The notes under the pieces were generated by a model, which worked only from the letters and a program-made list of their open reading frames with translations, was not told the DNA's origin and made no database searches. Below are positions 1 to 64,000 of a stretch of 64,000 nt of DNA, one piece after another. Source of the stretch: a phage. Each line of letters begins with the position of its first letter. Positions within the stretch are counted from its first letter, which is position 1. Made by a program: the position numbers and the translations under genes. The stretch lies in the NCBI GenBank assembly GCA_025611195.1, contig GCA_025611195.1_4718.2; one strand, written 5' to 3'.

Positions 1-699
1 AAAGAACAAGATGCCGATTTCCAGCAGTACCCCGTTCTTTTCCAGACTGAGATTCTCCACATCCAGGCAAAACGCAGGTTTCTCTACCGCTGAAAAATCA
101 AAATATTCTTCGAGGCGCGGCGTTGGTTCGGCGGCGAAAAACGTCTCATGAATGAACTGGGCGAATGTCTTATTCTCTGCTACTAAGTCAATACCCAATT
201 TACTTAGCAGAGGTATAATTGCACGGTCGTTGTACTCCATTACCACCAACTCTTGGCTTTTGATAGAACGACCAATTGAGTAAAAAAGATGAACGATATC
301 TAACGGTTTGTACGGAGCCTCAAAAGTTGTTCCCTGGAACGACTCAGCCAGCGCCTTATGCGTTTCTTCACGATGATTCATCAGTTGGAAAATAGCACAG
401 CGCAGATAATGCCGTAATGTTATCTCGTGAAGGTGTGATGTATCTTCCTGAAATAACGTCATGAAACCGTGATATGTATAATACTCGCCTCTTTGAATTT
501 CTTCGAGGAGTTCTTTGTCCCCATTTATTTCCTCTGGTGTTATCGGTTCGATTTGATCATGGATAATATTGAGCAGGTCACTGCCGTGTACCTTAAACAG
601 TTTTTCAACGCTAAAATCGGGTAATGTCGCAATTGCTGCGTACATTAATGTTTCTGCGGGATTAAGTTCTTTATTGTCAATTGTGATGGTTAAAGCCAT
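1..699 (-). CDS. hypothetical protein, 3' end truncated at window edge
   Basis: Minus-strand frame open from ATG at 699 to position 1 (hand translation, no stops); GAGGTA RBS-like motif upstream; not in ORF track because no stop in window. Confidence 0.55.
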   Translation of the reverse strand, partial: MALTITIDNKELNPAETLMYAAIATLPDFSVEKLFKVHGSDLLNIIHDQIEPITPEEINGDKELLEEIQRGEYYTYHGFMTLFQEDTSHLHEITLRHYLRCAIFQLMNHREETHKALAESFQGTTFEAPYKPLDIVHLFYSIGRSIKSQELVVMEYNDRAIIPLLSKLGIDLVAENKTFAQFIHETFFAAEPTPRLEEYFDFSAVEKPAFCLDVENLSLEKNGVLLEIGILFF

Positions 700-724
700 T
701 TTATTATACCTCATCGAAATCAAA

Positions 725-1066
725 TTAGTTAAATTCAGGTTTATCAGCAGCCAGACCAAGTCCAGCCAGTATTACGTAATCATACCAAGCTTTTACTTTT
801 GCTTTCGCTTCATCTAAACTATCTGCGTTGATGTGCGGAAACTCATCGTTGACTGGGAAAGGTAAATCGCAGTCGTAGCTTGTATAGTCTTTCCAACCTT
901 TCCATTCGATAGTTAGAGAACCAAAAACGGTCTCAGCAACAACGTGGTTATAGCGACATTCTTCACATGGCGTACGCTCTTCCGACCAAACAAGCTCGTG
1001 CTGTGCTAAAAGTTGTTGTACGACCGATAATGGTTGCTCTTCATTAAGTTCGATACTGTCTATCAC
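725..1066 (-). CDS. hypothetical protein (113 aa)
   Basis: ORF track; 4-nt overlap with upstream gene, operon packing. Confidence 0.6.
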   Translation of the reverse strand: MIDSIELNEEQPLSVVQQLLAQHELVWSEERTPCEECRYNHVVAETVFGSLTIEWKGWKDYTSYDCDLPFPVNDEFPHINADSLDEAKAKVKAWYDYVILAGLGLAADKPEFN

Positions 1067-1659
1067 TGTATACCCTCCTTTTCCTTATCGTAATTACTAC
1101 ACATATTGACAAACGCAGTATTATCAGACAGCATGCTAACCATCTGACGGATTGCGTCCAACGGTTCAAGTTTAGGATTGATTGATTCACCGGTCAACGC
1201 GCTTATTGCTCGTGTGATCTCAGCCAAATCAACGTTCGGGTCTTTATCATCAATGATGAGCAGACTCTTCGCCGGTTTCTGACGACGTTTGATGATTAAC
1301 AAATACGTGACAAGGTTCTCACGCCAAGCGTCAGAATCCAGATTGCGTATCAGGGTTAACGCACGACGTTCTTCCGCCCATGATGGTTTCTCACGGATAA
1401 CGGGCATGTAAGATAATTGCTCAGCAAGCCCTTTCAAACTGACACGGTTGGTGCCACCAGGATGCTCACTAATCCGCAACATCTCGGTTAACAGACGGAC
1501 ATATGCGGTTGTTGTAGAAACACCCCGCAGCGGCAGGAACAAATTATGTCCCGGAACCCCATCATGACTCAGCGGTGCGATATACGCCATGAATTGACGG
1601 ATATCGTCATCGGTCTGTTCTCCAGCAACGAACTTAAACGCTTCACGTAGAACGCTCAC
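1063..1659 (-). CDS. hypothetical protein (198 aa)
   Basis: ORF track; overlapping start/stop with neighbours. Confidence 0.6.
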   Translation of the reverse strand: MSVLREAFKFVAGEQTDDDIRQFMAYIAPLSHDGVPGHNLFLPLRGVSTTTAYVRLLTEMLRISEHPGGTNRVSLKGLAEQLSYMPVIREKPSWAEERRALTLIRNLDSDAWRENLVTYLLIIKRRQKPAKSLLIIDDKDPNVDLAEITRAISALTGESINPKLEPLDAIRQMVSMLSDNTAFVNMCSNYDKEKEGIQ

Positions 1660-1945
1660 TACGAAGTCTCCTTAATGTTTCTTTTATATGCAATCTCTTC
1701 GGCAAGTACAGACGTTTGTACAGATCAACTAACAGATAACGCATAACGGAAGCAACCACCAGGTATTCGCCTTCAGCTTCCGAATAGCGTATCATGTTAA
1801 TCGGGTAATTCAAATAAGAATAAGAAAAGAGATCATCATTGGTGAGGCGATGATCTTCAAGATACTGACGAAACAATTCTGCTAAGGCATCGTACTCCAT
1901 TCCGTAGTAACACAACGATACCTGTCTTACCGACAGTCGTTTCAT
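1643..1945 (-). CDS. hypothetical protein (100 aa)
   Basis: ORF track; operon packing. Confidence 0.5.
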   Translation of the reverse strand: MKRLSVRQVSLCYYGMEYDALAELFRQYLEDHRLTNDDLFSYSYLNYPINMIRYSEAEGEYLVVASVMRYLLVDLYKRLYLPKRLHIKETLRRLRSERST

Positions 1946-2784
1946 GCTGAGTTACCTTTTAGTTTTCCGCGTATCATGTCAACAACGCGTGAGGGATCAG
2001 AAATAACATTAGCGATAAGATGATCGATAGGTAGGTCGAGAACGATTTTCTTCAGCTGGAAAGTCGTATCTTTACGACGCACGCCGTAGAACACACCATC
2101 TTTAAACACAACCTCGTACGAAATTGGTAGCTGACTGATAATCGTGTTAGCGTAATCACCCAACCACATCGACCCCGCCATCAAATGCGCACAAACCGCA
2201 TGACTAATACGCACATCTTTGTTCTTCTGGCTAACGTCTTTGATTTTCGACATGGTGACCAGAAGTTCACCGATCTTACTGAGCATATCGTCGTATACCC
2301 CAAAGAACTTAATCAGTTGTCGGGCACCTAACGATATATATGTTTCTCGCGGTAAGACACAACACACCTGCGGTAACGTCCCAACCCCATAGACACAACT
2401 GTGGGGTGACAATGGGAGCAAATCAGCAACCGCGTTCTTGATGTTGTTATACTCAACGATATCGTTGAACGGCGAAAGCCCTTTCGTAATCGGTTTATCA
2501 ATCGCCACATCAAACTCCGCGAACGTCCATGCTGCTTTACGGGGTTCCCCTTTCTTGTACGGTGGGGCCAGTATCGCAACAACACGAAGTCGATACTCAT
2601 GTGTATCGCGTAGCTTAAGTTGGATACCATCATCATCGCCTTCACGCACAAGTGAGTAGCGGCTCGCGCAACCATCACAGACCACCGTTGGTTCGTGTTG
2701 ACCGTATGCTGCAAGCATCGGTTTACTAAGATCTTTATCACAGTGTTTACAATGATGATCCTGTTCCTGATAACTGATTTTCAC
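1942..2784 (-). CDS. hypothetical protein with N-terminal Cys cluster (CxxC..CxxC)
   Basis: 280-aa ORF; N-terminal HHCKHCDK..VCDGC zinc-ribbon-like motif. Confidence 0.6.
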   Translation of the reverse strand: MKISYQEQDHHCKHCDKDLSKPMLAAYGQHEPTVVCDGCASRYSLVREGDDDGIQLKLRDTHEYRLRVVAILAPPYKKGEPRKAAWTFAEFDVAIDKPITKGLSPFNDIVEYNNIKNAVADLLPLSPHSCVYGVGTLPQVCCVLPRETYISLGARQLIKFFGVYDDMLSKIGELLVTMSKIKDVSQKNKDVRISHAVCAHLMAGSMWLGDYANTIISQLPISYEVVFKDGVFYGVRRKDTTFQLKKIVLDLPIDHLIANVISDPSRVVDMIRGKLKGNSA

Positions 2785-2799
2785 ATCAGGGCTCCTTTG

Positions 2800-3756
2800 T
2801 TAATGTAATACGCGATCTACTGGAATTGTCGACGCGTTGCTGGCGGACAGATTCGTTGCTTTACGATCAGGACTGAATCGACGAGCGTTCTCTTCATGGT
2901 AGTTAACCGGGTTATCCTGTTTCAGCAATTCTATTGCTTCATCAAACGCTAATTCCCTATAACCCTTTGGATATAGGAACAGGGGTTCGTCAATATCCAA
3001 CCCTTTAACAAACTCATGCGACAACCAAACGCTACCATCAGCACTGTAAAGAACAGGCTCAACATCATAATCCAAAACGTATTGATACCAGTAATTAAAC
3101 AGTTGGGCGATCCATCGATTACGTAATAAATAATCGATTACAACCGCACTACGCACGCTATGGCACCAGCCGATCTTACCGTCAACTCTCTGCAACAACG
3201 TACCGTCATTTGCTTGGTGGATGACAGCATTAAATAACCAGGCAAGATCGGTTGCGAAAAGTGCCGCTTCTTGAATATCGCTAATGTAGCGCACAGGTAT
3301 CGTCAGATGAGTGCGGTAATGCGCCATCGCTTCTTCGTAGTTGTCTCCTTCGATACAGAGAATACCATTTGACGACAGATGCCCCTGATTCAATGACTGA
3401 CTGATATAAAGATCAGCGATCGCGTTAATATGTTCGACGGTACCCAAGGTTAATTCAGACATAAAACGATCAACGTCAACGGACATCGATGTACCGGAAA
3501 TGAACGGATTGGCTGGGCGAGCCGTATTAGAGAAAATAATCGACCAGATCGCTTCGTGTTTTTCATCCGATGGGACAAACGAAATATGGCGTTCTGCACT
3601 ATTAGCATCAACAGATACTTCTACTGTTTTCAAGCAGCTAGTACAAACATAACACGTGTTCGGCAACGGCATATCCGAAAACATATCGTAACGAATTGTC
3701 GCAATTGAAATATCATGTCCGCAGTGAGGGCATGTGGTATCAATAAGTGTTCTCAT
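2800..3756 (-). CDS. hypothetical zinc-ribbon protein (318 aa)
   Basis: N-terminal CPHCGH and internal CYVCTSC cysteine pairs. Confidence 0.6.
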   Translation of the reverse strand: MRTLIDTTCPHCGHDISIATIRYDMFSDMPLPNTCYVCTSCLKTVEVSVDANSAERHISFVPSDEKHEAIWSIIFSNTARPANPFISGTSMSVDVDRFMSELTLGTVEHINAIADLYISQSLNQGHLSSNGILCIEGDNYEEAMAHYRTHLTIPVRYISDIQEAALFATDLAWLFNAVIHQANDGTLLQRVDGKIGWCHSVRSAVVIDYLLRNRWIAQLFNYWYQYVLDYDVEPVLYSADGSVWLSHEFVKGLDIDEPLFLYPKGYRELAFDEAIELLKQDNPVNYHEENARRFSPDRKATNLSASNASTIPVDRVLH

Positions 3757-3986
3757 TGTTGAATTCCTTTTGATAAGAATAACTGTATATCGGTAAACTG
3801 TTCTTTAGGAACATCGTCGGCAGCCGTTAGAACCTCAGGACCGTGTTCGTTGAGGTAAGCTTCTCGTTGAAGATGATAAAGTCGATTGGCTTCTTGGAAC
3901 TCAGTGTCCGTCATGTAAACCAACTTAAACTTCGAACGTTTATTCGGATTATATCTCTTATTACGTTTCTTTGGTTTCTTCGCCAT
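3753..3986 (-). CDS. small basic protein (78 aa), possible nucleic-acid binding
   Basis: Track ORF starts at a GTG; internal ATG at 3986 has a GAGG RBS; Lys/Arg-rich N-terminus MAKKPKKRNKRYNPNKRSK. Confidence 0.5.
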   Translation of the reverse strand: MAKKPKKRNKRYNPNKRSKFKLVYMTDTEFQEANRLYHLQREAYLNEHGPEVLTAADDVPKEQFTDIQLFLSKGIQQ

Positions 3987-4033
3987 AATAGCCTCGTGAA
4001 GGTGGATGGTACACCCATCCACCTTCCTCCATG

Positions 4034-4555
4034 TTAAAGTGCGTTCATTTCTTCAGGTGTGCGTACAGTGCGCGTGTTGGGATCGACCATTGCTGGTACG
4101 CCCGCAGGACATTTACGGACATCAATCCGCATCTCAGGCTCGATCGGACGAACGCGATACGTTTTACCGTCGTCGGTTAACACCGAAATGGTCAACGCTT
4201 GGTTCAATTCATTAACGAAGTTCACCAAACGCTGCTGCCCGCCTGCCGACCAGAAGTTGAGATCGGTTTCTCCGCTGAAATAACTGATTCCTTCGGCGGT
4301 CCCAATCGTGATTTTAACGATGCCCGGATAGTCACGAAGAAGGGGTGCCTGATAACCTTCATCTTCCGTATCCAATTTTACCCACGCGCCTCCCGTAGAC
4401 AAGCAGTTAACTTCCAAGGCGGTTGGCGCACTGACTTCTGCCGATGACCAGGTATACATCGTGCCTAGTTTAGCGTGTCCGGTTTCCAGCTCGCTGTAAT
4501 CCCAAGCGTGTGCTGATGCCGTAATAAAGAGGGCTGCAAGAAACAACTTTTTCAT
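4034..4555 (-). CDS. secreted/periplasmic protein with signal peptide
   Basis: N-terminus MKKLFLAALFITASAHA resembles a Sec signal peptide with AxA cleavage site. Confidence 0.55.
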   Translation of the reverse strand: MKKLFLAALFITASAHAWDYSELETGHAKLGTMYTWSSAEVSAPTALEVNCLSTGGAWVKLDTEDEGYQAPLLRDYPGIVKITIGTAEGISYFSGETDLNFWSAGGQQRLVNFVNELNQALTISVLTDDGKTYRVRPIEPEMRIDVRKCPAGVPAMVDPNTRTVRTPEEMNAL

Positions 4556-4610
4556 TCTTTTCGATTCCTATTAAAAGTGACCGATTTCTGTGGTCAGGAT
4601 TGCTAATACA

Positions 4611-5072
4611 TTAAATCTGGTTTTGTTTCCGTATTGCACGGTTACGTTTACGTTCTTGGTCTTTGACAGTACCAAGAAACTTCCTTAATTCTGACGGTTC
4701 GAGCGTACCCTCACGTACCACGCCGTTTTGTTCGATATGGTACGACCAATAACCAACTTCAGCTGTTAAAGATAACGTTGTTGGTTGCGCATCAGGCAAC
4801 GATCGGGGTGAGAAAATAAAGAGTAATTCAAAAGGCGTTTCTCGGCTGATGGTGGGACGGATACTAACGTCAAGCCCCTCCCATCGCTGCGGCTTAAATA
4901 TTCCTCCGGCGGCGACGATTGTCTCCGAGCGTTGGTCTACAAGCTCAGCTAATTCACGATCGTCATTGAAATAAATATCGTGAAGGATATCTGTGTCGAT
5001 AAAAAACCCGCGCTCCAAATCGTGACGAACAATTGAATTCTTCATTCTAACGCCTTTGTTGTTTGTTTTCAT
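4611..5072 (-). CDS. hypothetical protein (153 aa; start may be 5045)
   Basis: ORF track; alternative ATG at 5045 has better RBS spacing. Confidence 0.5.
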   Translation of the reverse strand: MKTNNKGVRMKNSIVRHDLERGFFIDTDILHDIYFNDDRELAELVDQRSETIVAAGGIFKPQRWEGLDVSIRPTISRETPFELLFIFSPRSLPDAQPTTLSLTAEVGYWSYHIEQNGVVREGTLEPSELRKFLGTVKDQERKRNRAIRKQNQI

Positions 5073-5119
5073 GTCCTATACGAACACGAAAAACCGTTAA
5101 TTTTTACCTTGATTGCGTG

Positions 5120-5395
5120 TTAAAATTCCACACCGCGACCGGTCATCGACGAAGGAACCGTGCGATAATAGAAGTAGATGTAATGGTCACGATGGCTAAA
5201 ATAGTTTTTGCAAGCATAGAACTCTCCAGATCCAATGAATGATTTAATACGTGTAACTTGAGGGTGTCGTTCGATTAGCGCTCGTAGGACGATTTCCATT
5301 TGGTGTGCGCTCAAGCCTGGTCGAGCTGCGACATGATAATGAAGCTCCTTAAGAAATCGTTTCCAGGGTTCGGGTTGTGTCGACGATCGAGACAT
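5120..5395 (-). CDS. hypothetical protein (91 aa)
   Basis: ATG at 5395 preceded by GGAG RBS; track start 5407 lies upstream. Confidence 0.45.
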   Translation of the reverse strand: MSRSSTQPEPWKRFLKELHYHVAARPGLSAHQMEIVLRALIERHPQVTRIKSFIGSGEFYACKNYFSHRDHYIYFYYRTVPSSMTGRGVEF

Positions 5396-5433
5396 CGTTA
5401 TCTCCATAGCAGGTACCGGTAACGCGGCATAAA

Positions 5434-5451
5434 CCCTCCCCGAAGGGAGGG
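5434..5451 (-). terminator. GC-rich stem-loop CCCTCCC-CGAA-GGGAGGG
   Basis: Perfect 7-bp inverted repeat between two minus-strand genes; no clear U-tract. Confidence 0.4.
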
Positions 5452-5461
5452 CGGTTAATGA

Positions 5462-6019
5462 TTACTCCATCCATACTTCTTCGTCGTAATGATTTTCTAT
5501 CGCATTACGCCAAAAACGTACGGTGTCCAAACTAATCGGTGCGTAAAAATGTTGGTCAACGCCTACATTAAGTCCGTTGGCCTTCGCTAACATACAGCGA
5601 TGAATATGCCCGAATAGATTGAAGTAGCCCGGGTTTCTTTCGCTGGGTTTATGGCATAGCCAGTAGGATTCGTCATTGCTAATCGGCAATACCAACGGAT
5701 GTTCATAAACAGCAGCAAACCCCATACCGAGCAGTTTATCACGCCACGCGTCGAAGCTTAATCCTGTCGCTTTGTATGCGTCTTCGTCCCAATTCCCCAT
5801 TACCAATTGAACCTGGATATCAGAACGAATGGCTTCCACGAACTCGAACTTACCCCAATCACCTAAATGCCACAACACACTGTTCTTTGGAAGATTGTTG
5901 ATGGCTTTCAGCATATGTTGGTTCATATCGGCGACGCTTGCGAACGGACGGCGTGAATACGTCCATGTACGCTCGCTATCGAAATGGGTATCCGATGTAA
6001 AGAAGATGGGTGGGGTCAT
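5462..6019 (-). CDS. calcineurin-like metallophosphoesterase
   Basis: Motifs FTSDTHFD, LGDWG, GNWDED, GHIHR match the D-x-H / GD / GN(H)D / GHxH metallophosphatase pattern. Confidence 0.6.
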   Translation of the reverse strand: MTPPIFFTSDTHFDSERTWTYSRRPFASVADMNQHMLKAINNLPKNSVLWHLGDWGKFEFVEAIRSDIQVQLVMGNWDEDAYKATGLSFDAWRDKLLGMGFAAVYEHPLVLPISNDESYWLCHKPSERNPGYFNLFGHIHRCMLAKANGLNVGVDQHFYAPISLDTVRFWRNAIENHYDEEVWME

Positions 6020-6498
6020 TGATCTAATTGCTCCAGAAATGCGCGACCCGATTTACTTGCTTTTAAATGCTGTTCTGCGGAAGTAAGCAGAAGATCGGTT
6101 GGTGTGAATGCAGCGCTACCTTTCCACGCCGTTTTCAGTTTACCCTTTTCGATACTGAACTGAATCAGTTGTTGGGTACCGAAGTTAAGCGTGTTCGTCG
6201 CGGCGCTAAATACACCACCCATCATGCTGTAACCAAAGACTTTCACATTTTCCGTGTAGAAGTCATTGTCGATCAATTTGTTCTGGAGCTCGAGTTGATC
6301 GGACGGCAGCAATCCCCCATCAAAGACACTTAAAATACCAGCCAGGCGATACATACTCACCTTCCCTGCAACGCCCACCACGTAATTGCCATACACGGTT
6401 TCTTCCAGTTTAGCAACAACGGTGCGATCGTCGGAGGTTTTCATCGAAACCTCAATACCATCACCAACTTCTGTCAACGTTAAATCAACGATACTCAT
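6016..6498 (-). CDS. hypothetical protein (160 aa)
   Basis: ORF track; 4-nt overlap with upstream gene. Confidence 0.55.
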   Translation of the reverse strand: MSIVDLTLTEVGDGIEVSMKTSDDRTVVAKLEETVYGNYVVGVAGKVSMYRLAGILSVFDGGLLPSDQLELQNKLIDNDFYTENVKVFGYSMMGGVFSAATNTLNFGTQQLIQFSIEKGKLKTAWKGSAAFTPTDLLLTSAEQHLKASKSGRAFLEQLDQ

Positions 6499-6520
6499 TC
6501 ATCATTCTCCGCTTTCATGT

Positions 6521-7207
6521 TTAACACATGATTTCACCATGTTTCTTTTCAACATACGTATAAACATCATCCAAATAAGCAATGAGTTTATCCCGATTTG
6601 CACAAAGCGATTTAATCACCGCAATCTCTTTCATATAAAGCTGCTGACCTAACGCCGGATAAGTAATCCAAGCATAGCCGTCAGGCGCAAATTTAGAAAT
6701 AAGATAATCGGCGGTTTCCTGTAGTGCGAACTCTTTACTCATCTGACCGTAACGATGTTCGATTGCACGGATACCAAAACGTTCGCTATCCAGACGACCC
6801 ATATCCGCCAAACGAAGCACCTGAGAAGCAACCGAGCTACGTGGACCGGAGTATGAGGCGCGGTGTTCAGCAATAAGTACACGTATCTCCTCGATGTCTT
6901 CTGGTGTGAAAATATGTTGCTCGTTACGAAGCAGGATAACCGATGCACGAATACCTCCGATAAGGTGGTGGTACGTTCTGTTTTCGTGGCATGCAATATC
7001 ATGCATAAAAGCGGCAGTTAATAGACGACGACGTTCCGTGGGTCTGATGATGCCAACCACATCGGCAAGTTCATTTGCCAATTCGACAACAGCAAGCACG
7101 TGTTCTTCTTGATGAGCAAGATCATTTTTACGAATATTATCAATTACTTCAGTGCGTGTTTCCTGAGATAAGAAATTTAGACAATCCAACGAATATAAAG
7201 ATTTCAT
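6521..7207 (-). CDS. HD-domain phosphohydrolase candidate
   Basis: AAFMHDIACHE contains an H..HD signature; first gene after promoter motif at 7261-7280. Confidence 0.45.
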   Translation of the reverse strand: MKSLYSLDCLNFLSQETRTEVIDNIRKNDLAHQEEHVLAVVELANELADVVGIIRPTERRRLLTAAFMHDIACHENRTYHHLIGGIRASVILLRNEQHIFTPEDIEEIRVLIAEHRASYSGPRSSVASQVLRLADMGRLDSERFGIRAIEHRYGQMSKEFALQETADYLISKFAPDGYAWITYPALGQQLYMKEIAVIKSLCANRDKLIAYLDDVYTYVEKKHGEIMC

Positions 7208-7260
7208 CGCACGTACCTCTTTGAATCGGTAGATAGATTAATAGATATTGATTACTCACG

Positions 7261-7280
7261 TAAGTAATATAGCCGTGAAA
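7261..7280 (-). promoter_or_regulatory. promoter-like motif, minus-strand TTTCACGGCTATATTACTTA
   Basis: 20-mer identical to 30572-30591; TATATTAC core 57 nt upstream of the HD-domain operon start; hairpin immediately downstream. Confidence 0.5.
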
Positions 7281-7360
7281 GGATTTGTGTTGGTCCGTTT
7301 CGATGCCCATCGTATTTTATGGATTGTCGAATGACGTCATTTTTAAGGGACATCCCCGAC

Positions 7361-7389
7361 CTCCTCCCCACACCTTTCCTGGGGAGGAG
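7361..7389 (+). terminator. stem-loop CTCCTCCCCA/TGGGGAGGAG followed by TTTTAT
   Basis: 10-bp inverted repeat with plus-strand U-rich tail in the helicase leader. Confidence 0.4.
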
Positions 7390-7423
7390 TTTTATCATAC
7401 TTTCTATTAATTCGAGCGCGATT

Positions 7424-9505
7424 ATGTTGGATAGAATCAATCGTTTAATGAACCGAATGACGGTTAAAAATCAGAGTAACAATACCGTGCATATCGGGGG
7501 TATCGATGCGTGGCGTCTTTCAGATGACATTCAGCGTATATGGGGTACCTCCCGATTTATGAAACACATGTTTCGTAATTTCTCTTCTAGTGGACTCAGT
7601 CTCCACAACTTTTACCTTCCCGATTTCGTTTATATTCTCGAAACGATCATCGAAGCAAAGAATACCCGTAGTAACAAACGCATGCTGAAACACCTTATCG
7701 AGATACTACTGCAGGAAACATGGTTGCAAAATACCACCATCGAGCAGCCTGCAATCCTCGATAAAGCACGCATGAACAAAATGCTAACGCTCTCTTTGTT
7801 CGATTATCAAGATGAGTTCATCGACATCTATAACCGTAATGTACCTAAGTATCGACTGAAAGGATACGTGTGTGCGATGGGTGCTGGTGCTGGTAAAACG
7901 ATCACAGCATTGGCATTAAGCGCCGCAATGAACGTCGATGTATTTGTGGTCTGCTGCCCTAAGAACACCATGCGTTCAGCATGGCAATCCGATGTAAACA
8001 AAGCCATCGTTGATCCTGCAACAGAAACCGCGTTCTGGTCGGATACAATGCCACCATCACAGCTGCAGAAAAGCGATAAATACTATTTTTTACATTACGA
8101 ATCGATGGGCTTATTAAACGATGTGATGATCAAGCATAAACGCACAGCGAAGCGCGTTCTTATTGTTGTTGACGAAAGCCATAACTTCAACGACAAGAAC
8201 AGCCAACGTTCCCAGCGACTGGTTGATCTTGTACAGACAATGCGTCAAACCATGAATGCGGATGTGCACGTCTTGTTTATGTCGGGTACGCCTGTTAAAC
8301 AGATGGGTTCTGAGATGATCCCATGTTTAGGTTGTATCGATCCGATGTTCCAAGGACAGGTGGTCGATAGCTTCAAAGCAATTTACGGTTTAACCAGCAG
8401 CCGTGCTAACGATATCCTCAGACATCGTCTTGGGTTCATGATGCATGTCGTACCTAAAGAGGCTTACCGTAAAACCCGTCCGGAAGTTCAGGACGTTTAC
8501 GTGAAGCTCCCTAACGGTAGCGATTATACCATCTCGAGCATTCGTGACGACATGGCGATATTTGTACGCGATCGGGCGAAGTATTACAAGGATAACTGGG
8601 GACATTACCGAAAGATTTTTGATGATGCCTTGGACTACTATCGTAAGACTATTCGTACCGACGGAGAACGTAAAGAGCTATCTCGATACGAATCGATTGT
8701 TGCGCGTTTCCAGAAAGGTTACGATCCCGTCAGAGACAAAGAAGATGCGATGTTCTGCAACGCGTTTGAAAAACGTTCCATCATGCCAGTTCTTCCTTCT
8801 GATTTAAGGGTTGCTTTCAAAGACGCCAAGAGCGTCATCAAGTACGTTGGGTTGAAAATTCAGGGTGAAGCGTTGGCGCGTGTTCTGGGCGCAGCGCGCA
8901 TTCGGTGTCATGTCGACATGGTGGAATACATCGACTTCGAAGAGTACATCAATAACGCCGAAGCCAAAGTGTTGATCTTCACATCGTACGTTCAGGTGGT
9001 TGAACGCGTCGATAACATGCTTCGTGATGCGGGCTTCTTACCGGAACCCATTTACGGGAAGACCAACAAAAACATCAACCAAATACTTGCCCGTCTACGC
9101 GACGATCCTGACAGCGGTCCCGCTATCGCAACATTTGATAGCTTAGCTGAAGGGGTTCCGATGCTGATGTGTAATGTGGGTCTTTTCCTGAACAACCCGT
9201 GGCGCTCATCCGATGAAATCCAAGCCATCAGCCGTCTCGATCGTGTAGGGCAAACGCAACCTGTTCGGATTTATCGTTTCATGTTAGATACAGGAAGCGA
9301 AGGTAACGTTTCTACACGTAGCCACGAAATCATGGAGTTAAGTCGGCAGCTTGTTGAAGAAATCACGGGCGTCAAATACGTGGTGAACAAGCAAGATGAT
9401 GTTAACTTGCAGGAAACGTTAGCGATGGAAGGATACGATCAATACGTTACCGTAAACACCTCGGAATACGATATTAAACCACGACCTGCGTTCTTGGAAT
9501 GGTAA
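7424..9505 (+). CDS. SF2 helicase (Snf2/DExH-like)
   Basis: Walker A GAGAGKT, DExH box VVDESHN, motif III SGTP, motif VI QAISRLDRVGQ; ATG at 7424 lies downstream of hairpin 7361-7389 (track start 7319 would include the hairpin). Confidence 0.7.
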   Translation: MLDRINRLMNRMTVKNQSNNTVHIGGIDAWRLSDDIQRIWGTSRFMKHMFRNFSSSGLSLHNFYLPDFVYILETIIEAKNTRSNKRMLKHLIEILLQETWLQNTTIEQPAILDKARMNKMLTLSLFDYQDEFIDIYNRNVPKYRLKGYVCAMGAGAGKTITALALSAAMNVDVFVVCCPKNTMRSAWQSDVNKAIVDPATETAFWSDTMPPSQLQKSDKYYFLHYESMGLLNDVMIKHKRTAKRVLIVVDESHNFNDKNSQRSQRLVDLVQTMRQTMNADVHVLFMSGTPVKQMGSEMIPCLGCIDPMFQGQVVDSFKAIYGLTSSRANDILRHRLGFMMHVVPKEAYRKTRPEVQDVYVKLPNGSDYTISSIRDDMAIFVRDRAKYYKDNWGHYRKIFDDALDYYRKTIRTDGERKELSRYESIVARFQKGYDPVRDKEDAMFCNAFEKRSIMPVLPSDLRVAFKDAKSVIKYVGLKIQGEALARVLGAARIRCHVDMVEYIDFEEYINNAEAKVLIFTSYVQVVERVDNMLRDAGFLPEPIYGKTNKNINQILARLRDDPDSGPAIATFDSLAEGVPMLMCNVGLFLNNPWRSSDEIQAISRLDRVGQTQPVRIYRFMLDTGSEGNVSTRSHEIMELSRQLVEEITGVKYVVNKQDDVNLQETLAMEGYDQYVTVNTSEYDIKPRPAFLEW

Positions 9506-9511
9506 TTAAGA

Positions 9512-9538
9512 AGCTCTGCCTGATGTCAGGCAGAGCTT
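9512..9538 (+). terminator. intrinsic terminator after helicase gene
   Basis: AGCTCTGCC-TGATGTC-AGGCAGAGCT followed by TTTAT. Confidence 0.55.
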
Positions 9539-9604
9539 TATGCTGCGTTCGCTGCAAAATCGTATGACGTATATGCGTTGTACTTATTAAATAGGACTGA
9601 ATAC

Positions 9605-11056
9605 ATGAAACTCAAACAAAGCTGGAAAGACGAACTTCTTGCGTTAGTAAATAGCAAAAACAGTTTACAGCTGACATTAGACGACGTAAAATTTGAACTA
9701 ACTGAACCGGTAAGCGAAGTGCCCGGAACGGTTACTGTCACGATCAAACCGAACGATGATAGCCGTTACTTTAACGAGCAGTCTCTGACCTACGTTCGTC
9801 GAGACATCGCTAAAAACTTCACCGGGATCCCGTTACGGGTTATCGTTAAAAATGATACCGCCGTAAAGGATATCATCAACACGATCGCTGAACGTTACGG
9901 ATTGGTATTTGACACAACCGTCGACTTCCTCGAATCCGAGCTGAATAAACAAATTACGTTCGCAGACACCGGTATTAAAGACATCACGGTTCCGGTTGCA
10001 AACACGTCTTATGTTTGGGCTGGTAATCTTCAGTTCAACATTGCTAACGATACGTTAAGCTTGATTACGATCATCAAGAAAACCGATCTTACGAATCTGG
10101 TTTATCTGGATGGTGTTGAAGCTGATACAACGGGATCGTTACTATTAGCAACGACCTCGGTTATCGACGAAAACGGAAATACCGAAACAACTGAAGGTGT
10201 CCTTGACGCCGCGCACTTCCAGAATGTCCTGAACGTCATGGTTCGTTATGGTGATATTACCAACGAACAAATGCAACAAGCAATGCAGACAATTAACCAA
10301 AGCGAAGACGTTCGTAGAGTAGAGGTGAGATCATACGGTGACGCCGAATTACTGGTAACCACCAAGAAAGATTGGGCTATCGGTAGCCTTAAGGGTGCTA
10401 TGGCTGTTGGACGCGCTTCACCTAAACCGATCCAATACGTTCTTAAAACAAAAGGCGGCAGCATTATATTATCATTAAATGGTTGGACAAATGTTTCCAT
10501 CGATTGGGGTGATGGGAATAAGACGACGGAGGACTCAGTCGATAATGAATATCGGCACAATTATACGGACACTACAGAACGTACGATCGTCGCTACGGGT
10601 ACCCCTACCAACGTTGAAGATACAGAGGTACAGCAAAGCTTCACCGGTGGTAACATTACAGAAATCGTTGACTGGAACAACGGATTACCTAAGGCCCCAT
10701 CATTACTTGCGGCGAACAGTTTAACTAAGGTTCCTAATTATATCCCGGCATACTGGACATCGTTAGAAGGTATGTTTACGAGATGTAGCGTTATTAACGA
10801 CGTGAACATCACCAAATGGAACACCCGCAACATTACTTCAATGAAGGACCTCTTCTACGGTTGCGCTGCGTTCAACCAACCGATCGGTTCGTGGGATGTT
10901 TCGTCTGTTAAGAATATCGACAATATGTTGTCTGGATGCTTCGCGTTCAATCAGGATCTGAGTGGTTGGACATTCCCGGCAGGCACTTCACACATTAACT
11001 ACGACGCCATGACCGCCGTGTGGAGTACTGAACACAAACCACACTTCACCGAGTAA
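9605..11056 (+). CDS. protein with C-terminal DUF285/BspA-like repeats
   Basis: Track start is TTG at 9578; ATG at 9605 has AGGA RBS; C-terminus carries repeated FxxCxxFNQ(P/D)(I/L)xxW units. Confidence 0.55.
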   Translation: MKLKQSWKDELLALVNSKNSLQLTLDDVKFELTEPVSEVPGTVTVTIKPNDDSRYFNEQSLTYVRRDIAKNFTGIPLRVIVKNDTAVKDIINTIAERYGLVFDTTVDFLESELNKQITFADTGIKDITVPVANTSYVWAGNLQFNIANDTLSLITIIKKTDLTNLVYLDGVEADTTGSLLLATTSVIDENGNTETTEGVLDAAHFQNVLNVMVRYGDITNEQMQQAMQTINQSEDVRRVEVRSYGDAELLVTTKKDWAIGSLKGAMAVGRASPKPIQYVLKTKGGSIILSLNGWTNVSIDWGDGNKTTEDSVDNEYRHNYTDTTERTIVATGTPTNVEDTEVQQSFTGGNITEIVDWNNGLPKAPSLLAANSLTKVPNYIPAYWTSLEGMFTRCSVINDVNITKWNTRNITSMKDLFYGCAAFNQPIGSWDVSSVKNIDNMLSGCFAFNQDLSGWTFPAGTSHINYDAMTAVWSTEHKPHFTE

Positions 11057-11073
11057 AAAAAATAGTTAGCATA

Positions 11074-11106
11074 TCTTCCTCCCTACCCATAACGGGCGGG
11101 GAGGAA
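11074..11106. terminator. stem-loop between convergent genes (CTTCCTCCC/GGGAGGAAG)
   Basis: 9-bp inverted repeat between the ends of 9605-11056 (+) and 11125-11463 (-). Confidence 0.5.
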
Positions 11107-11124
11107 GGTTTATGTGGCTATGAC

Positions 11125-11463
11125 TTAGAACCAGAGTTCTTTCATGAGGTAGGCTTCCATATCGTAGATAAGCCACTCGTCAGGAATTTCTAAAGGATCG
11201 TCTTCGGTTAAGGTCAGCATGTGCAGGGCGAACGCACGCTTAATATCGTTCAGCAGTTTCTCGTCGTCGTAACCTTCAGGTAACTTACGGTCTACCAGTT
11301 GGGTTTGTTTATAGACAGCACAGAACGCTTCTGGGCTGTGTTTGTCCATCGGAAATTGTTCAGCAGCCTGAACCATCGTCAACGTCCAGCTTACAACATT
11401 GTAGCGCTCACCGTTAATTTCACTGAACTGATCATCGATTAAACAGATTTGTTGTACGTTCAT
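11125..11463 (-). CDS. hypothetical protein (112 aa)
   Basis: ORF track; 4-nt overlap with upstream gene. Confidence 0.55.
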   Translation of the reverse strand: MNVQQICLIDDQFSEINGERYNVVSWTLTMVQAAEQFPMDKHSPEAFCAVYKQTQLVDRKLPEGYDDEKLLNDIKRAFALHMLTLTEDDPLEIPDEWLIYDMEAYLMKELWF

Positions 11464-12353
11464 TCATTTTCTCCATTCTTATCTTGGTCGCAATCACACT
11501 CTTCGACGTCTTTCTTACTTAAACGCAAGACACCAAGTGCGGCATGCTTGAGTTCTTGCAACGCGCTTTTCAGCTGACCTTCTTCATCGAAATCAAAATA
11601 CTTCTCGTTGTAGCTTAATGCTGGAATCATATTTACGAGAGGCTCGATGGCAGGCATCAACATTTCAATAACAACCTTAGGATCAACAAAGCGTTCAAAC
11701 CCTTCAGGAAGTTTGCTCGCCACAACCTTATCGTTCTTGATGAAGAATTTGTTCTTGAATAAATCGTCAAGAATAGCGTTCTCTTCATCCGTACGTTTTG
11801 CGTGAGGACGATCGATCATCTGCACAAACACATCACTCAACGCTTCAGGCAGGGTCGGATTTTCACGAAGAGAAGTTCCAGCCGGAATTTCAATATCGAT
11901 CTTTGCCCACTCAACAACCTGGTGATCTCGTGTGTAGATAACATCGACTTCCCACGCCAGGCCGTCCGGACTTTCCACAGTGTAACGTGTTTTCGCTTGA
12001 CCTTCCGGAGCCATACGCTCAATGGCATCAAACATCTCGACTGGGATTTCGACTTCGCTTTCCGTTGCATCGCCTGGACCACGATACACCTTCGTGGTCA
12101 TGATGTATTTCGGTTCTTCGTTATCGATCTGTATCGCACGTGCGCGTACCTGACCTTTCACACCACCAACGGCCGTGTTATCAAACAACCATTGATGTTG
12201 CACCATATGTTCGATTTTTGATGCGACTTGACGAAGACGTTCAACACCGTCCTCAGCCAGTTTACCAAAGAAGACCAGCTCACGTTCCTGCTGTGTCTCA
12301 CCACTTAACATCATTAAATTGGCGATTTGTTTCACGCCTCTTACTTTTGACAT
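11460..12353 (-). CDS. hypothetical protein (297 aa)
   Basis: ORF track. Confidence 0.6.
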   Translation of the reverse strand: MSKVRGVKQIANLMMLSGETQQERELVFFGKLAEDGVERLRQVASKIEHMVQHQWLFDNTAVGGVKGQVRARAIQIDNEEPKYIMTTKVYRGPGDATESEVEIPVEMFDAIERMAPEGQAKTRYTVESPDGLAWEVDVIYTRDHQVVEWAKIDIEIPAGTSLRENPTLPEALSDVFVQMIDRPHAKRTDEENAILDDLFKNKFFIKNDKVVASKLPEGFERFVDPKVVIEMLMPAIEPLVNMIPALSYNEKYFDFDEEGQLKSALQELKHAALGVLRLSKKDVEECDCDQDKNGENE

Positions 12354-12368
12354 ACATGCTCCGGTTAT

Positions 12369-12390
12369 AAGGGCCTGCTTCGAGGCCCTT
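12369..12390. terminator. stem-loop AAGGGCCT/AGGCCCTT with plus-strand TTTTTT tail
   Basis: 8-bp inverted repeat between two minus-strand genes; U-tract on plus strand only. Confidence 0.4.
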
Positions 12391-12422
12391 CATTGATTTT
12401 TTGATTCCACCAAACGCTATCG

Positions 12423-13997
12423 TTACAATTCAAAATCTTCATCGATAACGCGCTGGGTAAGCACTTTGTCGCTGAAGAACTCCACCTTGCGCTGATGGTA
12501 TTTACGATGCGCTTCGATAGAAGTACATACCAGATACCAGAAGGTTGGCGTCATTCCTTCAAACTTCCCTTTCAGCTGACGCAGTCGCCCCAACACCTGA
12601 ATGTTACCGGTTCGTGACCCCATCGCTAACGTCATGAACGCCATCACCAAGTCAGGAAGGTCGATACCCGTACCTGCCGATTTCACCGTCGTAACGCTAA
12701 TATCGTTATCCAACAAGACCATGAAATCTTCTTCAGCCGTATAAGGACCGATCTCTAACTCAGGAATACGTTCACTAAGGTAATGCGACAACGACTTACA
12801 CATATCGACGGTTGCACAATACACCAGCATCTTCATACCTTCCTGATACTGGTTCATGAAACCTTTGATGATAACCGTATAGATGAAGTTAAAATACGCG
12901 AGTTTGAGTTGCTTGTTCTTCATGATAGACTGTTCGAATATCGTGTGAGAATAAGAACCCCCAAACCCTTTATATCTGACTTTATCTGTACTGCGTAGTC
13001 GATACGTCACGGCATTTACCGCAATGTATTTCTTGTATTCGCCTTTCGCATAACGGGCTTCTTTCGGATACATCAAATACAACATCCGCTCGATGAACGG
13101 ATCATCGGACACCGCCGTTGCTGACAGATAGATGATTTCCGGAATACTAGCGTAACACTTGACCTTAAACAAGAAATGCAATGCTTCATGGCACTCGTCA
13201 TGAATCAGAAGGCCTATGCCGGTCTTTTCCCAAAACTCAGCGGGATGGAAGGCATATGGCGCAACGCAGTTATTCTTCTCGTAGTCCGCAATATAACGTT
13301 GGAACATGTTCAAGGAGAACAATGCGATTTTGAAGTCGAGTTCGCCTTGTTCAACCAAGGTTTGAAACTCCAACATACTGTAACGAGGAATGTCAGGATG
13401 CGGTGGATCCTCCTTAGCGTTCCCGCGTATCTCGATAACATCCCCTGGTTCCATCCCGAAGAAGTTCAGTAGTGAGCTTCGCCAACCTGGCATGTATCTC
13501 GGCGACAGAATGATACCCGTCCGCACACCGCGTCGGAAGGTAATCTCCTGCGACATGGCCGTTTTTCCCGACCCCGTTTGAGCGGTGTTTAGGCTCATTC
13601 TGAAGGGGGTATCCTTACCCCCGTCCATGTACTCCAACCATTCTTGCTGATCTTCACGCCATGGGAACTTCCATTTCTTTACGAACTCCACTTCTTTACC
13701 TGGTGCCGGATCGTGGTAAACGATTTCCAACCACTCTTTTCGTATCCCTCGGGAAAAGATAAAATCCAAAAACGATTTCAACTGTTCGCGGAGTAAGTAT
13801 ACCTCACTATAATCGCTTCTTGCCGCGGCATACGTGTTTATGGTATCGGTAACCATTCTCCGTGTACGAGGGTCGCGCCGTTTCCTCAGATGCAAACAAC
13901 GGTCTCGAAGGTAATGGCCGATAAGATGGGCAAATCGAAGTCCGTATCCGCTCAGCCTCATGCCGTGCGAGAAGACATCGATACGAGCTAACTTCAT
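12423..13997 (-). CDS. SF2 DEAH-box helicase
   Basis: Walker A AQTGSGKT, DEAH-like box LIHDECHE, motif V TVKSAGTGIDLP, motif VI QVLGRLRQ. Confidence 0.65.
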   Translation of the reverse strand: MKLARIDVFSHGMRLSGYGLRFAHLIGHYLRDRCLHLRKRRDPRTRRMVTDTINTYAAARSDYSEVYLLREQLKSFLDFIFSRGIRKEWLEIVYHDPAPGKEVEFVKKWKFPWREDQQEWLEYMDGGKDTPFRMSLNTAQTGSGKTAMSQEITFRRGVRTGIILSPRYMPGWRSSLLNFFGMEPGDVIEIRGNAKEDPPHPDIPRYSMLEFQTLVEQGELDFKIALFSLNMFQRYIADYEKNNCVAPYAFHPAEFWEKTGIGLLIHDECHEALHFLFKVKCYASIPEIIYLSATAVSDDPFIERMLYLMYPKEARYAKGEYKKYIAVNAVTYRLRSTDKVRYKGFGGSYSHTIFEQSIMKNKQLKLAYFNFIYTVIIKGFMNQYQEGMKMLVYCATVDMCKSLSHYLSERIPELEIGPYTAEEDFMVLLDNDISVTTVKSAGTGIDLPDLVMAFMTLAMGSRTGNIQVLGRLRQLKGKFEGMTPTFWYLVCTSIEAHRKYHQRKVEFFSDKVLTQRVIDEDFEL

Positions 13998-16000
13998 AAC
14001 GTGAATACATCCTCCGGTTTAGGTTCTTTGCGCGGTAAAAGCATGTAGTCGATCGGATGATCCGGCTTCATGGTTGGGATATAACTGTTCGGGTTTTGGA
14101 ACGCATCCAGTTGCTCTTGGTGAGCGAACTTCATACTCAAGGAGCGCATGTTCATGTTCTTCTTGAAGGTGCTGAAGTATCGTGTTGTTCCCTGTTTCGG
14201 CATGCGATAATCTTTCGTGTGTGGCGAACGAATCATGCTGGCGTAGAGAATAACATCGAGATGCGAAAGGTTCATTCGCAGACGCTGTGCGCACAAGCGA
14301 TGCCAATAGTACAGCACGTTTGCAACTTCTTCCGGTGTTGCTTCGTCTTCCGAGAGGAACCCGGCACTGAAAGAACCTTTCCCGAATTTGAACTCACGTT
14401 CGATTTCTTTTGCGTATTCCATCATGTTTTTGTGGATTAACGGCATCTGGAATAACGTACGTGAATTGTCCCAATGTTTCAAGTCGAAAATCACAATCCC
14501 GTCAGACGTCACTTCCCAGCTATGGCGTTTAAGATAACGGATAAACGCTTTACTCGGTACAACAGGACGTCCGCAGAAATCGAAATTGACTTTGAGCTTA
14601 CGATAGCTTTCATCTTTCCTGTCGTAAATCTCCATATCGCAAAGCGTCATGTTAAACAGACGCTGTGGTATCAGCGAACTGATTTCTTCCGCTTCGGCTA
14701 CATCGTACAACATGTTCGCAAGACCTAACTTCATCTTAATCAGCACGTGTTTACCTTTCAGCTCACGTGCGAGTTTGATGTCGTTCATGTTCTGGCTGTA
14801 ACGAAGGATATGTTGATATTCCGGTGGGATTGGTGCTGTAGAGACCGTTGACGAACCGTCGTGGTGTTTGGTAGAAAGAATGTTCTGCGTTACCTGTTGC
14901 GAGCAGGTACGCGCTGCGCCATCGCCGACATTATCGGTTAATGCGAAGTTATGACTTAATTCACCATAACACGTTGTGCATACCCCAGCAGGATCGGGAT
15001 GATGACAATAGTTAACGGAGCGCATACGCACTGTGGTGCCGATCAATTCTTTCATATGTGGTTGTATCGCTACCAACGAACCGTCATCACGAATAATGAA
15101 TCGGCCGTGGAAGCCACGCAGGTCGGTCTCATCACGGATTGGCATCGGGATGGTCTCTCTACTACCACAATCACCAGGATGTAGTCGTTGCACAACCGCT
15201 GTCGCTATCTGAAGTTCACGACCGAAATATTCAGACTTTTTAATCTGCTCTTTGTTGAACAGCAACGATTTCGCCGCAGAACGACTTTCTTTCAAGCTGT
15301 CGGGAAGAGAGATCAAACCTGACGCGTACGACCGCATTACTGGATCACGGAATATCTCGGAGTTAATATCGGTCAAGAATCCACGCATCCCAATACACTG
15401 CAGCACCTGCCCAATCGAAACGTGTTCGGTTCTTACCGCACGTGCAATAGGGTTTGCATGTAATGTTTTATCGGTGCTCAGTACCTTTGTCAGTTTCTTG
15501 TATGCGCTTTCGATACCTTCGCGGGTGGGTTCCGCTTCAGCGATGATTTTCTTAACTTCGGGGTGTACGGTAATCTGATAAAAATCATCCGCACAAATAG
15601 TTGTTACGTATTCCTCCAACGCATACGTAAAGAAGTTATACACGTTGTTAAACATATCGAACAGTGCTTTCCAGAGAACCTCACGATTCTCTTGTGGGTA
15701 AGCATACATGCATTGACGATACGCTGCGCTTTGCAACGCTACCGATGAACCCGCTGTAAACTTACGTTTATCAACCAGGTTCTCTTTTGTCAATGGTGTC
15801 TCAGGATACATGCGATGTACAGACCAGTGCATGTAACTAAAGAAAATGCGTCGCGCACGTAATTCATGAACGCCATCGTCCATCTCGATATATACACGGT
15901 CATTAGGCTGTGCCCACTCGAATACCTCATCAACCGGCCAGTGCATAAGCTCGCGTGCCCTCACACGACGTTTCGTGGTGGTCGTCTGTGTTGTAGTCAT
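13994..16000 (-). CDS. multisubunit RNA polymerase beta-prime, C-terminal subunit
   Basis: RSVNYCHHPDPAGVCTTCYGELS..AARTCSQQVTQNILSTKHH aligns by eye to E. coli beta-prime VRSVVTCDTDFGVCAHCYG..AAQSIGEPGTQLTMRTFH. Confidence 0.55.
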   Translation of the reverse strand: MTTTQTTTTKRRVRARELMHWPVDEVFEWAQPNDRVYIEMDDGVHELRARRIFFSYMHWSVHRMYPETPLTKENLVDKRKFTAGSSVALQSAAYRQCMYAYPQENREVLWKALFDMFNNVYNFFTYALEEYVTTICADDFYQITVHPEVKKIIAEAEPTREGIESAYKKLTKVLSTDKTLHANPIARAVRTEHVSIGQVLQCIGMRGFLTDINSEIFRDPVMRSYASGLISLPDSLKESRSAAKSLLFNKEQIKKSEYFGRELQIATAVVQRLHPGDCGSRETIPMPIRDETDLRGFHGRFIIRDDGSLVAIQPHMKELIGTTVRMRSVNYCHHPDPAGVCTTCYGELSHNFALTDNVGDGAARTCSQQVTQNILSTKHHDGSSTVSTAPIPPEYQHILRYSQNMNDIKLARELKGKHVLIKMKLGLANMLYDVAEAEEISSLIPQRLFNMTLCDMEIYDRKDESYRKLKVNFDFCGRPVVPSKAFIRYLKRHSWEVTSDGIVIFDLKHWDNSRTLFQMPLIHKNMMEYAKEIEREFKFGKGSFSAGFLSEDEATPEEVANVLYYWHRLCAQRLRMNLSHLDVILYASMIRSPHTKDYRMPKQGTTRYFSTFKKNMNMRSLSMKFAHQEQLDAFQNPNSYIPTMKPDHPIDYMLLPRKEPKPEDVFTL

Positions 16001-16145
16001 TATTGCTTTCCGATTTAAATGGTTTTATCATACGGTTTACCAAATCCGTTGGACTTTACTATCGTTGTGATAGCATCGGGAATCCCTTCCCTTAGGTTAT
16101 GTAGGTGTTAATATATCTCCACTGCTGTCGTAAAGGTCAGCAGCA

Positions 16146-16631
16146 TTATCCAGCTTCCTGTTGTATAGCGTATGGATCCATAGCGTCTGACATATTCGCA
16201 AAAACGGTGAGAATAAACCCCTTTATCTGTCTCACCTCGGTTACACGAAGCCCTTTATCATTACGGTATACGTTTTCTTCACCAACCAACTTCGGCCTGA
16301 TAGCATAAACCCCATCAACAAACGGGAATGTCGGATACGGATAAATACCGATACGAATGATGTTTGGATGATCGCCTAGAAGGTCACGCCCAAATGTATC
16401 TACTCTACCGTAAACCGTTCCATCCACACCCTCCACTTCAATGAGATCATTTCGAATATCCTGAAATAGCTGCTCTAATGTGTCGGCGGGGTACGTATAT
16501 GCGACACCTAACGCTGGGTCCTCAATGGTTTTGACACTGAATCCGTTAAGCCAAACAATCTGTTCATCCGCCCATGTTTCTTCATATACCGTTAATCCAT
16601 CGCCGTATATGTTGGCGCGTGCTATCTCCAT
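16146..16631 (-). CDS. hypothetical protein (161 aa)
   Basis: ORF track. Confidence 0.55.
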   Translation of the reverse strand: MEIARANIYGDGLTVYEETWADEQIVWLNGFSVKTIEDPALGVAYTYPADTLEQLFQDIRNDLIEVEGVDGTVYGRVDTFGRDLLGDHPNIIRIGIYPYPTFPFVDGVYAIRPKLVGEENVYRNDKGLRVTEVRQIKGFILTVFANMSDAMDPYAIQQEAG

Positions 16632-16744
16632 AATCTCATTTCCTCTTATACGTTCGGATAGATGACATGTTGGATATACGTTGCCTTTGCATATATTGCT
16701 TTATTTCCGTCAGAAATAACGGAAAATAAAAACAACGACATAGT

Positions 16745-16775
16745 TCCCTCCCACCTCCACATGGGAGAGGGAGGG
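16745..16775 (-). terminator. GC-rich stem-loop (CCCTCCC/GGGAGGG)
   Basis: Inverted repeat in the 16632-16788 intergenic region. Confidence 0.4.
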
Positions 16776-16788
16776 CTATTCGTGTTTA

Positions 16789-17154
16789 TTACTCTATGCT
16801 GTCTTCTTCAACACAATCCTCTTCGGAACCGTCGAACGTTTTCTGCACCGCAGTGGTATCCCAGTTGGCAGCGTAATCAGCCATCGCTTCGCGCAACGCT
16901 TCTTCACCAGCATCGCCAGCCAGATCAAGCACAACCAAACCTTGCGCGACGTTTTGAGCGACAGTATCAATAACGGTTGCATCTTCTTCAAAACTACGTA
17001 CCGGTTCAATGGTGCCTACATCAACAGCATAGTTCGTGGTCGCTGTAAGCACGGCGACTTGTAGTGCATCGCTATTATCATCATCATGCAGTGCTGCTTC
17101 AATACCGATTGGACGGGCCAGTTCTTGCAGTGTTAATTTGCGAATTAAGTTCAT
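16789..17154 (-). CDS. small acidic protein, paralog family member 1
   Basis: LTLQELAR and VVLDLAGD motifs shared with the two adjacent small genes. Confidence 0.55.
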   Translation of the reverse strand: MNLIRKLTLQELARPIGIEAALHDDDNSDALQVAVLTATTNYAVDVGTIEPVRSFEEDATVIDTVAQNVAQGLVVLDLAGDAGEEALREAMADYAANWDTTAVQKTFDGSEEDCVEEDSIE

Positions 17155-17177
17155 TATGTTTTTTCCTCAGGTGAATG

Positions 17178-17528
17178 TTAGCAATCGTTTAAAACTTTTT
17201 CGATACGATGGTTGACGAGTTCATTGAACGACTCTTCAACTTGTTCGATAATTTCATCAACGTCGATATCTAATTGTTGGGGTTGGATAACATGCTCTTT
17301 CATGGTTTCTAACCAGTATTCGGCTTTAACCATAACGTTAGCTACTTGTTCGACCTGGCTGCGTATGTCGACGATCTGGCAGTCAGGATTTTTAATATCG
17401 ATGATGTGTCCGTGCTGATTGATAAAGCCTAGTTTATTCGACGCCTTTACCGCATCGCGGGCAAGTTCTTGCAAGATTAAATTATTTACGTAGTTCACTG
17501 CTACGGAACGATTTTCTTTATCACTCAT
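17178..17528 (-). CDS. small acidic protein, paralog family member 2
   Basis: ATG at 17528 with GAGGA RBS; the longer track ORF would read through hairpin 17607-17635; LILQELAR motif. Confidence 0.5.
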   Translation of the reverse strand: MSDKENRSVAVNYVNNLILQELARDAVKASNKLGFINQHGHIIDIKNPDCQIVDIRSQVEQVANVMVKAEYWLETMKEHVIQPQQLDIDVDEIIEQVEESFNELVNHRIEKVLNDC

Positions 17529-17606
17529 ACCAGGGATCCTCTTTAAGTCTTCACATTCTAGTGTTAAGCAGTTAAAATAAACCGTCCCTTTAATCAGCAT
17601 AAACAT

Positions 17607-17635
17607 CCTCCTCCTACCATGCGGGCAGGAGGAGG
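17607..17635 (-). terminator. stem-loop CCTCCTCCT/AGGAGGAGG
   Basis: 9-bp inverted repeat after the stop of 17647-18060. Confidence 0.45.
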
Positions 17636-17646
17636 CGTAATATGCA

Positions 17647-18060
17647 TCAGAAAGGTGTGCGATTCTTATATTCGAATAATGTCTGAAGGACACATCGTGT
17701 TAACGAGTTTTGTAATTCGATACGTCCTTGTTCTCCGAACAGATCCAACACCATCATCCCTTTTGCTGTTTTCTCTGCCACTTCTTCACAAATCTGTAAA
17801 TTGTACATGTCGTCATTGCCGAGTTCCTTTCGACCGATCGAACTGACACGCATCAACTCACCTTTACTATCGCGAACATCGGAGAATGCATCATAGACCG
17901 CATCGATGTTCGCAGAACGCGTCAAACCCTCCGCTTCGCGCCACTCTCGATATGTACCATCAAGCGTTTGTTCCTCGCCCGAGGTTGTTGATTCGCTGTT
18001 GGTGGTTGGGCGAATTAAATGGGGTGTTATCATCGCGATCACGCTGTCGTAATGGTCCAT
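17647..18060 (-). CDS. small acidic protein, paralog family member 3
   Basis: MMVLDLFGEQG and NLQICEEVAEK motifs resemble the neighbours. Confidence 0.5.
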   Translation of the reverse strand: MDHYDSVIAMITPHLIRPTTNSESTTSGEEQTLDGTYREWREAEGLTRSANIDAVYDAFSDVRDSKGELMRVSSIGRKELGNDDMYNLQICEEVAEKTAKGMMVLDLFGEQGRIELQNSLTRCVLQTLFEYKNRTPF

Positions 18061-18071
18061 CGTTTACCTCG

Positions 18072-20240
18072 TTAGCTTTCGCAGTCATCTGCGTCGATGA
18101 TTTGTCCGCCAGCAACGTTCAGTTGATGATACAGAATCCTCAACGCACGGTTGCCACCAATGGGATACTTCTCGAAGTTGGTCGCAATAGGAATCGCTGA
18201 CGGCTTATCGGTCGCATAGATGCTTTCAGTGATGCTATCCACCTGTTTTGGATTGTTCGCATAGTCCATAAAGACGCTCGCAAACCATCCGCCAGCGAAG
18301 GCGGTAACTTCGCGATGTTCAGATTCGCCACAGTAACGAGTCGGTTGCTCTTTACCGGGAGAACTGTATTTATCGCTATTACTGAGTTTCGACGGTAATC
18401 CATGCGCTTGCAATTTAGGGATACCCACAGCCGACCAATCGTTCGCCGTCTTCTCCAACATCATGATGTACGTGTCACCGATCGCAATATCGTTCTTGGT
18501 TGTCCGCCACTGTCCAGAACGCCCGCGGTACCGTACAGGACCTTTCTTCAACGGGAACTCACGAATCAGATTCTCCATACGTTCTGAACCTGCTGCGATA
18601 CTGTCCGTCGGGATATAAACTTCCGTACCGTGGCGCTGTACGTACCGTAAATGATCCCATTTATCCTCATTCGTGATACAGTATTTTTCAACAACCTGTT
18701 CCACGAACTCAGGACTGACGATATAGTAATAGCGCATCAGTGTGTTCCAGGCGGTCTCCAGATCGCCTGCATCCATCACTGGTTTCAGTTCACGCATGAT
18801 CTGATCACCAACGCCGTTGATGTATGGCGCATTAACACGACTTAAACTCATCCTTTTAATTACCGTGCTATCGTCAAACATAAAGTCCGCAACGTTACCC
18901 CATTGGTCAACCGGCATTTCATCGTCTTCCATGATGTCGGTTACGACGAATTTATCGCCTGCCATACCGGTGAATTTAAACCCGATGCCTGGAACAACGT
19001 CATACGTGTATGTGATGGTCACACGCCAATCATCAAGATTCTCTTTACGGTAATCGCGGGTCGGTAACACATGGCGTAGCTGTCCGTTAGGATTGCGGAT
19101 ATCAATACCGTGTTCAGCGTCAGCCAGGTTCAACCACCACATCACCGTTTGATGATGACGTATCGGCGTACCAACGCGTTCACGTTCGTACTTACGAACA
19201 GCATCCTGAATTCGGGTGTAAAGCAAACCGATTGCGTTCTCGTATTTCAGGAATTGACGATACGGAGGACGCATCTTCTCTTCCATCATAATCGCGCGCT
19301 CGCGGGCTTGACGTCCAGAACGACGATGTCGATCGCTGACAACATCGATATCCGTTACACGCGCATTCGGTTCAGCGTAAGTGAGATCATCGTAAACATA
19401 ATCCACACGCTGAAGATTACACGTCATCATGTCAACAACGCTGAGGATAGGATCTATTTCGCGTGTTGCTGCAAGTAACCCATCCTTACGAATACGCTCA
19501 CCGTTCTCGGGTATCGCTTGATATACCTCATCATCGCCGTAGAGATTAATTGGATATCGTGATTTACCTGATGTGATCGTTCGCTTCTCAATGCCGGTAC
19601 TGGTGAAATGCTTCAATACACCACGACGGGCAACGCCACCATCTTCAATACACTGGTAGAAGCTACCGAAACACACCTTGCAATCGCGACCGTAACCCCA
19701 CTCACGTGTTTCTTGATTGATCGCTGGGCTTTCCATCAAACGAGAATATCGCGGTACGATCTGGCCTCGACGAAGGGAATGGAACAAGTTGGTTGGTCGA
19801 AAACGGAAACCGTACTGCTGATGCATGATGTGATGCTCAGGCACTTCAAGCAAGCGTAGCTCGTGACGGTTACCATCCTCTTGGTTTTCGTACAGCACGT
19901 AATGCATCGTGTTTGTTTTGATGCTGTTTGCTGTATGTCCTGGTTGAAACCGTGGAATGATATCTATGATGCGAGATTCAACTGGAAACTCTACTGACCA
20001 AGTGTTCTGTCCGTACTGGTATTCAATCCCCGTCGTTAGTCGGGACGGCTTCGCATCTTTGATAACCAACGCTTGGCTAAGATGTCCACCAAACATCGCA
20101 GCGCGCTGTGCTGAGTTATAATGCAATAGCCCGTTAAGTCCAGTCCCTACGCCAGTATACTCCTGTTTAATGGGAATGATTTTACCTTCAGCGATTGCCT
20201 GCTTCACAGATTCATAAAGAGGTTTTTCTTTATAATGCAT
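18072..20240 (-). CDS. multisubunit RNA polymerase beta, C-terminal portion
   Basis: TGMAGDKF..EMPVDQWGNVADFMFDD..IKRMSLSRV resembles beta GRHGNKGV..DMPYDENGTPVDIVLNP..PSRMNIGQ; YIMMLEK resembles YMYMLKL; ATG at 20240 has AGGAAG RBS. Confidence 0.6.
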   Translation of the reverse strand: MHYKEKPLYESVKQAIAEGKIIPIKQEYTGVGTGLNGLLHYNSAQRAAMFGGHLSQALVIKDAKPSRLTTGIEYQYGQNTWSVEFPVESRIIDIIPRFQPGHTANSIKTNTMHYVLYENQEDGNRHELRLLEVPEHHIMHQQYGFRFRPTNLFHSLRRGQIVPRYSRLMESPAINQETREWGYGRDCKVCFGSFYQCIEDGGVARRGVLKHFTSTGIEKRTITSGKSRYPINLYGDDEVYQAIPENGERIRKDGLLAATREIDPILSVVDMMTCNLQRVDYVYDDLTYAEPNARVTDIDVVSDRHRRSGRQARERAIMMEEKMRPPYRQFLKYENAIGLLYTRIQDAVRKYERERVGTPIRHHQTVMWWLNLADAEHGIDIRNPNGQLRHVLPTRDYRKENLDDWRVTITYTYDVVPGIGFKFTGMAGDKFVVTDIMEDDEMPVDQWGNVADFMFDDSTVIKRMSLSRVNAPYINGVGDQIMRELKPVMDAGDLETAWNTLMRYYYIVSPEFVEQVVEKYCITNEDKWDHLRYVQRHGTEVYIPTDSIAAGSERMENLIREFPLKKGPVRYRGRSGQWRTTKNDIAIGDTYIMMLEKTANDWSAVGIPKLQAHGLPSKLSNSDKYSSPGKEQPTRYCGESEHREVTAFAGGWFASVFMDYANNPKQVDSITESIYATDKPSAIPIATNFEKYPIGGNRALRILYHQLNVAGGQIIDADDCES

Positions 20241-20271
20241 AGGACTTCCTATTATCGAATTGAGGTACGTC

Positions 20272-20625
20272 ATGTCTAACACGCCCCTGAACGACTTTCT
20301 TAAGACAAACCCCGATGACCTCATCCACGATCTTGATTTCAGGAACGTTGTTGAGATGCATCTGGAATATTTCAAAAATGCCGGACTGGTCTCTACGATA
20401 GACATACCACCCGAACGCGCCTACGAATTCGATGGTAACTTTTATGGATTGTGTCGTGTTCTGCTCGGCGAGGGCAGTGAATCAATGCACTGGATCACCA
20501 TGAGACTCAATGGTTATCGCGACCCTACGGAATACACGGCCGATGTTCTAACCATGAAGATTGTCGATACAAGCGCAATCAACACATTAAAACAGCAGTA
20601 CCGCACAATCCACTACAGCGCTTAA
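20272..20625 (+). CDS. hypothetical protein (117 aa)
   Basis: Track start is TTG at 20260; ATG at 20272 has GAGGTA RBS; diverges head-to-head from the beta gene. Confidence 0.5.
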   Translation: MSNTPLNDFLKTNPDDLIHDLDFRNVVEMHLEYFKNAGLVSTIDIPPERAYEFDGNFYGLCRVLLGEGSESMHWITMRLNGYRDPTEYTADVLTMKIVDTSAINTLKQQYRTIHYSA

Positions 20626-20630
20626 GATAA

Positions 20631-20659
20631 CCCTCCCACAGCGTAAAGCGTAGGGAGGG
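20631..20659. terminator. stem-loop between convergent genes (CCCTCCC/GGGAGGG)
   Basis: Between the ends of 20272-20625 (+) and 20691-21971 (-). Confidence 0.5.
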
Positions 20660-20690
20660 CATTTATGCCGTCGTTCGTTGGCTTAGCACA

Positions 20691-21971
20691 TCAGAAACGA
20701 TTTACAGTACGTCCTGTCCACGCACTCAGGATGTTGTTACGTTCCATCTCAGCCCGACGACGTAAACCGTTTGGCGACTGCGGTGCTGGCGGCATCCCCC
20801 ACCCAGCAGGCTGCATACCCATACCAGGCCAAGCGGTATTATTGAACATCGTGCCGTTACGTTCCGCGACACGATTCATCAACGCATCAAACGTGCTATT
20901 ACCTGCCGGTTGGTTACCACCACTTTCCCACTGATTAGGTTGAACAGGTGCGGTTTTACCTAACAGGTTATCAATCACGTTACTTGTTGCAGCAGGACGC
21001 GGTTGCATACCTTCATGTGCAGCTGCTGATGGATTTGGCTTAACCGTCGGCTGCGGACGACTGTTCAGCGTTACACCCATGTTGTATTTCGCTGGTGGAA
21101 TCTGACCACGATGTTGGGTAATCGGCTCAAAATCCTCGACCCAGGTAACATCGCAATAACCGTTCTCTTTACCGTCGTACTTATCACCAAACAGTTTGAT
21201 GAGATTGTTCAGCGGTTCCATCAGCTTCGCGAAGCTGTGGATAAGACAATCGAAATAGGGAGCATGAGGATCGCTTGACCCAGCATTATACGTTTCACTT
21301 ACTTCACCGGAGTGAGGGATAACGTACTCAACCAGGTTTCTCAGCATGTTAAGATCTTTCTTGGAAATCTCAACACCACACCAGTACGTTTTCTTATCTT
21401 TCGTGCTGATGTGTTCCTCTTCCATGAACGGGAAAGTAACTACCGCAACACGGGTCATCTTCTTACCCATGTAGGTTGCGCCGGTACGACGAAGATAAAT
21501 TTTAGACAGCGTATACGGTGTGTCGCGTTTCAACCAAACGGTAACCAGTTTGCCCAGGGTCGTTAATGTTTTATCGCTGGCGTCCGCAAGGATGTTGAAG
21601 AACTCTTTTTGCTTCGGTCCGAAACGTTTTGCTTCTTTAGGGTTGATTGCGGTTTCAACCATCCAAATCAGCATAGAACACAGCGTGGCGTTAAAACGAA
21701 CAACCATCGCGCGACGCAGGAACTGAAGTACTTCCGATTCGCCGTTCATCACGTCTTCACTTAACGGATGGAACAACACGCGTTCAGCTAACTGGTTTCC
21801 GGTACGAACTTCGGGAACCGGCATCAGCAACGGCATGCTTTCCACGGTAGCGGCAACTGCAACAACTTTACCATCCCCATCCGTAAAACGATATTCTAAT
21901 TCGTGGGCATCATTCTCAAAATAGTTAACGCTTTGCAGCGCTTTGCGATAAGCTTCAATAAGCTTCGACAT
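20691..21971 (-). CDS. hypothetical protein with G/P/Q/N-rich C-terminal tail (426 aa)
   Basis: ORF track; low-complexity C-terminus. Confidence 0.6.
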   Translation of the reverse strand: MSKLIEAYRKALQSVNYFENDAHELEYRFTDGDGKVVAVAATVESMPLLMPVPEVRTGNQLAERVLFHPLSEDVMNGESEVLQFLRRAMVVRFNATLCSMLIWMVETAINPKEAKRFGPKQKEFFNILADASDKTLTTLGKLVTVWLKRDTPYTLSKIYLRRTGATYMGKKMTRVAVVTFPFMEEEHISTKDKKTYWCGVEISKKDLNMLRNLVEYVIPHSGEVSETYNAGSSDPHAPYFDCLIHSFAKLMEPLNNLIKLFGDKYDGKENGYCDVTWVEDFEPITQHRGQIPPAKYNMGVTLNSRPQPTVKPNPSAAAHEGMQPRPAATSNVIDNLLGKTAPVQPNQWESGGNQPAGNSTFDALMNRVAERNGTMFNNTAWPGMGMQPAGWGMPPAPQSPNGLRRRAEMERNNILSAWTGRTVNRF

Positions 21972-21999
21972 ATTACGTTTCCTTTTCTTTTACGTCAAC

Positions 22000-22020
22000 G
22001 GTCCCCCACAACAGGGGACC
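22000..22020 (-). terminator. stem-loop GGTCCCC/GGGGACC
   Basis: 7-bp inverted repeat between two minus-strand genes. Confidence 0.4.
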
Positions 22021-22026
22021 TATGGA

Positions 22027-23613
22027 TTAGAAGTTGCCTTTGGTAGTTACCGCATCCACCAGGTTAAACAAATCAACACTCAGCTTGTAAACCTCCTGCT
22101 GGCTACGGTTGAGCAGTGGGCTGTACGCGGACGGGTTGATGTTCGGCATGGTGTACGGAATCGGTGAAGAGCCGTCAACGCTGATCTTGAACTGGCTGTC
22201 CAGGAACAGGTTGATTGCGCCACTCACCATAACCGCGTTCGGGTTGTTACCCAACATGGAGGGCAGGATATTGGTAATCATGTCAGAGCGCATCTGTTCA
22301 GCAGCGCGGTTACAATCATACCCTTTAATGAACGGTACAGCGTCAGTAACCGCAACCGCCCATTGCCCAGGCATGATACCTAGTTCTGGATGGCCGTGGT
22401 TATCAGCAATGAAACGGAACGATTCCAACATGCGATACGTCATCGCAGCAGGCATCATCGCAGCAAGCGACGAACAGTACAATGTTGGGTAATCGATAAC
22501 GTCCCAGCTCTGGCTATCGGTCGGCATCCAGCCAAACTCAGTGGTTGCTGATGTACCGCGACGAGCTTCCACATACGGGAATAACGTTAATACGTCACGG
22601 ATATGTTCGCCGAACATCCGTTTCATGTCTACCCAACTCATGCTACCGCTGAAGGCGAATCCCTCATCACGCATGATCGCACCGAATACCGGATGTGCAA
22701 CCAACGGTTCTTCACGAACAGCTTGAGCTGCTTCTACGTAAATATCCTCATTCTCTGCGCTACCTGGATGAGACCCGCTTTCGTACGTCTGACGAATAGC
22801 CCCGACGTTATCGAAGGCTTTTCTTAGATAGATGGTTGGGATGTTCGTATCAGCACTCGCTGGTTTGATTTTCTCCGTTGCGAAACACATTGCTGCTTCC
22901 ACACCACGAAAAACCGGTTCCGGTTGCGATTGATAGGAAGAGCGATGGACCACATCAGCGTAGGCTGGATCGAACTGCTGCATCACGTTCTGCATGGCTG
23001 GGTCCATGAACTGGTTATCAAAACCACCATTGCCTACCCAACGTGCTGTCGACGCATAAGTCAGCGTATCCTGAACACGAGTACTGAACTGAACATCACG
23101 ATTAACAGGGTCGTATGCGCCAGTCAAAAGGTTCGTTGCGTCCATCGGGGTCGCGCGAACGATTTGCTTACCGAACATATCCGTTGTGGTTGTTTCGGTT
23201 ACCTGGATTACATTCGTGAAGAAGAACACCAGTTCGTTCGGTAGATCGATAGAACGCGTTGTAAACGCATCGAGGCTTACCGAATGGTCGGTGTATCCAG
23301 AAATGTAATGGACGCGCTTGGTTCCTGGTGCAAGGGCCAAGGATTCTTCCACAGCCATCATGAAATGGAAACGACGTGTGCCCCAACCATTCGCAATCTC
23401 CGAAACCCCCTCAGGTTCTGCAGACTGCTGTAACAAACCGGTTGCAAGCTTATTGATTGCTGATGGGGTTGTTGCCGTACCGAACTTCGTCGTGTTAATA
23501 AAGTCTTCGATGCTACGCATGCTATCTGCATGGAATCGTAGTGGACGACGTTGTACGTTGTTGTACGGTGCGGTTTCAACCATCAGTATTTCACGAACAT
23601 TCATCGGGATCAT
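22027..23613 (-). CDS. hypothetical protein (528 aa)
   Basis: Long ORF, 2-nt gap to upstream gene. Confidence 0.6.
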   Translation of the reverse strand: MIPMNVREILMVETAPYNNVQRRPLRFHADSMRSIEDFINTTKFGTATTPSAINKLATGLLQQSAEPEGVSEIANGWGTRRFHFMMAVEESLALAPGTKRVHYISGYTDHSVSLDAFTTRSIDLPNELVFFFTNVIQVTETTTTDMFGKQIVRATPMDATNLLTGAYDPVNRDVQFSTRVQDTLTYASTARWVGNGGFDNQFMDPAMQNVMQQFDPAYADVVHRSSYQSQPEPVFRGVEAAMCFATEKIKPASADTNIPTIYLRKAFDNVGAIRQTYESGSHPGSAENEDIYVEAAQAVREEPLVAHPVFGAIMRDEGFAFSGSMSWVDMKRMFGEHIRDVLTLFPYVEARRGTSATTEFGWMPTDSQSWDVIDYPTLYCSSLAAMMPAAMTYRMLESFRFIADNHGHPELGIMPGQWAVAVTDAVPFIKGYDCNRAAEQMRSDMITNILPSMLGNNPNAVMVSGAINLFLDSQFKISVDGSSPIPYTMPNINPSAYSPLLNRSQQEVYKLSVDLFNLVDAVTTKGNF

Positions 23614-23614
23614 T

Positions 23615-25201
23615 TTATTTTTTTCCTCTTAAATTTACTACATGTTCATTTAATCGAACAACTAATTGCACAAGCTGCTGACGGATATCTGCTGGACAAA
23701 GCATCAATCCTTTACGATCAGCTGGGACTTTCTCAAGGATTTCCGGACCTGCTGCGGAAACATCCCAATCCCATTCACAAAACGCATCAGCCACCATGTT
23801 AATACCGACAACCGGTAAAGTTGTACGTTCATCTTCATACATGGCATGCGGATACAATTTATTGACGGTAATGACCTCCTGTGGTTTTAACTGATGGATA
23901 ATCTGGTAAACGTCGTCGCGTTTAACCTGGATACCTACGGTCAGCGCAGCCAGTTGAGGAAAACCCCAATGGTCTAATAAACACGCTGCGATCGCTAACG
24001 CTTTTGCCTGATGTACGGCTTCAATCGGTGATAGACTTCTCGCTGGAAGATGGCTATCAAGCAACCATTGTGCCAATGCTCGGCATCCACGGTTGATTGG
24101 TTTTAACTCAACGCTGTCATCATGTTTAGCGTAGGTGTATCCGTCGTAACGTTTTGCGATACGCGCATACATGTCTTCAACTTTACCGTAAGGTGCCGTT
24201 TCATCGATGTCGTGCAGCACCCGTTCCATCTGGGTAAGATACGCGATGTCGAGAATGAGTACGCGCGGTGAACGTTTATCTTTCACCATCAACGCATCGA
24301 TCACGCCTTGGCTATCTTCGTCTTGCGCGTTCCCTCGCGGGGTTTTCTCGCGAATCGGTCCGCTGAAACGTCGTTCCGTACAAAGGTTATTCACATAGCT
24401 AAAGATCAACGTTACCAGGTGCGTACAACTTACCAACACCCCATCTTTAACGACAGGCTGTACGGCTTGGTCCAAATCGCGTACTGCGAGACGGCGAACG
24501 ATGGCTTGTGAACGCAACCAACCGGGTACTTTCTCCGTCGACATGTAATCCACTGTCATCGACAGCGTGATCTTTTTATCACCTGTCTGCGCACGGATAT
24601 AATCTTCCAGTCGGTCGTAAGCAGCGATATCATGAATGCGTGTTTTATACATTAACGACATAGCTACTTCTTCTTTACGTACCGTCCCGTACGTTTTCCC
24701 TGCGTCAATCAGAAACTCCGCCCAAATCGGCACCATCAGACGGACGTAGATCGCTAACGCCGTTAACTCAACGTAATCATTTCGTAAATAGGTTTTCTCG
24801 GGTATATCATCCTCACCTAATGTTGTTTTCATGTCCGGCGGTAATTTTACCCAACCTGGGGTATTACACAACGCCAGAATCTCTTCATACACAACCGGTT
24901 TGTAAATTTCACCAACAGCGCGGCTCAACTCCTCCATTTGTTGTTGTGGAGCAATGTAGTTATCCATCGCTTCACGTGCTTTAACGAACCCTTCGAAGAT
25001 GTCGTCGATTCGACGTGGGTTCTTTTGTTCTATCCAGGCGAGATACTTGTTAATCTCCCGCATCTGATTGCTAGCCATATCCCCATCAATCTTGATGTAA
25101 CCCTGGCCTGAAAATTCCACGGTACGTCCGTCACGATGTTTGATGAGATAGTGATCCAGCTTTTCTTTGCCTTGCGTCGTAATGACGGGCACTATGTGCA
25201 T
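23615..25201 (-). CDS. hypothetical protein (528 aa)
   Basis: Long ORF preceded by promoter-like motif at 25294-25313. Confidence 0.6.
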   Translation of the reverse strand: MHIVPVITTQGKEKLDHYLIKHRDGRTVEFSGQGYIKIDGDMASNQMREINKYLAWIEQKNPRRIDDIFEGFVKAREAMDNYIAPQQQMEELSRAVGEIYKPVVYEEILALCNTPGWVKLPPDMKTTLGEDDIPEKTYLRNDYVELTALAIYVRLMVPIWAEFLIDAGKTYGTVRKEEVAMSLMYKTRIHDIAAYDRLEDYIRAQTGDKKITLSMTVDYMSTEKVPGWLRSQAIVRRLAVRDLDQAVQPVVKDGVLVSCTHLVTLIFSYVNNLCTERRFSGPIREKTPRGNAQDEDSQGVIDALMVKDKRSPRVLILDIAYLTQMERVLHDIDETAPYGKVEDMYARIAKRYDGYTYAKHDDSVELKPINRGCRALAQWLLDSHLPARSLSPIEAVHQAKALAIAACLLDHWGFPQLAALTVGIQVKRDDVYQIIHQLKPQEVITVNKLYPHAMYEDERTTLPVVGINMVADAFCEWDWDVSAAGPEILEKVPADRKGLMLCPADIRQQLVQLVVRLNEHVVNLRGKK

Positions 25202-25293
25202 AACAACCTCTTTTCGCGGTTCCCTGTTAAAACGTCTTCGGCGACGTCTACCACAAAGGTAACATTTATGTCGCCTCTATGACTTTGTTCATA

Positions 25294-25313
25294 GAGGTAA
25301 TATAAGCGTGAAT
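25294..25313 (-). promoter_or_regulatory. promoter-like motif, minus-strand ATTCACGCTTATATTACCTC
   Basis: Same consensus; about 95 nt upstream of gene start 25201; abuts hairpin 25274-25297. Confidence 0.45.
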
Positions 25314-25443
25314 AATTTTGGATTCCGGCTGAGTTATCGCTCAGCATGCAAGGCATCCCGCCGAAGCGAGACACCTTGCACTAACGGAAGATATTCGCGT
25401 TACCTTCTGAGTCTTCGATTCAGAATGCGAAGCTGAAGCATTA

Positions 25444-26232
25444 TTAGAACGCTAAGCCATCAAAGGCTACCGACGGATCATCGTCGTCATTTGCGCTTGG
25501 TGCATCCCAACGGGTATCTGGGGCTGCTGGAGCCGAACGCGATGCGTTAGAGTTACCGTTGTACTGGCCGTTACCAGCATTACGGTTACCGCCGCCGTTA
25601 TTGTTGTTACGATTATAGCTATTATTGCCATTGCTTACGCTACGGCTTTCACCATCGAAATTGGTCGCGAGGATGCTTGGCAACACCGCACGATGAATAC
25701 GTACGAATTCCAGCGCGCAAAGCGGTGAAACAACCCCGATCTGTAAAGGTTGTCCAGACTCATCAACCAAAGAGTGGAAACGTGGCGGCTTGAATACGAA
25801 CTGGATGTTCGGTTTTTGGTACGCAGTTACGGCGATATATACCGAACCATCATCATTCTTACCAACCCATGTTGTACTTTCGGTAATCTGTTTCTTCTTA
25901 CCTGGGTTATTGCGATCATCAATAACCTTTTCGTTCTTCATCGCAAAGCGTTGACCTGGTTTACCCTTAGCAACCTGCTCGAGGATCGCAAGCAGGTTAT
26001 AGAACGCATATGAACTCATGCGTGCCCAAATGCTTTCAGCGCGACCCTGCTGGTCCTTACGACCTGTATAAACCGTGATACGCGGTTGATTCTTAGCAAC
26101 GCTAATTTTCAATGAGGGGACTGAATTGCCGCCCTCAACTTTTTCGTCCGCCCACAGTTTCCAGTTGTTGTCGTCGTAAGCCGTAGGAATAATGTTTCCT
26201 TGTGGTTTACTGCCCGAATTCCAATTGCTCAT
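25444..26232 (-). CDS. SSB-like protein candidate
   Basis: C-terminal N/G-rich low-complexity linker followed by acidic tip DDDDPSVAFDGLAF, the architecture of SSB tails. Confidence 0.3.
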   Translation of the reverse strand: MSNWNSGSKPQGNIIPTAYDDNNWKLWADEKVEGGNSVPSLKISVAKNQPRITVYTGRKDQQGRAESIWARMSSYAFYNLLAILEQVAKGKPGQRFAMKNEKVIDDRNNPGKKKQITESTTWVGKNDDGSVYIAVTAYQKPNIQFVFKPPRFHSLVDESGQPLQIGVVSPLCALEFVRIHRAVLPSILATNFDGESRSVSNGNNSYNRNNNNGGGNRNAGNGQYNGNSNASRSAPAAPDTRWDAPSANDDDDPSVAFDGLAF

Positions 26233-26305
26233 TTTCAGCCTCGTTACGTAGTGTGAATCAATTTCTGGTTCAGATGATAGTTAATATTAGTTAAAAATTA
26301 CAGCC

Positions 26306-27103
26306 TCAGCGGAACATGTCCAACAGAAAACGTTTTGCGAAGGGGTCGCGTAACTGGTTGACGCCAAAGCGTGTACGGTCTTCCGTTGTTAACGGATTCC
26401 ACTGACTCTGTTTCGCAAGATCTAACAGCATCCTTTTTATTTTCACCGGCCCGCTGTTAAACTGTACGGCTTGGTCGCCGAACGTTCCCAATGTCATCTT
26501 TGTAAATGGGAGGTTCGCAACCTCTGGACGATCTCCACCAGTAAGTTTGGTCGACCACTGATGTTTTCGTTTCAAAGTTCCGGTATGACTCTCTACCAAA
26601 ATAAGTTCACCAAAACCGGTTCTTGCCAACAAGTCAGAAACATAGTGCGTAGTGATATACGACGTTTTGGTTATCGTGGGTAATTTACAATCCATCGATT
26701 CGATATTGGGGAGTCGATCTACAGACGCCATCAACCCACGATAAAGTGTGGCGAGTCCTTTTTGTTTTTCGGTGTGTGGCTCCTTGTGTATAGCGTGCGG
26801 ATAAACACGCTTTATTGACGCATAGGTTGGCGCATATATCCGCAAACGAATATGGGGAACGAGTTCATTCACCAACTGCCTTAGCTGCAGCAACTCGTTT
26901 TGAAAATCCCCCGTTATCATCGATAATGGTAATTTATGCTGTTCGACGTCTTCAAAGCTTTCAACAAAATTGCGCGCTAAAGTACGCAGGTTGAACAACC
27001 AATCCATCGGCGTTTCTGGCTGTTGCTGCACGGCTGATAATGTTGCTGACGTCCCCACCGATAAAGGATAATCACCTAACGTGCGGGCGTACATATCGCT
27101 CAT
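26306..27103 (-). CDS. hypothetical protein (265 aa)
   Basis: ATG at 27103 with AAGGAG RBS; track start 27139 would overlap the upstream gene. Confidence 0.55.
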   Translation of the reverse strand: MSDMYARTLGDYPLSVGTSATLSAVQQQPETPMDWLFNLRTLARNFVESFEDVEQHKLPLSMITGDFQNELLQLRQLVNELVPHIRLRIYAPTYASIKRVYPHAIHKEPHTEKQKGLATLYRGLMASVDRLPNIESMDCKLPTITKTSYITTHYVSDLLARTGFGELILVESHTGTLKRKHQWSTKLTGGDRPEVANLPFTKMTLGTFGDQAVQFNSGPVKIKRMLLDLAKQSQWNPLTTEDRTRFGVNQLRDPFAKRFLLDMFR

Positions 27104-27122
27104 ACCCCACAACTCCTTCTTA

Positions 27123-28265
27123 TCATGGCAACGTATCAAGCCAAGCAGAAACCTTTAAGGCATCAACGTTCGGGTATTTATTACGGATGCGTTCGACCAG
27201 CAAACGCTTAACGTTGTCCTTTGTCAAGTCCCCGCCTTTCTCGATAACGTTATTGACAAAACTGTTCTTTAATAACGACTGGTTGTTCTTGGCGTCCGTT
27301 TTAATTGTCCAGATAAAACCTGGATACAAAGAAGGGATAGAACGAAACGTTTTCGCTGCGTCGTCTTCCTTATCACAACGTATTCGGATGTGATCGCCCT
27401 TCTTCAATGAAGCCAATTCCCGTTCCAATACACGAATGATTTCATCTCCAACAAGACCGTGCAGTTTTATCGTCTTGTAGACATCTGCTTTCTTGTTCTC
27501 AACAAATTCCCATTGGTCGTTAAACGATTCTGTTAACGTATAACGGAGGTACCCCTTTGGACCTTCTTCGCCATGCGACAAGCGACCGAACGAACCGCCA
27601 ACCATGATACGTCCTTTCTGGGATTGTAAGTGGATATGCCCACTCACGACCCACCCTTGGGTCTTCTCTACCATTGCGTTATACGCATCGCTGCTATGAA
27701 CACATGTCGCTTTTAACGCTTCTGGTGGAAGCTGATATTCAAACGCGCCGTGCATCAGAATGAAGTCCGGCGATCCCTTCTCATCAATAAGTCGGTTCAC
27801 AGCCGACAACGTCACATCCGGATCGTGGCTGTAGTTATCTGGAAGATAGAGCACTTTTAAACCAAAGTCTTCATCAACCATGCAGAGATCATCGTAATAA
27901 CGAACTTTCGCTCCTATCTCCATGACCTCGTTCTGTTCAACGAACCACTGGCTTTGCTTCTGGTCATGTAAATTGGTACCTTCAAGAAAGATCAACGTAA
28001 TATCGTGTTTTCTCGCATACCGTAACAACCAGGTACCCCAGGCACGAACAGCAACCACGTCACTCGTTACAAATGTCGTAATACGATCGAAGACATCACC
28101 ACTGAATGTAATCACGTCAAGCAGCGCAGGATCTTCTTTTGTGATATAATAACGTAGCTGGCTAATCAGATTCACTGTCGGTGTTTGACGATGGATAAAG
28201 TGAATATCCGACAAGTTGATTCCTCGTAATACCCCAGGCGTTTTATTTCGACTGAAGTCTCGCAT
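27123..28265 (-). CDS. Mre11/SbcD-like nuclease (calcineurin-like phosphoesterase)
   Basis: Ordered motifs NLSDIHF, SGDVFD, EGTNLHD, MHGAFE, SGHIH match metallophosphoesterase motifs I-V. Confidence 0.55.
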   Translation of the reverse strand: MRDFSRNKTPGVLRGINLSDIHFIHRQTPTVNLISQLRYYITKEDPALLDVITFSGDVFDRITTFVTSDVVAVRAWGTWLLRYARKHDITLIFLEGTNLHDQKQSQWFVEQNEVMEIGAKVRYYDDLCMVDEDFGLKVLYLPDNYSHDPDVTLSAVNRLIDEKGSPDFILMHGAFEYQLPPEALKATCVHSSDAYNAMVEKTQGWVVSGHIHLQSQKGRIMVGGSFGRLSHGEEGPKGYLRYTLTESFNDQWEFVENKKADVYKTIKLHGLVGDEIIRVLERELASLKKGDHIRIRCDKEDDAAKTFRSIPSLYPGFIWTIKTDAKNNQSLLKNSFVNNVIEKGGDLTKDNVKRLLVERIRNKYPNVDALKVSAWLDTLP

Positions 28266-29047
28266 CAGAATTCCTCTAAGTTACTGCTGCTAATAGCCCC
28301 CGTCGTAGACGACACGTTTTTACTGCTCGCCGACGCTGTTGTTGAAGAAGTTCTGGCTAGATTCAATCCGTTTAATAACCCACGCTCTTTTACCGTACGA
28401 CGCGAACCATCACGAACGTCGTAAAGGGGTACGTTATAATGGTCAAAAATCCGAAGCCATTGCACGTAATCAGCAACAACATGGTCTTTGCTTTCATTCG
28501 GAGCAAAGCGATCAAGCTGATGGTCAACGTAAGCTTTAGCGCTTTCAGGATTGAAGTTATACTGTCGACGTGCTTTATCCACCATCGCGAGGAAACACGT
28601 GTTGGGGTCACGATTGATGTATGAACGCGTCCGGATAAAGATAGCCGGTACCGTAAACAGAACCTTGTTGTTATTCCCGTCAGTGACAATATTAACGGCA
28701 CGATGTGGTTGACCTGCTATCTTACACCAATCGTGAACAATGGTACTGTTACTCAGCATCTCCGCGTATTCAGGATCCTGAGAAAACATACCCGCGAACG
28801 GATACAAGAAATGTTTAACAAACAGCGATTCGGGCAGGATGTTGGGACGCGTCATCTCCTGTAAACCTTTTCGTAGAAGCTCGCTGTTGTCTACCAGCTC
28901 CTGCCACATGTCCGGTCGTGTTTTCGGGATGGACGGATCCTGAGCGCGACGAATGCGTTCTTCCTCATTTACAACCACTACCCCAGCCGGATACCCCAAT
29001 AAATCCGTTCCTTCGCTAACGTTGCTGTTAGTTTGGCGCGCCTTCAT
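28265..29047 (-). CDS. hypothetical protein with Ser/Thr-rich C-terminus (260 aa)
   Basis: ORF track. Confidence 0.55.
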   Translation of the reverse strand: MKARQTNSNVSEGTDLLGYPAGVVVVNEEERIRRAQDPSIPKTRPDMWQELVDNSELLRKGLQEMTRPNILPESLFVKHFLYPFAGMFSQDPEYAEMLSNSTIVHDWCKIAGQPHRAVNIVTDGNNNKVLFTVPAIFIRTRSYINRDPNTCFLAMVDKARRQYNFNPESAKAYVDHQLDRFAPNESKDHVVADYVQWLRIFDHYNVPLYDVRDGSRRTVKERGLLNGLNLARTSSTTASASSKNVSSTTGAISSSNLEEF

Positions 29048-29435
29048 TTACTTCCTCCTGCCACTTGACAAAATTACCACGCTCGGATCGCAGAACACCA
29101 CCCAGATCGTACGATATACCTTTCTCTGTGACAATCCCACCAATCTGGAGATCGACACGTTCCGTCGTCGGATCGATATACTTGACACGGACTTTCAATT
29201 CCACACGATCGTAATAACGCATTAAATAATCATACAACATCCGGTATGTCGCATCTTCCAATTTGGGTGCGCTATACTGCGATGTTGCAATGAGGTACGG
29301 TAGTGAAACGATGGAACCTTGATAGCAATACGACTGGGAATAATTCGATATTGCGAAATTGGTCATTAACCCATCCAGCTTTTTTCCCGACGCGGTTAAA
29401 AAGCTCGACAGCCCAGGTAACGGATTCGATGCCAT
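29028..29435 (-). CDS. hypothetical protein (135 aa)
   Basis: ORF track. Confidence 0.55.
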   Translation of the reverse strand: MASNPLPGLSSFLTASGKKLDGLMTNFAISNYSQSYCYQGSIVSLPYLIATSQYSAPKLEDATYRMLYDYLMRYYDRVELKVRVKYIDPTTERVDLQIGGIVTEKGISYDLGGVLRSERGNFVKWQEEVNEGAPN

Positions 29436-29448
29436 GAGGAACTCCTCT

Positions 29449-29898
29449 TTAAGCGTAATTCATTCCAACCAATCTATCGTAGTTAGGCATATGCCCTAAC
29501 TTCAGTTCGACAGGCACGGATACATTGGTACGCGGTGCGTAAAATGTTCGCGTATGCATATCGATATACCCACAGTCCAAATAAACAATATCAGACAACT
29601 CTGCCGGATGTTTAGGTGTGGGAATCTTTAGTCGATTATAACACTCAAGCTGCCACCAGGCATGAAAAAAGTTATTGTAGGCGTACGATTTACTGTTGGC
29701 AACTTTAAGTCCGTAGACAACCCATAACGTCGCCATGAAGTTGGTTGCGTTAATTCGCATCGGTTGTTCATTATTGAGCATGTGCGTGTAGGTAAACAGC
29801 GGTGTGTTACCATCGCCGAAACGTCCGACCAGGGTATTGTTCGTACGTTCGACCTCAAAGGAAAAATGCTGGCTGCTATTGCCATCAAAATGGATCAT
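29449..29898 (-). CDS. hypothetical protein (149 aa)
   Basis: ORF track. Confidence 0.55.
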   Translation of the reverse strand: MIHFDGNSSQHFSFEVERTNNTLVGRFGDGNTPLFTYTHMLNNEQPMRINATNFMATLWVVYGLKVANSKSYAYNNFFHAWWQLECYNRLKIPTPKHPAELSDIVYLDCGYIDMHTRTFYAPRTNVSVPVELKLGHMPNYDRLVGMNYA

Positions 29899-29973
29899 TC
29901 TGTTCTCCTCAAGCTTTTCATTTCATAGAGTGGTGGAAATTCGTAGAAAGTTACAAAAATAAAAAGAATGGGT

Positions 29974-30004
29974 AGTCCCTCCCCACCCGAAGGTAGGGAG
30001 GGAC
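29974..30004 (-). terminator. stem-loop GTCCCTCCC/GGGAGGGAC
   Basis: 9-bp inverted repeat after the stop of 30016-30480. Confidence 0.45.
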
Positions 30005-30015
30005 CACAGATGTAT

Positions 30016-30480
30016 TTAAACCAATGCCGCGATAACGTCGTTAACATTACGACCGCGCAACTCTGCCGCCAAACGAATAACTTCATCCAGGGAACGGTTT
30101 GTACGAATCTTAGCTACTTTCCAATTTTCAGGATACTGTTCGAAGTTAAGTAACCAAGTCATTACCTTTGCTTGTTCCACACCGTTGAGTTTGATTGTCG
30201 TGCGCGGATTGGCTTTGAACCACTTCTTGCTCAGCTGTGCCATACGGCGAACAGGGTAAGCGTAAGCGCGAGTCCAATCTTTGGACAGATTGTCGAGTAA
30301 CTCACGGTAGCTGCTATCGTAGTCTTTGTTGATACGACGTAATAACCAGTTGGCGGTCATCTGATAGAGTTTATCATCTTCACGTAACCGCATCCCTGCT
30401 ACTGCTAAATAAACGATAAGACCTGCACCCATGATGAGAGACAGGATAAACAGAACTTGGGTTTCTTGTGCTAAAGTCAT
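30016..30480 (-). CDS. membrane protein with one N-terminal transmembrane helix
   Basis: Hydrophobic stretch VLFILSLIMGAGLIVYLAVAG; first gene after promoter motif 30572-30591. Confidence 0.55.
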   Translation of the reverse strand: MTLAQETQVLFILSLIMGAGLIVYLAVAGMRLREDDKLYQMTANWLLRRINKDYDSSYRELLDNLSKDWTRAYAYPVRRMAQLSKKWFKANPRTTIKLNGVEQAKVMTWLLNFEQYPENWKVAKIRTNRSLDEVIRLAAELRGRNVNDVIAALV

Positions 30481-30571
30481 TTTTACTATCCTCGGATTTC
30501 GTTAGGATTTGATTTCCAATATAAGGACAATGTGATATGCCTTATACAGTCGATTGATGTTGTACATCACT

Positions 30572-30591
30572 TAAGTAATATAGCCGTGAAA
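30572..30591 (-). promoter_or_regulatory. promoter-like motif, minus-strand TTTCACGGCTATATTACTTA
   Basis: Identical 20-mer; 92 nt upstream of membrane-protein gene start 30480. Confidence 0.5.
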
Positions 30592-30600
30592 AATGTTGGA

Positions 30601-31416
30601 TTAACGTGTTCTCCTATCACGATGCGTATACGACTGAAGACCGATGTCCATATGCGGTAACGTCAGCGTCTGCCAGATCTGTCGTGCGTAGCGATCGAGT
30701 GTATGGTCGTCAGTAACACAATCGACTGGTTCGATGAGGTGAGTCGTATACTGGCTTTTCTCGGAGAAAGGTTCGATGTTAGCGGTGTCCCCTAATCCGC
30801 TTTTCACCGTGAAGACGAGACGGGTAATTATCATCGCCTTATGCTGCTGTTCATTATAGCGAAGGCTACGATATACAGCATAGCTCCCCCCTTTTAGGCT
30901 TCGGGTATAACGAAGGTCGGAGGTCGTCTCGGAAATCTGATACAACATCCAATCCAACGTATCACGCCAGTACGCATCATCCACATCAGGAACCGTGATG
31001 CCATAACGCGTAGGCAGCAGTTCTAAAAGCAGTTTATAAAGTCCACGACGCAGACCATGCTCTTCTGTTTCAGACAAACCGTTTCCAACGTAACGTGAGA
31101 TACGCGTACGTAAATACGTACGGATGAACATATTTGTCATCAGTGATTTCGCGCTACTACTGTTATCCTCAAAGCGATCAACACTGAAACTCGTTTCAAT
31201 CAGCTGCCCATTAAAGTACAATGCGGCAACATACATCGCATTACTGCTATCTCGTTCAATGTTTAAACGCCCGCAGATATTGGCTGCGTCGTTCATGGTA
31301 AATTCTAACTTATCGTGTTCGATACGGTAAATAATATCCTCTTGGGTTGCTAAGCTCGCAATGCGACGATAACCCGGAGAAGTGCGTTTTACACCCATGA
31401 TTGTCCTCGTTTTCAA
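30601..31416 (-). CDS. hypothetical protein (271 aa)
   Basis: ORF track. Confidence 0.55.
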   Translation of the reverse strand: MKTRTIMGVKRTSPGYRRIASLATQEDIIYRIEHDKLEFTMNDAANICGRLNIERDSSNAMYVAALYFNGQLIETSFSVDRFEDNSSSAKSLMTNMFIRTYLRTRISRYVGNGLSETEEHGLRRGLYKLLLELLPTRYGITVPDVDDAYWRDTLDWMLYQISETTSDLRYTRSLKGGSYAVYRSLRYNEQQHKAMIITRLVFTVKSGLGDTANIEPFSEKSQYTTHLIEPVDCVTDDHTLDRYARQIWQTLTLPHMDIGLQSYTHRDRRTR

Positions 31417-31438
31417 TTTAAGATTGCGTGCGGCATAG

Positions 31439-31465
31439 ACCCTCCCCGCCTTATGCAGGGAGGGT
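31439..31465 (-). terminator. stem-loop ACCCTCCCC/GGGAGGGT
   Basis: Inverted repeat between 31480-32118 and 30601-31416. Confidence 0.4.
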
Positions 31466-31479
31466 AGCCATTAAATGGA

Positions 31480-32118
31480 TTAACCTAATTTACCACCGGC
31501 GATATTGGTGAAATCTTCGCCATCAGGAACTTGCAGTAGAATACGTGCCATGTCCCAGTTGGTTAATGTGATTGCTTTATCATCGATACTCAGTTCTGGT
31601 AGGTCGAGTTCATGATCATCAAACTCGTAGGAAATACTCCACGTTTCATCTGTTTTAGGATCTGTCATCAATACACCGTCTGTCACACGCATGTAGTCCG
31701 GATGCAGTTCATTACTGAACGTACTGAACGGATCGGTGTAACATTCAGCATACCCTTCGATCTGCTGACGCTGTGCCTTCGTACGTAATTCAGGGCATGC
31801 CATAATCAGTTGTCGAGATATGCCGTTTGCAGCACGGAAGTCTTCCACGGTGTTACATGGCATAACCACATCGTCATGGAAGATGTTCTCCGATTGTCTC
31901 AACAGCGTCTTACGGAGTTCAGCATAGTTTATCTGATTGAACGCATCGAACGTTGCTAACGATTCAGCGTAAAAATGCTTTACGTGTTCGCTTGCGCCGC
32001 CGAGGCTATTCATCAACTTGTGACCATACTCCATGAAGCTTTTATCGAGACCGGAGGACATTTCTCCGAACCTCAGTGCACGATAACTGTCTCGTCCACC
32101 TGTAAATATTTGCGCCAT
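31480..32118 (-). CDS. hypothetical protein (212 aa)
   Basis: ATG preceded by AAAGGAGGA RBS. Confidence 0.6.
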   Translation of the reverse strand: MAQIFTGGRDSYRALRFGEMSSGLDKSFMEYGHKLMNSLGGASEHVKHFYAESLATFDAFNQINYAELRKTLLRQSENIFHDDVVMPCNTVEDFRAANGISRQLIMACPELRTKAQRQQIEGYAECYTDPFSTFSNELHPDYMRVTDGVLMTDPKTDETWSISYEFDDHELDLPELSIDDKAITLTNWDMARILLQVPDGEDFTNIAGGKLG

Positions 32119-32133
32119 TACAGGCGTCCTCCT

Positions 32134-34723
32134 TTAGCAATGGTTGTTAGTTGCTTCTATTTCATCAAGATACGGTTCTACGTCATCGCCCTCCACGAAT
32201 TCGTTGAACCAACAGTCAATGGTAGAAATAACCGGTGACTGGTGTTCACATTTCTTAGATACCTTAAAAGGTACGTTATTATCCATCATACCGAGTTCGG
32301 GTCGAAAACGCCCGAAATGTTTCGCAGTCCAAATGTCTGGGACGATATGGTTGTTCATCGTGGTGTTCAGCATGAGTCGCTACCTCATACCCGCAGCTTT
32401 ACCTGCAGCTTCCGGTGTTACCGGAATGTCCAGAATACATCTTATCCATATTCCAAATGGAACGTAGGACTTCCGCGCTGGATCTCGCTTGAGACCACGT
32501 ATTCGTTGAACGTTCTCCTGAACGGAGCTTCGCTGCTGATCGAACATTGTCGTGTACGGTAGGCATCCCCGAAGGGATTGTCATTGAAGCCGCGTACATC
32601 CGCTACCTTGTTTCTACCTTATCGGTTCCTCTTACGAGGCGTAGCGGCCTTAGCCCTTCCCAGCAATTCACGGAATCCAAGCTCTTCCTTTCGGAAGGCA
32701 GGGCCTATGATTAAGCATCCCCGTCGCTGTTATCGACTATATCTTCATCCTCGTTGCGAGGAGTCTCCCGTTTGGGTCTGTGTTTAACAGAGCCTACTCT
32801 ACTCAACATCGCGTCTTTCGATAGTCTGTGAGCACACATCTTAACGAACATTCGTGGATTCCTAAACAGGTGAACGTTCTTGTTGAGATGCTTCGCTGCG
32901 GATTATTCCCGTCCTACCTCTTTTACCGTACCCAGTTCATTACGCTGGCCCTCATCTATGTCACCATGATGAGTTGGTGTGTAGTCCGATTACAGAAACT
33001 TCCCGTCAATTAGAGAGTTTTAACTACGTTCCTGTTACCAGAAACCAGATCCCGACGGTATCAATAAATCAACGTAAGTTATTGATTTAATTGAAAAACT
33101 GAAATCTGCATTATCTAAATCTTCAGTATGGTTCGCTACTCCATACCCGTACCTCATGTACTGCTTACGTCTTTCACGTAAGGATAGACTATATCTTTCA
33201 CCCTCAGCATTATCTGGTCGGGGCTCCCATTTCGGCGGTCAGATGACCGGTGGTTTCCCACGCCGCTTGGCCCTAACGCCCGTAAGCGATAGTCGTTGAG
33301 CACATCTCCGTTCTGGAGACTTCGCTGCGGATTCCCCAATCCTTGCCGCTTTTACCGTACCTGAATGATTAGTTCAGCCCCACGCTCTGTTCCCAGGCAT
33401 GGTTGGTGGACGAGGCTCTAAGTAGGTTCCCGCATTAGAGAGTTCCTCGTAACAACATTTCTGCGTTACTGGGCCTAACGACCCTTTCAAGATCATCACG
33501 CTTAACCCGATGGTGTTATCCTGCGGATCGCGTTTAACCTTGGTGATTTCAAGACATTGGTTACTGCTTCGGTCAAGTGATGGGTTTCGAACAAAGCCGC
33601 ACACAATCCCATCGAACGGTGTATCAGCAATAAGCTCATCATGCAGCTCGCTCATCATCGGATGATAATTACGGACATGTTCCGCAACGAACGCACGTGC
33701 TGCTCTCGGTGAATAACCGCGATGGAATAACTTGGATTGGATATGTTCTTTATTGGTTAAAGTAAATGGTGCGTATGGGAAATGCAGATGATAATAACGA
33801 TGGTTCGCTGTTATCGAACTGATTACGGTACGCGTGGTGAATGGATGTAATGTACCTAATATGTTTTTACGCGTGATACCTTTCTTCTTACCGATGAACT
33901 CATCGAAAATCGCCGCGTGGTATTGCAGCAGCTTCAATTGCACTTTCGCCATCCAGTTTTCTTTCTTTCTGGCGCTCAAAGGTGTTGTTGGATGATAGAT
34001 ACTATTCAGTGTACCAATAGCATCGATCGCACCTTCCATTTTGCTATCTGCATAACGGCCGGTCGGTGTATTTTCGATAACGAACATCATGGCCGCAGGA
34101 AAGCTGATATACTGACTGAAGAACTTATCACGATGGATACGGATGAATTCTCGTAGCGTGTCAACTTTCTCTGTGTTCTTCGGTCCACGTAATGTGGGTC
34201 CTTTATACAAGATCTCCATGATGCGATCGAAGTTCTGTATAAAGCTATTTACACCACGCCGTATCCCGAATACATCAAATTGCTGCTCCAGATAGTTCTT
34301 GAGTTCAATGGGTCGTTTTACATTTGGACGGTAACTGGCATCAATGAGCCACGTCATCGTTTCGAAGCTTTTGATATTCAACTCGCTTGCCAGCACGAGA
34401 TGGACCAACGGGTTAATGAACGCATCGATTCCTTCAGGGACACGCGCCCAGACCGTCGAACGAATCTCCTGTTCTGCTGGGTAGGTTACAACCGTTTTAC
34501 AGTTTGGACACACCGTGCCGAGCAACTCACCGCGATTGTAGAAACCACAACCACATTGTGGCGTGATATCCAACGTATCGCTGGAGTAAACACGGGTGAT
34601 AAAACTGTTTAATTTCTTCTTCTCTTCGACGACTTTTGTATCGTAATCGTTCAACAAAATCGGCGTAAAGGGAAGTTCTGCGAGCTGTCTATCGAAACTC
34701 ACGATATCGAGCATGATGGCCAT
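32134..34723 (-). CDS. multisubunit RNA polymerase beta-prime, N-terminal subunit; proposed 4 exons (34723-33490, 33120-33102, 32726-32714, 32367-32134) split by three group I introns
   Basis: Exon 1 has the Zn-finger (CGCG..CPNC) and RNPSLDRSSNQCLEI (cf NRAPTLHRLGIQAFEP); micro-exons encode LDNADF and DGDA; last exon NTTMNNHIVP (cf QMAVHVP); exon lengths 1234+19+13+234 = 1500 nt keep frame; unspliced ORF ends in intron read-through. Confidence 0.5.
32368..32713 (-). other. group I intron C (ORF-less, about 346 nt)
   Basis: P AATTGCTGGGAAGGG with Q ATCAGCAGCGAAG (compensatory GCTG/CAGC), R CAACGAATACG with S AAGATGTATTC (compensatory P7 change); 3' tail homologous to intron A. Confidence 0.45.
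32727..33101 (-). other. group I intron B (ORF-less, about 375 nt; 3' domain unusually short)
   Basis: P AATTGACGGGAAG, Q AATCCGCAGCGAAG, R GTGCTCACAGACTATCG, S GAAGATATAGTCGATAAC; only about 8 nt between S and the proposed 3' splice G. Confidence 0.4.
33121..33489 (-). other. group I intron A (ORF-less, about 369 nt)
   Basis: Minus-strand elements P AATGCGGGAACC, Q GAATCCGCAGCGAAGTC, R GTGCTCAACGACTATCGC, S AAAGATATAGTCTATCC in correct order; possible P1 pairing exon GAUCU with GGGUC; boundaries approximate. Confidence 0.5.
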
Positions 34724-34765
34724 GGGACATCTCCTACAAATGAAAAAGAACGTTAGGACGTATAA

Positions 34766-34789
34766 GGGAGGGAGGTTGCCCTCCCTCCC
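34766..34789 (-). terminator. stem-loop GGGAGGGAGG/CCTCCCTCCC between chimallin candidate and beta-prime N gene
   Basis: 10-bp perfect inverted repeat; may set expression ratio between the two genes. Confidence 0.45.
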
Positions 34790-34815
34790 GTCAGATTACA
34801 TCGAACGTTCTTCCA

Positions 34816-36711
34816 TTAGAACAGGTTGAATGCTCCACCCATGTTGTTACCACCAACATTCGGACGATCGCTACGTGCATAGATGTTGCCGGAGATGTTA
34901 CCCAGACCACGAGCACGTGCTGCTGTGTTACCACGAACGGCGGTACCTGCCAGATGCTGGATGTTCTCAGGACGGATGGTGAAGCCAGCTTCGGCAGCCG
35001 CTTCAATCAATGCCGCAAGCGCATTCGGTTCGAAATCGTAACGCATTGCCCAACCGGTTTGTTCCCAGCTACCAGACAGAACGCGATCGATGATTTCGTG
35101 ACGAGCAACAACACGCTGAGACATCGACATATCGGTACGGTCGAAGCTGTCTTCCCAAGCTTCTACGGTATCCGGGTTAGTGATGTTCATCATGTACAGA
35201 TCGTCCATATCACGAATATCGTGACGGTTACCGTCCTGGTGGTTGTAGTGACCCAGCGGGATACGGTTACCAGTAGCGTAGACTAACGGTTGGCCGTATT
35301 GATATTTCTTGCTGAAGCAACCCAGGGTGGTATCATCGAATGCACGATAGAGTGCTTTATAGCCTTCGGAGATTTCTTGAACTTTACCGTCAACGTTGCC
35401 CGTAAAGATCTTCTCAGCTGCAGGGATCATACGCAGCAACCAGCTATATTCGCCTTCTTCCGGTACGTCGATAGAAATCAGCAGAGACGGATACAGTACC
35501 TGTTGCAGGAACTTGTAAATCTGCTCGTTGGTTTGAGTAGACAGATCCAGCGGTGCAGTAACTTCCGGATCCAGTACCATCGCCAGAGCACCCGGGTTAT
35601 GCGGACCAATACCACGAGCAGCGTTGCTGATTAAAGACTGCGCCCACGCCATACCGCTGTTCAGCGTAGCGATGGTACCAATCAGACCCAGCACAAACGT
35701 GTTCGGAGTGAACGCATCCAGCTCCAGCGGGTAGGCGCTGGTCATCACGTAACGCGGTTGGTACTGTACAGTCGGCGGTACCGGATAACCGTTAACCAGA
35801 ACAGGACCTTGGTTGAAGGTCGGGTTCTGCGGGCTGTAGGTCAGGTCAATGTAACCAGTGGTTGCGACCAGGCGCTGTTGACTATCGTAATCGCTCATCG
35901 CTTGACGGATACGGTTAGAGATAGTTACAGTGATGTCAGAACGCACTGGGTTACCGACGATATCGCTGTCCTGCATACCGCTGGTGTTGTACTGAACGCT
36001 GCTGATCGGCTGATCGCTTGCCATCATGCCCAGGTTGAACTGCGGCAGACCCAGTTTATCGCCGAGACGGATTTCGATCGCGGTTTGGATTGCGTTATCT
36101 GCAGCAGACAGCAGGGTGGTTGCCAGATGCGCAGATTCAGCAGTGATTTCATTGGTCACCACAGCCAGACCGGCGATACGAACAGTACCGTTAGCCTTAC
36201 CGCCAATAGCCGCATACATTGCCGCCATGACTTCGTTGATGAACGTGCCGTTCAGGTTATCAACCCAGGTACGCGGTACCAGAATGTTACCATGCGGACC
36301 TTGTTCTTCACGACGCGGCAGCGGAGCCAAACCGGCAACCAGCGGAAGCACATAACCGAAGAAGTGGTTATGGTCACCAACTTTTGCACCGCTCATAACA
36401 ACCAGGGTCGGATACGGTACACTGTACTGGTTAGGATCGACGGTCACCATGATGAAGTCGTCTTTGAACCCTTTATCTTCCAGTTCTTTCTCCATCAGAC
36501 GACGGAGATTCAGTACCTGCTCGGAGCCAGTATTACGGCTAATACGACGGCTCAGTGTACGGTTGATCGTACGCATCGTATGAGTTACTTTAGGCTGGCC
36601 AGCAAAATCTGCAGCGGTTTCCAGCGCCTCATCAGCACGTTGTGCGGTGCGGGTTTCAGCTGCACGAATTTCTACATTATCGTTACCGTTATTACGTACG
36701 TCTAAGCCCAT
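34816..36711 (-). CDS. chimallin (phage nucleus shell protein) candidate
   Basis: 631 aa, the size recalled for known chimallins; directly upstream of the beta-prime N gene as recalled for phiKZ gp54-gp55; strong preferred-codon bias; first gene after promoter motif 36781-36800; no sequence comparison possible. Confidence 0.4.
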   Translation of the reverse strand: MGLDVRNNGNDNVEIRAAETRTAQRADEALETAADFAGQPKVTHTMRTINRTLSRRISRNTGSEQVLNLRRLMEKELEDKGFKDDFIMVTVDPNQYSVPYPTLVVMSGAKVGDHNHFFGYVLPLVAGLAPLPRREEQGPHGNILVPRTWVDNLNGTFINEVMAAMYAAIGGKANGTVRIAGLAVVTNEITAESAHLATTLLSAADNAIQTAIEIRLGDKLGLPQFNLGMMASDQPISSVQYNTSGMQDSDIVGNPVRSDITVTISNRIRQAMSDYDSQQRLVATTGYIDLTYSPQNPTFNQGPVLVNGYPVPPTVQYQPRYVMTSAYPLELDAFTPNTFVLGLIGTIATLNSGMAWAQSLISNAARGIGPHNPGALAMVLDPEVTAPLDLSTQTNEQIYKFLQQVLYPSLLISIDVPEEGEYSWLLRMIPAAEKIFTGNVDGKVQEISEGYKALYRAFDDTTLGCFSKKYQYGQPLVYATGNRIPLGHYNHQDGNRHDIRDMDDLYMMNITNPDTVEAWEDSFDRTDMSMSQRVVARHEIIDRVLSGSWEQTGWAMRYDFEPNALAALIEAAAEAGFTIRPENIQHLAGTAVRGNTAARARGLGNISGNIYARSDRPNVGGNNMGGAFNLF

Positions 36712-36780
36712 TTGGGATTCCTCTTTTCTTAAACTTTATTAAATGACGTCATTGAATCAGCTTCTACTCGCTCATTCACC

Positions 36781-36800
36781 TAGGTAATATAACCCTGAAA
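36781..36800 (-). promoter_or_regulatory. promoter-like motif, minus-strand TTTCAGGGTTATATTACCTA
   Basis: Same consensus; 70 nt upstream of the chimallin candidate start. Confidence 0.5.
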
Positions 36801-36965
36801 TTTTTTTCAATATTGGTGTAACCACATTGAACGATATAAACCCCTAGGCGAACGCTGCCGAGAAGCAACATTCTTTCTACATATAATCAGGATATGTCTG
36901 TAAACTTTTACTTCTCTTATTGAGAGTAATGTCATATCCGTTTACCATCTTCTTACGGAGTTCGT

Positions 36966-38060
36966 ATGTTTCGTGTTTTAAATAACCTCCCGCGAACATC
37001 ATCGGGTGTGCAACCCGTCCCTCAGAAAGACTATCTAATACGCGAAGTTCAAAGAAACCTACAGACAATCCAGAACCACTATCAGGGTTTTACCTTCGCG
37101 GTTCAGAGCGATCACATCCTTGCGTTGCTGCTCGCACAGCTCCCTATGAGATACGACATCTCAGTACAAACTTACTACGACATGATTCTCGATCTCACTC
37201 CAGAATTGGGTAATCGTGTTAAGTTGACAACATCAAGATACGCGGGTAAGTTATTCGACGGTGCTTTCTATCCAGGATTGCATGAAGCTATTATCGCAAC
37301 CGGTGAAAGTCGTCTTATTTCACGTGACGTTCTTGACAACTGGCGTAATTGGTCACCAGTTAGAATCGTGACGCACCCATACGCAAATCTTCGTTACATT
37401 CCTCTTCACCAAAAGCAGGTTGAGGAAGGACGAGGTTTTGCGGTCATTATGGTTGATGTACCATTATTAGCACTACAGTATCGAATGTGGTCTTTGGTCA
37501 TGGGTCATAACGTCGACGGTAAATGGGTGGTTAAAGAGCCGGTTACAAGCTTCCTTGCGAGTTTTCCGTTGGTTAACGCATTATACTCACACAACGATAT
37601 TGTTATACGTAACCGTTGTTTGTGGGTGTCTCCGGCTAAGAATCCACTCAAATCACCAATTTACGTTAACGACCTTGATAACGTATTCGACCAAGTCGTT
37701 CTGTCCGTACAGCATCATTTATTACGAAGAAGACGAAGCTACACCGACATGCTTAAACAGATACCGAGTTTATACGGAGATCAGTACCAAGCGACCCGAA
37801 TGGGCTACACTGTCGATCTTCGACAAACGCGATGGGCAAGAGATCTGGGTTGTCTGTCATTATGGCAACAACTCGTCACATTGCAAAACGTATCCGAAAG
37901 CGTCGGGTTCAGCAGCCAAATCGATAACGACCTGTACCGTGCTGCCGACCGGAGTCTAAAAGAAGGTAACTGGGAATCTTCTCCGTTACCTGGCGATTTA
38001 AGACGTGAAGTTATTGCACAGGTTGCCGACCTCTTAAAAATTCTTCCTGCTGGTGCATAA
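36966..38060 (+). CDS. hypothetical protein (364 aa)
   Basis: ORF track, ATG start; convergent hairpin 38080-38111 downstream. Confidence 0.6.
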   Translation: MFRVLNNLPRTSSGVQPVPQKDYLIREVQRNLQTIQNHYQGFTFAVQSDHILALLLAQLPMRYDISVQTYYDMILDLTPELGNRVKLTTSRYAGKLFDGAFYPGLHEAIIATGESRLISRDVLDNWRNWSPVRIVTHPYANLRYIPLHQKQVEEGRGFAVIMVDVPLLALQYRMWSLVMGHNVDGKWVVKEPVTSFLASFPLVNALYSHNDIVIRNRCLWVSPAKNPLKSPIYVNDLDNVFDQVVLSVQHHLLRRRRSYTDMLKQIPSLYGDQYQATRMGYTVDLRQTRWARDLGCLSLWQQLVTLQNVSESVGFSSQIDNDLYRAADRSLKEGNWESSPLPGDLRREVIAQVADLLKILPAGA

Positions 38061-38079
38061 CCACCTCCTTCTTTCCACG

Positions 38080-38111
38080 CATCCTCCCAACCCGTAAGGG
38101 AAGGGAGGATG
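38080..38111. terminator. stem-loop between convergent genes (CATCCTCCC/GGGAGGATG)
   Basis: 9-bp inverted repeat between 36966-38060 (+) and 38127-40280 (-). Confidence 0.5.
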
Positions 38112-38126
38112 GGGTGGTGGGTTATG

Positions 38127-40280
38127 TTATTCTGCAGTTTCTTGCTTCGGTAAATAACTTGCTGCGATGTCTTGGGCCAACAATGTATTGTTTTTATTCG
38201 AGATGAAAATACCGTAACTTTCCATTAACGCATAATACGAACGAACGAGCGTAGAGATCAGTCGACGAATATCCATACCTTGAATAAAGATATCAGGAAG
38301 CCCGGAGGCTTCGATCACTGGTAATGGTATCGTTAAGTTGCTTATCGTTTTCTTATCGTTACGTACAATCCAATCACGGAAACGTTGTTGTAACCCTTTA
38401 TCCTCCCAGGAATCAATCCAATCATTAAGAAGCGTTTTGTTCTTCGTCGCCAACGGTACACGAACCCCAACATAAGGTGGTTCGGGGCAATGGCCGTACG
38501 ATTGAGCAAACACTTCTTCCCACATATCGTAAGACTGTTTCGTTACCGCAACATGTGGTTTCACTTTAACACGTGTTAAGAAATCCGGATCGCCACGTTT
38601 CATTGATTCAACGATTTCGTTCTCTAGTGAGATAATATCGTCAAGAACCAATCGAATGCTGATCTTCTCATTACGTAACAGCTTATCCATTATACCACAC
38701 ATCATGCGTTCAACACGTTGGACGATTATTTTTGGTGCTGACGCATCACGCATAACAGGACCTTTCAACTCCAGCTTCGGTGGGTTGATGGGAACCCCTT
38801 CACGCATGGTCATGTATCCGTAATAGTTTTTACCCATCGAGGTTAACGACAGAATTAAGAACATATATTCGTTCTTCATTTCCATTACGTACATATGCTC
38901 TTTCGCTACACCGATATTACCAGAACACATCGCCATCAGATGAACCGTAATCTGCGTAACCAGATAGATAAGCGTGTTTGCTAAGCGCGTCGAAATCGGA
39001 TTGATCTCCATATTTCCAAATCGCCACTGAACCCACTCCTGGCAGGTAAACACCGTCGAGTCGGTATCAGACAACACACCCACTTCACGGATTGCTGACG
39101 GAAAAGCATAAACACCAGCCGGTTGGTTCTCGGTACGCCAGAACGCCTTAATTAAATCAGCGTAGCTTTGGATGCGTTGCAACATTAATTTTGTCGTTGC
39201 TGCAGTAAGACGATAACCAAGTTCATTTCCTTTTTCTAGCGCTACGTAAATCGCTTCCCCGTTCAAGAACTCCGTGCATTGTGCTGTAATCCAAGCGACC
39301 GTGTTGTTATCCATGGAAGCAATAATGGCTTTAGCCTCTTCCATCGTTTCAACAGGCTCGGATGCCAGTTCACATAACGAGTCAAGAAAATCTCGAACAA
39401 ATTCAGGATTAAGCTCACGTAACGAGTACAGGTTATTGCTGTACATGTAGCAGGCGCGTTCCAACGGCGTTAAACCGGTAATTAGCTCCCGGATGGTCAG
39501 TTCTTTCTCTGGGTCGAAAATATATCGATGCAAGCATTTCGATACGTTAGCCCAAACCTCTTCCGGTGTAGGGTAATGCAGTTTGTATTTTACCATTACC
39601 TGCTCAATGGCTTTACGATCGCTGTTACGGACAATGCTCACAATGTTTTCAATTGCGATATCGCAATCGTAATAATGGAAATTACCCGCAAGGAAGCGTT
39701 CGTTGTTCGCATTGGCTGAACCTGAAGCACAGCGACATGTTGTCGTTAAACTTGGATGCGCGATCGGATTATAAAAAGGGTTAAACTTGGATGCCTGTGT
39801 TCCTGATAAACTGTTGTTGTCTAACTTGGTGTTGGTTTGTCGTTTATCGTGTAACTCAGCTTCGTCTTTACGTCCATGGGCTTGCGCTATCGACATTTGT
39901 TTCTTTTGTTTCTTACGCAACTTACCGTTTTCAACCGCAAAGTCGCTTAGCACACTGGAACGTGTTTCACGCGGATAACAGTTAGCCCATACCGGCGTGA
40001 TAATTAAATTATTTTCTTTAATATCATTGAAGTATTGGCTGAACTTGATGACTTCTTTTTCTCGGTTTCCTTCAGTACGCTGTGTTAGTACAAGGCAGTC
40101 GGGATCAACCATCCCGTATTTTCCACCAGGACTAACCGTATCAAGAACAAACTGCAACGCTTCCCGCTGAGAAATCCCACGCATGCGCATTAAGAACAGG
40201 GTATAATCCTGTACCGCTTCTTTGGTCATATCCAACGTACGACCATATCCGTTTTCATCGTAAAAGAACGGATTTTCCAT
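38127..40280 (-). CDS. large hypothetical protein (717 aa); weak candidate RNAP beta N-terminal portion
   Basis: YGHCPEPPYVG loosely resembles beta YGRVCPIETPEGPNIG; also contains SDTDS; assignment speculative. Confidence 0.6.
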   Translation of the reverse strand: MENPFFYDENGYGRTLDMTKEAVQDYTLFLMRMRGISQREALQFVLDTVSPGGKYGMVDPDCLVLTQRTEGNREKEVIKFSQYFNDIKENNLIITPVWANCYPRETRSSVLSDFAVENGKLRKKQKKQMSIAQAHGRKDEAELHDKRQTNTKLDNNSLSGTQASKFNPFYNPIAHPSLTTTCRCASGSANANNERFLAGNFHYYDCDIAIENIVSIVRNSDRKAIEQVMVKYKLHYPTPEEVWANVSKCLHRYIFDPEKELTIRELITGLTPLERACYMYSNNLYSLRELNPEFVRDFLDSLCELASEPVETMEEAKAIIASMDNNTVAWITAQCTEFLNGEAIYVALEKGNELGYRLTAATTKLMLQRIQSYADLIKAFWRTENQPAGVYAFPSAIREVGVLSDTDSTVFTCQEWVQWRFGNMEINPISTRLANTLIYLVTQITVHLMAMCSGNIGVAKEHMYVMEMKNEYMFLILSLTSMGKNYYGYMTMREGVPINPPKLELKGPVMRDASAPKIIVQRVERMMCGIMDKLLRNEKISIRLVLDDIISLENEIVESMKRGDPDFLTRVKVKPHVAVTKQSYDMWEEVFAQSYGHCPEPPYVGVRVPLATKNKTLLNDWIDSWEDKGLQQRFRDWIVRNDKKTISNLTIPLPVIEASGLPDIFIQGMDIRRLISTLVRSYYALMESYGIFISNKNNTLLAQDIAASYLPKQETAE

Positions 40281-40347
40281 AAATCCTCCAAAAGTTATTT
40301 AGTCTGTCTACATCATCTCGTATATCTGTTAAAAAAGAAGGACGGCA

Positions 40348-40371
40348 TAAAAAGAACCGATCCAGCCGAAG
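40348..40371 (-). terminator. intrinsic terminator-like hairpin with minus-strand U-tract
   Basis: Minus strand CCGATCTGGCTTCGGCTGGATCGG followed by TTCTTTTTAT, downstream of 40577-40990. Confidence 0.5.
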
Positions 40372-40576
40372 CCAGATCGGTTTAAAGGATAATAACTGAC
40401 AGAAAGATATCGATGATGTTCGTGAAACAAGATCTTCTCTCGTGTACAATGATGCCAGATCAGAGGGAGGTTGTAACACGAGAGGTGGTTCGCCAAAGAA
40501 GGAATAAAAACACGAACCTATCTTATTTCACTGATGGCACTAACCACTCAAAATATATAGTACTGTATGTAAAAGT

Positions 40577-40990
40577 TTACTGATTAATCAAGTCGTTAGC
40601 AACAATCTTGGTGTAACCTGCCTGATTAAGAATTTGATTAATTTTTGTCATGTCGGTTGCATCCTCGATAACGATGCTGGGTTTATAGATCAGCGTCTTG
40701 GTAACAACGATTGTACTCTCCTTAATCCAAGGAATCCCTAAAATTACATACTCGCCATCAGCTGTGATGACCTCGACGTAATTGTACTTCGTCGGATCGT
40801 TCGGTACACTCGACGGGAGCCGGGAATAAATCTGTTGGTGAATGGCGTCCACATCACGGCCGTTACGTACAGCGGTACGATAATTGTACACCGCGCTAAT
40901 TTCTACTCCGTTGAAGTTAACCCCAAGTTCTGGGGCGTACACATCAAAACTCACAACAGAGCCAATCTTTTCTAAATCAGAAGCTGGCAT
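40577..40990 (-). CDS. hypothetical protein (137 aa)
   Basis: ORF track; followed by terminator hairpin 40348-40371. Confidence 0.55.
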   Translation of the reverse strand: MPASDLEKIGSVVSFDVYAPELGVNFNGVEISAVYNYRTAVRNGRDVDAIHQQIYSRLPSSVPNDPTKYNYVEVITADGEYVILGIPWIKESTIVVTKTLIYKPSIVIEDATDMTKINQILNQAGYTKIVANDLINQ

Positions 40991-41001
40991 AATAGCATCC
41001 T

Positions 41002-41523
41002 TTATTTAAAAATGTATTCATACCCGAAAGTCGTCGCCGACCAGACCCGGATAGATGATAGTGTTCCACCACGATAAAACGTTTTTGTGAACTCCATATC
41101 CTGGACAACACGATAATAAACACGTCCGATAATACGCACGATAAGATATCGTGATAACGATCTCTCCTCGCAGTACTCATCGATAAAGTCATCGTCGATA
41201 TCTGATAAGACAACGTCTGCGATTTCTTGCAGTAGATTCCTCATCAGCATCTGCCTTCCTTCGGTACCCCACCCAGACAAACAGTAGTCGTCTTCTGCTT
41301 GACTATAGATGTCGTTAACCGCCTGTTCGAGCAGTTGCTCAAGATAGTAGTCATCGCGCTTTATAACGTGGCGACGGCGCTCAGAGGCGTATTTTTCCAT
41401 CCTGTGTTTCTCTTGTTCGGCGTATGTATTAACGACGCCACAGTCTTTTCTGGATCGTCCCACAATGCGCGACGAAAACTGGATACTACCATAACGGTAG
41501 GATAGATTTGTACGACCTCCCAC
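41002..41523 (-). CDS. hypothetical protein (start uncertain, possibly 41400)
   Basis: ORF track; overlaps upstream ORF by about 160 nt unless an internal start is used. Confidence 0.4.
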   Translation of the reverse strand: MGGRTNLSYRYGSIQFSSRIVGRSRKDCGVVNTYAEQEKHRMEKYASERRRHVIKRDDYYLEQLLEQAVNDIYSQAEDDYCLSGWGTEGRQMLMRNLLQEIADVVLSDIDDDFIDEYCEERSLSRYLIVRIIGRVYYRVVQDMEFTKTFYRGGTLSSIRVWSATTFGYEYIFK

Positions 41524-41849
41524 CCGTAACGATGTGTGTTAGTCGTACGTCCGACATTGAACAGACATAACTGATTTAAGAAACAGAGCTGTATCTTTGT
41601 AAACAACACTGTGTCTTCACGTTTAACGTATCCGAGGATATAGGCATTCTCGAACGCCTCGCGTGACAAGACGGGGCGATTAAGGTACCGCAACGCTAAT
41701 ACCAGCAACGTTGTTATACGCAACGGATCTTCTGGGTCATTCATGGTGCTCAGCTCTGCTTGTAACCAGTCGGGGATAGTAACCGTCAGACGATAGGTAT
41801 CTGTTCCACGATCAACCACATTCAACGTTGAAAAAGGCAACATATCCAT
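41361..41849 (-). CDS. hypothetical protein (162 aa)
   Basis: ORF track; part of a chain of overlapping minus-strand ORFs. Confidence 0.45.
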   Translation of the reverse strand: MDMLPFSTLNVVDRGTDTYRLTVTIPDWLQAELSTMNDPEDPLRITTLLVLALRYLNRPVLSREAFENAYILGYVKREDTVLFTKIQLCFLNQLCLFNVGRTTNTHRYGWEVVQIYPTVMVVSSFRRALWDDPEKTVASLIHTPNKRNTGWKNTPLSAVATL

Positions 41850-42387
41850 GAATTCCTTCTATCTCGAGGTTGTTCTCGCAGGTCTTGGGTAATAACCCAC
41901 TGGCCGTTAACATCTGTGTCATCGAGTAATCAAAGCACGGAAATATAAGGTTAACGGTTTCCTGGATCGCGTCAACATAACTATAAATGGCTTCATAATA
42001 CTCACCATCATGATCTACGCTAACCAGTTCCTGACACAGTTCTTCGCTTATCATTTCATATACCGGCGGATACCACGATTGAAATGGTCGCTGCATACGT
42101 AACGACCAGTACTCGTACGTCGTATACTGAAGCACGTCATAAGCCGATACGTTAATGCGGTCGAAGAAAGCATACTTGTCCATATGCTGATACAACATCG
42201 CCAGTACGGTTTCCAAGCACACCGATATCCGCACGCCACCATCTTTCCCGTTAAGAAAATTAGGTTTCTGCCGATAACGCACAAATGCCGACGGCTTTGA
42301 TTGTATTATTCCACCACCAACCATAACGTCATACTCGTATCTAACGTAAAATTGAAATGCCACCAATCTTCTACACGTGGGATCCAC
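41812..42387 (-). CDS. hypothetical protein (start possibly 42324)
   Basis: ORF track; part of overlapping chain. Confidence 0.45.
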   Translation of the reverse strand: MDPTCRRLVAFQFYVRYEYDVMVGGGIIQSKPSAFVRYRQKPNFLNGKDGGVRISVCLETVLAMLYQHMDKYAFFDRINVSAYDVLQYTTYEYWSLRMQRPFQSWYPPVYEMISEELCQELVSVDHDGEYYEAIYSYVDAIQETVNLIFPCFDYSMTQMLTASGLLPKTCENNLEIEGIHGYVAFFNVECG

Positions 42388-42791
42388 GTACGAAGAATCT
42401 GGTTAACTTCGCTTCGCATCACCGATAAACGACAACGAAAGTCGAACTTCTCATCATGACCGTAGTCTTCATGCATGAAAACTTCGTCCAAAACGAACTC
42501 AAGTTGCGTGTCTACATCACGACCGGAGATATTTCGTTTGTACAGATACAGTTCAATCGTGTCATAAAGCAACGTATGAATATCATAATTTCCGTTCGGC
42601 GAGAAATAAGGTAATCGCTCATCGAACATCGAAAACAGATATTCACTGTAGTTTAATAACGGGATGATGTACCGACGTCCGGTCTGTGGTGTGCGAATAT
42701 GTATCGAAACCTGACTTGGACGCGGAATAGCCGACGGCTTAGAATCGTCTCTCTGAAATTGCTCTAAAGATCGCAACAAAGGTGGCCGCAT
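42306..42791 (-). CDS. hypothetical protein (161 aa)
   Basis: ATG start confirmed at 42791; overlaps upstream ORF by 53 nt. Confidence 0.45.
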   Translation of the reverse strand: MRPPLLRSLEQFQRDDSKPSAIPRPSQVSIHIRTPQTGRRYIIPLLNYSEYLFSMFDERLPYFSPNGNYDIHTLLYDTIELYLYKRNISGRDVDTQLEFVLDEVFMHEDYGHDEKFDFRCRLSVMRSEVNQILRTWIPRVEDWWHFNFTLDTSMTLWLVVE

Positions 42792-43368
42792 TGTAACTCT
42801 CCAACGCCCAATTGTAAGGCCCTTCTAACATGTGTTCCCATACGTGAATAAACTCACTACCGAAGACAGGCTCCAGCGCCATGGTGAGATTCGTAAGTTC
42901 TGACGCGGCCGCATGGTAAGCATCAACGTGTCTTTCCATTGACGGATCGTCTTCATTGAAAATACGTTCTGTGTCGCCAGCCCGTTCAATAAGTTCGGTA
43001 ATGAGATCTGTCCATGTTTCGTGGCACGTCATCATTTCCTGTTCTCGACTTAGTATTCCGATGTCTGCGTGTACGCTGGACTCGAACCGGTCGAAAAGGA
43101 CCCGAAGAACATGCACCTTGTCGATGTATCTCACCGTTATCCAAGAAAGCGGTTGCCATCGACTCAGCGTCCATCCGGTACTCGGGAACCCCAAACTCAT
43201 ATAGTACGGGTTGCACGGGACCGAAGACGGAGCGACGCTGTTTAAATCGTTCCTTAATGGCAATGCCCTGTTTAATGTAAATGGGTTCATTGGCGAGTCG
43301 TTTCGCTTTTTGTTTTGCGTGAGCCAATCGAAGTTCTTCCAATTGCCCAAGCCATTCAAATTGTTCAT
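42739..43368 (-). CDS. hypothetical protein (start uncertain)
   Basis: ORF track; N-terminal 126 codons overlap the preceding ORF in another frame. Confidence 0.4.
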   Translation of the reverse strand: MNNLNGLGNWKNFDWLTQNKKRNDSPMNPFTLNRALPLRNDLNSVAPSSVPCNPYYMSLGFPSTGWTLSRWQPLSWITVRYIDKVHVLRVLFDRFESSVHADIGILSREQEMMTCHETWTDLITELIERAGDTERIFNEDDPSMERHVDAYHAAASELTNLTMALEPVFGSEFIHVWEHMLEGPYNWALESYNAATFVAIFRAISERRF

Positions 43369-43963
43369 CTGTTAGCTCCTGGGGACGTTCAACAATCGCG
43401 CCAGACGGGCAGACATTGATCGTGATGTTAATTGATGGCATCGCCATCACTTGAGGGTTGCTATTACGTACGCGGACAACATGTTCGGTTGCTGATTTAC
43501 GATCAACGCAATACTCTGTTTCTTGGAACTCAAATGCTTTTAACGGCGTTGGTTTTGTTTGACGTTTCTTAACACGACCAAGATCAACAATATAGGCATA
43601 ATCACAAACACGTTCTATTCCGTAAATACGGTTATCCGACCAGTTCTTACCAAACAGCTTGTTGTGATGATAAGACAAATATTCGGTTACCATACCCTGA
43701 ACAACATCGAAGTCTTCTCGAAAATCAGGTTGATACCAAATCGGACCGAGAATATCTGCGAACGATTCATGACGATATCGAGGATCATGTCGAGTCCAGG
43801 GCATTCTCTGATTAAGATCGAAATCCACCAACAATTCCGTTAATTGCAGTTTTTCCTTCGGAGAAAGCTGGCGTTGATGATGCAAACTCAAGCAATCGAT
43901 AAGTGGTAATGAAACCCACGATGCTAATGTGTACAAATCGATCCTGGCTAGTCTCTTGGTCAT
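42986..43963 (-). CDS. hypothetical protein (325 aa)
   Basis: ORF track; Arg-rich C-terminal 40 aa looks atypical, possible frameshift into next ORF. Confidence 0.45.
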   Translation of the reverse strand: MTKRLARIDLYTLASWVSLPLIDCLSLHHQRQLSPKEKLQLTELLVDFDLNQRMPWTRHDPRYRHESFADILGPIWYQPDFREDFDVVQGMVTEYLSYHHNKLFGKNWSDNRIYGIERVCDYAYIVDLGRVKKRQTKPTPLKAFEFQETEYCVDRKSATEHVVRVRNSNPQVMAMPSINITINVCPSGAIVERPQELTDEQFEWLGQLEELRLAHAKQKAKRLANEPIYIKQGIAIKERFKQRRSVFGPVQPVLYEFGVPEYRMDAESMATAFLDNGEIHRQGACSSGPFRPVRVQRTRRHRNTKSRTGNDDVPRNMDRSHYRTY

Positions 43964-44054
43964 ACTCTTTTCCTAAGTCCCCATTGTTTATACACACGAT
44001 ATCTGGGAATAGTTAAAATATACGGCGTAAAACGAAATAGGAGAGTTTCTGGCA

Positions 44055-44375
44055 TCATTTTCTCCCTCTTCGAATACCACCGATACCTCTTCGATCCAAG
44101 ACGTCCCAAGCACGCTTTATTTCCTCCTCCGTCGCTCTGGTATCTGGAGGAACAACCATAACACAATCGTGCAACGGCCAATGCGCGGGTCTGGGGTCAG
44201 CGAACAGATTATCCCATTCAAGCGTCCATTCTTTCTTTGAACGATTATAGTAGAGCGTAAGATACGTGTTGGTATATGCTGGGTAACCACGCATAACTTC
44301 AATATTCTTACGATCCTGGCGTTCCTGATTCCAGTCGTTAAATCGTTTTCTTATTTTATCCCACCACTCTCCCAT
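44055..44375 (-). CDS. hypothetical protein (106 aa)
   Basis: ATG at 44375 with AGGAGAAA RBS; the longer track ORF would read across hairpin 44398-44419. Confidence 0.5.
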   Translation of the reverse strand: MGEWWDKIRKRFNDWNQERQDRKNIEVMRGYPAYTNTYLTLYYNRSKKEWTLEWDNLFADPRPAHWPLHDCVMVVPPDTRATEEEIKRAWDVLDRRGIGGIRRGRK

Positions 44376-44397
44376 GCTTTCTCCTACGCGGCATAAA

Positions 44398-44419
44398 AGC
44401 CTGCCCCGAAGGACAGGCT
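44398..44419 (-). terminator. stem-loop AGCCTG/CAGGCT
   Basis: Inverted repeat between the zinc-ribbon gene and 44055-44375. Confidence 0.4.
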
Positions 44420-44428
44420 CGATAGAAC

Positions 44429-44629
44429 TTAATAACCATCCAATTTCAATGAAGGATGGTTGACGATATGTGCGTGTTTTGCTGGGTCGTATGGCTGATA
44501 TGGAAAATAGCCATGCCACTGACGACCTTGGCATTTCGTACACAAGAACCGACCATCGCCACGCTGATTCTCGTAAGCGAGTTCAGTACTATCAACATGA
44601 CCGCAACGTTCGCAGATAAACAGCGACAT
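44429..44629 (-). CDS. small zinc-ribbon protein (66 aa)
   Basis: CERCGH..CTKCQG two CxxC pairs. Confidence 0.5.
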   Translation of the reverse strand: MSLFICERCGHVDSTELAYENQRGDGRFLCTKCQGRQWHGYFPYQPYDPAKHAHIVNHPSLKLDGY

Positions 44630-44666
44630 AGCGCATCTCCATTCACTTGAACTTTTTGGTTCGGTG

Positions 44667-45647
44667 TTAGAAAAGCAAGAAACCGCTGTTCTTCGCTTCC
44701 GCTACAGTTTCGTCACCAACTTTCGGTGCCTGTTGACGCGCGTTACGATGTTCGATGTAACGTTTCGCTTCGTCAGCGATTTGTTTGATAATACCCCCTA
44801 AACGATCGGTACTTAAAACAAACGACGTCGCTTCACGAATCGGGCTGCTTTCAGGCACAAAACCATCACAGCTGTAAATAGCGTTAACACCCATGACTTT
44901 AGTCGCGTCTTTCGGATAAAGCGTACAGAAAGCAATAGGACTATCGTTCTCTTTCGTCCAATCGTATCCCATGAACGTATTCAGTTCGGTGATCGTTGGT
45001 TCCAAACCGGTAACACGCGGATGGTTTAAGAAGTTTTCCAGGTCGGCGCTGTCAAGACGACGGTTCTCGCCAGAAAACAGAACACAAAGCTGGCTAATAA
45101 CAACCTGCACGTCCAGGTTGACATCCTGCTCCGATTTCCCATTTTCGCCATTCATGTGATAGCTAACAATCACCGGACGTTTCAATCCTTCTGCAGCTGC
45201 CATCAGTCCTTTAAAGGTACGATCGGCGTTGATCGTTTGACGCTCATCATCGAACGAGGCAACGATGCAACACACCACACGTTCACCGCGTTCCAGCAGG
45301 TTAGCAACCAGCGCAGGACCTGCAACAGAACCTGAACCACCGCTCAGACTAAAGACCACGATATTAAATTTACCTGGTGTATGCTTATTCAGAATACCTG
45401 GGATTTGTGAACAGATCAGTTCAGCGTTCTCATCACGCTTCTTACCAGAACCGTCTAACTCACGACCCGCCGCATCTTTAAAGATGTAGATATGATCGTC
45501 GTCCAGTGCGCTATCGCGTAGGTTAGCCCGGCTGGTATCAACATACGTCATGCTGTGTAATCCTTTCGCGACTTCGCCTTCAAACGCTGAGCCGATTTCG
45601 CCACCACAACCACCAACAGCCCAAATATGTACTTGGTTCTCTTGCAT
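44667..45647 (-). CDS. phuZ: tubulin/FtsZ-like GTPase (PhuZ-like)
   Basis: N-terminal IWAVGGCGGEIG glycine loop and SLSGGSGSVAGP (cf tubulin/FtsZ GGGTGSG signature); AGGAG RBS. Confidence 0.55.
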   Translation of the reverse strand: MQENQVHIWAVGGCGGEIGSAFEGEVAKGLHSMTYVDTSRANLRDSALDDDHIYIFKDAAGRELDGSGKKRDENAELICSQIPGILNKHTPGKFNIVVFSLSGGSGSVAGPALVANLLERGERVVCCIVASFDDERQTINADRTFKGLMAAAEGLKRPVIVSYHMNGENGKSEQDVNLDVQVVISQLCVLFSGENRRLDSADLENFLNHPRVTGLEPTITELNTFMGYDWTKENDSPIAFCTLYPKDATKVMGVNAIYSCDGFVPESSPIREATSFVLSTDRLGGIIKQIADEAKRYIEHRNARQQAPKVGDETVAEAKNSGFLLF

Positions 45648-45711
45648 GTGAACTCCTAATTTAATATGTATTTAACGTACAATGAATCTTTCTTTGCTAA
45701 AGGGGTGACCC

Positions 45712-46554
45712 ATGGGTGCTATTGACCACAGTGTAGATCGTATCTGTCGTACAATACCGGCAGATATCCTACAGTATTGCTATATCGATCGTTACGACTG
45801 GCGTAATCGCTATCCTCGTTCCGTAGAAGACATCATTACCGATTGGGTAATCCGTAAACGGGTTATCGGCGACATCGATATCTACGGGGGACTACAAACC
45901 GTTATTCCCCTTGATGATGCAGGTGTCACTATCGAAGAAGTCACCATTAACTGTTATGTTTTCCACATTCCGTTGGAAGCCACGCAGGGGCGTTATATCA
46001 CGTCCGCATTATCCATTATTTCAGGGAGCGTGAACAACTACGGAATAAACTATAACGGGCAATGGGGTGCTTTCAACCAAACCCAGTTTCAACGTCAGCT
46101 TTGTGGATGGAACCCCGCAAGCAACGCGTTACAGCAAGGGATGAACGCTTTCGGTCCTATGAACGTTCTTAGTACAGCTAACGTTGATATCATCGCCCCT
46201 AACACCATCATGGTGAACAACGTCACGCCTGTACAATTTCCCCTGAGTCTACGTTGTTTCCTTGCCCACGATCCGGAACTTACTAACCTCAGCATGGAGG
46301 TTTGGAACGACTTCTACAAACTCTGTTTATATGCCACGCAAAGTGACATCTACAACAGAACCGTTATCCGTCTCGATAGAGGTGTTACAGCACAAGGACA
46401 AGAAGTCGGTGCATTCAAGGAATACATCGATCGCTTTGCTGATGCTGAAAACACATATCAGGAATTCCTGAACGAAACGTGGGCAGGCGTTGCTGCGTGG
46501 AACGATCCGCAAACTAAACGTCGCGCCATTCGACTACAAACCGGCTACTTCTGA
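45712..46554 (+). CDS. hypothetical protein (280 aa)
   Basis: ATG with AAAGGGG RBS; hairpin 46566-46592 downstream. Confidence 0.6.
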   Translation: MGAIDHSVDRICRTIPADILQYCYIDRYDWRNRYPRSVEDIITDWVIRKRVIGDIDIYGGLQTVIPLDDAGVTIEEVTINCYVFHIPLEATQGRYITSALSIISGSVNNYGINYNGQWGAFNQTQFQRQLCGWNPASNALQQGMNAFGPMNVLSTANVDIIAPNTIMVNNVTPVQFPLSLRCFLAHDPELTNLSMEVWNDFYKLCLYATQSDIYNRTVIRLDRGVTAQGQEVGAFKEYIDRFADAENTYQEFLNETWAGVAAWNDPQTKRRAIRLQTGYF

Positions 46555-47081
46555 TTAACGACAGCTTCCTCCCTCGGTGTTTTCGAGGGAGGTATTTGCC
46601 GTTTGAACACTTTCAACACGTTCGCAAAATCAGCGGCAATAATACAGGCCGAGGTTGATAGCTTATTGCTGAAAATGAGATCGTCCGGTAAACAATCGAA
46701 CTGAATACCATATTGCGTCTTTGTCTCATCAACGATCAGTGACGGTGTCGATCCTGTCTTCGCAATATCGGTGATGTACAAACGTAAAAATAATTCACCA
46801 TCTTCGCTATCGATAAAACGATAAGCGTTACCGGAAAACGCAGCATACGGCGTAACGATAAATTGAACACGATCGTCGGTCGGGTGGATTTGTAACCAAC
46901 GTGCGATATCACCGTTACTCACATTTTGCATACGTAACACCGTGAATGCGAACAGTGTATCGTGATGCTTGGAATAATGCAGCACATACGCCGCATCTTT
47001 CTTTCTGTGAATCCCTTCAATGTATTCTATTGTCGTGTAGCCTGATTTATATAGCTTTACTTGCGGTTTATCACTCATCAT
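46545..47081 (-). CDS. hypothetical protein (178 aa)
   Basis: ATGATGA start/stop overlap with upstream gene at 47078-47081. Confidence 0.5.
   Translation of the reverse strand: MMSDKPQVKLYKSGYTTIEYIEGIHRKKDAAYVLHYSKHHDTLFAFTVLRMQNVSNGDIARWLQIHPTDDRVQFIVTPYAAFSGNAYRFIDSEDGELFLRLYITDIAKTGSTPSLIVDETKTQYGIQFDCLPDDLIFSNKLSTSACIIAADFANVLKVFKRQIPPSKTPREEAVVNQK
46566..46592. terminator. stem-loop CCTCCCTCG/CGAGGGAGG
   Basis: 9-bp inverted repeat at the convergent junction of 45712-46554 (+) and 46545-47081 (-). Confidence 0.45.
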
Positions 47082-47377
47082 AACAACCCTTCCCGTTTCA
47101 TCGCGGCACGCATGCTTGCGTAAAGCGCATTCTTCATTGCCCCTGGACGCAACGGATAACAAATCTCATACCGACGTCCTTGTTTTACAGCAATTTTCCT
47201 TCCGTTCAAAAACAGTGTACCATTATCCAGCAGCAACTCACCTTGTAGTACCATGAGTCCTGCTTTAACATGACATCCTTCTTCTTTAGTTAAGACCTTA
47301 TAGCCGTGTTTATCCAATAACCACAATTCGTAGATACCATGCGCAGCCTTCGGCATTACTTTCTTCTTCGTCGTCAT
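47078..47377 (-). CDS. hypothetical protein (99 aa)
   Basis: ORF track. Confidence 0.5.
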   Translation of the reverse strand: MTTKKKVMPKAAHGIYELWLLDKHGYKVLTKEEGCHVKAGLMVLQGELLLDNGTLFLNGRKIAVKQGRRYEICYPLRPGAMKNALYASMRAAMKREGLL

Positions 47378-47389
47378 GGAAGATCCTCC

Positions 47390-47764
47390 TTAAACTCCTT
47401 GTCGGATCATCACCAACCGGAGCATGTTGTATTCCAATGTAGCGCTTTCTAATTCGAATTCATATCGATACCAGAAATTCGGCTCTAATTGACCTACAAC
47501 ACATTTACGAACGTCTGTCTGCACCTTCCTCGACAATCCCTGTAATAGTTGCGTTATCTCCGGCTTGAAGTAATACGCCAAACCTAACTGGTCAGAGTAA
47601 AACAGGCCACAATCAAAGATGGCCTGTAAAATAACATATTCAACCATCAGGTGACGCGCATCAGGTTCAGGGAATGGCGAACGTAACGCGAGGTCTAACA
47701 CATCGACGATTGGGCCGACATAAATGGCGGCACGGTACTCACGAATAACGCTGATGTTATCCAT
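47390..47764 (-). CDS. hypothetical protein (124 aa)
   Basis: ORF track. Confidence 0.55.
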   Translation of the reverse strand: MDNISVIREYRAAIYVGPIVDVLDLALRSPFPEPDARHLMVEYVILQAIFDCGLFYSDQLGLAYYFKPEITQLLQGLSRKVQTDVRKCVVGQLEPNFWYRYEFELESATLEYNMLRLVMIRQGV

Positions 47765-47777
47765 GATAACCTATTCG

Positions 47778-48602
47778 TTAACTATCGCTTTCTGATGTAT
47801 CAACGTAGTTGAAAATACGATCCCGTAAACACTCGTAACGAGGCAATGCGCTAAGAATGATCATCTTCAGCTGCATCGCGATCGATACACGTTCTTCATC
47901 CGACGCGTCGTCTCCCCATTTACCTGGCTTAACCTGAATAGGTTCATGCGGATCCTGCGGAAATATGAAACTTAACAGCAGATAATCCGTACGGAACTCC
48001 CACACTTCTCGACCGTCGTTATCGGTTTCTTTACGCAGCGTGAAGAGTTGACGTTCGGTGGTTGGATCCAACATCAGCGGTCGACCACGAACAATCTCCA
48101 GTTTACGTGGGCTGACGAACGTCGTACGTTCAGGAAGGTATTTTTCAACATCATCTGTATCCAACAAGAACAAAATGATATCGTCGAAATACTTCGGTGC
48201 GTACGTGTGTATCGGTTCGCCATCGCTATACGAAGAGATCTCTTGGAGTATTGGCGTCTTAGACGAAAAGTTCTGGCATGAACCACGGGTGATCGGTAAT
48301 GTGTCCCACTGATGTTCTGTAGACAATTCGACAGGCACCAACGGATAATCATCGATGAAAACCACGCACGTTGTGTTGACGGGTATTCTTCCGTCATTGC
48401 CGGGTTCAAAAACCAAACGTATTTTACCGGTAATCAGCGCCATCTCATCCGGCATTAAATGGCCTGCTGACCGAGCGAGTCTGAAACCGCTCGCCTGTTT
48501 ATAAGGTTCGGGTTTATAGCCACGGACAATAAGAGAGATATCCGCAAGTTCAACGCTCACGAATGCATCTTTGGTGTCTTCATTGTTCGTCGTTAACGTC
48601 AT
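47778..48602 (-). CDS. hypothetical protein (274 aa)
   Basis: ORF track. Confidence 0.55.
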   Translation of the reverse strand: MTLTTNNEDTKDAFVSVELADISLIVRGYKPEPYKQASGFRLARSAGHLMPDEMALITGKIRLVFEPGNDGRIPVNTTCVVFIDDYPLVPVELSTEHQWDTLPITRGSCQNFSSKTPILQEISSYSDGEPIHTYAPKYFDDIILFLLDTDDVEKYLPERTTFVSPRKLEIVRGRPLMLDPTTERQLFTLRKETDNDGREVWEFRTDYLLLSFIFPQDPHEPIQVKPGKWGDDASDEERVSIAMQLKMIILSALPRYECLRDRIFNYVDTSESDS

Positions 48603-49617
48603 TGTTCATTTTCTCCGTTACAACAAATCGTTCAAGTTCACGTAATAAACGCTCTTTTAAAGCAGGATCAACTTCCGGAGCATGTTTATCGCGATACCAT
48701 TCTGTCCCGTTGTATTGCAGGCTAACATGCCATGTTCCTAACGGGCTTTCCTCCGCAGCGGCGATGAAATTCTTAACGCCGGTTTTGGTAGGATACTCCA
48801 TGATAGGAACAGCCTGCTTCGGATCCATTACGGTAAGATCCTGGAAGTTATAGTCCAGGAGCGTTAACGCGCGTTTGTCGCGTAGCAGTAATCCGCAATC
48901 CAAGATAGTGAAATCGATACCCCAAAATTGTAGCTTACCGCCTGTACTGATAGGAATATGACCACGATAAACCGCGAGATAGATCTCCCCCTTATCGGTT
49001 TCTTTATTGTACCCGGCAATGAATGCTGCGGTAATTAACGGCTGATCGCCTTTCGCAAAGAAAACAGGATGTGTACGATAAAGCCAATCATTACGGATTA
49101 AATCCGATACCTGGCCTAAACGTGCCGTGGGCACCATTGTCGATCCTAAGTCACTATTACTAACTTCGAATTGGTAATATTCAAACAGAACACCGTCGAC
49201 TTCTTCTTTAGCGTATGGCTCACGAGCCGGATTAGCGAGTAAGTAACGTAACTTGCTATCGATTTCGGCTACGCGTTCCTCATGGGTATCCATACGACTA
49301 GCGACGACGAAAGCAGCCAGATTACGTACGCTAAGGAACACGTCGTCTTTCTCTTGGTCACTTAGTCCTTCTTCATCCGCTAACGTTGTCCAATGCAGTG
49401 GTCCCTCCACCATCTTTAACCATTTGTCTTCACGCTCTGGGTAAACAAAGGGCTTGTGTACAGGAACGCTGGTATGCTGTACACGCAATAGTAACGAACA
49501 AGGGGATTGCGTTATCAACTCCCGCGGTACTATACCACTCGTGACAGCGATGACGTGACGATTAAGAACAAGAGAAGCTGAATAAGTGATATTATCTAAT
49601 CCTGGTAATTGATCCAT
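48580..49617 (-). CDS. hypothetical protein (345 aa)
   Basis: ORF track; AAGGA RBS; 300-bp AT-rich leader upstream. Confidence 0.6.
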   Translation of the reverse strand: MDQLPGLDNITYSASLVLNRHVIAVTSGIVPRELITQSPCSLLLRVQHTSVPVHKPFVYPEREDKWLKMVEGPLHWTTLADEEGLSDQEKDDVFLSVRNLAAFVVASRMDTHEERVAEIDSKLRYLLANPAREPYAKEEVDGVLFEYYQFEVSNSDLGSTMVPTARLGQVSDLIRNDWLYRTHPVFFAKGDQPLITAAFIAGYNKETDKGEIYLAVYRGHIPISTGGKLQFWGIDFTILDCGLLLRDKRALTLLDYNFQDLTVMDPKQAVPIMEYPTKTGVKNFIAAAEESPLGTWHVSLQYNGTEWYRDKHAPEVDPALKERLLRELERFVVTEKMNNDVNDEQ

Positions 49618-49872
49618 GATAGAAATCCTTAGTATGTTTGATATGTTGTTTAATTGACATATTAAGTTTAAAAGAGGTTATGTTTTACGTATTGTTAATA
49701 ACGTATTCTTATCTCTATTAAGCTATGTTCTATCTAAAGATAGTAAACAGATATAATGCTCCCCACCTCCCCATTCTCCCAAGTAATACTGGCCTACCGG
49801 CCCTCTCCTTTTTAAGGGAGAGAGTAAGCATTCAGTATTGCTCAAATGAATAAGCAAAACAGTATAAACTTA

Positions 49873-49896
49873 CCGTCTCGAGACAACTCGAGACGG
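49873..49896 (-). terminator. intrinsic terminator-like hairpin CCGTCTCGAG/CTCGAGACGG
   Basis: 10-bp perfect inverted repeat; minus strand followed by TAAGTTTATACTGTTTTG. Confidence 0.5.
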
Positions 49897-49922
49897 CGTA
49901 GTGTCTGTTTATCTCTTTTATG

Positions 49923-50276
49923 CTAACAACCTATTTCTGCATAAACCTTTAACGATTCGAATACATCTCCCTTCTTTATCATCGTCTTGTACAAACGTGA
50001 TTGAGCAATGATCTTTATCCATTGTTGCGGATCGTGTAAATTCACATTTTCAAAACGGGGTGGGGTATTATCTCCGTCGAGTCGGATATACCCTAAGAGC
50101 AATCCTTCATGGTGTCCTCGACGGATTTCGATATGTGGTTTGAGGGAGGTATGATTGTCTGGTGGATACCAGCTTACGGTGTAATAATGGTTTCCTGAAA
50201 CAACGATTTCGTGAACGGTTTTTGTTTCATCGTCAATGATCGCGTTTACGCTGGGGATCATTAATTTTTGAAGCAT
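49923..50276 (-). CDS. hypothetical protein (117 aa)
   Basis: ATG at 50276 with GGAGGT RBS; track start 50360 would overlap upstream gene by 100 nt. Confidence 0.5.
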   Translation of the reverse strand: MLQKLMIPSVNAIIDDETKTVHEIVVSGNHYYTVSWYPPDNHTSLKPHIEIRRGHHEGLLLGYIRLDGDNTPPRFENVNLHDPQQWIKIIAQSRLYKTMIKKGDVFESLKVYAEIGC

Positions 50277-50860
50277 GGGACATAAACCTCCATCAACATC
50301 GCATAAAGCGCACCAAGCCCATGCAGGACTCGGTCGGGTGCAAAGGTTGGTGTGTAACATACTTGTTCGGTTGGTGCTTGTTGACGTAAGTCTAACGGAT
50401 CTCCGTTGATAAGCATCTGCAGGAGATCAACATCATCTTGCAATGTATCCTCATCGATGTATGCATCAACAAAAAGCAATCGGTGTAACTGTTCCGGTTT
50501 AATCGAAATACCTACAACCATGCAGTTGTTGTAGGTGGCGTTGTCCAGAAAGAAGTGAATGACGCCCGCTTGTGGATCGCCGTTGTAATGCAGCCATCGC
50601 GTAAAGCCAGCCGACATCATCCACAGTGGATTGTGTTGTAGCGCACTGACGACACGGGTCTCGAATTCCAAACCAAACTTCTGGAAGATTGCGCCCATCT
50701 GGAAACGATCTTCATCGAGACGGTAACGGAATATACAAGCATCCGATCCCGTTGAGTTGTCGTACACCGAAAGATACCCGCGATGGATTTCCACGGTAAC
50801 ATTGTTGTCGTCAAGCGTGGCGCTCGCAACGCCGTTAGAAAAGGTTGGAACAAAGCTCAT
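50261..50860 (-). CDS. hypothetical protein (199 aa)
   Basis: ORF track. Confidence 0.55.
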   Translation of the reverse strand: MSFVPTFSNGVASATLDDNNVTVEIHRGYLSVYDNSTGSDACIFRYRLDEDRFQMGAIFQKFGLEFETRVVSALQHNPLWMMSAGFTRWLHYNGDPQAGVIHFFLDNATYNNCMVVGISIKPEQLHRLLFVDAYIDEDTLQDDVDLLQMLINGDPLDLRQQAPTEQVCYTPTFAPDRVLHGLGALYAMLMEVYVPCFKN

Positions 50861-51381
50861 CTTGTAATCCTTAATTTACCTGAATGAATTATCGTTGATG
50901 GGTCCACGACGCGACCGTATTTCGCATTACGTAGTACACGATGCCCAAAGAAGTCAGCGGTTTCCAAAACAACTGTATAACAACCAAGCTGATGTTGGTG
51001 TCCCCAAAACCGTTCAATGGGAATCCAGCATGGCGTCATGCCTTTGTGTCGCCAATCCGTAACACAGCCGAATTCAGCAAACTGTTCAGTAAACCACTCA
51101 TCAATGTCGGTATCCGTAAAGAGAAACACGTGGTTTTTAACCAGATAAGCGAACCCTGGATAAAAAAGCTGAGGGTCATCTGGGTCACGTAGATAAACAC
51201 GAAGTTTGTCTAGTGTGCCCTCGATAACGATTGTATCGGGTAATCCTGGTGGTGTGAACCGAAGTTGGAAGTTATCCTCGTTTGCCGAGGCGTTAACCAA
51301 ATACCCCAATTGAAGGGGTCGATGCAATTCGAAAAGGTTGAACGTTAATGCATATTCGATATACTCTAATCCTATATTCAT
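50857..51381 (-). CDS. hypothetical protein (174 aa)
   Basis: Track start is TTG at 51408; ATG at 51381 chosen. Confidence 0.5.
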   Translation of the reverse strand: MNIGLEYIEYALTFNLFELHRPLQLGYLVNASANEDNFQLRFTPPGLPDTIVIEGTLDKLRVYLRDPDDPQLFYPGFAYLVKNHVFLFTDTDIDEWFTEQFAEFGCVTDWRHKGMTPCWIPIERFWGHQHQLGCYTVVLETADFFGHRVLRNAKYGRVVDPSTIIHSGKLRITR

Positions 51382-51513
51382 GTCTGACCTATGTGGTATG
51401 GATGACAACGCTTTGCCTTCCGCGAGTGTAATCAGGAAGGTAATGTAGGTTTATTTTAATCTCCATTTCGCGATGATATGACAGTCTTTATTACGTTTAC
51501 CATCTGAGGGAGC

Positions 51514-52758
51514 ATGCTCATGTCTTCTATTTTACAGGTGTTTAATGCGCATGCGGAAGGCATTGACATCGACGAGTATTTTGTTAATCAGGTTATCCGT
51601 TACGCGACACGCTTCCGCACGCAAGACCAAGAACACATGCGTTTTTTCGGTGGGGTTCTGTTAGGCGTGCAGAAAATCCGATTCACAACAAGACATAACG
51701 ATATGTGGTTTTCCGACGTCTTGATGATGGATGAAGAAAGCTTACGACGCGATTTGAGTAAACTGCCCTTTTACAATACGCAGACCAACCGTGTTGCCTC
51801 AAACGCATTTAACCTAAGTTGCTGCTGGTTGCTTTATGCGATTTTCCATAGCAAACAAATCAAAAAAGAAAAGGTTCGTGAGGCCGGGATGCTTGCTGCA
51901 ATGCAAGTCCTTCATTATAAATTCATTTGCGGTCTGGTAGCGCGGCGTTATCCTTATAACGCCGATCCGGCTATCGCCATTAAGGCGTACGATGAGTTAA
52001 CGCTCAAATCAGGTATCAAACGCATGAATAGCTGGAATGAGTACATTGACGAACGCTGTAATGCCATCATTGCGCGTAATAGTACACATTTCAGTCGTTG
52101 GTCAACCCTGGAACCAGATAGTGTCGCCGAACGTTTTGTACGTGATGTGAATACCGGAATTCGTAAAGTTATCAACCGTATCACCGATACGTACTACGCG
52201 ATGTACGAAGAAGGTAAGAAGATCGGCACGTCCTCTCAAACTGTAGAATTAGACGACGGCCTCGCTGTCCGCGATATTAAACGCAACGAAACCACGTATC
52301 GTCAATATCTGTTCGAAATCGCTTATGACCGAACAAGTTTCGTTAAACGTGAACTCATGGTCGTCATCCTCGACGTGCATCATACTACCAATCTCCTATC
52401 CCTTGAGCGAGCGTTAAGTTATATCAGCGCTAACGTAGAGCGGCCAACAAAAGACGGAAAGCAGGTCTCTCAGATGTTGCGGCTTGTAATGGAACATGCT
52501 ATCGAGTATATCATCTTGAATAAGGTCGATATGCGCGATCTTACGTTCTTATTCTACATGCGTAACGTGTATACGTCTAACCGTACCAGCAACCCGAAAC
52601 TGTTAGAACTGCGTAAACTTGGCTCTGAAGTCATTAAGAAAGCAACCAACGCGAGAAACGACGCTGAAGCTGCAGCGACACGCACAGGTGTCTTTCTGTA
52701 TATCCTGCTTCGGGTGTTTAGTCGCAACTATTACGTTCGTCGCGCGATGTCTCGCTAA
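51514..52758 (+). CDS. hypothetical protein (414 aa)
   Basis: ATG with GAGGGAG RBS. Confidence 0.6.
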   Translation: MLMSSILQVFNAHAEGIDIDEYFVNQVIRYATRFRTQDQEHMRFFGGVLLGVQKIRFTTRHNDMWFSDVLMMDEESLRRDLSKLPFYNTQTNRVASNAFNLSCCWLLYAIFHSKQIKKEKVREAGMLAAMQVLHYKFICGLVARRYPYNADPAIAIKAYDELTLKSGIKRMNSWNEYIDERCNAIIARNSTHFSRWSTLEPDSVAERFVRDVNTGIRKVINRITDTYYAMYEEGKKIGTSSQTVELDDGLAVRDIKRNETTYRQYLFEIAYDRTSFVKRELMVVILDVHHTTNLLSLERALSYISANVERPTKDGKQVSQMLRLVMEHAIEYIILNKVDMRDLTFLFYMRNVYTSNRTSNPKLLELRKLGSEVIKKATNARNDAEAAATRTGVFLYILLRVFSRNYYVRRAMSR

Positions 52759-52910
52759 CAATGTAACAGTAAAACTTTACTGATGTTGGTTATTATTTGA
52801 AGCATAGGGCTTCACCCAGGAGTACCATCCCTGTAAGTCGTTTGTCCTCTCCTGGTTAACTGTCGTTCTCTCACAGTGCTCGACAGACCAAAAATGCTCA
52901 AGCCTCATAG

Positions 52911-52939
52911 CCTCCTCTGGGAATGGAACCCAGAGGAGG
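52911..52939. terminator. stem-loop CCTCCTCTGGG/CCCAGAGGAGG
   Basis: 11-bp perfect inverted repeat between 51514-52758 (+) and 52952-53260 (-); plus strand followed by a T-rich run. Confidence 0.5.
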
Positions 52940-52951
52940 ACTATGTTTGCT

Positions 52952-53260
52952 TTAAAATTCAATGCGACCCTTAGTTGTAAACAATACACCTCTTTGCCAA
53001 CAGAAAAGATCCTCCGATTGAGCGCAAACACGAATACCCGCATCGAATAGATGTTTTGTTCTGGCGCTTAAACAATCTGGATCTTCTACATACAACAGAA
53101 GACGTTGGCATTTATTTTGAATGCGCTCGACAAGGATGTTCTTATCGCTTAAAATAAAATGCGCGTTATCTGTTAAGTTATCGTCGGTTTCCAGCTGCCC
53201 GACAAGTTTGATTAAAATACGTAATTGCTCAAGTGTGTCATGATCAAATGAATCGCCCAT
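52952..53260 (-). CDS. hypothetical protein (102 aa)
   Basis: ATG at 53260 with GAGGTA RBS. Confidence 0.45.
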   Translation of the reverse strand: MGDSFDHDTLEQLRILIKLVGQLETDDNLTDNAHFILSDKNILVERIQNKCQRLLLYVEDPDCLSARTKHLFDAGIRVCAQSEDLFCWQRGVLFTTKGRIEF

Positions 53261-53304
53261 GGCGTACCTCAACGTTATACGTCGTTAGTATTATAATACG
53301 TTAT

Positions 53305-53334
53305 AGTCTCCCCGCCGGTATTAACGGGGAGTCT
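53305..53334 (-). terminator. stem-loop after terminase gene (CTCCCCG/CGGGGAG)
   Basis: Inverted repeat just after the terminase stop at 53346. Confidence 0.45.
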
Positions 53335-53345
53335 GCGGACTACTC

Positions 53346-55577
53346 TTAGAAAAAACCCCCTGGTCTGTATTGGCCCATCGTCATCCACGCGTTACGAGAA
53401 ATATTCCGTTCGTTCGAAGAGCGACTTATTTGACGATACGTATTCGCTCGTTCCTCCCTTGCTTTCGTAATCATTGCGTCGATAGAGACAGACGCTGAAT
53501 CCTCCCCACGTATTTTTCCTTTATAGGTAAGAAGCTCCGCCTCCAACCGATCCAAGATAAGGCCATTGGTTTCGGTCTTAAGCAGCTCATAGATTTCAGC
53601 AACGCGTTGACGTAGCTTCGCCTGCTGTTGGTTAAGATAAGCTTCATACGGATCTATTTCACCCGTCACAGATGCCGGTAAACGACTCATGACTTTAAGC
53701 GGATCGATACCGTAATGAATCTGTTTCTTAGCGCGCTTGATAAACCACATCGCTAACATCCATGCGAACGTCATGTCATCGTGCATTCCATCCTGGTGGT
53801 CGACACGCCCATCTTTGATAACCAACCCAAGAATCTCGGAACACAGCATCTTATCGCGTAACTGCCCGCGGGTTTCTACGATACCTTCCATCAAGATGTC
53901 GGAATACAACTCCATGCGTTTGCGTGCATCCGTCGTGAAGCCCAAATGCCGTTTACGCTGAGCGTACCAACTTTCATCACGCATGCTCAACGGCAGTTTC
54001 AGGTCTTCGAACATTGCTGGATTATCGGCATGTCTGTCCACAATCGTGTTGTATACACGTTTGAATACGTCGATGCCTGCTTGCCGCAAGAACTCTTCAA
54101 TTGCGTCTAACAACATGATCGCACTGCTCTTACGTTCGGGAATCAACGTAACGTTCTTATAACGCATCATGAAGTTGGCCATCCAACGAGCAAAAGAAAG
54201 CAGACTCAGTTTATTAAAACGTCCTGTCGCAACAACTTCTGCTGTTTCCACATCCACCATCACCAAACCGATCGCGTCACGACCAATCGCGTCACTGGTA
54301 TCTAAACCAGCAACCACCTTATTGTTCTGCATGTATGTCTCGATTTGACCTCGAGGTATATACCAGTTAATGCAGTAGCCTTCAGGTGAGATCTCGATAT
54401 GGTCGATTTCACGTTGTCCTGCCATGATCATCTCAACCATCTCAGCGGTTAACGGGCTTTCTGCTGAACCGTTGGTCCAAATGTTCATGTAGTCACGGTC
54501 TTTCTGAAGTTTATCACCTTCCGTTTCGTTCATGGTTTTTGCTAACCATTCGTCACTGAATCCCAATTGAGCATGGTTCCATTGTGCCCCGATCCTGACG
54601 GTCGCTTTGCTGAGCTCGCATGGTACGTTGTTCAATACCGTCTGATGCAGATGCTTTTCGTTACGGCAGTCAAAGAAACTTTCAGAAAACGGCGCGGAAC
54701 GCATGAAAACTTCATAAGCCCATTTACCCTCGCGTTTATCCAATTCACCTGCTGTTGTCGTATAGATGATACTTGTCAGGTCGCCGTTGCTTAATGCTTC
54801 ATCGCGTGCTGCACCCATCGCACCGATACCAGCAGGGACAATGATTTCGATGTATTTCGTAAACGCGGTTTCGTCGCTATGGAATATCGGGGTTGTTAGA
54901 CCACGACCGATGTTTGTTGCTTGTTTCTTATCCGAACGTGGAATCTTTACCGATAACTTGTTCTTGAAACGCGTGTAGGTTACGTTCTCTTTGTTCGATG
55001 AATCACGGCTATCCAGCGTCCAGAGATACGCAGGCAGTAGATCGCGTATACTACGCACATCTTCTACTGTTTTCGTACGGGCGTCACCGTCTTTTGTTAA
55101 CTGAATAACCTCGGTGTTTCGACTACGAACATAGGTTAGATAGCAGAACAATCCTAACATGGTCATGGATTTACCCGTCTGACGTATCTGTATCTGATAC
55201 CAGTTCGTTCGGGTAAATATTCCCCAGAGCATCGGAATGTTACCGCGGTTAGCACGGAACGAGATCTTGTTATCACCCGCTTTAGCCGGAACACGCATCA
55301 CTTCACGGAAGAAGTACCACGGATTAAGATAGCATTCCGCACTGATCATCTGAATCTGTTCTGACGTCAAATTCGGTGCGTGGGGGTCAACACCGATTAA
55401 TCTTGGGTTTAATAACGCCATGAAAAACGCAGAGTTTCGGACACCGAATTCACGACGATACAAGATCGCTAAATCACGCCAACTTGTGTTTGTTGTTTCC
55501 CAGTGTGGAACAGCTTGAGGAAAATAATCCCAATCTTCCTCAAACAAGATGATTTTCTTCGGATCGACAATCGACAT
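53346..55577 (-). CDS. terL: terminase large subunit
   Basis: Walker A-like QIRQTGKSMTM; nuclease-domain motifs VVAGLDTSDAIGRDAIGLVMVDVE and DGMHDDMTFAWMLAMW. Confidence 0.65.
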   Translation of the reverse strand: MSIVDPKKIILFEEDWDYFPQAVPHWETTNTSWRDLAILYRREFGVRNSAFFMALLNPRLIGVDPHAPNLTSEQIQMISAECYLNPWYFFREVMRVPAKAGDNKISFRANRGNIPMLWGIFTRTNWYQIQIRQTGKSMTMLGLFCYLTYVRSRNTEVIQLTKDGDARTKTVEDVRSIRDLLPAYLWTLDSRDSSNKENVTYTRFKNKLSVKIPRSDKKQATNIGRGLTTPIFHSDETAFTKYIEIIVPAGIGAMGAARDEALSNGDLTSIIYTTTAGELDKREGKWAYEVFMRSAPFSESFFDCRNEKHLHQTVLNNVPCELSKATVRIGAQWNHAQLGFSDEWLAKTMNETEGDKLQKDRDYMNIWTNGSAESPLTAEMVEMIMAGQREIDHIEISPEGYCINWYIPRGQIETYMQNNKVVAGLDTSDAIGRDAIGLVMVDVETAEVVATGRFNKLSLLSFARWMANFMMRYKNVTLIPERKSSAIMLLDAIEEFLRQAGIDVFKRVYNTIVDRHADNPAMFEDLKLPLSMRDESWYAQRKRHLGFTTDARKRMELYSDILMEGIVETRGQLRDKMLCSEILGLVIKDGRVDHQDGMHDDMTFAWMLAMWFIKRAKKQIHYGIDPLKVMSRLPASVTGEIDPYEAYLNQQQAKLRQRVAEIYELLKTETNGLILDRLEAELLTYKGKIRGEDSASVSIDAMITKAREERANTYRQISRSSNERNISRNAWMTMGQYRPGGFF

Positions 55578-55589
55578 ATAAACTCCTCC

Positions 55590-55616
55590 GATGGAGGGTG
55601 CCGAGCACCCTCCATC
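55590..55616 (-). terminator. stem-loop GATGGAGGGTG/CCCTCCATC
   Basis: Inverted repeat between 55628-57367 and the terminase start. Confidence 0.4.
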
Positions 55617-55627
55617 GTTGTATTACC

Positions 55628-57367
55628 TTATGCGACTTTACTAATAACGACTGCGGTGATACCAAGATGTAGGTCAACGCCATTCTGTACTTTAATCCAG
55701 CGGATATACAGGTTAGCGTTATCCTGTCCCGTACCACCTGGGACGTTATTGTTCTTATTCCATTGTGAGATTTCGAAACGTTTCTGCACGTTAGGACCAA
55801 CCATGATTTCAAAATGGGTCGGTTCTGGCGCTTTCGATTCCGTCTTCTCAAGATAGAGTGGATGCGTCGCGTAGTAAAGCTGGTTCAACCATTCACCCAG
55901 ATCTGAGTGTTTGTTCGTCAAGTCAACATACGCGTTACCAGCAACATCATAAGTAAACAACGCTTTCGTGTTACGGCCATACACGTCCGTTGTCGTCGGC
56001 GTTGTTTGCGAGCTGAACGTTACTGTCCAGTAATCACCGGATGTTGCCGAACCTGCTTGCAGCAACGTCATTCGAATAGTCTGCGTATGACGTACGCGCT
56101 TGTAAACGGTAGGATCGACTTCATCTAACCAGATGTTGTACGCAAATTCCTGAGGTTGTCCGTATTTCTTCGGATTAAACTCGGGACTGTTCAGTGCCAA
56201 TTGTACTTTATCGGTTACGTTGTAGTATCGCTCACGGTCAACGTTGTACAACCAGAATACCAGCTCATACCCCACCGCATCAGATACCCATTGCGGATAG
56301 CAGAACAGTTTAACACTGTATGCCCCTTTCGCTTCTTTAGAAACAACGGTATAAGGGACACTAATATGTTTCACTGCACCAGGTAACGCGTAGGATGTGT
56401 CCTCATCGTCGTCCAGGTAGTAGTGTAACGCCAGCGGATGTTTGCTGTTGATGACCTGGGACGTGAAGACGTTAAGACCATCCAATACAACCTTGTTACC
56501 AGTAACCGGCCAGTGTTTAATGGAGCCGTCACTGTAGGTGACTTCAGCCTGAAGGTCAACGGAGTCCAGGTTGACGTTGATCGGCAACTCAAGCAGTTTG
56601 GTATCGCTGCTGCTCAGCCACGTTGACTTCAGTCGTACCCCGTCTTCCAGAATATATTTAATACCCTGGTCTGGAGTGCGTACGTAGTCAGTGATACGAA
56701 CGATCATGCGCTTCATGGATAGCGGCTGCGGACCGTCACCATAACCTACTACCATCACCTGCTCAAAATCTTCGACGGGCTTAATGCAGTAACCTTCGCG
56801 GGGTGCCCAGATGGCTTTGTTCGTTCCGTCTTTGTAAGCGATAAGCTGACACGGAATGAAGTCACTGATCTTATTTCCGCTGTTGTCATACATCGCACTG
56901 ATGATTTCGCCTTTGGCGCTAATATCAGAACCACGGAACACCGCGATACGTCGAATATCCGAACCATGTAGATGGAAACGACGATCGATATTCATCGTAG
57001 CTGGGATCGTGTTCGTATTAATCAATACACGCCACGTGTCGTACGACCACGTCGGATCGATACCTTCAAAGGTTGTCGTCCCATCGCCCTGACCGTCGAA
57101 CGGAGCAGATAATTGACCAATGAGTTTAAGGGTACTTAGTTTAGTGCGATCATCTACAGCGATAACACGGTATACCGCATTCGTATCCCAGTCTTCAACC
57201 TTATCATCCACGTTGGGAACATAAAGTTTCCAGTCTTCTTCAACGCCATTATAGATCTCTTTATACGCATAGGTGGTATAGCGTCTGTCGAGATCCTGAA
57301 TAGCGAGTTTATCCGGATGCTGTTGTGCGTAAAGCACCGGATTGGTAATTTCTCTTCCCATTATCAC
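55628..57367 (-). CDS. hypothetical protein, possible virion/morphogenesis protein (579 aa)
   Basis: Large ORF in the same operon as the terminase. Confidence 0.55.
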   Translation of the reverse strand: MIMGREITNPVLYAQQHPDKLAIQDLDRRYTTYAYKEIYNGVEEDWKLYVPNVDDKVEDWDTNAVYRVIAVDDRTKLSTLKLIGQLSAPFDGQGDGTTTFEGIDPTWSYDTWRVLINTNTIPATMNIDRRFHLHGSDIRRIAVFRGSDISAKGEIISAMYDNSGNKISDFIPCQLIAYKDGTNKAIWAPREGYCIKPVEDFEQVMVVGYGDGPQPLSMKRMIVRITDYVRTPDQGIKYILEDGVRLKSTWLSSSDTKLLELPINVNLDSVDLQAEVTYSDGSIKHWPVTGNKVVLDGLNVFTSQVINSKHPLALHYYLDDDEDTSYALPGAVKHISVPYTVVSKEAKGAYSVKLFCYPQWVSDAVGYELVFWLYNVDRERYYNVTDKVQLALNSPEFNPKKYGQPQEFAYNIWLDEVDPTVYKRVRHTQTIRMTLLQAGSATSGDYWTVTFSSQTTPTTTDVYGRNTKALFTYDVAGNAYVDLTNKHSDLGEWLNQLYYATHPLYLEKTESKAPEPTHFEIMVGPNVQKRFEISQWNKNNNVPGGTGQDNANLYIRWIKVQNGVDLHLGITAVVISKVA

Positions 57368-59958
57368 TCACCTTTGATTGTGTAAAACTTCGTGAAGTCC
57401 ACGCGATCTTTCAAGAACTCACGACTGACACGTTCTAAGAACCGCAGTTGTTTAACCGTAACTTCGAGCGGCGTCCAACTGTCGTGTGGATGAATAGAAA
57501 CCATCCGCCAATCGTATTTACGTAACGCAGGATCATAGTCATAGAACCATTTATACGGCTCCATGAAATCCATCAGTTTAACGTCCTGCATATCAGGATC
57601 GGGATCGATAACACCGTTGATGAGATCGTACGTTACAGCCATCAGCGTTGGACTGATAAGCTGGTATTTGTTCTCAATCGTTACCGGCGTATCATACTTC
57701 ACACGAGGGAAATACAAGGACATATAGTCTTCAACGCGCTTATCGGTTTCAAGACTTTTGTCGCGTAGATAATACGTGTCTGTGTTCACGAGACCACGGA
57801 TAGGGGCAATAACACGGTAAATCGCGTAAGGCACCCCGTCGTTGACTTTGATGTCGGTCGGGTATTGCGTGTCCTCTGCGGTAACCACTTCACTACGATC
57901 GTAAATACGTCCACCAACCACAACACGAACAACATGGTCATCACGAACATTGAACACGTCGTCGTAAGAAAGCTGTCCATGCATCGTCCAACCAGTATCG
58001 TAAACAGCTTCACCGGTTAAGTCCGCGCGCGGAAAACCGGTGCATCTCACGGTAACCGTGTGTGTGTTCCCTTCACTGAAATAACGTTTCGCGTTGATCA
58101 CGATCGTTGGCCATTTTACGATATAATCGATATCACGCACCAAGCTGTAGCTTTTGGTTGCTCGCTCGTCACCTAACCACACTTCGATTTGACCAGGTTC
58201 GAAAGGCAGCGGGTATTCAACATCGATACCTGTGGTAACATCCAACCATACGGTGTGGTTACGATGTTGTATTGTGGTCTTATACGCTAAGAAGTAGGTG
58301 TCGAACAACACTAAACCGGTTTGCTTTCTTCCATCCAACGACCATTTTATTACCCCGTTCTCTTCCGTTACCACAGAAGCATCGTCGGTAACATCCTTCC
58401 ATGTGTTCGCAACAGGTTGTCCGTTACGAAGGTTTACGCTATAGCAACGGTAACTCGCCCATTCGCGGATTGGGACGTCGGCAACACCCATCACGTAATC
58501 GAGCGTTCTTCCACCAACACCCGATCGACCCTCAACATAGGACGTGGTTTCATATTGCGGATAAAAAAGTCGACCAGCGGGATGTTGCGTGATACCCAAT
58601 AACAGGCCGTTACTGTCGTACTCGAAGAACGTCGCGTTTGCACGCAATCCCCATGGTACTTCAGCCGCAGGTGTGCCCATTTTGTCAGTAACGCGTTGGG
58701 GGCTGTCTGCAACCAGTTTCGCCATCGCGTTATACCCGTAAGCAGAGGTCACCATGTCGATCGTGATATTGCTTTCCTTATTACGCATGATACGCGTATA
58801 GTCACTGGCTTCAAGCGTACGTGCAAAGAACTCAGGTATATTGGCGTTCTGTTCCAACATCGCACCGACGATAACGTCGTCTGGAAGTTTATACAATTCG
58901 TGGATGCGGTTATGTTCAAAGGTTAAACACGTTTTCAAACCGCTATCACGGACAACCACTTCCAGGGTTAAATCACGAAGCGAATCCGCACCATCAATTC
59001 GTTCAACGAAGTAGCTGACATAATCGACAGGAATCCCATAATCACGATGTGTGAGCATGCGGATACTGTTTTCCTGGTTGGTGTGGTAATAACGTCCTTT
59101 TCCGTTAGGGCCTTTCACGTAGATATCAACGTCATCGCGATATTGGATTTTAGTATCCACTTCATCTTTCGGTGGATGAATAAGATACTTCACTTTTTTA
59201 TCCAGATCGCTGTTGTACGTTTTAAGATCTTCTACACGGAAGCTATATCGATGTACAACCGTACCGTCATAGACGACTTGAATGCTATCACCGATCTTAA
59301 AACTTGACGGTGGGATGTCATCAACCGCTTCACCATTGATGCTGCAATGCGTCCAACCGATTCCGGTTTCCTGGATCTTTTTACGCCATGCGTATAGCTG
59401 ACGTTGCCACTGCAGAACCTGTGTTGAGCTGGTTACAATCCCCCCAAGGACATGCACTTCGCGTCCCGTCGGTTTCGTGTATGATGGATAACCTTCCGCG
59501 AAGTCAGCATTGAGATAGGTGCGCCAGTAATAATCACCAACGCCAAGGTCAGCGATATTCGGTTGGTCGAGCACACAGACCAGCATCGTTTCGTTTTCCA
59601 GATTACCCGTCCACGTTAATGTCAACGGGAATTCTTTACCGTCCTCGGTATAGATATTGTAATACGATCCCTTCACTTCGCAGAACTTGCTGAGTTCTCG
59701 CCACCACAACCGCCCAGCCCCGACATTAAAATCCTCGCCCATATGTCGTCCGATAACAAACACATGGAACGTATTCGTGTCGTCAGGAAGATTGAATGTA
59801 CGATGCCAAGCTGTAAAGTTTTTTACGGCACCGGTCTTTCCGGTAATACGACGCATCTTGATACGATGCTGGTTGTCCATTAATGGACGACAGTTCACAT
59901 TCAGCGCAGCATGATTTATCAAGTATTGCGCTGTAGGATTAGAAGCGTTCAACACCAC
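57364..59958 (-). CDS. hypothetical large protein, possible virion structural protein (864 aa)
   Basis: Large ORF upstream of the terminase in the same operon. Confidence 0.55.
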   Translation of the reverse strand: MVLNASNPTAQYLINHAALNVNCRPLMDNQHRIKMRRITGKTGAVKNFTAWHRTFNLPDDTNTFHVFVIGRHMGEDFNVGAGRLWWRELSKFCEVKGSYYNIYTEDGKEFPLTLTWTGNLENETMLVCVLDQPNIADLGVGDYYWRTYLNADFAEGYPSYTKPTGREVHVLGGIVTSSTQVLQWQRQLYAWRKKIQETGIGWTHCSINGEAVDDIPPSSFKIGDSIQVVYDGTVVHRYSFRVEDLKTYNSDLDKKVKYLIHPPKDEVDTKIQYRDDVDIYVKGPNGKGRYYHTNQENSIRMLTHRDYGIPVDYVSYFVERIDGADSLRDLTLEVVVRDSGLKTCLTFEHNRIHELYKLPDDVIVGAMLEQNANIPEFFARTLEASDYTRIMRNKESNITIDMVTSAYGYNAMAKLVADSPQRVTDKMGTPAAEVPWGLRANATFFEYDSNGLLLGITQHPAGRLFYPQYETTSYVEGRSGVGGRTLDYVMGVADVPIREWASYRCYSVNLRNGQPVANTWKDVTDDASVVTEENGVIKWSLDGRKQTGLVLFDTYFLAYKTTIQHRNHTVWLDVTTGIDVEYPLPFEPGQIEVWLGDERATKSYSLVRDIDYIVKWPTIVINAKRYFSEGNTHTVTVRCTGFPRADLTGEAVYDTGWTMHGQLSYDDVFNVRDDHVVRVVVGGRIYDRSEVVTAEDTQYPTDIKVNDGVPYAIYRVIAPIRGLVNTDTYYLRDKSLETDKRVEDYMSLYFPRVKYDTPVTIENKYQLISPTLMAVTYDLINGVIDPDPDMQDVKLMDFMEPYKWFYDYDPALRKYDWRMVSIHPHDSWTPLEVTVKQLRFLERVSREFLKDRVDFTKFYTIKGE

Positions 59959-60886
59959 GGCATGCCTCCAGGAGGTATTTCATGTTGGCTTGGAAATCAT
60001 TGACGTCACGCGCCATACGACGCTGATCCGCCATGAGACGAGCCAACACGGTATCACGGTAACCACGGTCGTGGTCGGCAGCGGAGCATAAAAGAATAAA
60101 TGTTGGCGGATGCTCTAAAGCAATCCCAGCAACTTCTTTACTATAACCCCCAACCCAGCTGTAAGCGGTGATTTCAAATAACAACGCTTGGGTTAACGTG
60201 TTCAAACGGGGACTAATATTACTTTCTTTTAATGCTGTTACGAAAGCTGCCATGTTAGGGATATAACCCAGGTTTTCGGTTGCGATACCGATGCTCGCAA
60301 AATCGTAACGAAGCGTTGTCTGGATGGTGCGCACCATAGTTAGTCTTTCATTATTTGTAAGGCTATCTTTAAACAAGCAAAGATAATACCATGCGGTTAT
60401 GATGGCAACATCGCGACGTTGTTGAAGATCCAGCCCTAAACGTTGTGTGATTTGTCCGCTAATCCAATCACAAAAGACACGCATCGGGATAGGGCCAAGA
60501 CGTTCAAAAGGACGTGTGCCCAAGGATTCCCATCCTACCTGAAGATACGCACGTGATTGAAGAAAGTTATATTCACGTTCGTTAACAACGGTAGTACGCG
60601 ATCCTGGGCGTGAGGTGTCTGTTGGGGTGCGTGCGTAAGCGCGCTGGTCGACAACAACGCGTCGTCCATCCATCACCGTTTTAATGACCAACGGATGACC
60701 GAAAGAAGGGATATCGTCCAACGTATTTTTGTTGCCGATGACTTCGAGAACGGGAGTGTTTACACCACTTTCTTCACCGGGTGCACTTAACAATCCGCCG
60801 ACGTAAGCAACTTCGATAGCGGTTCGGATACGGTCAATGCCTTTCAGTTTTGTTCCAACGGTTGTGTCGTAAGGAGAGATGAACAT
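59939..60886 (-). CDS. hypothetical protein (315 aa)
   Basis: ORF track; first gene of the terminase-containing operon. Confidence 0.55.
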   Translation of the reverse strand: MFISPYDTTVGTKLKGIDRIRTAIEVAYVGGLLSAPGEESGVNTPVLEVIGNKNTLDDIPSFGHPLVIKTVMDGRRVVVDQRAYARTPTDTSRPGSRTTVVNEREYNFLQSRAYLQVGWESLGTRPFERLGPIPMRVFCDWISGQITQRLGLDLQQRRDVAIITAWYYLCLFKDSLTNNERLTMVRTIQTTLRYDFASIGIATENLGYIPNMAAFVTALKESNISPRLNTLTQALLFEITAYSWVGGYSKEVAGIALEHPPTFILLCSAADHDRGYRDTVLARLMADQRRMARDVNDFQANMKYLLEACRGVERF

Positions 60887-61029
60887 ATGTAATTCCTTTA
60901 TTACGGCATATAAGAAAACGGGTTAAGCACACAGATTTACGCATAATTGTAATATTTTACGTTATGCCTATGACATTGTGTCACGTGTGCAATTATGTCA
61001 TACAATTTCCTTAAATTAAGGAGAGTTCC

Positions 61030-63102
61030 ATGAGGCTTAAGAATAGCACGCCTCGCGCGATTTTTACGGGCTTTAAAGAGGGTCTTACCACGGATCCGGT
61101 TACAGCCCCAGAGATCACGCCCATTCACCTCCCGTATGTATTCATTCAGGGTGGTCGTGGTAAAGAGGACACCTTGCTGTTAACAGGGGACGCCCTGTCT
61201 ACAGTTTACGGTGAAGATATGCTGAACTACCGCAGTAAGTACGCTTCTCCAGCAACATTGATTGCTCGTCAAGCTGCTTCTACGGGTAGCGCAATCTTCA
61301 CAAAACGTTTGGTTGCGCCGGATGCAACGGCAGCACGCCTCCGTATCGGTGTTGAAGTGGTCGCCGATAAACTGGTCGTTTACCAGCGTAATGCTGACGG
61401 GTCTTTCAAAAAGGACACTGACGGCAACAGAATCCCTGACGGCGATAAAACCGTTGATGGGTTGAAAATGCGTTGGGTTGTTAACCACGACAAAGATGCC
61501 GAAACGCCTAACGCTTTCGGTAAAGATGAAGTGGTTATCGGACAACTGACCGCAGCAGATGGTACCCAGAGCAACTACTATCCTGTTCTGGATGGATTGG
61601 TGAGCTGGCGTGGTGCTGACGGGGACAACATCGGCGTACGTCTGGAAGCACCGACCGCGCTGAGCAGCAACCCTACCCGTACCGATATCATCGAACGTAT
61701 CGGTGCTTTCCTGTACCGCATTCAGTTCGTGGAACGTAAGTCTTCACGTACTGCGCCGACGGTCATTCGTACGATCAGCGGTATGGAACAAGAAACCTTC
61801 GCGTTGCAGGAAGGTGTTATCCAGCCTGATGACGAAACCGATCTGTCCTTCGGTAAAGTAGTCGTTGATGCCTACGAGTATAATGAAACGGGCAACACCC
61901 CGATCTTTGCTCCGATGGATCAGATGCATCTTTATCAGAAGAACATCGACGAAATCGTCAAGAAGCTGTACGAATCTGAAAGCAAAGTTAACAACGATCT
62001 GTTAACCGACGTTGAATTCGTCGAAGGTCAGATGAACATCTTCACCGGTGTTGATTACAACGGTATTCCGTATCAAACCATCGAAGTTCTCGATGCAGAT
62101 CAGGGCGGCGCTATCTTCGACGGTACCAGCACCTTCTACGCGATTGAAGGTAGCGACGGCGACGTCAGCTGGGATACCTTCGATGCGTTAGCGAAGCAGC
62201 AGTTCGAATCGTTCGGCAACATGGGCGAAGATCTGGAAGACATGGCTTTCTATCCGTTCTCTATTGTGTATGACATTGGTTACAAAGTCGACACGAAGAA
62301 AGCGATGGCAAACGTCTTGTCTCTGCGTCCGGATGTCATGATCATTGCGTCAACCCATACCTGGAAGGGTGTGGAACTGAATGTCGATGAAGAAAGCTCC
62401 ATGGGCGCGATGCTGCGTAACTACTACCGCCTGCATCCAGAAAGCGTGCTTTACAATACCCCGGCCTGCCGTGCTGCGGTGTTCATGCAATACGGTGAAA
62501 GCATCGAAGCACCAAGCCTGGGTAAAGTTCCGTTGACGCTGGAAGTTGCTAATAAACTCGCAACTTACATGGGCGCTTCGGATGGTGTTATCCGTGGTAC
62601 CCGCATCGATAACAACCCTGGTAACGTTGTCACAACGATGCGTAAAATCAACAAGACGTATCGTAACGCAACGGTCCGCGATCGTGATTGGGAAAACGGC
62701 TTGAACTATGTTCAGACCTACAACCGTAATTCCAACTTCTTCCCGGCTTGGGGCACGATCTACAATAACGACCGTTCGGTATGGCGTTCGTTGATCAACG
62801 TGATCATCGGCTGCGATCTGACCCGTGTGTGCTATCGTCTCTGGGCAGAAACCACCGGTACTACAGGAATGGATGAAGCGCTGTTCCTGAAGCTGATGGG
62901 TGAACGCTTCCTGGAATACACCACGGGTCGTTACAACGATCACGTGACTGTTAAAGGACGTTTCTACCTGGATAAAGAAGACGGTTACAACGGCTTCAGC
63001 TATCACGGCGATATCAGCTTGATCGGCGATCCAGGTATGACCGTGGGTACGTTTACCATCACCGGGCTGCGTCGTAACACCGAAGCAGCAGAAGCGGCGT
63101 AA
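61030..63102 (+). CDS. candidate tail sheath protein (690 aa)
   Basis: Strong AAGGAGAG RBS; heavily biased preferred codons; size close to the 695 aa recalled for phiKZ sheath; abundant-protein gene directly downstream; no motif-level confirmation. Confidence 0.35.
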   Translation: MRLKNSTPRAIFTGFKEGLTTDPVTAPEITPIHLPYVFIQGGRGKEDTLLLTGDALSTVYGEDMLNYRSKYASPATLIARQAASTGSAIFTKRLVAPDATAARLRIGVEVVADKLVVYQRNADGSFKKDTDGNRIPDGDKTVDGLKMRWVVNHDKDAETPNAFGKDEVVIGQLTAADGTQSNYYPVLDGLVSWRGADGDNIGVRLEAPTALSSNPTRTDIIERIGAFLYRIQFVERKSSRTAPTVIRTISGMEQETFALQEGVIQPDDETDLSFGKVVVDAYEYNETGNTPIFAPMDQMHLYQKNIDEIVKKLYESESKVNNDLLTDVEFVEGQMNIFTGVDYNGIPYQTIEVLDADQGGAIFDGTSTFYAIEGSDGDVSWDTFDALAKQQFESFGNMGEDLEDMAFYPFSIVYDIGYKVDTKKAMANVLSLRPDVMIIASTHTWKGVELNVDEESSMGAMLRNYYRLHPESVLYNTPACRAAVFMQYGESIEAPSLGKVPLTLEVANKLATYMGASDGVIRGTRIDNNPGNVVTTMRKINKTYRNATVRDRDWENGLNYVQTYNRNSNFFPAWGTIYNNDRSVWRSLINVIIGCDLTRVCYRLWAETTGTTGMDEALFLKLMGERFLEYTTGRYNDHVTVKGRFYLDKEDGYNGFSYHGDISLIGDPGMTVGTFTITGLRRNTEAAEAA

Positions 63103-63117
63103 TGAGAGGAGTCCATA

Positions 63118-64000
63118 ATGCGTCCTGATAATACCCTACTCGGTGAACAGGGTGTTGGTGCTCTTAGCAACGCGGCTATGGTCGATATTCGTGCGGGTGC
63201 CCAAAACGGGTACATCAGCAATATCGGTACGTACGTTGCTAACGCCAACTACATTCCGAACCAAATGTTCTGTCTCCTGCTGGAGGCACCACGTGGTTTC
63301 AACTATCTACCTAACCCGGATGTACAGATTGGTTATCTGAAGGCGTTGGTAGAAGAGGTTGCGCATTCGATTACCGGTCTGCAACGTGGATTGGAAGTTG
63401 AATTCGTTAGCGTCCCGGTTTCTGGTTCCGGTGAAATCCAGGAAGAAGTCTCTGACGTTAAACGTCCTCGCTCTAACCCGACTTTCGGGATCTATGAGAA
63501 AGAAGGTCGTTCCGTTAGTTACTTCCTGGAACAATGGATCACGTATCTGTTGATGGATCCGGATGCCAAATATCCGATGTTGTCGTCTATCGTATCCACC
63601 GGTGGTCCAACCGACCTGCTGGCGGATTATCGTAGCGCAACAATGCTGTTCGTTGAGCCAGACCGTCAACACAAAAAAGTGGTTAACGCCTGGCTGTGCA
63701 CGAACATGATGCCTCACGGTACCGGTGACTGGACATCACGTCGTAACAAGAACGATGCGCCAAACGTGGTAGAATTGAGCATTCAGTTCACTGCGTTAAC
63801 ACAGACCAACTACGGCGTGCGTGCTTTTGCACAACGTCTGCTGGATAAGATGAACCTGCTTAAAGTGAACCCGGATTTCCGTCCGGCTTACCTGAGCGAC
63901 ATCGATCCAGCTGTGGCAGCGCAGAAGGTTGGCTACACCTTCGACTTTGATAACAGCGATACCTTTGAGGTACCGAATGCTTATCAAAACGTAACACCTC
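63118..64000 (+). CDS. abundant structural protein, 3'-truncated at window edge (possible tail tube)
   Basis: ATG at 63118 with GAGGAG RBS; open frame to window end (294 codons, hand-translated); strong codon bias. Confidence 0.45.
   Translation, partial: MRPDNTLLGEQGVGALSNAAMVDIRAGAQNGYISNIGTYVANANYIPNQMFCLLLEAPRGFNYLPNPDVQIGYLKALVEEVAHSITGLQRGLEVEFVSVPVSGSGEIQEEVSDVKRPRSNPTFGIYEKEGRSVSYFLEQWITYLLMDPDAKYPMLSSIVSTGGPTDLLADYRSATMLFVEPDRQHKKVVNAWLCTNMMPHGTGDWTSRRNKNDAPNVVELSIQFTALTQTNYGVRAFAQRLLDKMNLLKVNPDFRPAYLSDIDPAVAAQKVGYTFDFDNSDTFEVPNAYQNVTP

Follow-up and report, generated by a model that had tools for sequence, protein, structure and literature searches.

Hairpins with a TTAT(G) tail at the gene boundaries of a Goslar-related phage resemble the transcription terminators of phiKZ-like jumbo phages

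The CCCTCCC...GGGAGGG hairpins described here are most probably (roughly 80%) factor-independent terminators, or 3'-end-forming stem-loops, of a type conserved in the phiKZ-like, nucleus-forming jumbo phages (Chimalliviridae). They were found in a 64,000-nucleotide stretch of phage DNA, referred to here as the window, which is 93–96% identical to the E. coli jumbo phage Goslar (Chimalliviridae) and contains genes for phiKZ-type RNA polymerase (RNAP) subunits. By their sequence, they are a further example of a known signal, the "stem-loop + TTAT(G)" terminator motif of phiKZ and 201phi2-1, because they match a motif that was mapped in those phages by 3'-end sequencing. The terminator reading is supported by the location of the hairpins just past stop codons and at every convergent junction, and by their strand-specific tails.

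The sequence-only reading listed 14 hairpins, and each of the 14 positions has a stable hairpin whose arms are of the CCYCC and GGRGG types. These hairpins have 7 to 13 pairs and free energies of −14 to −27 kcal/mol. The pyrimidine arm comes first in 12 and the purine arm in two (34764 and 55589). Enrichment was measured with a strict test, defined as an exact 6-nucleotide pyrimidine word with at least four C whose reverse complement lies 3 to 30 nucleotides downstream, and compared with 200 dinucleotide-preserving shuffles. The window contains 15 pyrimidine-first hairpins by this test (expected 0.48 ± 0.67, shuffle maximum 3) and two purine-first hairpins (expected 0.55). Thirteen of the 15 pyrimidine-first hairpins fall in the 12.1% of the window outside mapped genes. 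The hairpins are genuine and far from chance. The two arms strongly segregate purines from pyrimidines, and the family shows a strong pyrimidine-first polarity. Many loops are UUCG or GNRA tetraloops, and UUCG is on the sense strand in four of four cases.

On the minus strand, the hairpin at 5434..5451 (CCCTCCC-UUCG-GGGAGGG, tail TTTATGCCGCG) is a putative terminator 10 nucleotides past the stop codon of the gp157 homolog. The hairpin at 16746..16775 (CCCTCCCTCTCCC...GGAGGTGGGAGGG, tail AACTATG) lies 13 nucleotides past the gene 168 stop, the one at 17607..17635 (CCTCCTCCTGCC-CGCAU-GGUAGGAGGAGG, tail ATGTTTATGCTG) 11 nucleotides past the gene 170 stop, and the one at 31439..31465 (ACCCUCCCUGC-AUAAG-GCGGGGAGGGU, tail CTATGCCGC) 14 nucleotides past the gene 184 stop. 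At 29975..30004, 11 nucleotides past the gene 182 stop, the stem has a 13-pair core (16 with flanks; GUCCCUCCCUACC-UUCG-GGUGGGGAGGGAC). Its tail lacks TATG, and a TTTTTAT sequence starts approximately 9 nucleotides past the extended stem. The hairpin at 53305..53334 (CUCCCCG...CGGGGAG), 14 nucleotides past the stop of the terminase large-subunit homolog (gene 213), also has no TATG tail. The two purine-first copies are at 34764..34791 (GGGAGGGAGG-GCAA-CCUCCCUCCC, tail TTATAC), 26 nucleotides past the stop of the nuclear-shell (ChmA) gene homolog, and at 55589..55617, 10 nucleotides past the gene 214 stop. The latter has 13 pairs, a purine-containing first arm (CGAUGGAGGGUGC-UCG-GCACCCUCCAUCG), and TTTATATG 6 nucleotides downstream.

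Two of the listed hairpins are oriented with the plus strand. The hairpin at 46566..46594 (UUCCUCCCUCG...CGAGGGAGG, tail TATTTGCCGT) is 13 nucleotides past the gene 202(+) stop and within the final 16 codons of gene 203(−); its minus-strand tail lacks the motif. The hairpin at 7359..7391 (CTCCTCCCCA...TGGGGAGGAG, tail TTTTATCAT) occupies the intergenic space between divergent genes. Its own strand has no gene upstream of it, and the helicase gene starts 34 nucleotides downstream (7424). It probably acts as a promoter-proximal (5'UTR) terminator, and a putative terminator is annotated there in Goslar.

Other listed hairpins are at convergent junctions. The hairpin at 11074..11108, between genes 161(+) and 162(−), is two-tiered and looks bidirectional because it has tails on both strands (TTTATG on plus, TATGC on minus). 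The hairpin at 20631..20659, between genes 172(+) and 173(−), has CATTTATGCCGTCG on the plus strand and TTATC on the minus strand. An 11-pair hairpin at 52911..52939 (CCUCCUCUGGG...CCCAGAGGAGG), between genes 211(+) and 212(−), has the tail CTATG on both strands. The two-tiered hairpin at 38080..38110 (CAUCCUCCC-AA-CCC-GUAA-GGG-AA-GGGAGGAUG) lies between gene 190(+) and gene 191(−), the DNA polymerase homolog, at their convergent junction. It is a member of a AACCCGTAAGGGAA sub-family with copies at roughly a dozen junctions in Goslar, most of which are convergent.

Additional hairpins were observed beyond the original list. Two have a pyrimidine arm and a purine arm (Y/R), at 51416–51440 and, as a weaker hairpin on the minus strand (CCCUCUCC...GGAGAGAG), at 49801–49824 between genes 207 and 208. 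Four others lack polypurine arms and have a TTAT-type tail. The first, at 9511..9538(+), has 12 pairs and the tail TTTATGCTGCG, and begins 5 nucleotides past the gene 160 stop. The remaining three, on the minus strand, are a 12-pair UUCG hairpin at 40355..40382 between genes 191 and 192 (tail CTTTTTATGCCGTCC), a hairpin at 44398..44419 (GAGCCUGUCC-UUCG-GGGCAGGCUU, tail TTTATGCCGCG) 9 nucleotides past the gene 200 stop, and a 10-pair hairpin at 49873..49896 (CCGUCUCGAG...CUCGAGACGG) 26 nucleotides past the gene 208 stop, with TTTATAC 5 nucleotides downstream. Those at 9511, 40355, and 44398 are terminators in the Goslar annotation. A hairpin at 12369 is a weaker case.

The transcribed strand of most hairpins contains (T)TATG(CCG) within 0 to 5 nucleotides of the stem and no U-tract. 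The earlier remark that many of the hairpins lack a U-tract is correct, with five or more T in the first 8 nucleotides in only 5 of 25 sense tails. By manual count, TTAT or TATG is present in 17 of these 25 tails. No TTAT or TATG was found within 12 nucleotides on at least one sense strand at 29975, 38080, 46566, 49801, and 53305, and at 12369 TTAT overlaps the stem end. For Goslar, counting TATG within 14 nucleotides of the purine core gives 40 of 55 tails on the sense strand, 6 of 23 on the antisense strand, and 3.2% of background windows. The tail word is identical to the TATG motif recognized by the non-virion RNA polymerase (nvRNAP).

Placement at gene boundaries, as first described, holds: the distance from stop codon to stem is 5 to 32 nucleotides in 20 of 24 oriented cases. 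The distance from the hairpin to the next start codon ranges from 2 to 255 nucleotides. A hairpin is present at five of five convergent junctions in the window and at 19 of 20 in Goslar, and these copies speak for terminators because no downstream gene is there to regulate. Open reading frames that were said to cross hairpins only through implausible starts do so at 7319..9505 and 17178..17693, where the starts based on Goslar are 7424 and 17528. Hairpins also lie 3' of orthologous genes in the window and phiKZ. These are the terminase gp25 (a Y/R hairpin at the place orthologous to 53305), gp26 (orthologous to 55589), gp42, the DNA polymerase gp50, and gp52; for the last two, compare the 38080 site.

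Most changes between the window and Goslar in the hairpin regions are in loops and flanks, and stem changes are few. A T-A to C-G replacement in the 29975 stem is compensatory, and a second change there is G-U-compatible on the minus strand. At 17607, the stem change allows a G-U pair on the minus (transcribed) strand and on that strand only. Inner-stem changes are present at 20631 as well.

The phiKZ terminator consensus obtained by ONT-cappable-seq is BCCYCCCCHWWDGGGRRGGBYTTATKYYGT, and that report describes 61 terminator regions, predicted to be intrinsic, six of them bidirectional at convergent genes (Putzeys et al. 2024, microLife, PMC10914365). The window hairpins share its CCYCCC/GGGRGG arms, pyrimidine-first order, short loops, and TTAT(G)(Y)(Y)G tail in place of a U-tract. 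They also share the location just past stop codons and the bidirectional copies at convergent genes, and both phages fall in one clade that has two multisubunit RNA polymerases. A scan of phiKZ bases 1–100 kb found 18 such hairpins, all within 30 nucleotides of stop codons. A covariance model was built from eight phiKZ hairpins only. Its best match in the window, and the sole strongly scoring site, is 5420–5455(−) (34 bits, E = 7e-9). Of its 17 matches with E < 10, 13 are on family hairpins, including 7359 (E = 0.03, plus) and 20631 (E = 0.008, minus; 0.47, plus). Owing to differences in loop length and tail spacing, the fixed-spacing IUPAC consensus gave zero matches in the window at up to three mismatches. 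An IMG/VR search with a composite hairpin and tail pattern returned matches mainly on contigs longer than 200 kb that encode Goslar or phiKZ homologs.

The window hairpins differ from the phiKZ motif in several respects. Longer, two-tiered stems are frequent among them, and these contain an inner CCC-GUAA-GGG helix and internal A.A or U.U loops. Their loops reach 9 nucleotides, the tail spacing is off by 1 to 3 nucleotides, and a few copies are purine-arm-first or tail-less. The phiKZ terminators were mapped by transcript 3' ends, whereas the window hairpins are known from sequence alone; a literature search found no transcript 3'-end data for the window phage or Goslar. The long two-tiered stems parallel 201phi2-1, where motif A is said to strongly resemble the phiKZ motif, motifs A and B combine into a longer hairpin, and fifteen terminators are bidirectional (PMC11512511). 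That phage has another host and genus, and its motif is likened here by published description rather than by direct sequence comparison.

Like canonical Rho-independent terminators, the window hairpins are G+C-rich and just 3' of a gene. Canonical terminators have a U-tract of 7 to 9 nucleotides, and an upstream A-tract if bidirectional. The window hairpins instead lack a long U-tract and have the specific tail word TATG(CCG) and segregated purine and pyrimidine arms. In bidirectional copies, CATA...TATG flanks take the role of the A-tract and U-tract.

The hairpins could instead be stabilizers or processing sites, where read-through is followed by cleavage or trimming to the hairpin, which shields the upstream message from 3' exonucleases. 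This is unlikely. In its favor, the hairpins combine high stability and UUCG or GNRA loops with a location directly past stop codons; 3'-end mapping in relatives does not by itself exclude exonuclease trimming to a stable hairpin, and sequence alone does not separate termination from 3'-end stabilization. The conserved tail TATGCCG(Y), however, runs beyond the likely 3' end. A trimmed RNA would have no need of it, which suggests that the signal is read on the DNA or by the polymerase. In addition, eight strong 201phi2-1 terminators, picked to span the motifs, were tested in vivo in a two-reporter terminator trap (PMC11512511).

Similarly improbable is a composite module at co-directional sites, in which transcription stops at the hairpin and the TATG tail also acts as an nvRNAP late promoter (G as +1) to restart it for the next gene. 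The phiKZ late promoter consensus is TATG with G as the start site, and a start at the tail G of 5434, 44398, or 9511 gives a sensible 5'UTR with its own GGAG. However, TATG is equally frequent on both sides of the hairpins at convergent junctions, and a promoter there would drive antisense transcription of a gene. The accessible portions of the phiKZ and 201phi2-1 reports make no mention of start sites coinciding with terminators (PMC10914365, PMC11512511).

Control of translation, with the GGAGG 3' arm as the Shine-Dalgarno (SD) sequence of the next gene, the tail ATG as its start, and the CCUCC arm masking both, is very unlikely. GGGAGGG followed after 3 to 6 nucleotides by ATG does resemble a strong ribosome-binding site, and the Goslar annotation starts gp183 and the 31-amino-acid gp167 at tail ATGs. 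Yet the same hairpin and tail are at all convergent junctions, on both strands, with no gene following. At 5434 and 44398, the reading frame set by the tail ATG differs from that of the downstream gene. At 31439, the tail ATG and the conserved start GAGGACAATCATG are separated by a stretch in which the window and Goslar differ by a 1-nucleotide indel, so this ATG is not the gene 183 start and the stretch is non-coding. The hairpins also keep a tight distance to the upstream stop and a variable one to the next start. The GGAGG arm was thus rejected as the ribosome-binding site of the downstream gene on the convergent copies, the out-of-frame ATGs, and the 31439 indel. SD-sequestering hairpins are known from phage T4, for example at the lysozyme gene e in early transcripts. 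They likewise pair a GGAGG-type sequence with an upstream complementary arm, and differ in that the window arm does not serve the downstream gene.

Palindromic DNA repeats (REP- or MITE-like, or recombination or replication signals) with no RNA role would fit the near-identical copies of ...CCTCCTCCAACCCGTAAGGGAAGGAGGAGG... at about a dozen Goslar sites and the loops at 7359 and 9511, whose exact inversion relative to Goslar implies recombination or template switching across the arms, but are scarcely plausible given that tails and tetraloops are oriented with transcription, the stem changes analyzed (29975, 17607) allow G-U pairing on the transcribed strand only, placement tracks stop codons, and in phiKZ this motif coincides with mapped transcript 3' ends (PMC10914365).

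Termination thus remains the preferred reading, and the original suggestion of non-host-like terminators or processing/stability elements for the phage RNAPs gains support from motif and context homology. The nascent RNA would fold into a G+C-rich hairpin with a C-rich pyrimidine run (CCYCCC) as the 5' arm and a purine run (GGGRGG) as the 3' arm. A (U)UAUG(CCG) sequence within 0 to 5 nucleotides would replace the long U-tract, and the phage multisubunit RNA polymerases may stop and release there. A Y-arm/R-arm palindrome reads the same on both strands and, with CATA...TATG flanks, could terminate convergent transcription from both sides. We infer, by homology, both that 3' ends form at these hairpins in the window phage and which polymerase responds to them.

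The sequence-only reading had listed 14 intergenic hairpins of the CCTCC/GGAGG type, and all 14 positions carry a stable hairpin with a CCYCC-type and a GGRGG-type arm. These are referred to here as Y/R hairpins, and numbers such as 5434 are the start positions of hairpins in the window. The strict definition used for counting is an exact 6-nucleotide pyrimidine word with at least 4 C and its reverse complement 3–30 nucleotides downstream. By this definition the window contains 15 hairpins with the pyrimidine arm on the 5’ side (pyrimidine-first), against an expectation of 0.48 ± 0.67 and a maximum of 3 in 200 dinucleotide-preserving shuffles. Purine-first hairpins number two, with 0.55 expected. 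The location is non-coding for 13 of the 15 strict pyrimidine-first hairpins. An exact Y/R core of at least 6 nucleotides is present at 17 window sites, with the CCYCCC(C)/GGGRRGG stem of the phiKZ-type terminator. Pyrimidine-first hairpins strongly outnumber purine-first ones, by 15:2 in the window, by 41:8 in the phage Goslar, and by 18:2 in phiKZ positions 1–100 kb, while the shuffled expectations for the two orders are equal. A generic scan for hairpins with 7 or more pairs and up to one mismatch produced 232 matches and was set aside as too noisy.

The window aligns over its full length, at 93–96% identity, with vB_EcoM_Goslar (MK327938.1, 135,524–200,200), a nucleus-forming, phiKZ-like Escherichia jumbo phage. 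The RefSeq/GenBank genes of Goslar in the matching stretch include RNA polymerase beta and beta’, the nuclear shell protein, DNA polymerase, PhuZ, terminase, and the tail sheath. Homologues of phiKZ gp68, gp71–74, gp54, and gp50 were found, which places the phage in the clade with virion and non-virion multisubunit RNA polymerases. Gene models were transferred from Goslar, and gene numbers follow that genome. The minus strand carries most of the genes, and 12.1% of the window lies outside mapped genes.

No family reached its gathering threshold in an Rfam scan of the whole window, and a tRNA search of the window found none. The group I intron model RF00028 gave tandem matches at 32727–33093(-) with 46.9 bits and 33165–33501(-) with 29.6 bits, neither of which reaches the gathering score of 50. 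They adjoin the RNA polymerase beta’ gene. At this locus Goslar has one annotated intron and a NUMOD1/HNH ORF; the window lacks the ORF and has instead approximately 370 nucleotides without a Goslar counterpart.

The hairpins lie at gene boundaries, as had been proposed from the sequence alone: of 24 oriented cases, 20 have a stem that starts 5–32 nucleotides past the upstream stop codon. The next start codon is 2–255 nucleotides away. A hairpin is present at all five convergent junctions of the window (161|162, 172|173, 190|191, 202|203, and 211|212) and at 19 of 20 in the complete Goslar genome. The location is that of phiKZ-type terminators, being intergenic, soon after stop codons, and bidirectional between convergent genes. 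The hairpin at 46566 is an exception: it lies inside the last 16 codons of gene 203 (minus strand), and only on the plus strand, past gene 202, does it carry the tail. The hairpin at 7359 lies in a divergent region, 34 nucleotides upstream of a gene start, and resembles the promoter-proximal terminators reported for phiKZ and 201phi2-1. The suspicion that some ORFs cross hairpins only by implausible starts also held, since ORFs 7319..9505 and 17178..17693 span them solely through far-upstream starts.

On the transcribed strand most stems are followed at 0–5 nucleotides by (T)TATG, most commonly in the form TTTATGCCG(Y). TTAT or TATG occurs within 12 nucleotides in 17 of 25 window sense tails, as in phiKZ-type terminators. 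The tail is strand-specific. In Goslar, 40 of 55 sense tails have TATG within 14 nucleotides of the purine core, compared with 6 of 23 antisense tails and a background of 3.2% in random 14-nucleotide windows. Four hairpins without polypurine arms (9511, 40355, 44398, and 49873) nevertheless have a TTAT-type tail, with TATGC in three of the four. The class is therefore defined by its tail and not by arm composition alone.

A U-tract is indeed missing from many of the hairpins, as only 5 of 25 sense tails have 5 or more T among their first 8 nucleotides. The window hairpins differ in this from the canonical Rho-independent terminator, which has at least 5 U in the 8 nucleotides directly after the stem. 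A consensus scan for canonical terminators in bases 1–20,000 flagged only 17607 and an inner sub-hairpin (7373–7387) of the 7359 element. The Goslar record has four annotated terminators across 19 window hairpin sites, one of the polypurine type and three non-polypurine. Standard terminator finders caught only one of the 14 polypurine hairpins in that record.

All four UUCG tetraloops closed by C-G (5434, 29975, 40355, and 44398) lie on the sense strand, as does the GCAA loop of the 34764 hairpin. At approximately 5% divergence from Goslar, the Y/R cores are unchanged, most changes being located in loops or flanking sequence. The hairpin at 29975 has one compensatory change, T-A to C-G, and a second change that leaves a G-U pair on the minus (transcribed) strand only. 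The hairpin at 17607 also has a change of the latter kind, and this pattern favours folding of the sense-strand RNA. Inner-stem changes are present at 20631. The loops at 7359–7391 and 9511–9538 are exact reverse complements of their counterparts in the Goslar stretch L001 (local coordinates 7368–7392 and 9519–9542), with identical stems: CACCTTTCC in the window versus GGAAAGGTG in Goslar, and ATGT versus ACAT. The inverted repeats therefore also undergo small flips at the DNA level.

Many convergent-junction hairpins of Goslar are near-identical two-tier palindromes, CATAA-CCCTCCTCC-AA-CCC-GTAA-GGG-AA-GGAGGAGGG-AATATG. The general form, CCYCYCC-AA-CCC-GTAA-GGG-AA-GGRGRGG with CATA...TATG flanks, is found at about a dozen Goslar junctions, mostly convergent. 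Copies include, in local coordinates of further Goslar stretches, L003 4151–4178, 27746–27777, and 48107–48138, L004 21990–22021 and 43445–43476, and L006 24184–24215. The window copy is at 38080–38110.

The closest known counterpart is the terminator of phiKZ. The phiKZ ONT-cappable-seq study (Putzeys et al. 2024, PMC10914365) describes 133 mapped termination regions, of which 61 predicted to be intrinsic share the motif 5’-BCCYCCCCHWWDGGGRRGGBYTTATKYYGT-3’, a stem-loop and then TTAT. In that study six regions between convergent genes are bidirectional, and terminators also lie within 5’UTRs. For 201phi2-1, the corresponding study (PMC11512511) gives 132 termination sites, 15 of them bidirectional, and a motif strongly resembling that of phiKZ; eight strong terminators, picked to span the motifs, were assayed in a terminator trap in the uninfected host. 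The window hairpins are like the phiKZ motif in arms, polarity, and tail (TTATGCCGY versus TTATKYYGT), and differ by 1–3 nucleotides in tail spacing from the printed consensus. The printed fixed-spacing IUPAC consensus, with up to 3 mismatches, has 0 matches in the window because spacing and loop length differ, the window stems being longer and two-tier. Descriptor scans and a covariance model were therefore used in its place.

With the same descriptor, phiKZ 1–100 kb contains 18 pyrimidine-first and 2 purine-first hairpins, all within 30 nucleotides of stop codons; one example is GCCCTCCC-loop-GGGAGGGC-TTATG. A MAFFT alignment of all 25 phiKZ copies did not bring the 3’ arms into register and was not used for modelling; eight copies of uniform geometry served instead to build the covariance model R1. 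Although built from phiKZ copies alone, R1 matches the window at 5420–5455(-), on the sense strand, with 34 bits and E=7e-9. The hairpins at 20631 and 7359 score marginally, with E=0.008 and E=0.03 respectively, and other members have E=0.1–10; the model allows short loops only and the window stems are longer and two-tier, which accounts for the weaker scores. Thirteen of the 17 R1 matches with E<10 are on hairpins of the family. Hairpins follow the same orthologues in the window phage and phiKZ after terminase gp25, gp26, gp42, DNA polymerase gp50, and gp52. This shared placement is suggestive; under a strict criterion it is not significant, with 5 positions shared, 4 specific to the window, 4 specific to phiKZ, and 11 with a hairpin in neither.

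By analogy with these phages, the best-supported reading is that the window hairpins serve in intrinsic termination or 3’-end formation by the phage multisubunit RNA polymerases. The hairpin would close, and the polymerase would then release in or just past the A/U-rich UUAU. Palindromic copies flanked by CATA...TATG would act from both sides. The G of TATG lies 4–9 nucleotides past the stem, in the position usual for release.

On the non-template strand, TATG is also the word bound by the beta-like subunit of the non-virion RNA polymerase (nvRNAP) at late promoters, where its G is +1. The coincidence suggests, speculatively, a polymerase-specific signal for pause or release. TATG could be captured in elongation as the hairpin closes, which would pause the enzyme and license release, and at co-directional sites it might also permit immediate re-initiation. 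That the tail is such a signal, beyond a weak-hybrid substitute for the U-tract, and marks with the pyrimidine-first polarity a terminator class tuned to the phage polymerases, is an unlikely proposal. A coupled late promoter starting at this G is possible at co-directional sites, but as a general explanation it is contradicted by the convergent sites. A role purely in RNA stabilisation or processing is improbable and would leave unexplained the conserved tail bases beyond the likely 3’ end. A repeat acting only as DNA is contradicted by the transcription-oriented tails, loops, and G-U pattern. A ribosome-binding-site or SD-sequestering element was rejected, because at 5434 and 44398 the ATG of the tail is not in the reading frame of the downstream gene, a 1-nucleotide indel relative to Goslar breaks the frame between the tail ATG at 31439 and the conserved start GAGGACAATCATG, hairpin and tail occur on both strands at convergent junctions, and the five convergent sites have no downstream gene. 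The ChmC eCLIP paper was checked for a binding motif of this hairpin type and reports none.

Read as terminators, the hairpins correct gene starts set on a tail ATG. The Goslar-annotated starts of gp183 and of the 31-aa gp167 both fall on one. At the gene 183 start (window 31380–31436) a 1-nucleotide indel relative to Goslar shows the ATG after GAGGACAATC to be the conserved start. The 31-aa gp167 ORF, with its homologue at 16646–16741, may be an annotation artefact.

Three strong intergenic hairpins have neither a TATG tail nor Y/R arms. These are located at 3998–4026 (GAAGGTGGATGG...CCATCCACCTTC, overlapping the start of gene 153), at 22000–22020 (GGTCCCC...GGGGACC), and at 25330–25365 (UUCG loop, downstream of gene 176). 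The word YTATATTAC, which we take to be the phiKZ-type early promoter, has four exact matches in the window, at 7264–7272(-), 25297–25305(-), 30575–30583(-), and 36784–36792(-). All are intergenic and each lies upstream of a gene on the minus strand; the nuclear-shell gene and that of the gp68 homologue, an nvRNAP subunit, are among these genes. The copy at 25297 leads straight into a hairpin at 25274–25297. With one mismatch the word is not enriched in the window (26 matches versus 29 expected).

A scan of 2.9 million IMG/VR contigs with the pattern CCCTCCC-N3-9-GGGAGGG-N0-3-TTATG identified at least 120 loci. Among the matches listed, contigs longer than 200 kb account for 82 of 120 loci, and homologues of Goslar or phiKZ proteins, at 25–60% identity, are encoded by 86 of 120. 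Judged from these sequences, the hairpin with its TTATG signal is a hallmark of the Goslar/phiKZ clade of jumbo phages. This kind of terminator is already known from phiKZ and 201phi2-1 (2024); in Goslar-like E. coli phages it appears to have no earlier description.

For Goslar-like E. coli jumbo phages, the hairpin and tail provide a simple, testable rule for the ends of transcription units, and the hairpins are candidate insulators for synthetic biology in E. coli. The arm polarity and the TATG tail offer handles on termination by multisubunit polymerases that lack sigma. The phiKZ terminator signal is kept in nucleus-forming phages that are very divergent and infect different hosts, which argues that it is read by their shared phage transcription machinery.

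Follow-up and report, generated by a model that had tools for sequence, protein, structure and literature searches.

The bacterial HD-domain hydrolases YedJ of Escherichia coli (3GW7) and YpgQ of Bacillus subtilis (5DQV) are well-described counterparts of the first enzyme considered here. The characterised members of this type, YpgQ among them, are (d)NTP pyrophosphohydrolases, and the activity known for the bacterial members is Mn-dependent. A plant orthologue was reported as a cGMP phosphodiesterase, and PenF was reported as a nucleoside-5'-monophosphatase. The counterpart of the second enzyme is aq_1665 of Aquifex aeolicus (1XM7; COG4186). It gives no mechanistic clue because it is itself a structural-genomics protein without known function. 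The third enzyme is a nuclease of the Mre11/SbcD kind. In the bacterial sbcDC operon and in T4 genes 46/47, the nuclease and ATPase genes are adjacent. A loose functional analogy to the whole locus is found in the pre-early genes dmp, A1 and A2 of phage T5. They encode a nucleotide phosphatase together with a small partner and a protein resembling phosphoesterases, all expressed at the start of infection, likewise in a phage degrading host DNA.

Nucleus-forming phages shield their DNA from nucleases, yet cytoplasmic nucleotide-signalling defences still reach them. They must also manage nucleotide pools before the nucleus exists. To our knowledge, very few anti-defence or pool-control genes have been described in these phages. 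The locus presented here provides a small testable candidate set, as an HD gene heads a major early unit and a metallophosphoesterase (MPE) of an orphan family is tied to a protein that virion preparations contain in abundance. The explanation as a whole, an HD hydrolase likely to act on nucleotides and an MPE in an early unit together with a core SbcD/Mre11 nuclease, is considered probable. The locus is largely ordinary, and should the enzymes turn out to hydrolyse nucleotides in a housekeeping role, it would be simply so.

Phage and relatives

The window, that is, the whole 64-kb stretch of DNA that was analysed (64,000 nucleotides), shares about 94–96% nucleotide identity with Escherichia phage Goslar (vB_EcoM_Goslar, MK327938; NC_048170). 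The genes considered here are 93–96% identical in nucleotides, and their proteins 96–99% in amino acids, to the Goslar orthologues gp159, gp158, gp157 and gp178, of which gp158 and gp178 are labelled only as hypothetical in the Goslar record. The orthologues share gene order and orientation with the window, and Goslar has the same early promoter sequence upstream of its HD gene. The source of the window is a Goslar-like nucleus-forming E. coli jumbo phage of the Chimalliviridae. It is distinct from Goslar, though Goslar-like, with few substitutions per protein, and IMGVR_UViG_3300011560_000001 is nearer to it (96%) than Goslar is. The Rfam scan of the window gave zero matches.

Early promoter and transcription class

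The HD gene (6521–7207, minus strand) is the first gene of the unit, followed by the gp158 orthologue (6016–6498, minus strand) and the MPE gene (5462–6019, minus strand). The sequence-only reading had described an HD-domain gene directly after a promoter-like motif and a calcineurin-like phosphoesterase two genes further down. Both descriptions hold; the coordinates given fit the three minus-strand ORFs exactly, and the phosphoesterase is the third gene. The motif TTCACGGYTATATTACYT with three or fewer mismatches occurs in four copies in the window against 0.25 expected, and all of the copies (4/4) are intergenic and upstream of minus-strand genes. The motif is thus real and does not arise by chance. 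The copy in front of the HD gene belongs to a phage-specific early promoter at 7252–7293 (minus strand), with its core TTCACGGCTATATTACTT at 7262–7279 and a weight-matrix score of 47.1 bits. The HD start codon follows the 3' end of the TATATTAC core at a distance of 57 nt. The whole promoter element is 42 nt long, and its consensus is nTAnTnnAAnnnnTTTCACGnCTAyATTACyTnnnTGA. The second copy (25285–25326, minus strand) is upstream of the gp175 orthologue; the core-genome table lists gp175 as a putative sigma-like factor of the nvRNAP. The third copy (30563–30604, minus strand) is upstream of the gp182 orthologue, and in the same unit the SbcD-like gene follows after about another 2.3 kb. The fourth copy (36772–36813, minus strand) is upstream of the chimallin (ChmA) orthologue at 34816–36711.

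A weight matrix was built from the 12 Goslar copies of the motif. The scan of Goslar with this matrix found exactly 12 sites at 44–57 bits and none between 12 and 44 bits, and no site was found in the shuffled genome. Published Goslar RNA-seq under ChmA knockdown was then compared with these sites. The first gene after every site (12/12) had a log2FC of +0.5 to +1.4. At five sites, the gene immediately preceding the site on the same strand (gp22, gp41, gp48, gp76 and gp222) had a value of –3 to –6, and the change of expression class, out of this range of –3 to –6, falls exactly at these five promoter sites. For the Goslar counterparts of the other window copies, the log2FC was about +0.9 for gp175 versus about –0.5 for gp176 just upstream, about +1.3 for gp182 (about –0.5 to –1.3 for gp181 to gp176) and +0.7 to +1.1 for ChmA (HOV27_gp246). 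The Goslar site orthologous to the HD promoter is at position 142791 of the record, and the genes downstream of it fall in the nucleus-independent RNA-seq class; gp159, gp158 and gp157 gave +0.66 to +1.1. The reads of the divergent helicase gene gp160 fell from about 1,200 to about 11. The motif is therefore taken as an early promoter because the downstream Goslar transcripts persist without the phage nucleus. The motif recurs and belongs with the early gene class; it is a recurrent motif upstream of nucleus-independent genes, as expected of chimallivirus early promoters.

Since Goslar transcripts were normal or higher when nucleus assembly was blocked, the virion RNA polymerase, which is injected, presumably recognises the promoter. 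The HD, gp158 and MPE genes open a long early transcription unit that runs leftward. The early promoters of phiKZ and 201phi2-1, which are used by the virion RNAP, likewise carry a conserved AT-rich element a short distance ahead of the transcription start. They resemble the present motif also in their conservation at about –10, –20 and –30, in their few genomic copies and in their position upstream of early, often hypothetical genes. The TATATTAC core may also resemble the phiKZ early consensus. A sigma-70 promoter was considered upstream of the HD gene; no site was found, and the region was poorer in such sites than shuffled controls. Combined with published RNA-seq, the sequence defines an early promoter class of 12 members in Goslar-like phages that can serve annotation and engineering.

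HD phosphohydrolase

The first gene encodes a stand-alone HD-domain phosphohydrolase of 228 residues, the gp159 orthologue, and has a strong Shine-Dalgarno sequence, AAAGAGG. It matched Pfam HD (PF01966) with an E value of 5.7e-8 and a score of 33.5 bits against the curated cut-off of 22. Relatives of the protein number 344, and the metal-binding residues H36, H69-D70 and D135 are invariant in 57 relatives. The full invariant set of the family is D29, H32, H36, H69, D70, R77, H80, H115, R116, S118, D135 and K172. The direct PDB sequence search with the HD, MPE and SbcD-like proteins gave nothing significant, and family profiles were needed for the PDB matches of these three enzymes. The HD family profile matched 2PQ7 (E 4e-15), YedJ (E 4e-11) and YpgQ (E 4e-3), and the AF2 model of the protein has a pLDDT of 94.7. 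In profile and fold the protein is significantly similar to the solved members of the YedJ/YpgQ type, and 2PQ7, YedJ and YpgQ are its nearest solved relatives. However, its identity to YedJ, YpgQ and 2PQ7 is just 15–22%, and the phage family differs from YedJ/YpgQ by the additional invariant residues H80, H115, R77, R116, S118 and K172. These residues could provide a second site for metal or phosphate. The HD hydrolase family is widespread among jumbo phages.

The HD protein most likely hydrolyses free nucleotides, and our best guess for the reaction is (d)NTP to (d)NMP and PPi. Early in infection, such hydrolysis would alter the nucleotide pool or clean it. The substrate is not transferred to the phage enzyme with confidence because the plant cGMP phosphodiesterase and PenF differ in activity.

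The first annotation had proposed, from domain class, that such early hydrolases could control dNTP pools or degrade host immune signals. In the second case, the HD protein, the MPE or both, made or delivered at the start of infection, would destroy cyclic mono-, di- or oligonucleotides or alarmones. CBASS, Pycsar, type III CRISPR and Thoeris-like systems, which act from the cytoplasm and against which the nucleus offers no shelter, would thereby be disarmed. This role is considered improbable. The GYP motif that would follow the HD motifs is absent from the HD protein, both in its sequence and in the family alignment; therefore, the protein is not an HD-GYP enzyme. The HD profile gave only non-significant matches to cyclic-nucleotide phosphodiesterases (E 0.017 or worse), against 4e-15 to 4e-11 for the YedJ-type hydrolases. 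No protein matched the Acb1 Pfam family (PF23474), and the Pfam scans returned HD and Metallophos families only; these proteins belong neither to the Acb1 family nor to the metallo-beta-lactamase family of Apyc1. The anti-CBASS and anti-Pycsar literature that was searched names no HD or metallophosphoesterase enzyme, and the association with L014 is one instance. The interpretation in the sequence-only reading was partly supported: the gene classes, the operon head and the Mre11/SbcD identity stand, and the attack on immune signals is neither supported nor contradicted by the present comparison. The preferred role of the HD protein is the hydrolysis of free nucleotides.

gp158 orthologue and metallophosphoesterase

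The second gene encodes an acidic protein of 160 residues without family assignment; no match was obtained in Pfam, PHROG or NCBIfam. Among phage records it matched Goslar only. Homologues are present in two Goslar-like relatives, L012 and L013 (38% identity, E 2e-30), and the search for further relatives in viral contigs returned Goslar-like genomes only. As judged from these comparisons, gp158 is restricted to the Goslar-like clade. A conserved pair of the HD gene and a small downstream ORF across chimalliviruses was also considered and rejected; RisingSun gp239 and PS1_0247 are alike in size but not homologous to gp158 (E above 1).

The third gene encodes a compact MPE of 185 residues, the gp157 orthologue, which matched Metallophos_2 with an E value of 1.8e-7 and 31.7 bits against the cut-off of 27. 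The window protein carries the motifs D10-x-H12, G53-D54, G75-N76, H123 and G137-H138-x-H140, all of them invariant across 40 relatives. They are the two-metal ligands of the calcineurin-like superfamily (DxH, GD, GN, H and GHxH). The only solved relative is aq_1665. It was matched by profile with hmmsearch (E 2.8e-12) and by Foldseek (E 7.8e-10, TM 0.66), where it was the sole match below 1e-3; the AF2 model has a pLDDT of 97. The two proteins have the compact length of about 185 residues and the metal-ligand motifs in common, whereas their identity is 20%. By its conserved ligands, the MPE is predicted to be a catalytically intact two-metal enzyme of the aq_1665/COG4186 family. Phage relatives of the MPE are scattered over unrelated phage groups, and the gene neighbourhoods in Yoloswag and EFDG1 gave nothing informative. 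The end of the gp158 gene and the start of the MPE gene share the sequence ATGA, in which stop and start codon overlap; this implies that the translation of the MPE is coupled to that of the clade-specific acidic protein.

Published LC-MS/MS of the Goslar virion listed about 926 copies of gp158 per virion (19 peptides), about 75 copies of the MPE gp157 (14 peptides, 63% coverage), which equals the tail fibre protein gp29, and about one copy of the HD protein gp159. The listed mass of gp158, 17,492.8 Da, agrees with the computed 17,492.6 Da. These numbers raise a different reading, in which the capsid would carry gp158 and the coupled MPE as a packaged pair and both would leave it together with the DNA. 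The MPE would then act before phage gene expression, and the HD protein would be a cytoplasmic, newly synthesised component. The copy numbers of gp158 and the MPE against that of the HD protein are consistent with it, though RNA levels are similar, as are the coupling implied by the ATGA overlap and the gp158-MPE adjacency, which is retained in L012 and L013 at 38–51% identity. However, chimallin (about 126 copy-equivalents) and PhuZ (about 171), both non-virion proteins, reach comparable levels in the same Goslar virion preparation, and the MPE signal is therefore within the contaminant range. For the same reason, packaging of the MPE was rejected as an established fact. Moreover, the gp158 and MPE transcripts are early and nucleus-independent, unlike those of ordinary structural genes. 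Packaging of the pair is thus possible but unlikely, and so is the accompanying part of the HD protein.

An extended form of this reading, in which gp158 and the aq_1665-type MPE as ejected cargo would form, with the first-transcribed HD protein, an immediate-early nucleotide-hydrolysing module before the nucleus exists, is quite improbable. If it is true, immune nucleotide signals would be destroyed or (d)NTP pools reshaped, for example. Chimalliviruses would thereby gain their first described enzyme-bearing anti-signalling cargo, and the orphan aq_1665 family its first function.

The MPE also matched the ligase-associated endonuclease PdeM, in a weak and partial way (E 3.5e-4). In a further reading, the HD protein, the MPE or both would serve the repair and ligation of phage RNA or DNA. 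They would process DNA ends or remove terminal 3'-phosphates or 2',3'-cyclic phosphates, and free nucleotides would not be the substrate. The Goslar early unit also contains an NAD-dependent DNA ligase (gp121) and an exonuclease (gp147), and host DNA is degraded during Goslar infection. On the other hand, the PdeM match covers about 30 residues around GHxH and scores 20 bits, far below the cut-off of 150. No ligase or kinase gene is adjacent, and the characterised relatives of the HD family act on mononucleotides. The set of T5 for host-DNA degradation is no closer: hhalign gave a probability of 0.1–0.5% for three pairs with Dmp, A1 and A2, and the T5 proteins have no Pfam HD or Metallophos matches, so that homology was rejected. 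A function in healing nucleic acid ends is considered very improbable.

SbcD-like nuclease and its SbcC partner

A second phosphoesterase gene at 27123–28265 (minus strand) had been described from the sequence as resembling an Mre11/SbcD recombination nuclease, and the profiles bear this out. The protein of 380 residues is the orthologue of Goslar gp178, the chimallivirus core gene cg8, which is PhiKZ gp065. It matched phrog_100, "SbcD-like", with an E value of 3e-41, and the Pfam scan gave no match. The family profile matched the solved Thermotoga Mre11/SbcD (2Q8U, E 6.6e-11), Pyrococcus Mre11 (E about 1e-6) and E. coli SbcD (E 4e-4). Invariant in the family are D20, H22, G56-D57-x-x-D60, H100-D101, H172 and G209-H210-x-H212, so that motifs I, II, IV and V of Mre11/SbcD are present. 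In contrast, the canonical motif III, GNH[D/E], is GTPSHD in the family and GTNLHD in the window protein; the His-Asp pair is retained and the Asn position is replaced or shifted.

As the sequence-only reading had noted, no SbcC/Rad50 gene was found within the 64-kb window. In Goslar, the partner is the core gene gp12. It is an SbcC by its match to phrog_77 (E 1.9e-74), the Walker A motif GSNGSGKS, the CxxC hook and Walker B, and two other Goslar-like genomes encode it with an identity of 99% or more. The SbcC and SbcD-like genes co-occur across about 290–315 jumbo-phage records. In every phage listed in both searches they are 75–150 kb apart, in different core-gene blocks. The pair is never adjacent in these phages, unlike SbcCD and T4 gp46/gp47, and the genes do not form an operon. 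The two Goslar genes also respond differently to nucleus loss. The neighbours of SbcC, Goslar gp11 and gp9, were considered as an alternative nuclease subunit and rejected, as they lack nuclease domains. In PhiKZ transposon studies, the SbcC gene orf165 tolerated no insertions; these papers give no statement on orf65. For the processing of DNA ends and for recombination, the core SbcD-like nuclease presumably pairs with the core SbcC/Rad50 ATPase. The question of the missing SbcC is thereby answered for the relatives: among the jumbo phages compared, a partner gene exists, belongs to the core and is always unlinked, and the phage of the window presumably carries one elsewhere in its genome.

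Synteny and hairpins

In L012 the trio of HD, gp158 and MPE genes is syntenic at 38–51% identity, with an early-motif-like sequence upstream. An interim view that the trio is not a module was revised, as the synteny is conserved in L012 and L013 within the Goslar-like clade.

Two stable hairpins flank the trio. The first, a GC-rich hairpin (CCCTCCC-TTCG-GGGAGGG, then UUUAU) at 5434–5451 (minus strand), is 11 nt past the MPE stop codon. It has a dG of –16.6 kcal/mol (z –3.0) and is unique in the window. Efficient termination at this hairpin was rejected because the density of Goslar reads is undiminished past gp157, and the hairpin can be no more than a leaky terminator or an element for RNA stability. 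The second is at 7361–7389, in the intergenic stretch that separates the HD promoter from the divergently oriented SNF2-type helicase gene, with a dG of –19.1 kcal/mol on the plus strand and –21.2 kcal/mol on the minus strand (z –4.2 and –3.3, respectively). The region was covered by the terminator scan, and the Goslar annotation marks this hairpin as a plus-strand terminator.

Results and discussion

Both flagged regions matched Escherichia phage vB_EcoM_Goslar, a nucleus-forming jumbo phage of 237 kb, with 94–95% nucleotide identity (megablast). The HD-domain hydrolase gene (HD, 6521–7207), the middle ORF (6016–6498), the compact metallophosphoesterase gene (MPE, 5462–6019) and the SbcD-like ORF (27123–28265) all lie on the minus strand. 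They are orthologues of Goslar gp159 ('putative HD superfamily hydrolase'), gp158 (hypothetical), gp157 ('putative phosphoesterase or phosphohydrolase') and gp178 (hypothetical), respectively, with 3–6 residue differences per protein. A Goslar-like viral genome, IMGVR_UViG_3300011560_000001, is nearer (96%), yet not identical. Therefore, the phage is another member of the small Goslar-like clade. Judged by sequence, the HD-gp158-MPE trio and gp178 are of known kinds, being close orthologues of already annotated Goslar genes. The sequence-only reading had delimited the flagged genes exactly. Its HD assignment held (Pfam HD, E 5.7e-8), as did the phosphoesterase two genes below, which is MPE, the third gene of the unit (Metallophos_2, E 1.8e-7); both scores exceed the curated cut-offs. 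What it observed was thus borne out, while its interpretation is supported in part only. What is new here is a sharply defined early promoter class, the conservation of the HD-gp158-MPE unit at clade level, a lead tying MPE and gp158 to virion preparations, and the resolution of the SbcC question.

The sequence upstream of HD is GGCTATATTACTTACGTGA, in which no sigma-70-like site was found. On its own, the octamer TATATTAC shows no enrichment (4 copies versus 2.6 expected), yet a much longer consensus is common to all four. An 18-mer core, with at most three mismatches, occurs 4 times in the window against 0.25 expected. All four motif copies are intergenic and on the minus strand, each with a minus-strand gene 57–96 nt downstream; the chimallin orthologue is among these genes. 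In the reconstructed Goslar genome 12 copies were found, every one on the minus strand. A weight matrix built from these sites returned exactly the same 12 at 44–57 bits; no site scored between 12 and 44 bits in that genome, and a shuffled genome gave no hits. The promoter-like motif proposed ahead of HD is therefore well supported.

The 12 sites were cross-referenced with Goslar RNA-seq at 30 min post infection, in which a non-targeting control was compared with chimallin knockdown (supplement, 10.1101/2023.09.20.558163). RefSeq HOV27 tags equal the GenBank numbers up to 186 and are reversed beyond, which was allowed for throughout. Two gene classes appeared, nucleus-independent (log2FC about 0 to +1.4) and nucleus-dependent (−3 to −7). 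The first gene below the motif is nucleus-independent at 12/12 sites (+0.5 to +1.4). At five of them (gp22/gp21, gp41/gp40, gp48/gp47, gp76/gp75 and gp222/gp221) the same-strand gene directly upstream is nucleus-dependent, so the class switches exactly at the motif. Goslar gp159, gp158 and gp157 changed by a log2FC of +0.66 to +1.1, and reads of the divergent helicase gp160 fell from ~1,200 to ~11. The nearest same-strand motif below HD is 29 kb away and all genes from gp159 to gp106 are nucleus-independent. Therefore, HD heads a very long early transcription unit. The motif is a predicted promoter, which would be read by the injected virion RNA polymerase, as the interpretation in 10.1101/2023.09.20.558163 and what is described for the early promoters of phiKZ and 201phi2-1 suggest.

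A stable hairpin (dG −16.6 kcal/mol) lies 3′ of MPE, and no fall in Goslar read density was seen past the hairpin after gp157. Another, very stable hairpin (7361–7389) separates the early promoter of HD from the divergent helicase gene and can form on either strand (dG −19 and −21 kcal/mol). The Goslar annotation calls it a plus-strand terminator, yet it has no plus-strand gene ahead of it; a possible role is insulation of two divergent units of opposite temporal class. The next ORF past the helicase (9578–11056), orthologous to Goslar gp161, encodes leucine-rich repeats of the BspA type. In the Goslar structure preprint gp161 is a DUF7941 host-recognition candidate, and it is nucleus-dependent (log2FC ~−5).

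Among phage records gp158 is found only in Goslar, and it has no family match in Pfam, PHROG or NCBIfam. The order divergent helicase, HD, gp158 homologue (E 2e-30) and MPE, with an early-motif-like sequence upstream of HD, recurs in L012, a metagenomic contig of a relative sharing 38–51% amino acid identity. The gp158-MPE adjacency is also kept in a second contig, L013, and in the window the MPE start codon overlaps the gp158 stop codon (ATGA).

Copies per virion were taken as the estimates in Table S4 of 10.64898/2026.04.21.720040 for a purified Goslar virion preparation, where the masses agree with those computed. The values are ~926 for gp158, ~75 for MPE gp157 (14 peptides, 63% coverage), ~1 for HD gp159, ~2 for gp178 and ~3 for the SbcC-like gp12. 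In the text of that work gp158 is an abundant, unmodelled virion protein without known function, and MPE is not discussed. The same preparation contains ~126 copy-equivalents of chimallin and ~171 of PhuZ. Therefore, copies below ~200 do not by themselves indicate packaging, and the MPE value, within the contaminant range, is no proof that MPE is packaged. HD is 70–800-fold below its operon partners gp158 and MPE, though their RNA levels are similar. Early, nucleus-independent units also encode several of the preparation's most abundant unmodelled proteins: gp158 (~926), HOV27_gp214 (Goslar_00221, ~865; the first gene below an early promoter copy) and gp168 (~219). Ordinary Goslar structural genes, unlike these three, are nucleus-dependent.

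A word-indexed search found one close relative of HD, versus 344 by exhaustive HMMER. In a 57-sequence alignment D29, H32, H36, H69, D70, R77, H80, H115, R116, S118, D135 and K172 are invariant, and the GYP motif is absent from HD. The family profile matches small stand-alone HD hydrolases, namely 2PQ7 (E 4e-15), E. coli YedJ (E 4e-11), B. subtilis YpgQ (E 4e-3), 3DJB, 3B57 and 2QGS, and Foldseek gave the same group. YpgQ, the best characterised of them, is a Mn-dependent (d)NTP pyrophosphohydrolase, and PenF, of the same architecture, is a nucleoside-5′-monophosphatase. By analogy, the best-supported guess for the HD substrate is a free nucleotide. HD could instead perform phosphodiesterase chemistry, for which CN-PDE1, a plant orthologue reported as a cGMP phosphodiesterase, is a precedent. 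The HD gene is present in 97 phage records, nearly all jumbo phages of 210–294 kb, and is not among the published chimallivirus core set.

MPE has more than 300 relatives, among which the canonical metal ligands are all invariant, and its structure model is excellent (pLDDT 97). By profile and fold the sole solved relative is Aquifex aq_1665 (1XM7), itself an uncharacterised protein. The relatives are patchily spread, occurring in phages of Enterococcus, Streptomyces and Bacillus as well as in the Erwinia Yoloswag group; some of them are fusions with a nucleoside 2-deoxyribosyltransferase-like domain. In an unrelated phage (L014:1-10540; Logan SRR23387595, 83-kb contig) an MPE relative is clustered with a DHH/DHHA1 phosphoesterase, a 5′-3′ exonuclease, NADAR and a homologue of the anti-CBASS protein Acb1. 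This cluster may be a counter-nucleotide gene island, and it links MPE to such a role by weak guilt by association. The suggested degradation of host immune signals by HD or MPE is speculative: a Pfam scan placed no protein here in a known phage signal-degrading enzyme family, and the anti-CBASS and anti-Pycsar literature examined holds no HD or metallophosphoesterase enzyme. A comparison of the trio with T5 Dmp/A1/A2 showed no homology.

The 380-aa protein encoded at 27123–28265 has no Pfam match. Its proposed Mre11/SbcD likeness was confirmed by phrog_100 ('SbcD-like', E 3e-41), and the gp178 profile recovered Thermotoga Mre11/SbcD (E 6.6e-11), Pyrococcus Mre11 and E. coli SbcD. In an alignment of 33 family sequences, motifs I, II, IV and V are kept; motif III is GTPSHD in the family and GTNLHD in the window. 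In the published core-genome table gp178 appears as cg8, 'putative nuclease' (PhiKZ gp065, RAY gp238), and gp12, in another block, as cg44, 'SbcC-like' (PhiKZ gp165). Goslar gp12 matches phrog_77 (E 1.9e-74) and contains Walker A, CxxC hook and Walker B motifs; it is at least 99% identical in two other Goslar-like genomes. A tblastn search gave 315 phage records for the SbcD-like gene against 287 for the SbcC-like one, and the counts per genus were nearly the same. Wherever a record was listed for both genes, they lie ~75–150 kb apart. PhiKZ orf165 (SbcC) tolerates zero transposon insertions. No Rad50/SbcC gene indeed lies in the window; since the SbcC-like gene is widespread, unlinked and core-listed, however, the presumed partner is probably a conserved core gene far off rather than missing. 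The gp12 neighbours were rejected as an alternative nuclease subunit, as they are not nucleases. On nucleus loss gp178 falls ~2-fold and gp12 16–50-fold. The block at 27123–30480 (Goslar gp181 to gp176, with the SbcD-like gene) shows an intermediate knockdown response (log2FC −0.4 to −1.3); the blocks on either side are strongly early, and the early promoter of gp182 lies upstream. Such a pattern points to early read-through mixed with a nucleus-dependent promoter.

At 32730–33482 (Goslar record 168217–169670) the window is without the ~1.07-kb HNH/NUMOD1 endonuclease gene gp186 of Goslar. The adjacent segment, a group I intron by the Goslar annotation, is kept at 32730–33114 (97% identical), and an Rfam scan of the window gave no intron at the gathering threshold. 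A 368-bp insertion absent from Goslar follows at 33115–33482. The window's nvRNAP beta-prime-like ORF encodes 449 aa, versus 423 aa in Goslar.

Follow-up and report, generated by a model that had tools for sequence, protein, structure and literature searches.

The repeated TATATTAC motif in a 64,000-nt stretch of phage DNA (the window; GenBank assembly GCA_025611195.1, contig GCA_025611195.1_4718.2) is very probably an early promoter read by the injected virion RNA polymerase (vRNAP) of a nucleus-forming jumbo phage of E. coli, a Goslar-like chimallivirus. An earlier note on this DNA had read the copies as promoters of an injected virion polymerase, similar to the early promoters of phiKZ. That reading is supported by the motif itself, by a scan of the complete Goslar genome, by the match to the phiKZ early-promoter consensus and by the same element upstream of the chimallin gene in 9 of 13 genera, phiKZ gp54 included. 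From these features we infer that the vRNAP is the reader of the motif, that transcription starts at one particular G, and that the transcripts are early in this phage.

The Window and Its Relatives

The window aligns colinearly with positions 135524-200192 of the chimallivirus Escherichia phage Goslar, with 93-96% identity. Altogether 99.4% of the window aligns to Goslar, the sole unaligned block being the intron region, and no gene gain or loss adjoins any motif copy. Goslar, the 95%-identical phage, packages a multisubunit RNA polymerase in its virions, where five vRNAP subunits have been found (gp78, gp196, gp205, gp207, and gp210). The genes for these subunits lie outside the window, which carries genes for subunits of the non-virion enzyme.

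Repeated Motif in the Window

The motif is ∼40 nt long (consensus tAat.cAaaa..TTTCAcG.cTAyATTACcTa.gTGA) and has four strong copies in the window, all of them intergenic and on the minus strand. Each precedes a minus-strand gene by 53-92 nt; one of these genes encodes chimallin, the phage-nucleus shell protein. As the earlier note had reported, an identical 20-mer, TAAGTAATATAGCCGTGAAA, is present at 7261-7280 and 30572-30591 (0 matches in 100 shuffles), with close variants at 36781-36800 (3 mismatches) and 25294-25313 (15 of 20 positions, core shared). All four GTAATATA octamers of the window are on the plus strand, and each therefore reads as TATATTAC on the minus strand; this core is exact in 4/4 sites. 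Scored with a 42-nt matrix, the four sites reached 36-56 bits; in simulated 237-kb genomes the mean best score was 8 and the highest 21. The 20-mers had been placed 55-100 nt upstream of operon-heading genes. The measured distances to the next minus-strand ATG are 53, 92, 91, and 69 nt, close to that range, and operon-heading positions hold for the copies at 7261 and 36781, which sit at divergent junctions. The copies at 25294 and 30572 follow co-directional genes and thus would be internal promoters.

In the proposed layout on the coding (minus) strand, positions from about -38 to -25 would be A-rich, those from about -23 to -17 would read TTTCACG, and the AT-rich core TAYATTAC would occupy -14 to -7, followed by YT at -6/-5 and an invariant T-G at -1/+1. 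The predicted transcription start (+1) is the G seven bases past the core.

Distribution in the Goslar Genome

A matrix scan for position and strand bias, proposed as a check in the earlier note, was run on the complete Goslar genome and gave a strongly non-random result. Twelve sites scored 44-56 bits, and no site scored between 17 and 44 bits. Every one of the 12 is co-oriented with the gene below it, and 11 of the cores fall in the 7.1% of the genome that is intergenic by annotation (P about 3e-12), the remaining one being inside a doubtful 62-aa ORF. TAYATTAC is present at 12/12 sites, and T-G is invariant at the sixth and seventh bases past the core (12/12), a spacing shared with AR9 and phiKZ. 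The starts predicted in the window at 7257, 25290, 30568, and 36777 correspond to Goslar positions 142786, 160777, 166055, and 172964. The five promoter windows together carry 1 substitution and 1 indel relative to Goslar in 200 nt vs. 5.3% divergence elsewhere. Of the 72 Goslar gaps that precede minus-strand genes and measure at least 60 nt, only 12-14 contain the motif, which fits the expectation for one temporal class.

Comparison With phiKZ and Other Phages

Early promoters of phiKZ-like phages have an AT-rich element, about 8-10 nt long, highly conserved and centered near -10, and transcription begins at a purine 6 nt past it. The phiKZ consensus with a TATATTAC core, to which the earlier note had referred, could be verified: the supplement of a 2025 preprint prints the phiKZ "consensus early promoter" as tatattaaaaaaaatttaagatgTATATTACaaatgtG. 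The chimallin promoter of the window, ATATTGAAAAAAATTTCAGGGTTATATTACCTAGGTG, matches it at 29/37 positions without gaps; the other copies in the window and Goslar keep the TTT and the spacing but not the A-tract. The two promoter types share the 8-nt core TATATTAC, the 6-nt spacer to G, the A-tract followed by TTT upstream, and the placement before chimallin with the core about 80 nt from the ATG, and both phages inject a multisubunit polymerase. They differ in that most Goslar-type copies have a AATCCAACA-like sequence in place of the A-tract, a GC-containing TTTCACG(G/A)C that corresponds to TTTAAGATG in phiKZ, and a conserved YT after the core; a third of the Goslar-type copies have the core TACATTAC, and there are only 12-14 copies per genome, compared to 28-32 in phiKZ. 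The TTTCACG element, which is not AT-rich and is without an exact counterpart in the phiKZ consensus, counts against the early-promoter reading.

The phiKZ chimallin gene, gp54, is preceded at an equal distance by this element, the core lying 80 nt from the ATG, and an early-promoter primary start site has been reported for the gene. TATAT(T/C)AC-(6N)-G was found upstream of chimallin in 9 of the 13 genera checked, among them phiKZ, PhiPA3, RAY, Eowyn, Noxifer, RSL2, SNUABM_37, and Psa21, and the distance from core to chimallin ATG is 72-80 nt in seven genera, the window's phage included. FLC9 and RP12 have a CATAT(C/T)AC variant upstream of chimallin. Besides the window's phage, nine genera have an equivalent of its chimallin promoter element, eight of them with the (6N)-G spacing, which makes ten genera in total. 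A distant clade of IMG/VR contigs (214-229 kb, 26-47% protein identity to Goslar) carries TTTCACGTCTATATTACTTGGGTGA.

The early promoter of Bacillus phage AR9, AAATATATATTAT-(6N)-G+1, is also similar: an AT-rich element ending in ATATTA(T/C) is followed by 6 nt and a G start, and an injected multisubunit polymerase reads it. AR9, however, is a uracil-DNA phage outside the chimalliviruses, and the AR9 element is longer, purely AT and without a TTTCACG-like upstream part.

Coliphage N4 also has hairpin-associated early promoters read by an injected phage polymerase. The N4 virion enzyme is a single-subunit polymerase that recognizes a conserved DNA hairpin upstream of the start. An N4-type hairpin promoter does not describe the present sites, where a linear sequence is conserved and the hairpins, placed at or past the predicted start, vary in sequence from site to site and are often weak or missing.

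Predicted Promoters and Downstream Genes

The sites lie in intergenic DNA, co-oriented with and upstream of early genes that include those for chimallin and non-virion polymerase subunits. They would drive the phage genes needed first, chimallin and a subunit of the second, non-virion polymerase, together with an operon led by an HD-domain phosphohydrolase and several small proteins of unknown function. P1 (7254-7295, minus strand; core TATATTAC at 7264-7271, predicted start G 7257) contains the exact 20-mer and scores 44.3 bits. Its 40 nt are identical in Goslar, though the leader directly downstream has diverged. The P1 operon begins with the HD-domain gene (6521-7207) and extends to the window start. 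P4 (36774-36815, minus strand; core 36784-36791, predicted start G 36777; 48.2 bits) is identical in three other Goslar-like genomes. Its predicted target is chimallin (34816-36711), probably together with the gene of the non-virion RNA polymerase beta' subunit (33374-34723). Goslar chmA is transcribed 5 min after infection, and is still transcribed in the vesicle-stage arrest, in which the vRNAP colocalizes with phage DNA. About 175 Goslar genes were detected at 5 min; with 12-14 promoters, this would imply very long early transcripts or undetected early promoters.

P3 (30565-30606, minus strand; core 30575-30582, predicted start G 30568) carries the exact 20-mer, scores 55.8 bits, and would drive the gene of one small membrane-anchored protein with an N-terminal hydrophobic helix (30016-30480). 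Just past this gene lies a strong intrinsic-terminator-like hairpin (29972-30007, minus strand) with a 16-bp stem and then a T-rich tail, so P3 would be a one-gene unit. P2 (25287-25328, minus strand; core 25297-25304, predicted start G 25290) is upstream of a gp175 homolog (23615-25201) and just downstream of a ChmC homolog; it scores 36.3 bits, its Goslar ortholog 44.6 bits. Directly after TATATTACCT the P2 region has a 38-nt insertion relative to Goslar (25257-25294, minus strand) with a flanking TTACCT repeat. IMG/VR contig 3300011560_000001 shares the insertion with the window and Goslar lacks it; the only segment resembling it is at the Goslar gp200 promoter. It supplies one arm of a 9-bp inverted repeat (arms 25289-25297 and 25274-25282), and the leader RNA with the insertion has a strong fold (z = -3.1).

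Four weaker look-alikes had also been noted. One of them stands: P5 (51430-51471, minus strand; core TACATTAC at 51440-51447, predicted start G 51433) is probably a fifth, weaker early promoter, since the downstream half-matrix gives it 23.3 bits, with a null maximum of 16.6. It fits the motif well in the core and start half and departs from it in the upstream half; the full-matrix score is 14.3 bits. The site, which precedes a gp225 homolog (ATG at 51381), is identical in Goslar. The look-alike at 16086-16127 (minus strand; core TACATAAC at 16096-16103) is equivocal. Its orientation is right, as is its position in the gap ahead of the gene for the non-virion RNA polymerase beta subunit (13994-16000); its scores of 16.8 (full matrix) and 15.4 bits (half-matrix) are both within the null range. 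The sequences at 60949-60958 and 17637-17643 fail the scoring and are chance matches.

Stem-Loops and Palindromes

The claim that each motif copy is followed by a hairpin was too strong; a modest enrichment stands. Stems of at least 5 bp beginning at the predicted +1 or +2 were found at 8 of the 12 Goslar sites vs. a 23% background (P = 0.0015), and folding energies at the motif sites were not significantly lowered (P = 0.1). At P3 the stem-loop GATGTacaACATC (30556-30568, minus strand) begins exactly at the predicted first transcribed base; its stem GATGT/ACATC extends by one more pair to TGATGT/ACATCA. The 9-bp inverted repeat at P2 spans 25274-25297. At P1 a 5-bp ATTAC/GTAAT at 7271 overlaps the core, and the stem at P4 (36791) is imperfect. 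The hairpins at or after the predicted start are variable in sequence, and they are absent or weak at about half of the sites. We read the stem-loop at the start of many predicted transcripts as a secondary feature, frequent and not obligatory. A +1 stem-loop is found at Goslar sites and in the distant clade of 214-229-kb contigs, and 6 of 8 genera have one at the chimallin promoter; chimallivirus early transcripts tend to start with one, and such 5' stem-loops would most likely protect the mRNA 5' end from decay.

The chimallin leader of the window contains a perfect palindrome, AATGACGTCATT (36742-36753), 31-42 nt upstream of the ATG. A second exact copy (7330-7341) precedes the predicted P1 start by about 75-85 nt and lies in the divergent gap adjoining the helicase gene. 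In 9 of 13 chimallivirus genera the chimallin leader has a perfect palindrome of 12-16 nt located 25-52 nt before the ATG; the sequences differ and the place is the same. In Goslar, the genes for the major head protein, the inner-body protein gp58, and gp67 have similar palindromes 11-30 nt ahead of their ATGs. The palindrome could be a two-fold-symmetric site, e.g., an operator for a dimeric regulator; other candidates are an initiation region of the second polymerase and an RNA element with a role in stability, dimerization or export from the infection vesicle. It is possible, though rather doubtful at present, that the early promoter is only half of a conserved control module that would include the +1 stem-loop and the leader palindrome. 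We found no description of the chimallin-leader palindrome in the literature, and it may be more novel than the promoter motif itself.

Alternative Explanations

The core TATATT resembles the -10 box TATAAT and the sites are upstream of genes, as would be expected if host RNA polymerase used them as sigma-70 promoters. We give this explanation the lowest probability, close to nil. There is no -35-like hexamer at 16-18 nt (TTTCAC is only 3 nt and TTGAAA 13-14 nt from the core), and the conserved bases reach far past a -10 box, to ACYT and T-G. A sigma-70 consensus scan made no minus-strand call at P2-P4, the three motif sites in the scanned region, where sigma-70-like sites are depleted (19 vs. 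30.7 ± 5.7 expected). Transcription in the phiKZ family is also reported to be independent of host RNA polymerase. Use of the motif by the second, non-virion RNA polymerase as a middle or late promoter, or by both enzymes, is slightly less improbable: phiKZ gp54 has both early and middle start sites, and many Goslar genes are expressed throughout infection. The non-virion promoters of phiKZ are different, however, the late ones having TATG at the start and the middle ones a weak TACT/A-rich element near -22 to -24. No TATG is present at the predicted starts here, the conserved bases are unlike the late and middle motifs, and the motif fits the early consensus across 37 nt.

Repeated early promoters with stem-loops scattered over a large phage genome are also documented in T4-type phages as PeSL (promoter-early stem-loop) cassettes. 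The present repeats might likewise serve mainly as recombination cassettes, or as binding sites of a phage regulator, with incidental promoter activity. Up to 34 bases are identical between copies (Goslar 2567 and 166069), and one copy has, precisely at its 3' edge, an indel polymorphism that is similar to a segment at another copy. PeSLs, however, use host sigma-70 promoters, flank variable genes and mediate shuffling, and no shuffling was found here: the copies do not flank gene indels between the window and its relative, the two being colinear and aligned over nearly all of the window. The strict orientation, the fixed distance to the start codon and the conservation across genera with about 24% chimallin identity favor a promoter, and a predominantly cassette or regulator-site function is improbable, to about the same degree as use by the non-virion enzyme. 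Such a role is not exclusive of the early-promoter explanation.

Significance

An early promoter of this sort is a known kind of signal, and the phiKZ consensus early promoter already drives selection markers in phage transposon mutagenesis. Our literature search found no published early-promoter consensus for the Goslar lineage and no biochemical or structural study of promoter recognition by the vRNAP. For the Goslar lineage, the E. coli model of nucleus-forming phages, the present analysis provides predicted start sites and an early-promoter consensus that can be put to use. The promoter list points to the Goslar genes that are likely first after injection, including the one-gene unit for a small membrane-anchored protein. 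The chimallin promoters are near-identical even though the chimallins are only 24% identical, which suggests that the injected polymerase tightly constrains its promoter.

Promoter-like element in the window and in the Goslar genome

The window is colinear with nt 135524-200192 of Escherichia phage vB_EcoM_Goslar (NC_048170.1) at 93-96% identity. Goslar is a jumbo phage that forms a nucleus (Chimalliviridae). The 20-mer repeat described in the earlier note was found exactly at 7261-7280 (P1) and 30572-30591 (P3) and with three mismatches at 36781-36800 (P4); the copy at 25294-25313 (P2) is identical to it at 15/20 positions. Shuffled sequences yielded no match to the 20-mer. The core GTAATATA is present in four copies in the window, always on the plus strand. 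Read on the coding (minus) strand, conservation extends over ∼40 nt and comprises an A-rich stretch, TTTCACG, a variable pair, TAYATTAC, YT, three variable bases and an invariant T-G.

We scanned the complete Goslar genome with a 42-nt matrix for position and strand bias. Twelve sites scored 44-56 bits and the next best 16.8 bits; in 30 simulated genomes the best score averaged 8 bits and the highest was 21 bits. All 12 sites lie on the minus strand, in the same orientation as the gene that comes next, and 11 of the cores fall in annotated intergenic DNA (7.1% of the genome). The twelfth lies within an annotated 62-aa ORF, which is probably spurious. Predicted leaders are 25-205 nt long. Minus-strand Goslar genes are preceded by 72 gaps of 60 nt or more, of which only 12-14 contain the motif; no Goslar site stands ahead of a recognisable late gene (for example major head, tail sheath, or terminase), although gp040 adjoins the head gene downstream.

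Exactly four strong sites are present in the window. According to the Goslar annotation, they precede gp159, an HD-domain protein and the first gene of a long minus-strand operon (P1, ATG at 7207), gp175 (P2, ATG at 25201), gp182 (P3, ATG at 30480), and the gene for chimallin, the nuclear shell protein (gp246; P4, ATG at 36711), with an RNA polymerase beta' gene after it. Pfam analysis of five proteins (the four first genes without chimallin and the polymerase beta' ORF) detected an HD domain in one and no domain in the other four. The reported virion polymerase subunits of Goslar are gp78, gp196, gp205, gp207, and gp210; the window homologs of gp165, gp171, and gp247 are absent from this list and are therefore assigned to a second, non-virion enzyme. 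Within 29972-30480, P3 drives one gene only; its 154-aa product has a hydrophobic helix at the N terminus, and a 16-bp terminator-like hairpin lies directly after the gene. The arrangement would be a self-contained early unit encoding a small protein anchored in the membrane.

Two to three group I intron matches below the gathering score of 50 (46.9, 29.6, and 16.7 bits) were seen in 32471-33501 (minus strand), where the non-virion beta' ORF ends or just past it. A homing-endonuclease ORF is absent from the region; the corresponding part of Goslar contains one annotated intron and an HNH gene. Window 33115-33482 has no aligned counterpart in Goslar, and an 88-nt stretch at ∼33246-33333 matches phage Av-05 at 84%. 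At gathering threshold, Rfam gave no match in the whole window.

The four weaker look-alikes named in the earlier note fared differently when scored with a matrix restricted to the half from core to start (null maximum 16.6 bits). The site at 51440-51447 (Goslar 187639) reached 23.3 bits and is probably a fifth promoter (P5) whose upstream half is divergent. Ahead of the beta gene of the non-virion polymerase, the site at 16096-16103 scored 15.4 bits and is equivocal as a promoter. Those at 60949-60958 and 17637-17643 match only 7/8 core bases, have no matrix support and were rejected; the latter also has a non-G at the start position. The gap that separates the gp170 and gp169 homologs contains, on the minus strand of 17600-17660, CATATTAC and after it a GC-rich hairpin of 9 bp (CCTCCTCCT...AGGAGGAGG). 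The promoter matrix does not match this CATATTAC site, which may be a terminator.

Similarity to phiKZ-type early promoters

A consensus early promoter of phiKZ, tatattaaaaaaaatttaagatgTATATTACaaatgtG, is given in a preprint supplement. The window chimallin promoter ATATTGAAAAAAATTTCAGGGTTATATTACCTAGGTG matches it at 29/37 positions with no gaps; the chimallin proteins of the window and phiKZ share only ∼24% identity. The region upstream of phiKZ gp54, where an early motif has been reported at the primary start site, reads TGAAAAAAATTTGAGATTTATATTACTAAATTGA and has the same core-to-ATG distance as the window (80 nt). We drew on annotated phage records for the sequences upstream of chimallin, as a five-genus chimallin alignment was too divergent to serve as a query and a related-locus search with chimallin returned Goslar-like contigs only. 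TATAT(T/C)AC-(6N)-G is also present upstream of chimallin in PhiPA3, RAY, Eowyn, Noxifer, RSL2, SNUABM_37, and Psa21, and the variant CATAT(C/T)AC in FLC9 and RP12; the element was not found at this position in LucasX or Bacillus phage AgentSmith. A phiKZ-style pattern scan of viral contigs gave mostly chance matches and was left out of the statistics.

According to reviews, the early operons of every polymerase-encoding jumbo phage are preceded by such an AT-rich element near -10, and transcription starts 6 nt past it; in AR9 the early promoter reads AAATATATATTAT-(6N)-G+1. By this 6-nt rule the invariant G is the predicted start, which would place the starts at 7257, 25290, 30568, 36777, and 51433. 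Early timing in the Goslar lineage is supported by chmA transcription 5 min into infection; a start site of this gene has been mapped no more than 91 nt from the ATG. Our literature search found no published early-promoter consensus for Goslar.

Other origins of the repeat were weighed against transcription by the injected virion RNA polymerase. Host sigma-70 promoters would need a -35 hexamer at workable spacing, which is missing, and a sigma-70 consensus scan of 20001-40000, covering P2-P4, made no call at these sites. Promoters of the non-virion polymerase are disfavored by the different appearance of the phiKZ examples. A recombination cassette like the T4-type PeSLs is unsupported, Goslar being colinear over 99.4% of the window. 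Separately, sigma-70-like matches are depleted in 20001-40000 (19 vs. 30.7 ± 5.7 in shuffles), which fits a phage avoiding host transcription. We concluded that both the observation in the earlier note and its interpretation as virion-polymerase early promoters were essentially right.

Hairpins, insertion, and palindromes in the leaders

A hairpin was said to follow each copy. Clear stems begin at the exact predicted +1 at several sites, among them Goslar 49732 (GATAACAG/CTGTTATC), 86705 (GATAAGA/TCTTATC), and 15067 and window P3 (GATGT/ACATC), their sequences varying from promoter to promoter. Stems of at least 5 bp from +1 or +2 were found at 8/12 sites vs. 23% of control positions (P = 0.0015). 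A stricter folding-based test gave 6/13 vs. 19% (P = 0.025), and 6/8 vs. 34% (P = 0.02) for the chimallin promoters of eight genera. The enrichment appears only in tests of stem start at +1 to +3; plain folding energy over the first 36 nt gave no significant result (P = 0.1). At three sites (window P2 and P5, Goslar 226695) the predicted start falls inside the inverted repeat, so that the full stem could not form in the RNA. The hairpin is thus a tendency rather than a defining part of the motif. The most economical reading is a putative role in stabilising the mRNA 5' end.

P2 carries 38 extra bases relative to Goslar (25257-25294), directly after TATATTACCT at the 3' edge of its core, flanked by a TTACCT repeat and shared with one IMG/VR Goslar-like genome. 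The 6-nt spacing to a G is kept with the insert, and the leader with it folds strongly (z = -3.1). The sole similar segment follows the Goslar gp200 promoter; a small leader module, either mobile or duplicated, could account for the insert.

In 9/13 chimallivirus genera the chimallin ATG is preceded, at a distance of 25-52 nt, by a perfect 12-16-nt palindrome (empirical chance 3.7% per 80 nt), with differing sequences: AATGACGTCATT in the window (36742-36753), TTCTTGATCAAGAA in phiKZ and Psa21, TACTTGATCAAGTA in PhiPA3, ACATTAGCTAATGT in RAY, TGTTCGCGCGAACA in LucasX, CAATCGCGATTG in SNUABM_37, ACACACTCGAGTGTGT in FLC9, and GCTTTGCAAAGC in RP12. Among the matches listed in a literature search, no paper dealt with both chimallin and a palindrome. 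Within the window AATGACGTCATT is exact only at 7330-7341 and 36742-36753, each within ∼85 nt of an early promoter, and both copies are present in Goslar; 0.3 copies are expected with one mismatch allowed, and two exact copies would be far rarer still. Goslar intergenic DNA has double the expected frequency of perfect palindromes of 12 nt or longer (13/88 vs. 7.1%), for example at 45685-45696, 65117-65132, 79480-79497, and 172929-172940. In several cases the palindrome is 11-30 nt ahead of the start codon of an abundant protein (major head gp041, inner-body gp058, gp067, and chimallin), and the gp058 palindrome CACATTAGCTAATGTG includes the RAY chimallin palindrome.

Conservation across relatives

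Over the 200 nt of the five promoter segments, the window and Goslar differ by a single substitution, which falls at a non-conserved position, and a single indel; divergence is 5.3% in coding and other intergenic DNA alike. The P1 promoter is unchanged and the leader immediately after it has diverged. Four IMG/VR contigs (L011, L015, L020, and L022; 214-229 kb, GC ∼0.51), which lack nucleotide similarity to Goslar and whose proteins are only 26-47% identical to its own, contain TTTCACGTCTATATTACTTGGGTGA, of the same early-promoter type TTTCACG..TATATTAC. In this distant clade of uncultivated jumbo phages the predicted transcript again has a stem-loop at its start. The presence of TTTCACGTCTATATTACTTGGGTGA in these four contigs indicates that the TTTCACG element predates the Goslar genus. 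The motif as a whole belongs to a known promoter class, of which it is a version specific to this lineage.

Follow-up and report, generated by a model that had tools for sequence, protein, structure and literature searches.

Escherichia phage vB_EcoM_Goslar is a nucleus-forming jumbo phage of the Chimalliviridae. One of its proteins, gp161 (YP_009820846.1; HOV27_gp161), carries the RefSeq product name BspA-family LRR surface protein. Basu et al. (10.64898/2026.04.21.720040) placed gp161 among ten DUF7941 virion proteins of Goslar, described an LRR/beta-helix domain in it, and proposed a function in host recognition. In CsCl-purified Goslar virions, gp161 was detected with 27 peptides and 53.8% coverage, with an estimated 74/111/174 copies (Table S4, 10.64898/2026.04.21.720040). 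PhuZ and chimallin, neither of which would be expected in a virion, appear in the same mass-spectrometry list, so that co-purification of gp161 is possible as well (Table S4, 10.64898/2026.04.21.720040).

Further observations on the DUF7941 family come from the same preprint. Purified gp22 forms filaments in negative-stain EM, and for gp127, the DUF7941 protein of phiKZ, the N-terminal domain has been modelled in the outer peripheral baseplate (10.64898/2026.04.21.720040). The authors put forward a "DUF7941 fibre cloud" of baseplate-anchored filaments for host recognition, which by their own wording is a proposal and a speculative model; its head-to-tail filaments are based on AlphaFold 3 predictions and, for gp22 only, on negative-stain EM, and the cryo-EM maps of Goslar contain no baseplate density for DUF7941 proteins (10.64898/2026.04.21.720040).

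The 64,000-nucleotide stretch of phage DNA analysed here (the window) is 93.6% identical to Goslar at the nucleotide level. It belongs to a Goslar-like phage other than Goslar itself; for the protein, the best matches (96%) are found in draft assemblies labelled Salmonella and Shigella. A plus-strand gene at 9605..11056 encodes a protein with 91.7% amino acid identity to gp161 and the same length of 483 aa. About 8% of the residues differ, while the neighbours (an SNF2-type helicase, a 112-aa protein, and a 297-aa protein) and the DUF7941 plus LRR architecture described in the preprint (10.64898/2026.04.21.720040) are the same. The flanking genes are those found in Goslar and also in contig CAUIQD010000007.1. 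Judged by sequence and gene order, the gene is an orthologue of Goslar gp161. The original prediction, of a phage protein with DUF285/BspA-like repeats that could form a host-interaction or adhesin-like module, was correct but ordinary, since both the repeats and the likely role had already been described for the 92%-identical gp161. It had also named virion proteomics as a check, and such data exist for this orthologue, with 27 peptides, 54% coverage and about 111 copies. The gene and its immediate surroundings comprise the following features.

9510..9539, plus strand: terminator-like upstream hairpin, its stem of 13 bp being AAGCTCTGCCTG..CAGGCAGAGCTT, which separates the SNF2-type helicase gene from the 9605..11056 gene
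9593..9596, plus strand: AGGA ribosome-binding site, read from the sequence, 8 nt 5' of the ATG at 9605
9605..11056, plus strand: open reading frame of the gp161-type gene, 483 aa and stop, starting MKLKQSW
about 11075..11107, no strand assigned: downstream hairpin between the 9605..11056 gene and the convergent gp162-like gene at 11125..11463 (minus strand)

The boundaries 9605-11056 given by the original prediction are right, as the spacing of the AGGA site and the lengths of the orthologues agree with them. The length of 483 aa and the start MKLKQSW are constant in every close orthologue, and a further TTG at 9578 in the list of open reading frames has no support from the orthologues. Together with the SNF2-type helicase gene directly upstream (7424..9505), the gene makes up an island of two plus-strand genes, and nearly all of the remaining window is minus-strand. 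It is indeed one of few plus-strand genes: about 7 of the 52 open reading frames of at least 150 aa lie on that strand, some of them overlapping and probably spurious. Around it lie replication and transcription genes, among them two for helicases and one for an RNA polymerase beta subunit, and the tail modules are distant and on the opposite strand. The 112-aa and 297-aa genes downstream are convergent. A tblastn search with the protein found no paralogue within the window, and the other DUF7941 genes sit elsewhere in the genome.

Some of the neighbouring genes also have counterparts in the Goslar virion. The 112-aa gene at 11125..11463 (minus strand), convergent to the gp161-type gene, is an orthologue of Goslar gp162, for which about 127 copies were estimated in purified virions, a number close to the approximately 111 copies of gp161 (Table S4, 10.64898/2026.04.21.720040). 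The hairpin at 11075-11107 is common to the gp161-type and gp162-type genes. A 160-aa open reading frame at 6016..6498 (minus strand) matches Goslar gp158 in size and position; gp158 is among the most abundant unmodelled proteins in Goslar virion mass spectrometry (about 926 copies), and its counterpart in the window is surrounded by phosphoesterase/HD-domain and helicase genes and not by a structural module.

Folding revealed a strong hairpin on either side of the gp161-type gene. The region 9500-9560 folds with -28.4 kcal/mol (z -5.1 against shuffles), and the site equivalent to 9510-9539 is annotated as a putative terminator in the Goslar record. Downstream, the region 11055-11125 folds with -32.9 kcal/mol on the plus strand (z -5.7) and -26.8 kcal/mol on the minus strand (z -3.6). 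The 11075-11107 stem, possibly a bidirectional terminator, is separated by 12 nt from an A8/T8 run at 11055-11062. Both hairpins have poor T-tails, and neither was among the calls of a consensus terminator scan. The statement that the gene is flanked by terminators thus holds as far as the hairpins and the Goslar annotation of the upstream one are concerned, but since the two structures were seen by folding only, the word terminator stays an annotation-level claim. Another hairpin, with a 10-bp G+C-rich stem followed by TTTTATCA, lies at 7361-7390 (plus strand), just 5' of the helicase start at 7424 in a divergent gene junction. Its equivalent is an annotated terminator in Goslar, yet there is no plus-strand gene upstream to terminate.

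Within the protein, the following segments were distinguished by profile matches, comparison of homologues and structure prediction.

9614..10243, plus strand: DUF7941 (PF25613) virion module, aa 4-213, an N-terminal globular part and then a linker
10055..10105, plus strand: linker motif LSLITIIKKTDLTNLVY, aa 151-167, pattern L..II....L.GL.Y
10139..10315, plus strand: predicted short helical region, aa about 179-237, connecting the linker with the beta-sandwich (helices 179-184, 202-215 and 220-230, pLDDT >85)
10316..10639, plus strand: predicted small beta-sandwich or jelly-roll-like domain, aa about 238-345, with an invariant WGDG (aa 301-304) and the most variable loops
10437..10677, plus strand: equivalent of the exchangeable cassette, gene nt 833-1073, aa about 278-358
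10640..11014, plus strand: predicted LRR-like solenoid, aa about 346-470, with a conserved tryptophan ladder
10757..10972, plus strand: DUF285/PARCEL match, aa 385-456, covering units aa 386-411 (degenerate), 412-437 and 437-462

The DUF7941 domain, which was absent from the original prediction, is what ties the protein to the particle. It scored 87.3 bits against a gathering cut-off of 27 bits over profile positions 5-221 of 276, and a match to the PHROG family phrog_1037, virion structural protein, was obtained as well (E 1e-20). Over its first 290 residues, the protein can be aligned with every one of the ten DUF7941 paralogues of Goslar, and it has the motifs RRDIAK, RYGL, SxVWxG and L..II....L.GL.Y in common with them. 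The last of these, the linker motif, is common to Goslar gp22, gp31, gp33, gp34 and gp86. In a 40-sequence alignment, the linker holds five of the ten invariant columns (T155, I156, I157, L165 and Y167), and a sixth, L179, lies just downstream. The pLDDT is below 50 over aa 122-175, which contain the linker; invariant residues in a stretch of low confidence are the pattern expected of a strand that becomes ordered only when docked on a partner. The linker at aa 151-167 is presumed to be the docking strand for head-to-tail assembly, a role that comes from AlphaFold predictions (10.64898/2026.04.21.720040). The overall plan resembles that of Goslar gp86 and gp92, which are DUF7941 proteins with added C-terminal domains; in each case, an N-terminal DUF7941 is followed by a putative host-recognition domain.

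At the C-terminus, Pfam DUF285 (PF03382; cut-off 25 bits) matched aa 385-456 with 78.2 bits (E 5.3e-22), and with 81 bits when the isolated C-terminus was searched. TIGR02167, now named PARCEL repeat, matched in two stretches with 32.4 bits, barely above its cut-off of 30 bits, so that of the two repeat families DUF285 passes clearly and TIGR02167 narrowly. The units at aa 412-437 (SMKDLFYGCAAFNQPIGSWDVSSVKN) and aa 437-462 (NIDNMLSGCFAFNQDLSGWTFPAGTS) align without gaps with a BLOSUM62 score of 43, while over 500 shuffles of the remaining protein sequence the best-scoring window had a mean of 10.5 (sd 5.0, maximum 31). The repeat spacing is 75 nt, or 25 codons, at the DNA level (10859-10878 and 10934-10953), and a third, degenerate unit at aa 386-411 falls within the DUF285 match. 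The tandem repeats are thereby borne out. The pattern under which they had been described, FxxCxxFNQ(P/D)(I/L)xxW..S, is idealised: the units are present, but the second begins with L and not F and lacks the trailing S.

As to family membership, the BspA-type LRR_5 profile (PF13306; cut-off 27.7 bits) remained below threshold with 15.1 bits (E 0.022) on the isolated C-terminus and gave no match with the full protein. The Mbov_0838 family PARCEL lipoprotein profile (NF045896) reached 54.1 bits against a cut-off of 500 bits, and this match was confined to the common repeats. The protein is a DUF285/PARCEL member with a predicted LRR fold; when compared with BspA/TpLRR proteins, its sequence places it in DUF285 and outside the BspA-type repeat family proper, and it is "BspA-like" only in the loose sense of the NCBI product name.

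The likeness to the PARCEL proteins of Mollicutes, Listeria and other microbes (PMC2996958) includes a tandem unit of 25-26 residues with the core F/L..C..FNQ(D/P)(I/L)..W, and variable hydrophilic positions between conserved hydrophobic ones. Unlike the bacterial proteins, which have many units (PMC2996958), the phage protein has approximately three that are recognisable, and its repeats are fused to a phage virion domain, without signal peptide, lipobox or membrane anchor. Membrane or surface targeting is common but not universal in the PARCEL family. The N-terminus of the phage protein (MKLKQSWKDELLALVNSKNS) belongs to DUF7941 and shows no signal peptide, lipobox or hydrophobic segment, and we rejected a bacterial-type surface lipoprotein displayed by the host for want of the first two. 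The coding DNA of PARCEL repeats has been described as palindromic, i.e., dyad-symmetric (Roske et al. 2010, PMC2996958). This is not evident in the phage gene, where a search without a control gave one palindrome at 10875-10892, whose 12-nt arms are 92% complementary, and a single weak inverted pair of 18 nt, which is not convincing.

The repeats had been called unusual in a phage, which is wrong. In a tblastn search, the DUF285 part matched 102 phage records. Synechococcus phages account for 39 of these and Lak megaphages for 15, and jumbo phages of Aeromonas, Campylobacter, Serratia and Vibrio are represented as well. The 320-kb Vibrio phage vB_VpaM_sm033 (OV032902.1) alone has 26 separate DUF285-region matches, a large expansion of the repeat family, and the matched place is without annotation.

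In an AlphaFold2 model derived from the 40-sequence alignment, confidence is high over aa about 180-483 (pLDDT about 85-97) and poor over aa 1-175 (pLDDT <60). In the model, the C-terminal part forms a short-repeat solenoid that superposes on solved LRR structures, and its predicted fold is therefore LRR-like. Six tryptophans (W357, W384, W405, W430, W455 and W473), each at least 90% conserved in 40 homologues, mark about five solenoid coils. The top Foldseek match was a phiKZ outer peripheral baseplate entry, a weak one (E 0.14). Sequence searches of the PDB with the protein and with the 40-sequence profile gave nothing meaningful, and no DUF285 or DUF7941 relative was detectable among solved structures. 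The original prediction had been staked on a repeat-family match and on a structure related to LRR-like surface repeats; both were found, the C-terminal half being confidently modelled as LRR-like, and the suggestion of an adhesin-like or host-interaction module is supported.

The two halves of the protein differ strongly in their conservation. In a set of 21 orthologues with lengths of 480-485 aa, the DUF7941 part has a mean identity of 92% to the protein of the window (minimum 85%), whereas the C-terminal regions have means of 60-79% (minima 27-57%). Divergence is concentrated in the C-terminal half, and the least conserved stretches are aa 311-350, which correspond to the hypervariable loops, and aa 361-370. 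As far as sequence comparison can tell, this combination of a conserved anchor and a variable, exchangeable tip is the pattern of receptor-binding proteins.

Goslar-like genomes also encode a second DUF7941 and DUF285 protein of 584 aa (e.g., P0096), which is 46-48% identical over 92% of the query. It has the same overall architecture as the gp161 type, with about twice the number of PARCEL units, and is located in a tail-fibre locus. In contig CAUIQD010000007.1 (GCA_961210045.1), it adjoins a gp91-like DUF7941 gene and a tail-fibre gene, in the slot of Goslar gp92/gp93. It is neither gp86 nor gp92 of Goslar, which have 870 and 1198 aa. This contig carries both the gp161-type gene at the syntenic locus (L004, 4001-5443) and the 584-aa gene (L003, 6001-7755). 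The two genes have 88.8% nucleotide identity over 241 nt (gene nt 833-1073), and elsewhere their identity is about 66% or undetectable. A tract of this kind within genes of about 66% identity points to recombination or gene conversion: a WGDG cassette of approximately 80 residues, which includes the WGDG sandwich and the first solenoid coil, has been exchanged. In the same region, the window's own gene has only a 22-nt identical core in common with the 584-aa paralogue, and several discrete cassette types occur among otherwise close orthologues.

Tentatively, we suggest that the specificity cassette may be the WGDG beta-sandwich segment (aa about 278-358) and not the PARCEL repeats. This segment might be shuffled by gene conversion between the gp161 locus and the DUF7941-LRR paralogue of the tail-fibre locus, with at least four types circulating among orthologues that are otherwise 77-96% identical. 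If this is true, cassette exchange within the genome would diversify the tips with which the DUF7941 filament cloud binds, and these would be the first phage receptor-binding proteins of the LRR type to be defined. The conserved N-terminus and variable C-terminus, the paralogue in the tail-fibre locus and the cassette exchange are new in this analysis, and the cassette provides a modest new lead.

We consider it probable that the product of the 9605..11056 gene is a virion-borne structural protein of a Goslar-like phage, in which the DUF7941 module would join baseplate-anchored filaments and the beta-sandwich and LRR tip would contact the host surface. The DUF7941 module, with its globular domain and linker strand, would insert into, or cap, head-to-tail DUF7941 filaments radiating from the peripheral baseplate. 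The C-terminal half, consisting of the beta-sandwich and a DUF285/PARCEL solenoid of roughly five coils, would project from the filament as a ligand-binding tip and may make the first contact with a host surface structure, probably in a low-affinity and multivalent manner. We infer incorporation into filaments, an external location at the baseplate and binding of a host surface ligand from the domains, the PHROG class, the synteny with gp161 and its detection in virions, the variability of the tip, the paralogue in the tail-fibre locus and its cassette exchange with the gp161-type gene, the conservation of the linker, the gp22 filaments, the modelled position of phiKZ gp127, and the weak Foldseek match to the phiKZ baseplate. 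Against this reading stand the lack of a known partner for any DUF285/PARCEL domain, the position of the gene amid replication and transcription genes, the lack of DUF7941 density in the Goslar baseplate maps, the possible co-purification, and the poor N-terminal model.

It is also conceivable that mucus, glycans or other environmental polymers of the gut are what the LRR tip binds, so that it would hold the phage in a favourable niche without determining its host range, in analogy to what has been proposed for Ig-like capsid decorations. DUF285/PARCEL and BspA-type repeats are found mainly in surface proteins of host-associated bacteria, and about 100 copies on long flexible filaments would be compatible with such a function. 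Moreover, host specificity could be carried by the conventional tail fibres of Goslar (gp90, similar to P1 gpS). However, cassette exchange with the paralogue in the gp92/gp93 slot fits the evolution of host range better, and we regard an adhesin for targets other than the host as unlikely.

The protein might instead be packaged in or on the virion and delivered into the cell at infection, where its LRR would bind a host protein as it does in the type III effectors SspH1, SlrP, IpaH and XopL, for example in blunting defence or in building the early infection vesicle. This likeness is one of the generic LRR fold, as plant receptors and BspA/TpLRR proteins score equally. The modelled position of the phiKZ gp127 DUF7941 domain on the outer peripheral baseplate and the filaments formed by gp22 (10.64898/2026.04.21.720040) speak against delivery into the cell, as does the presence of a paralogue with the same architecture in the tail-fibre locus. 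A hypervariable tip and cassette swapping are, in addition, typical of surface-exposed receptor-binding proteins, and ejection as an effector appears quite improbable. Very improbable, finally, is an intracellular or host-surface protein, acting for example in superinfection exclusion and co-purifying with virions: PhuZ and chimallin in the virion list and the replication genes as neighbours would agree with it, but the missing export signals make display on the host surface unlikely, the N-terminal domain family includes the abundant virion members gp22 and gp23, and gp161 was recovered from CsCl-purified particles with 54% coverage and 27 peptides.

No DUF285/PARCEL domain has a known binding partner or a solved structure, and we found no receptor-binding or host-range data for gp161 or for DUF285 domains in the literature. 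Such domains are nevertheless common, occurring in Mollicutes, Listeria, algae and giant viruses as well as in many large phages. A virion protein of approximately 100 copies, combined with a tractable E. coli host, offers a good system for finding a DUF285/PARCEL ligand, and the anchor and tip pattern together with the exchanged cassette indicates the segment to mutate first.

Goslar-like phages were also encountered in bacterial assemblies. Draft assemblies that bear the labels Salmonella enterica, Shigella flexneri, Shigella sonnei and E. coli contain near-complete contigs of 235-244 kb, and a 91-kb contig is labelled Enterobacter hormaechei. Complete E. coli genomes and PLSDB plasmids, when searched for carriage, gave no match. 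The draft-assembly contigs suggest carry-over or a carrier state of Goslar-like phages in isolate cultures.
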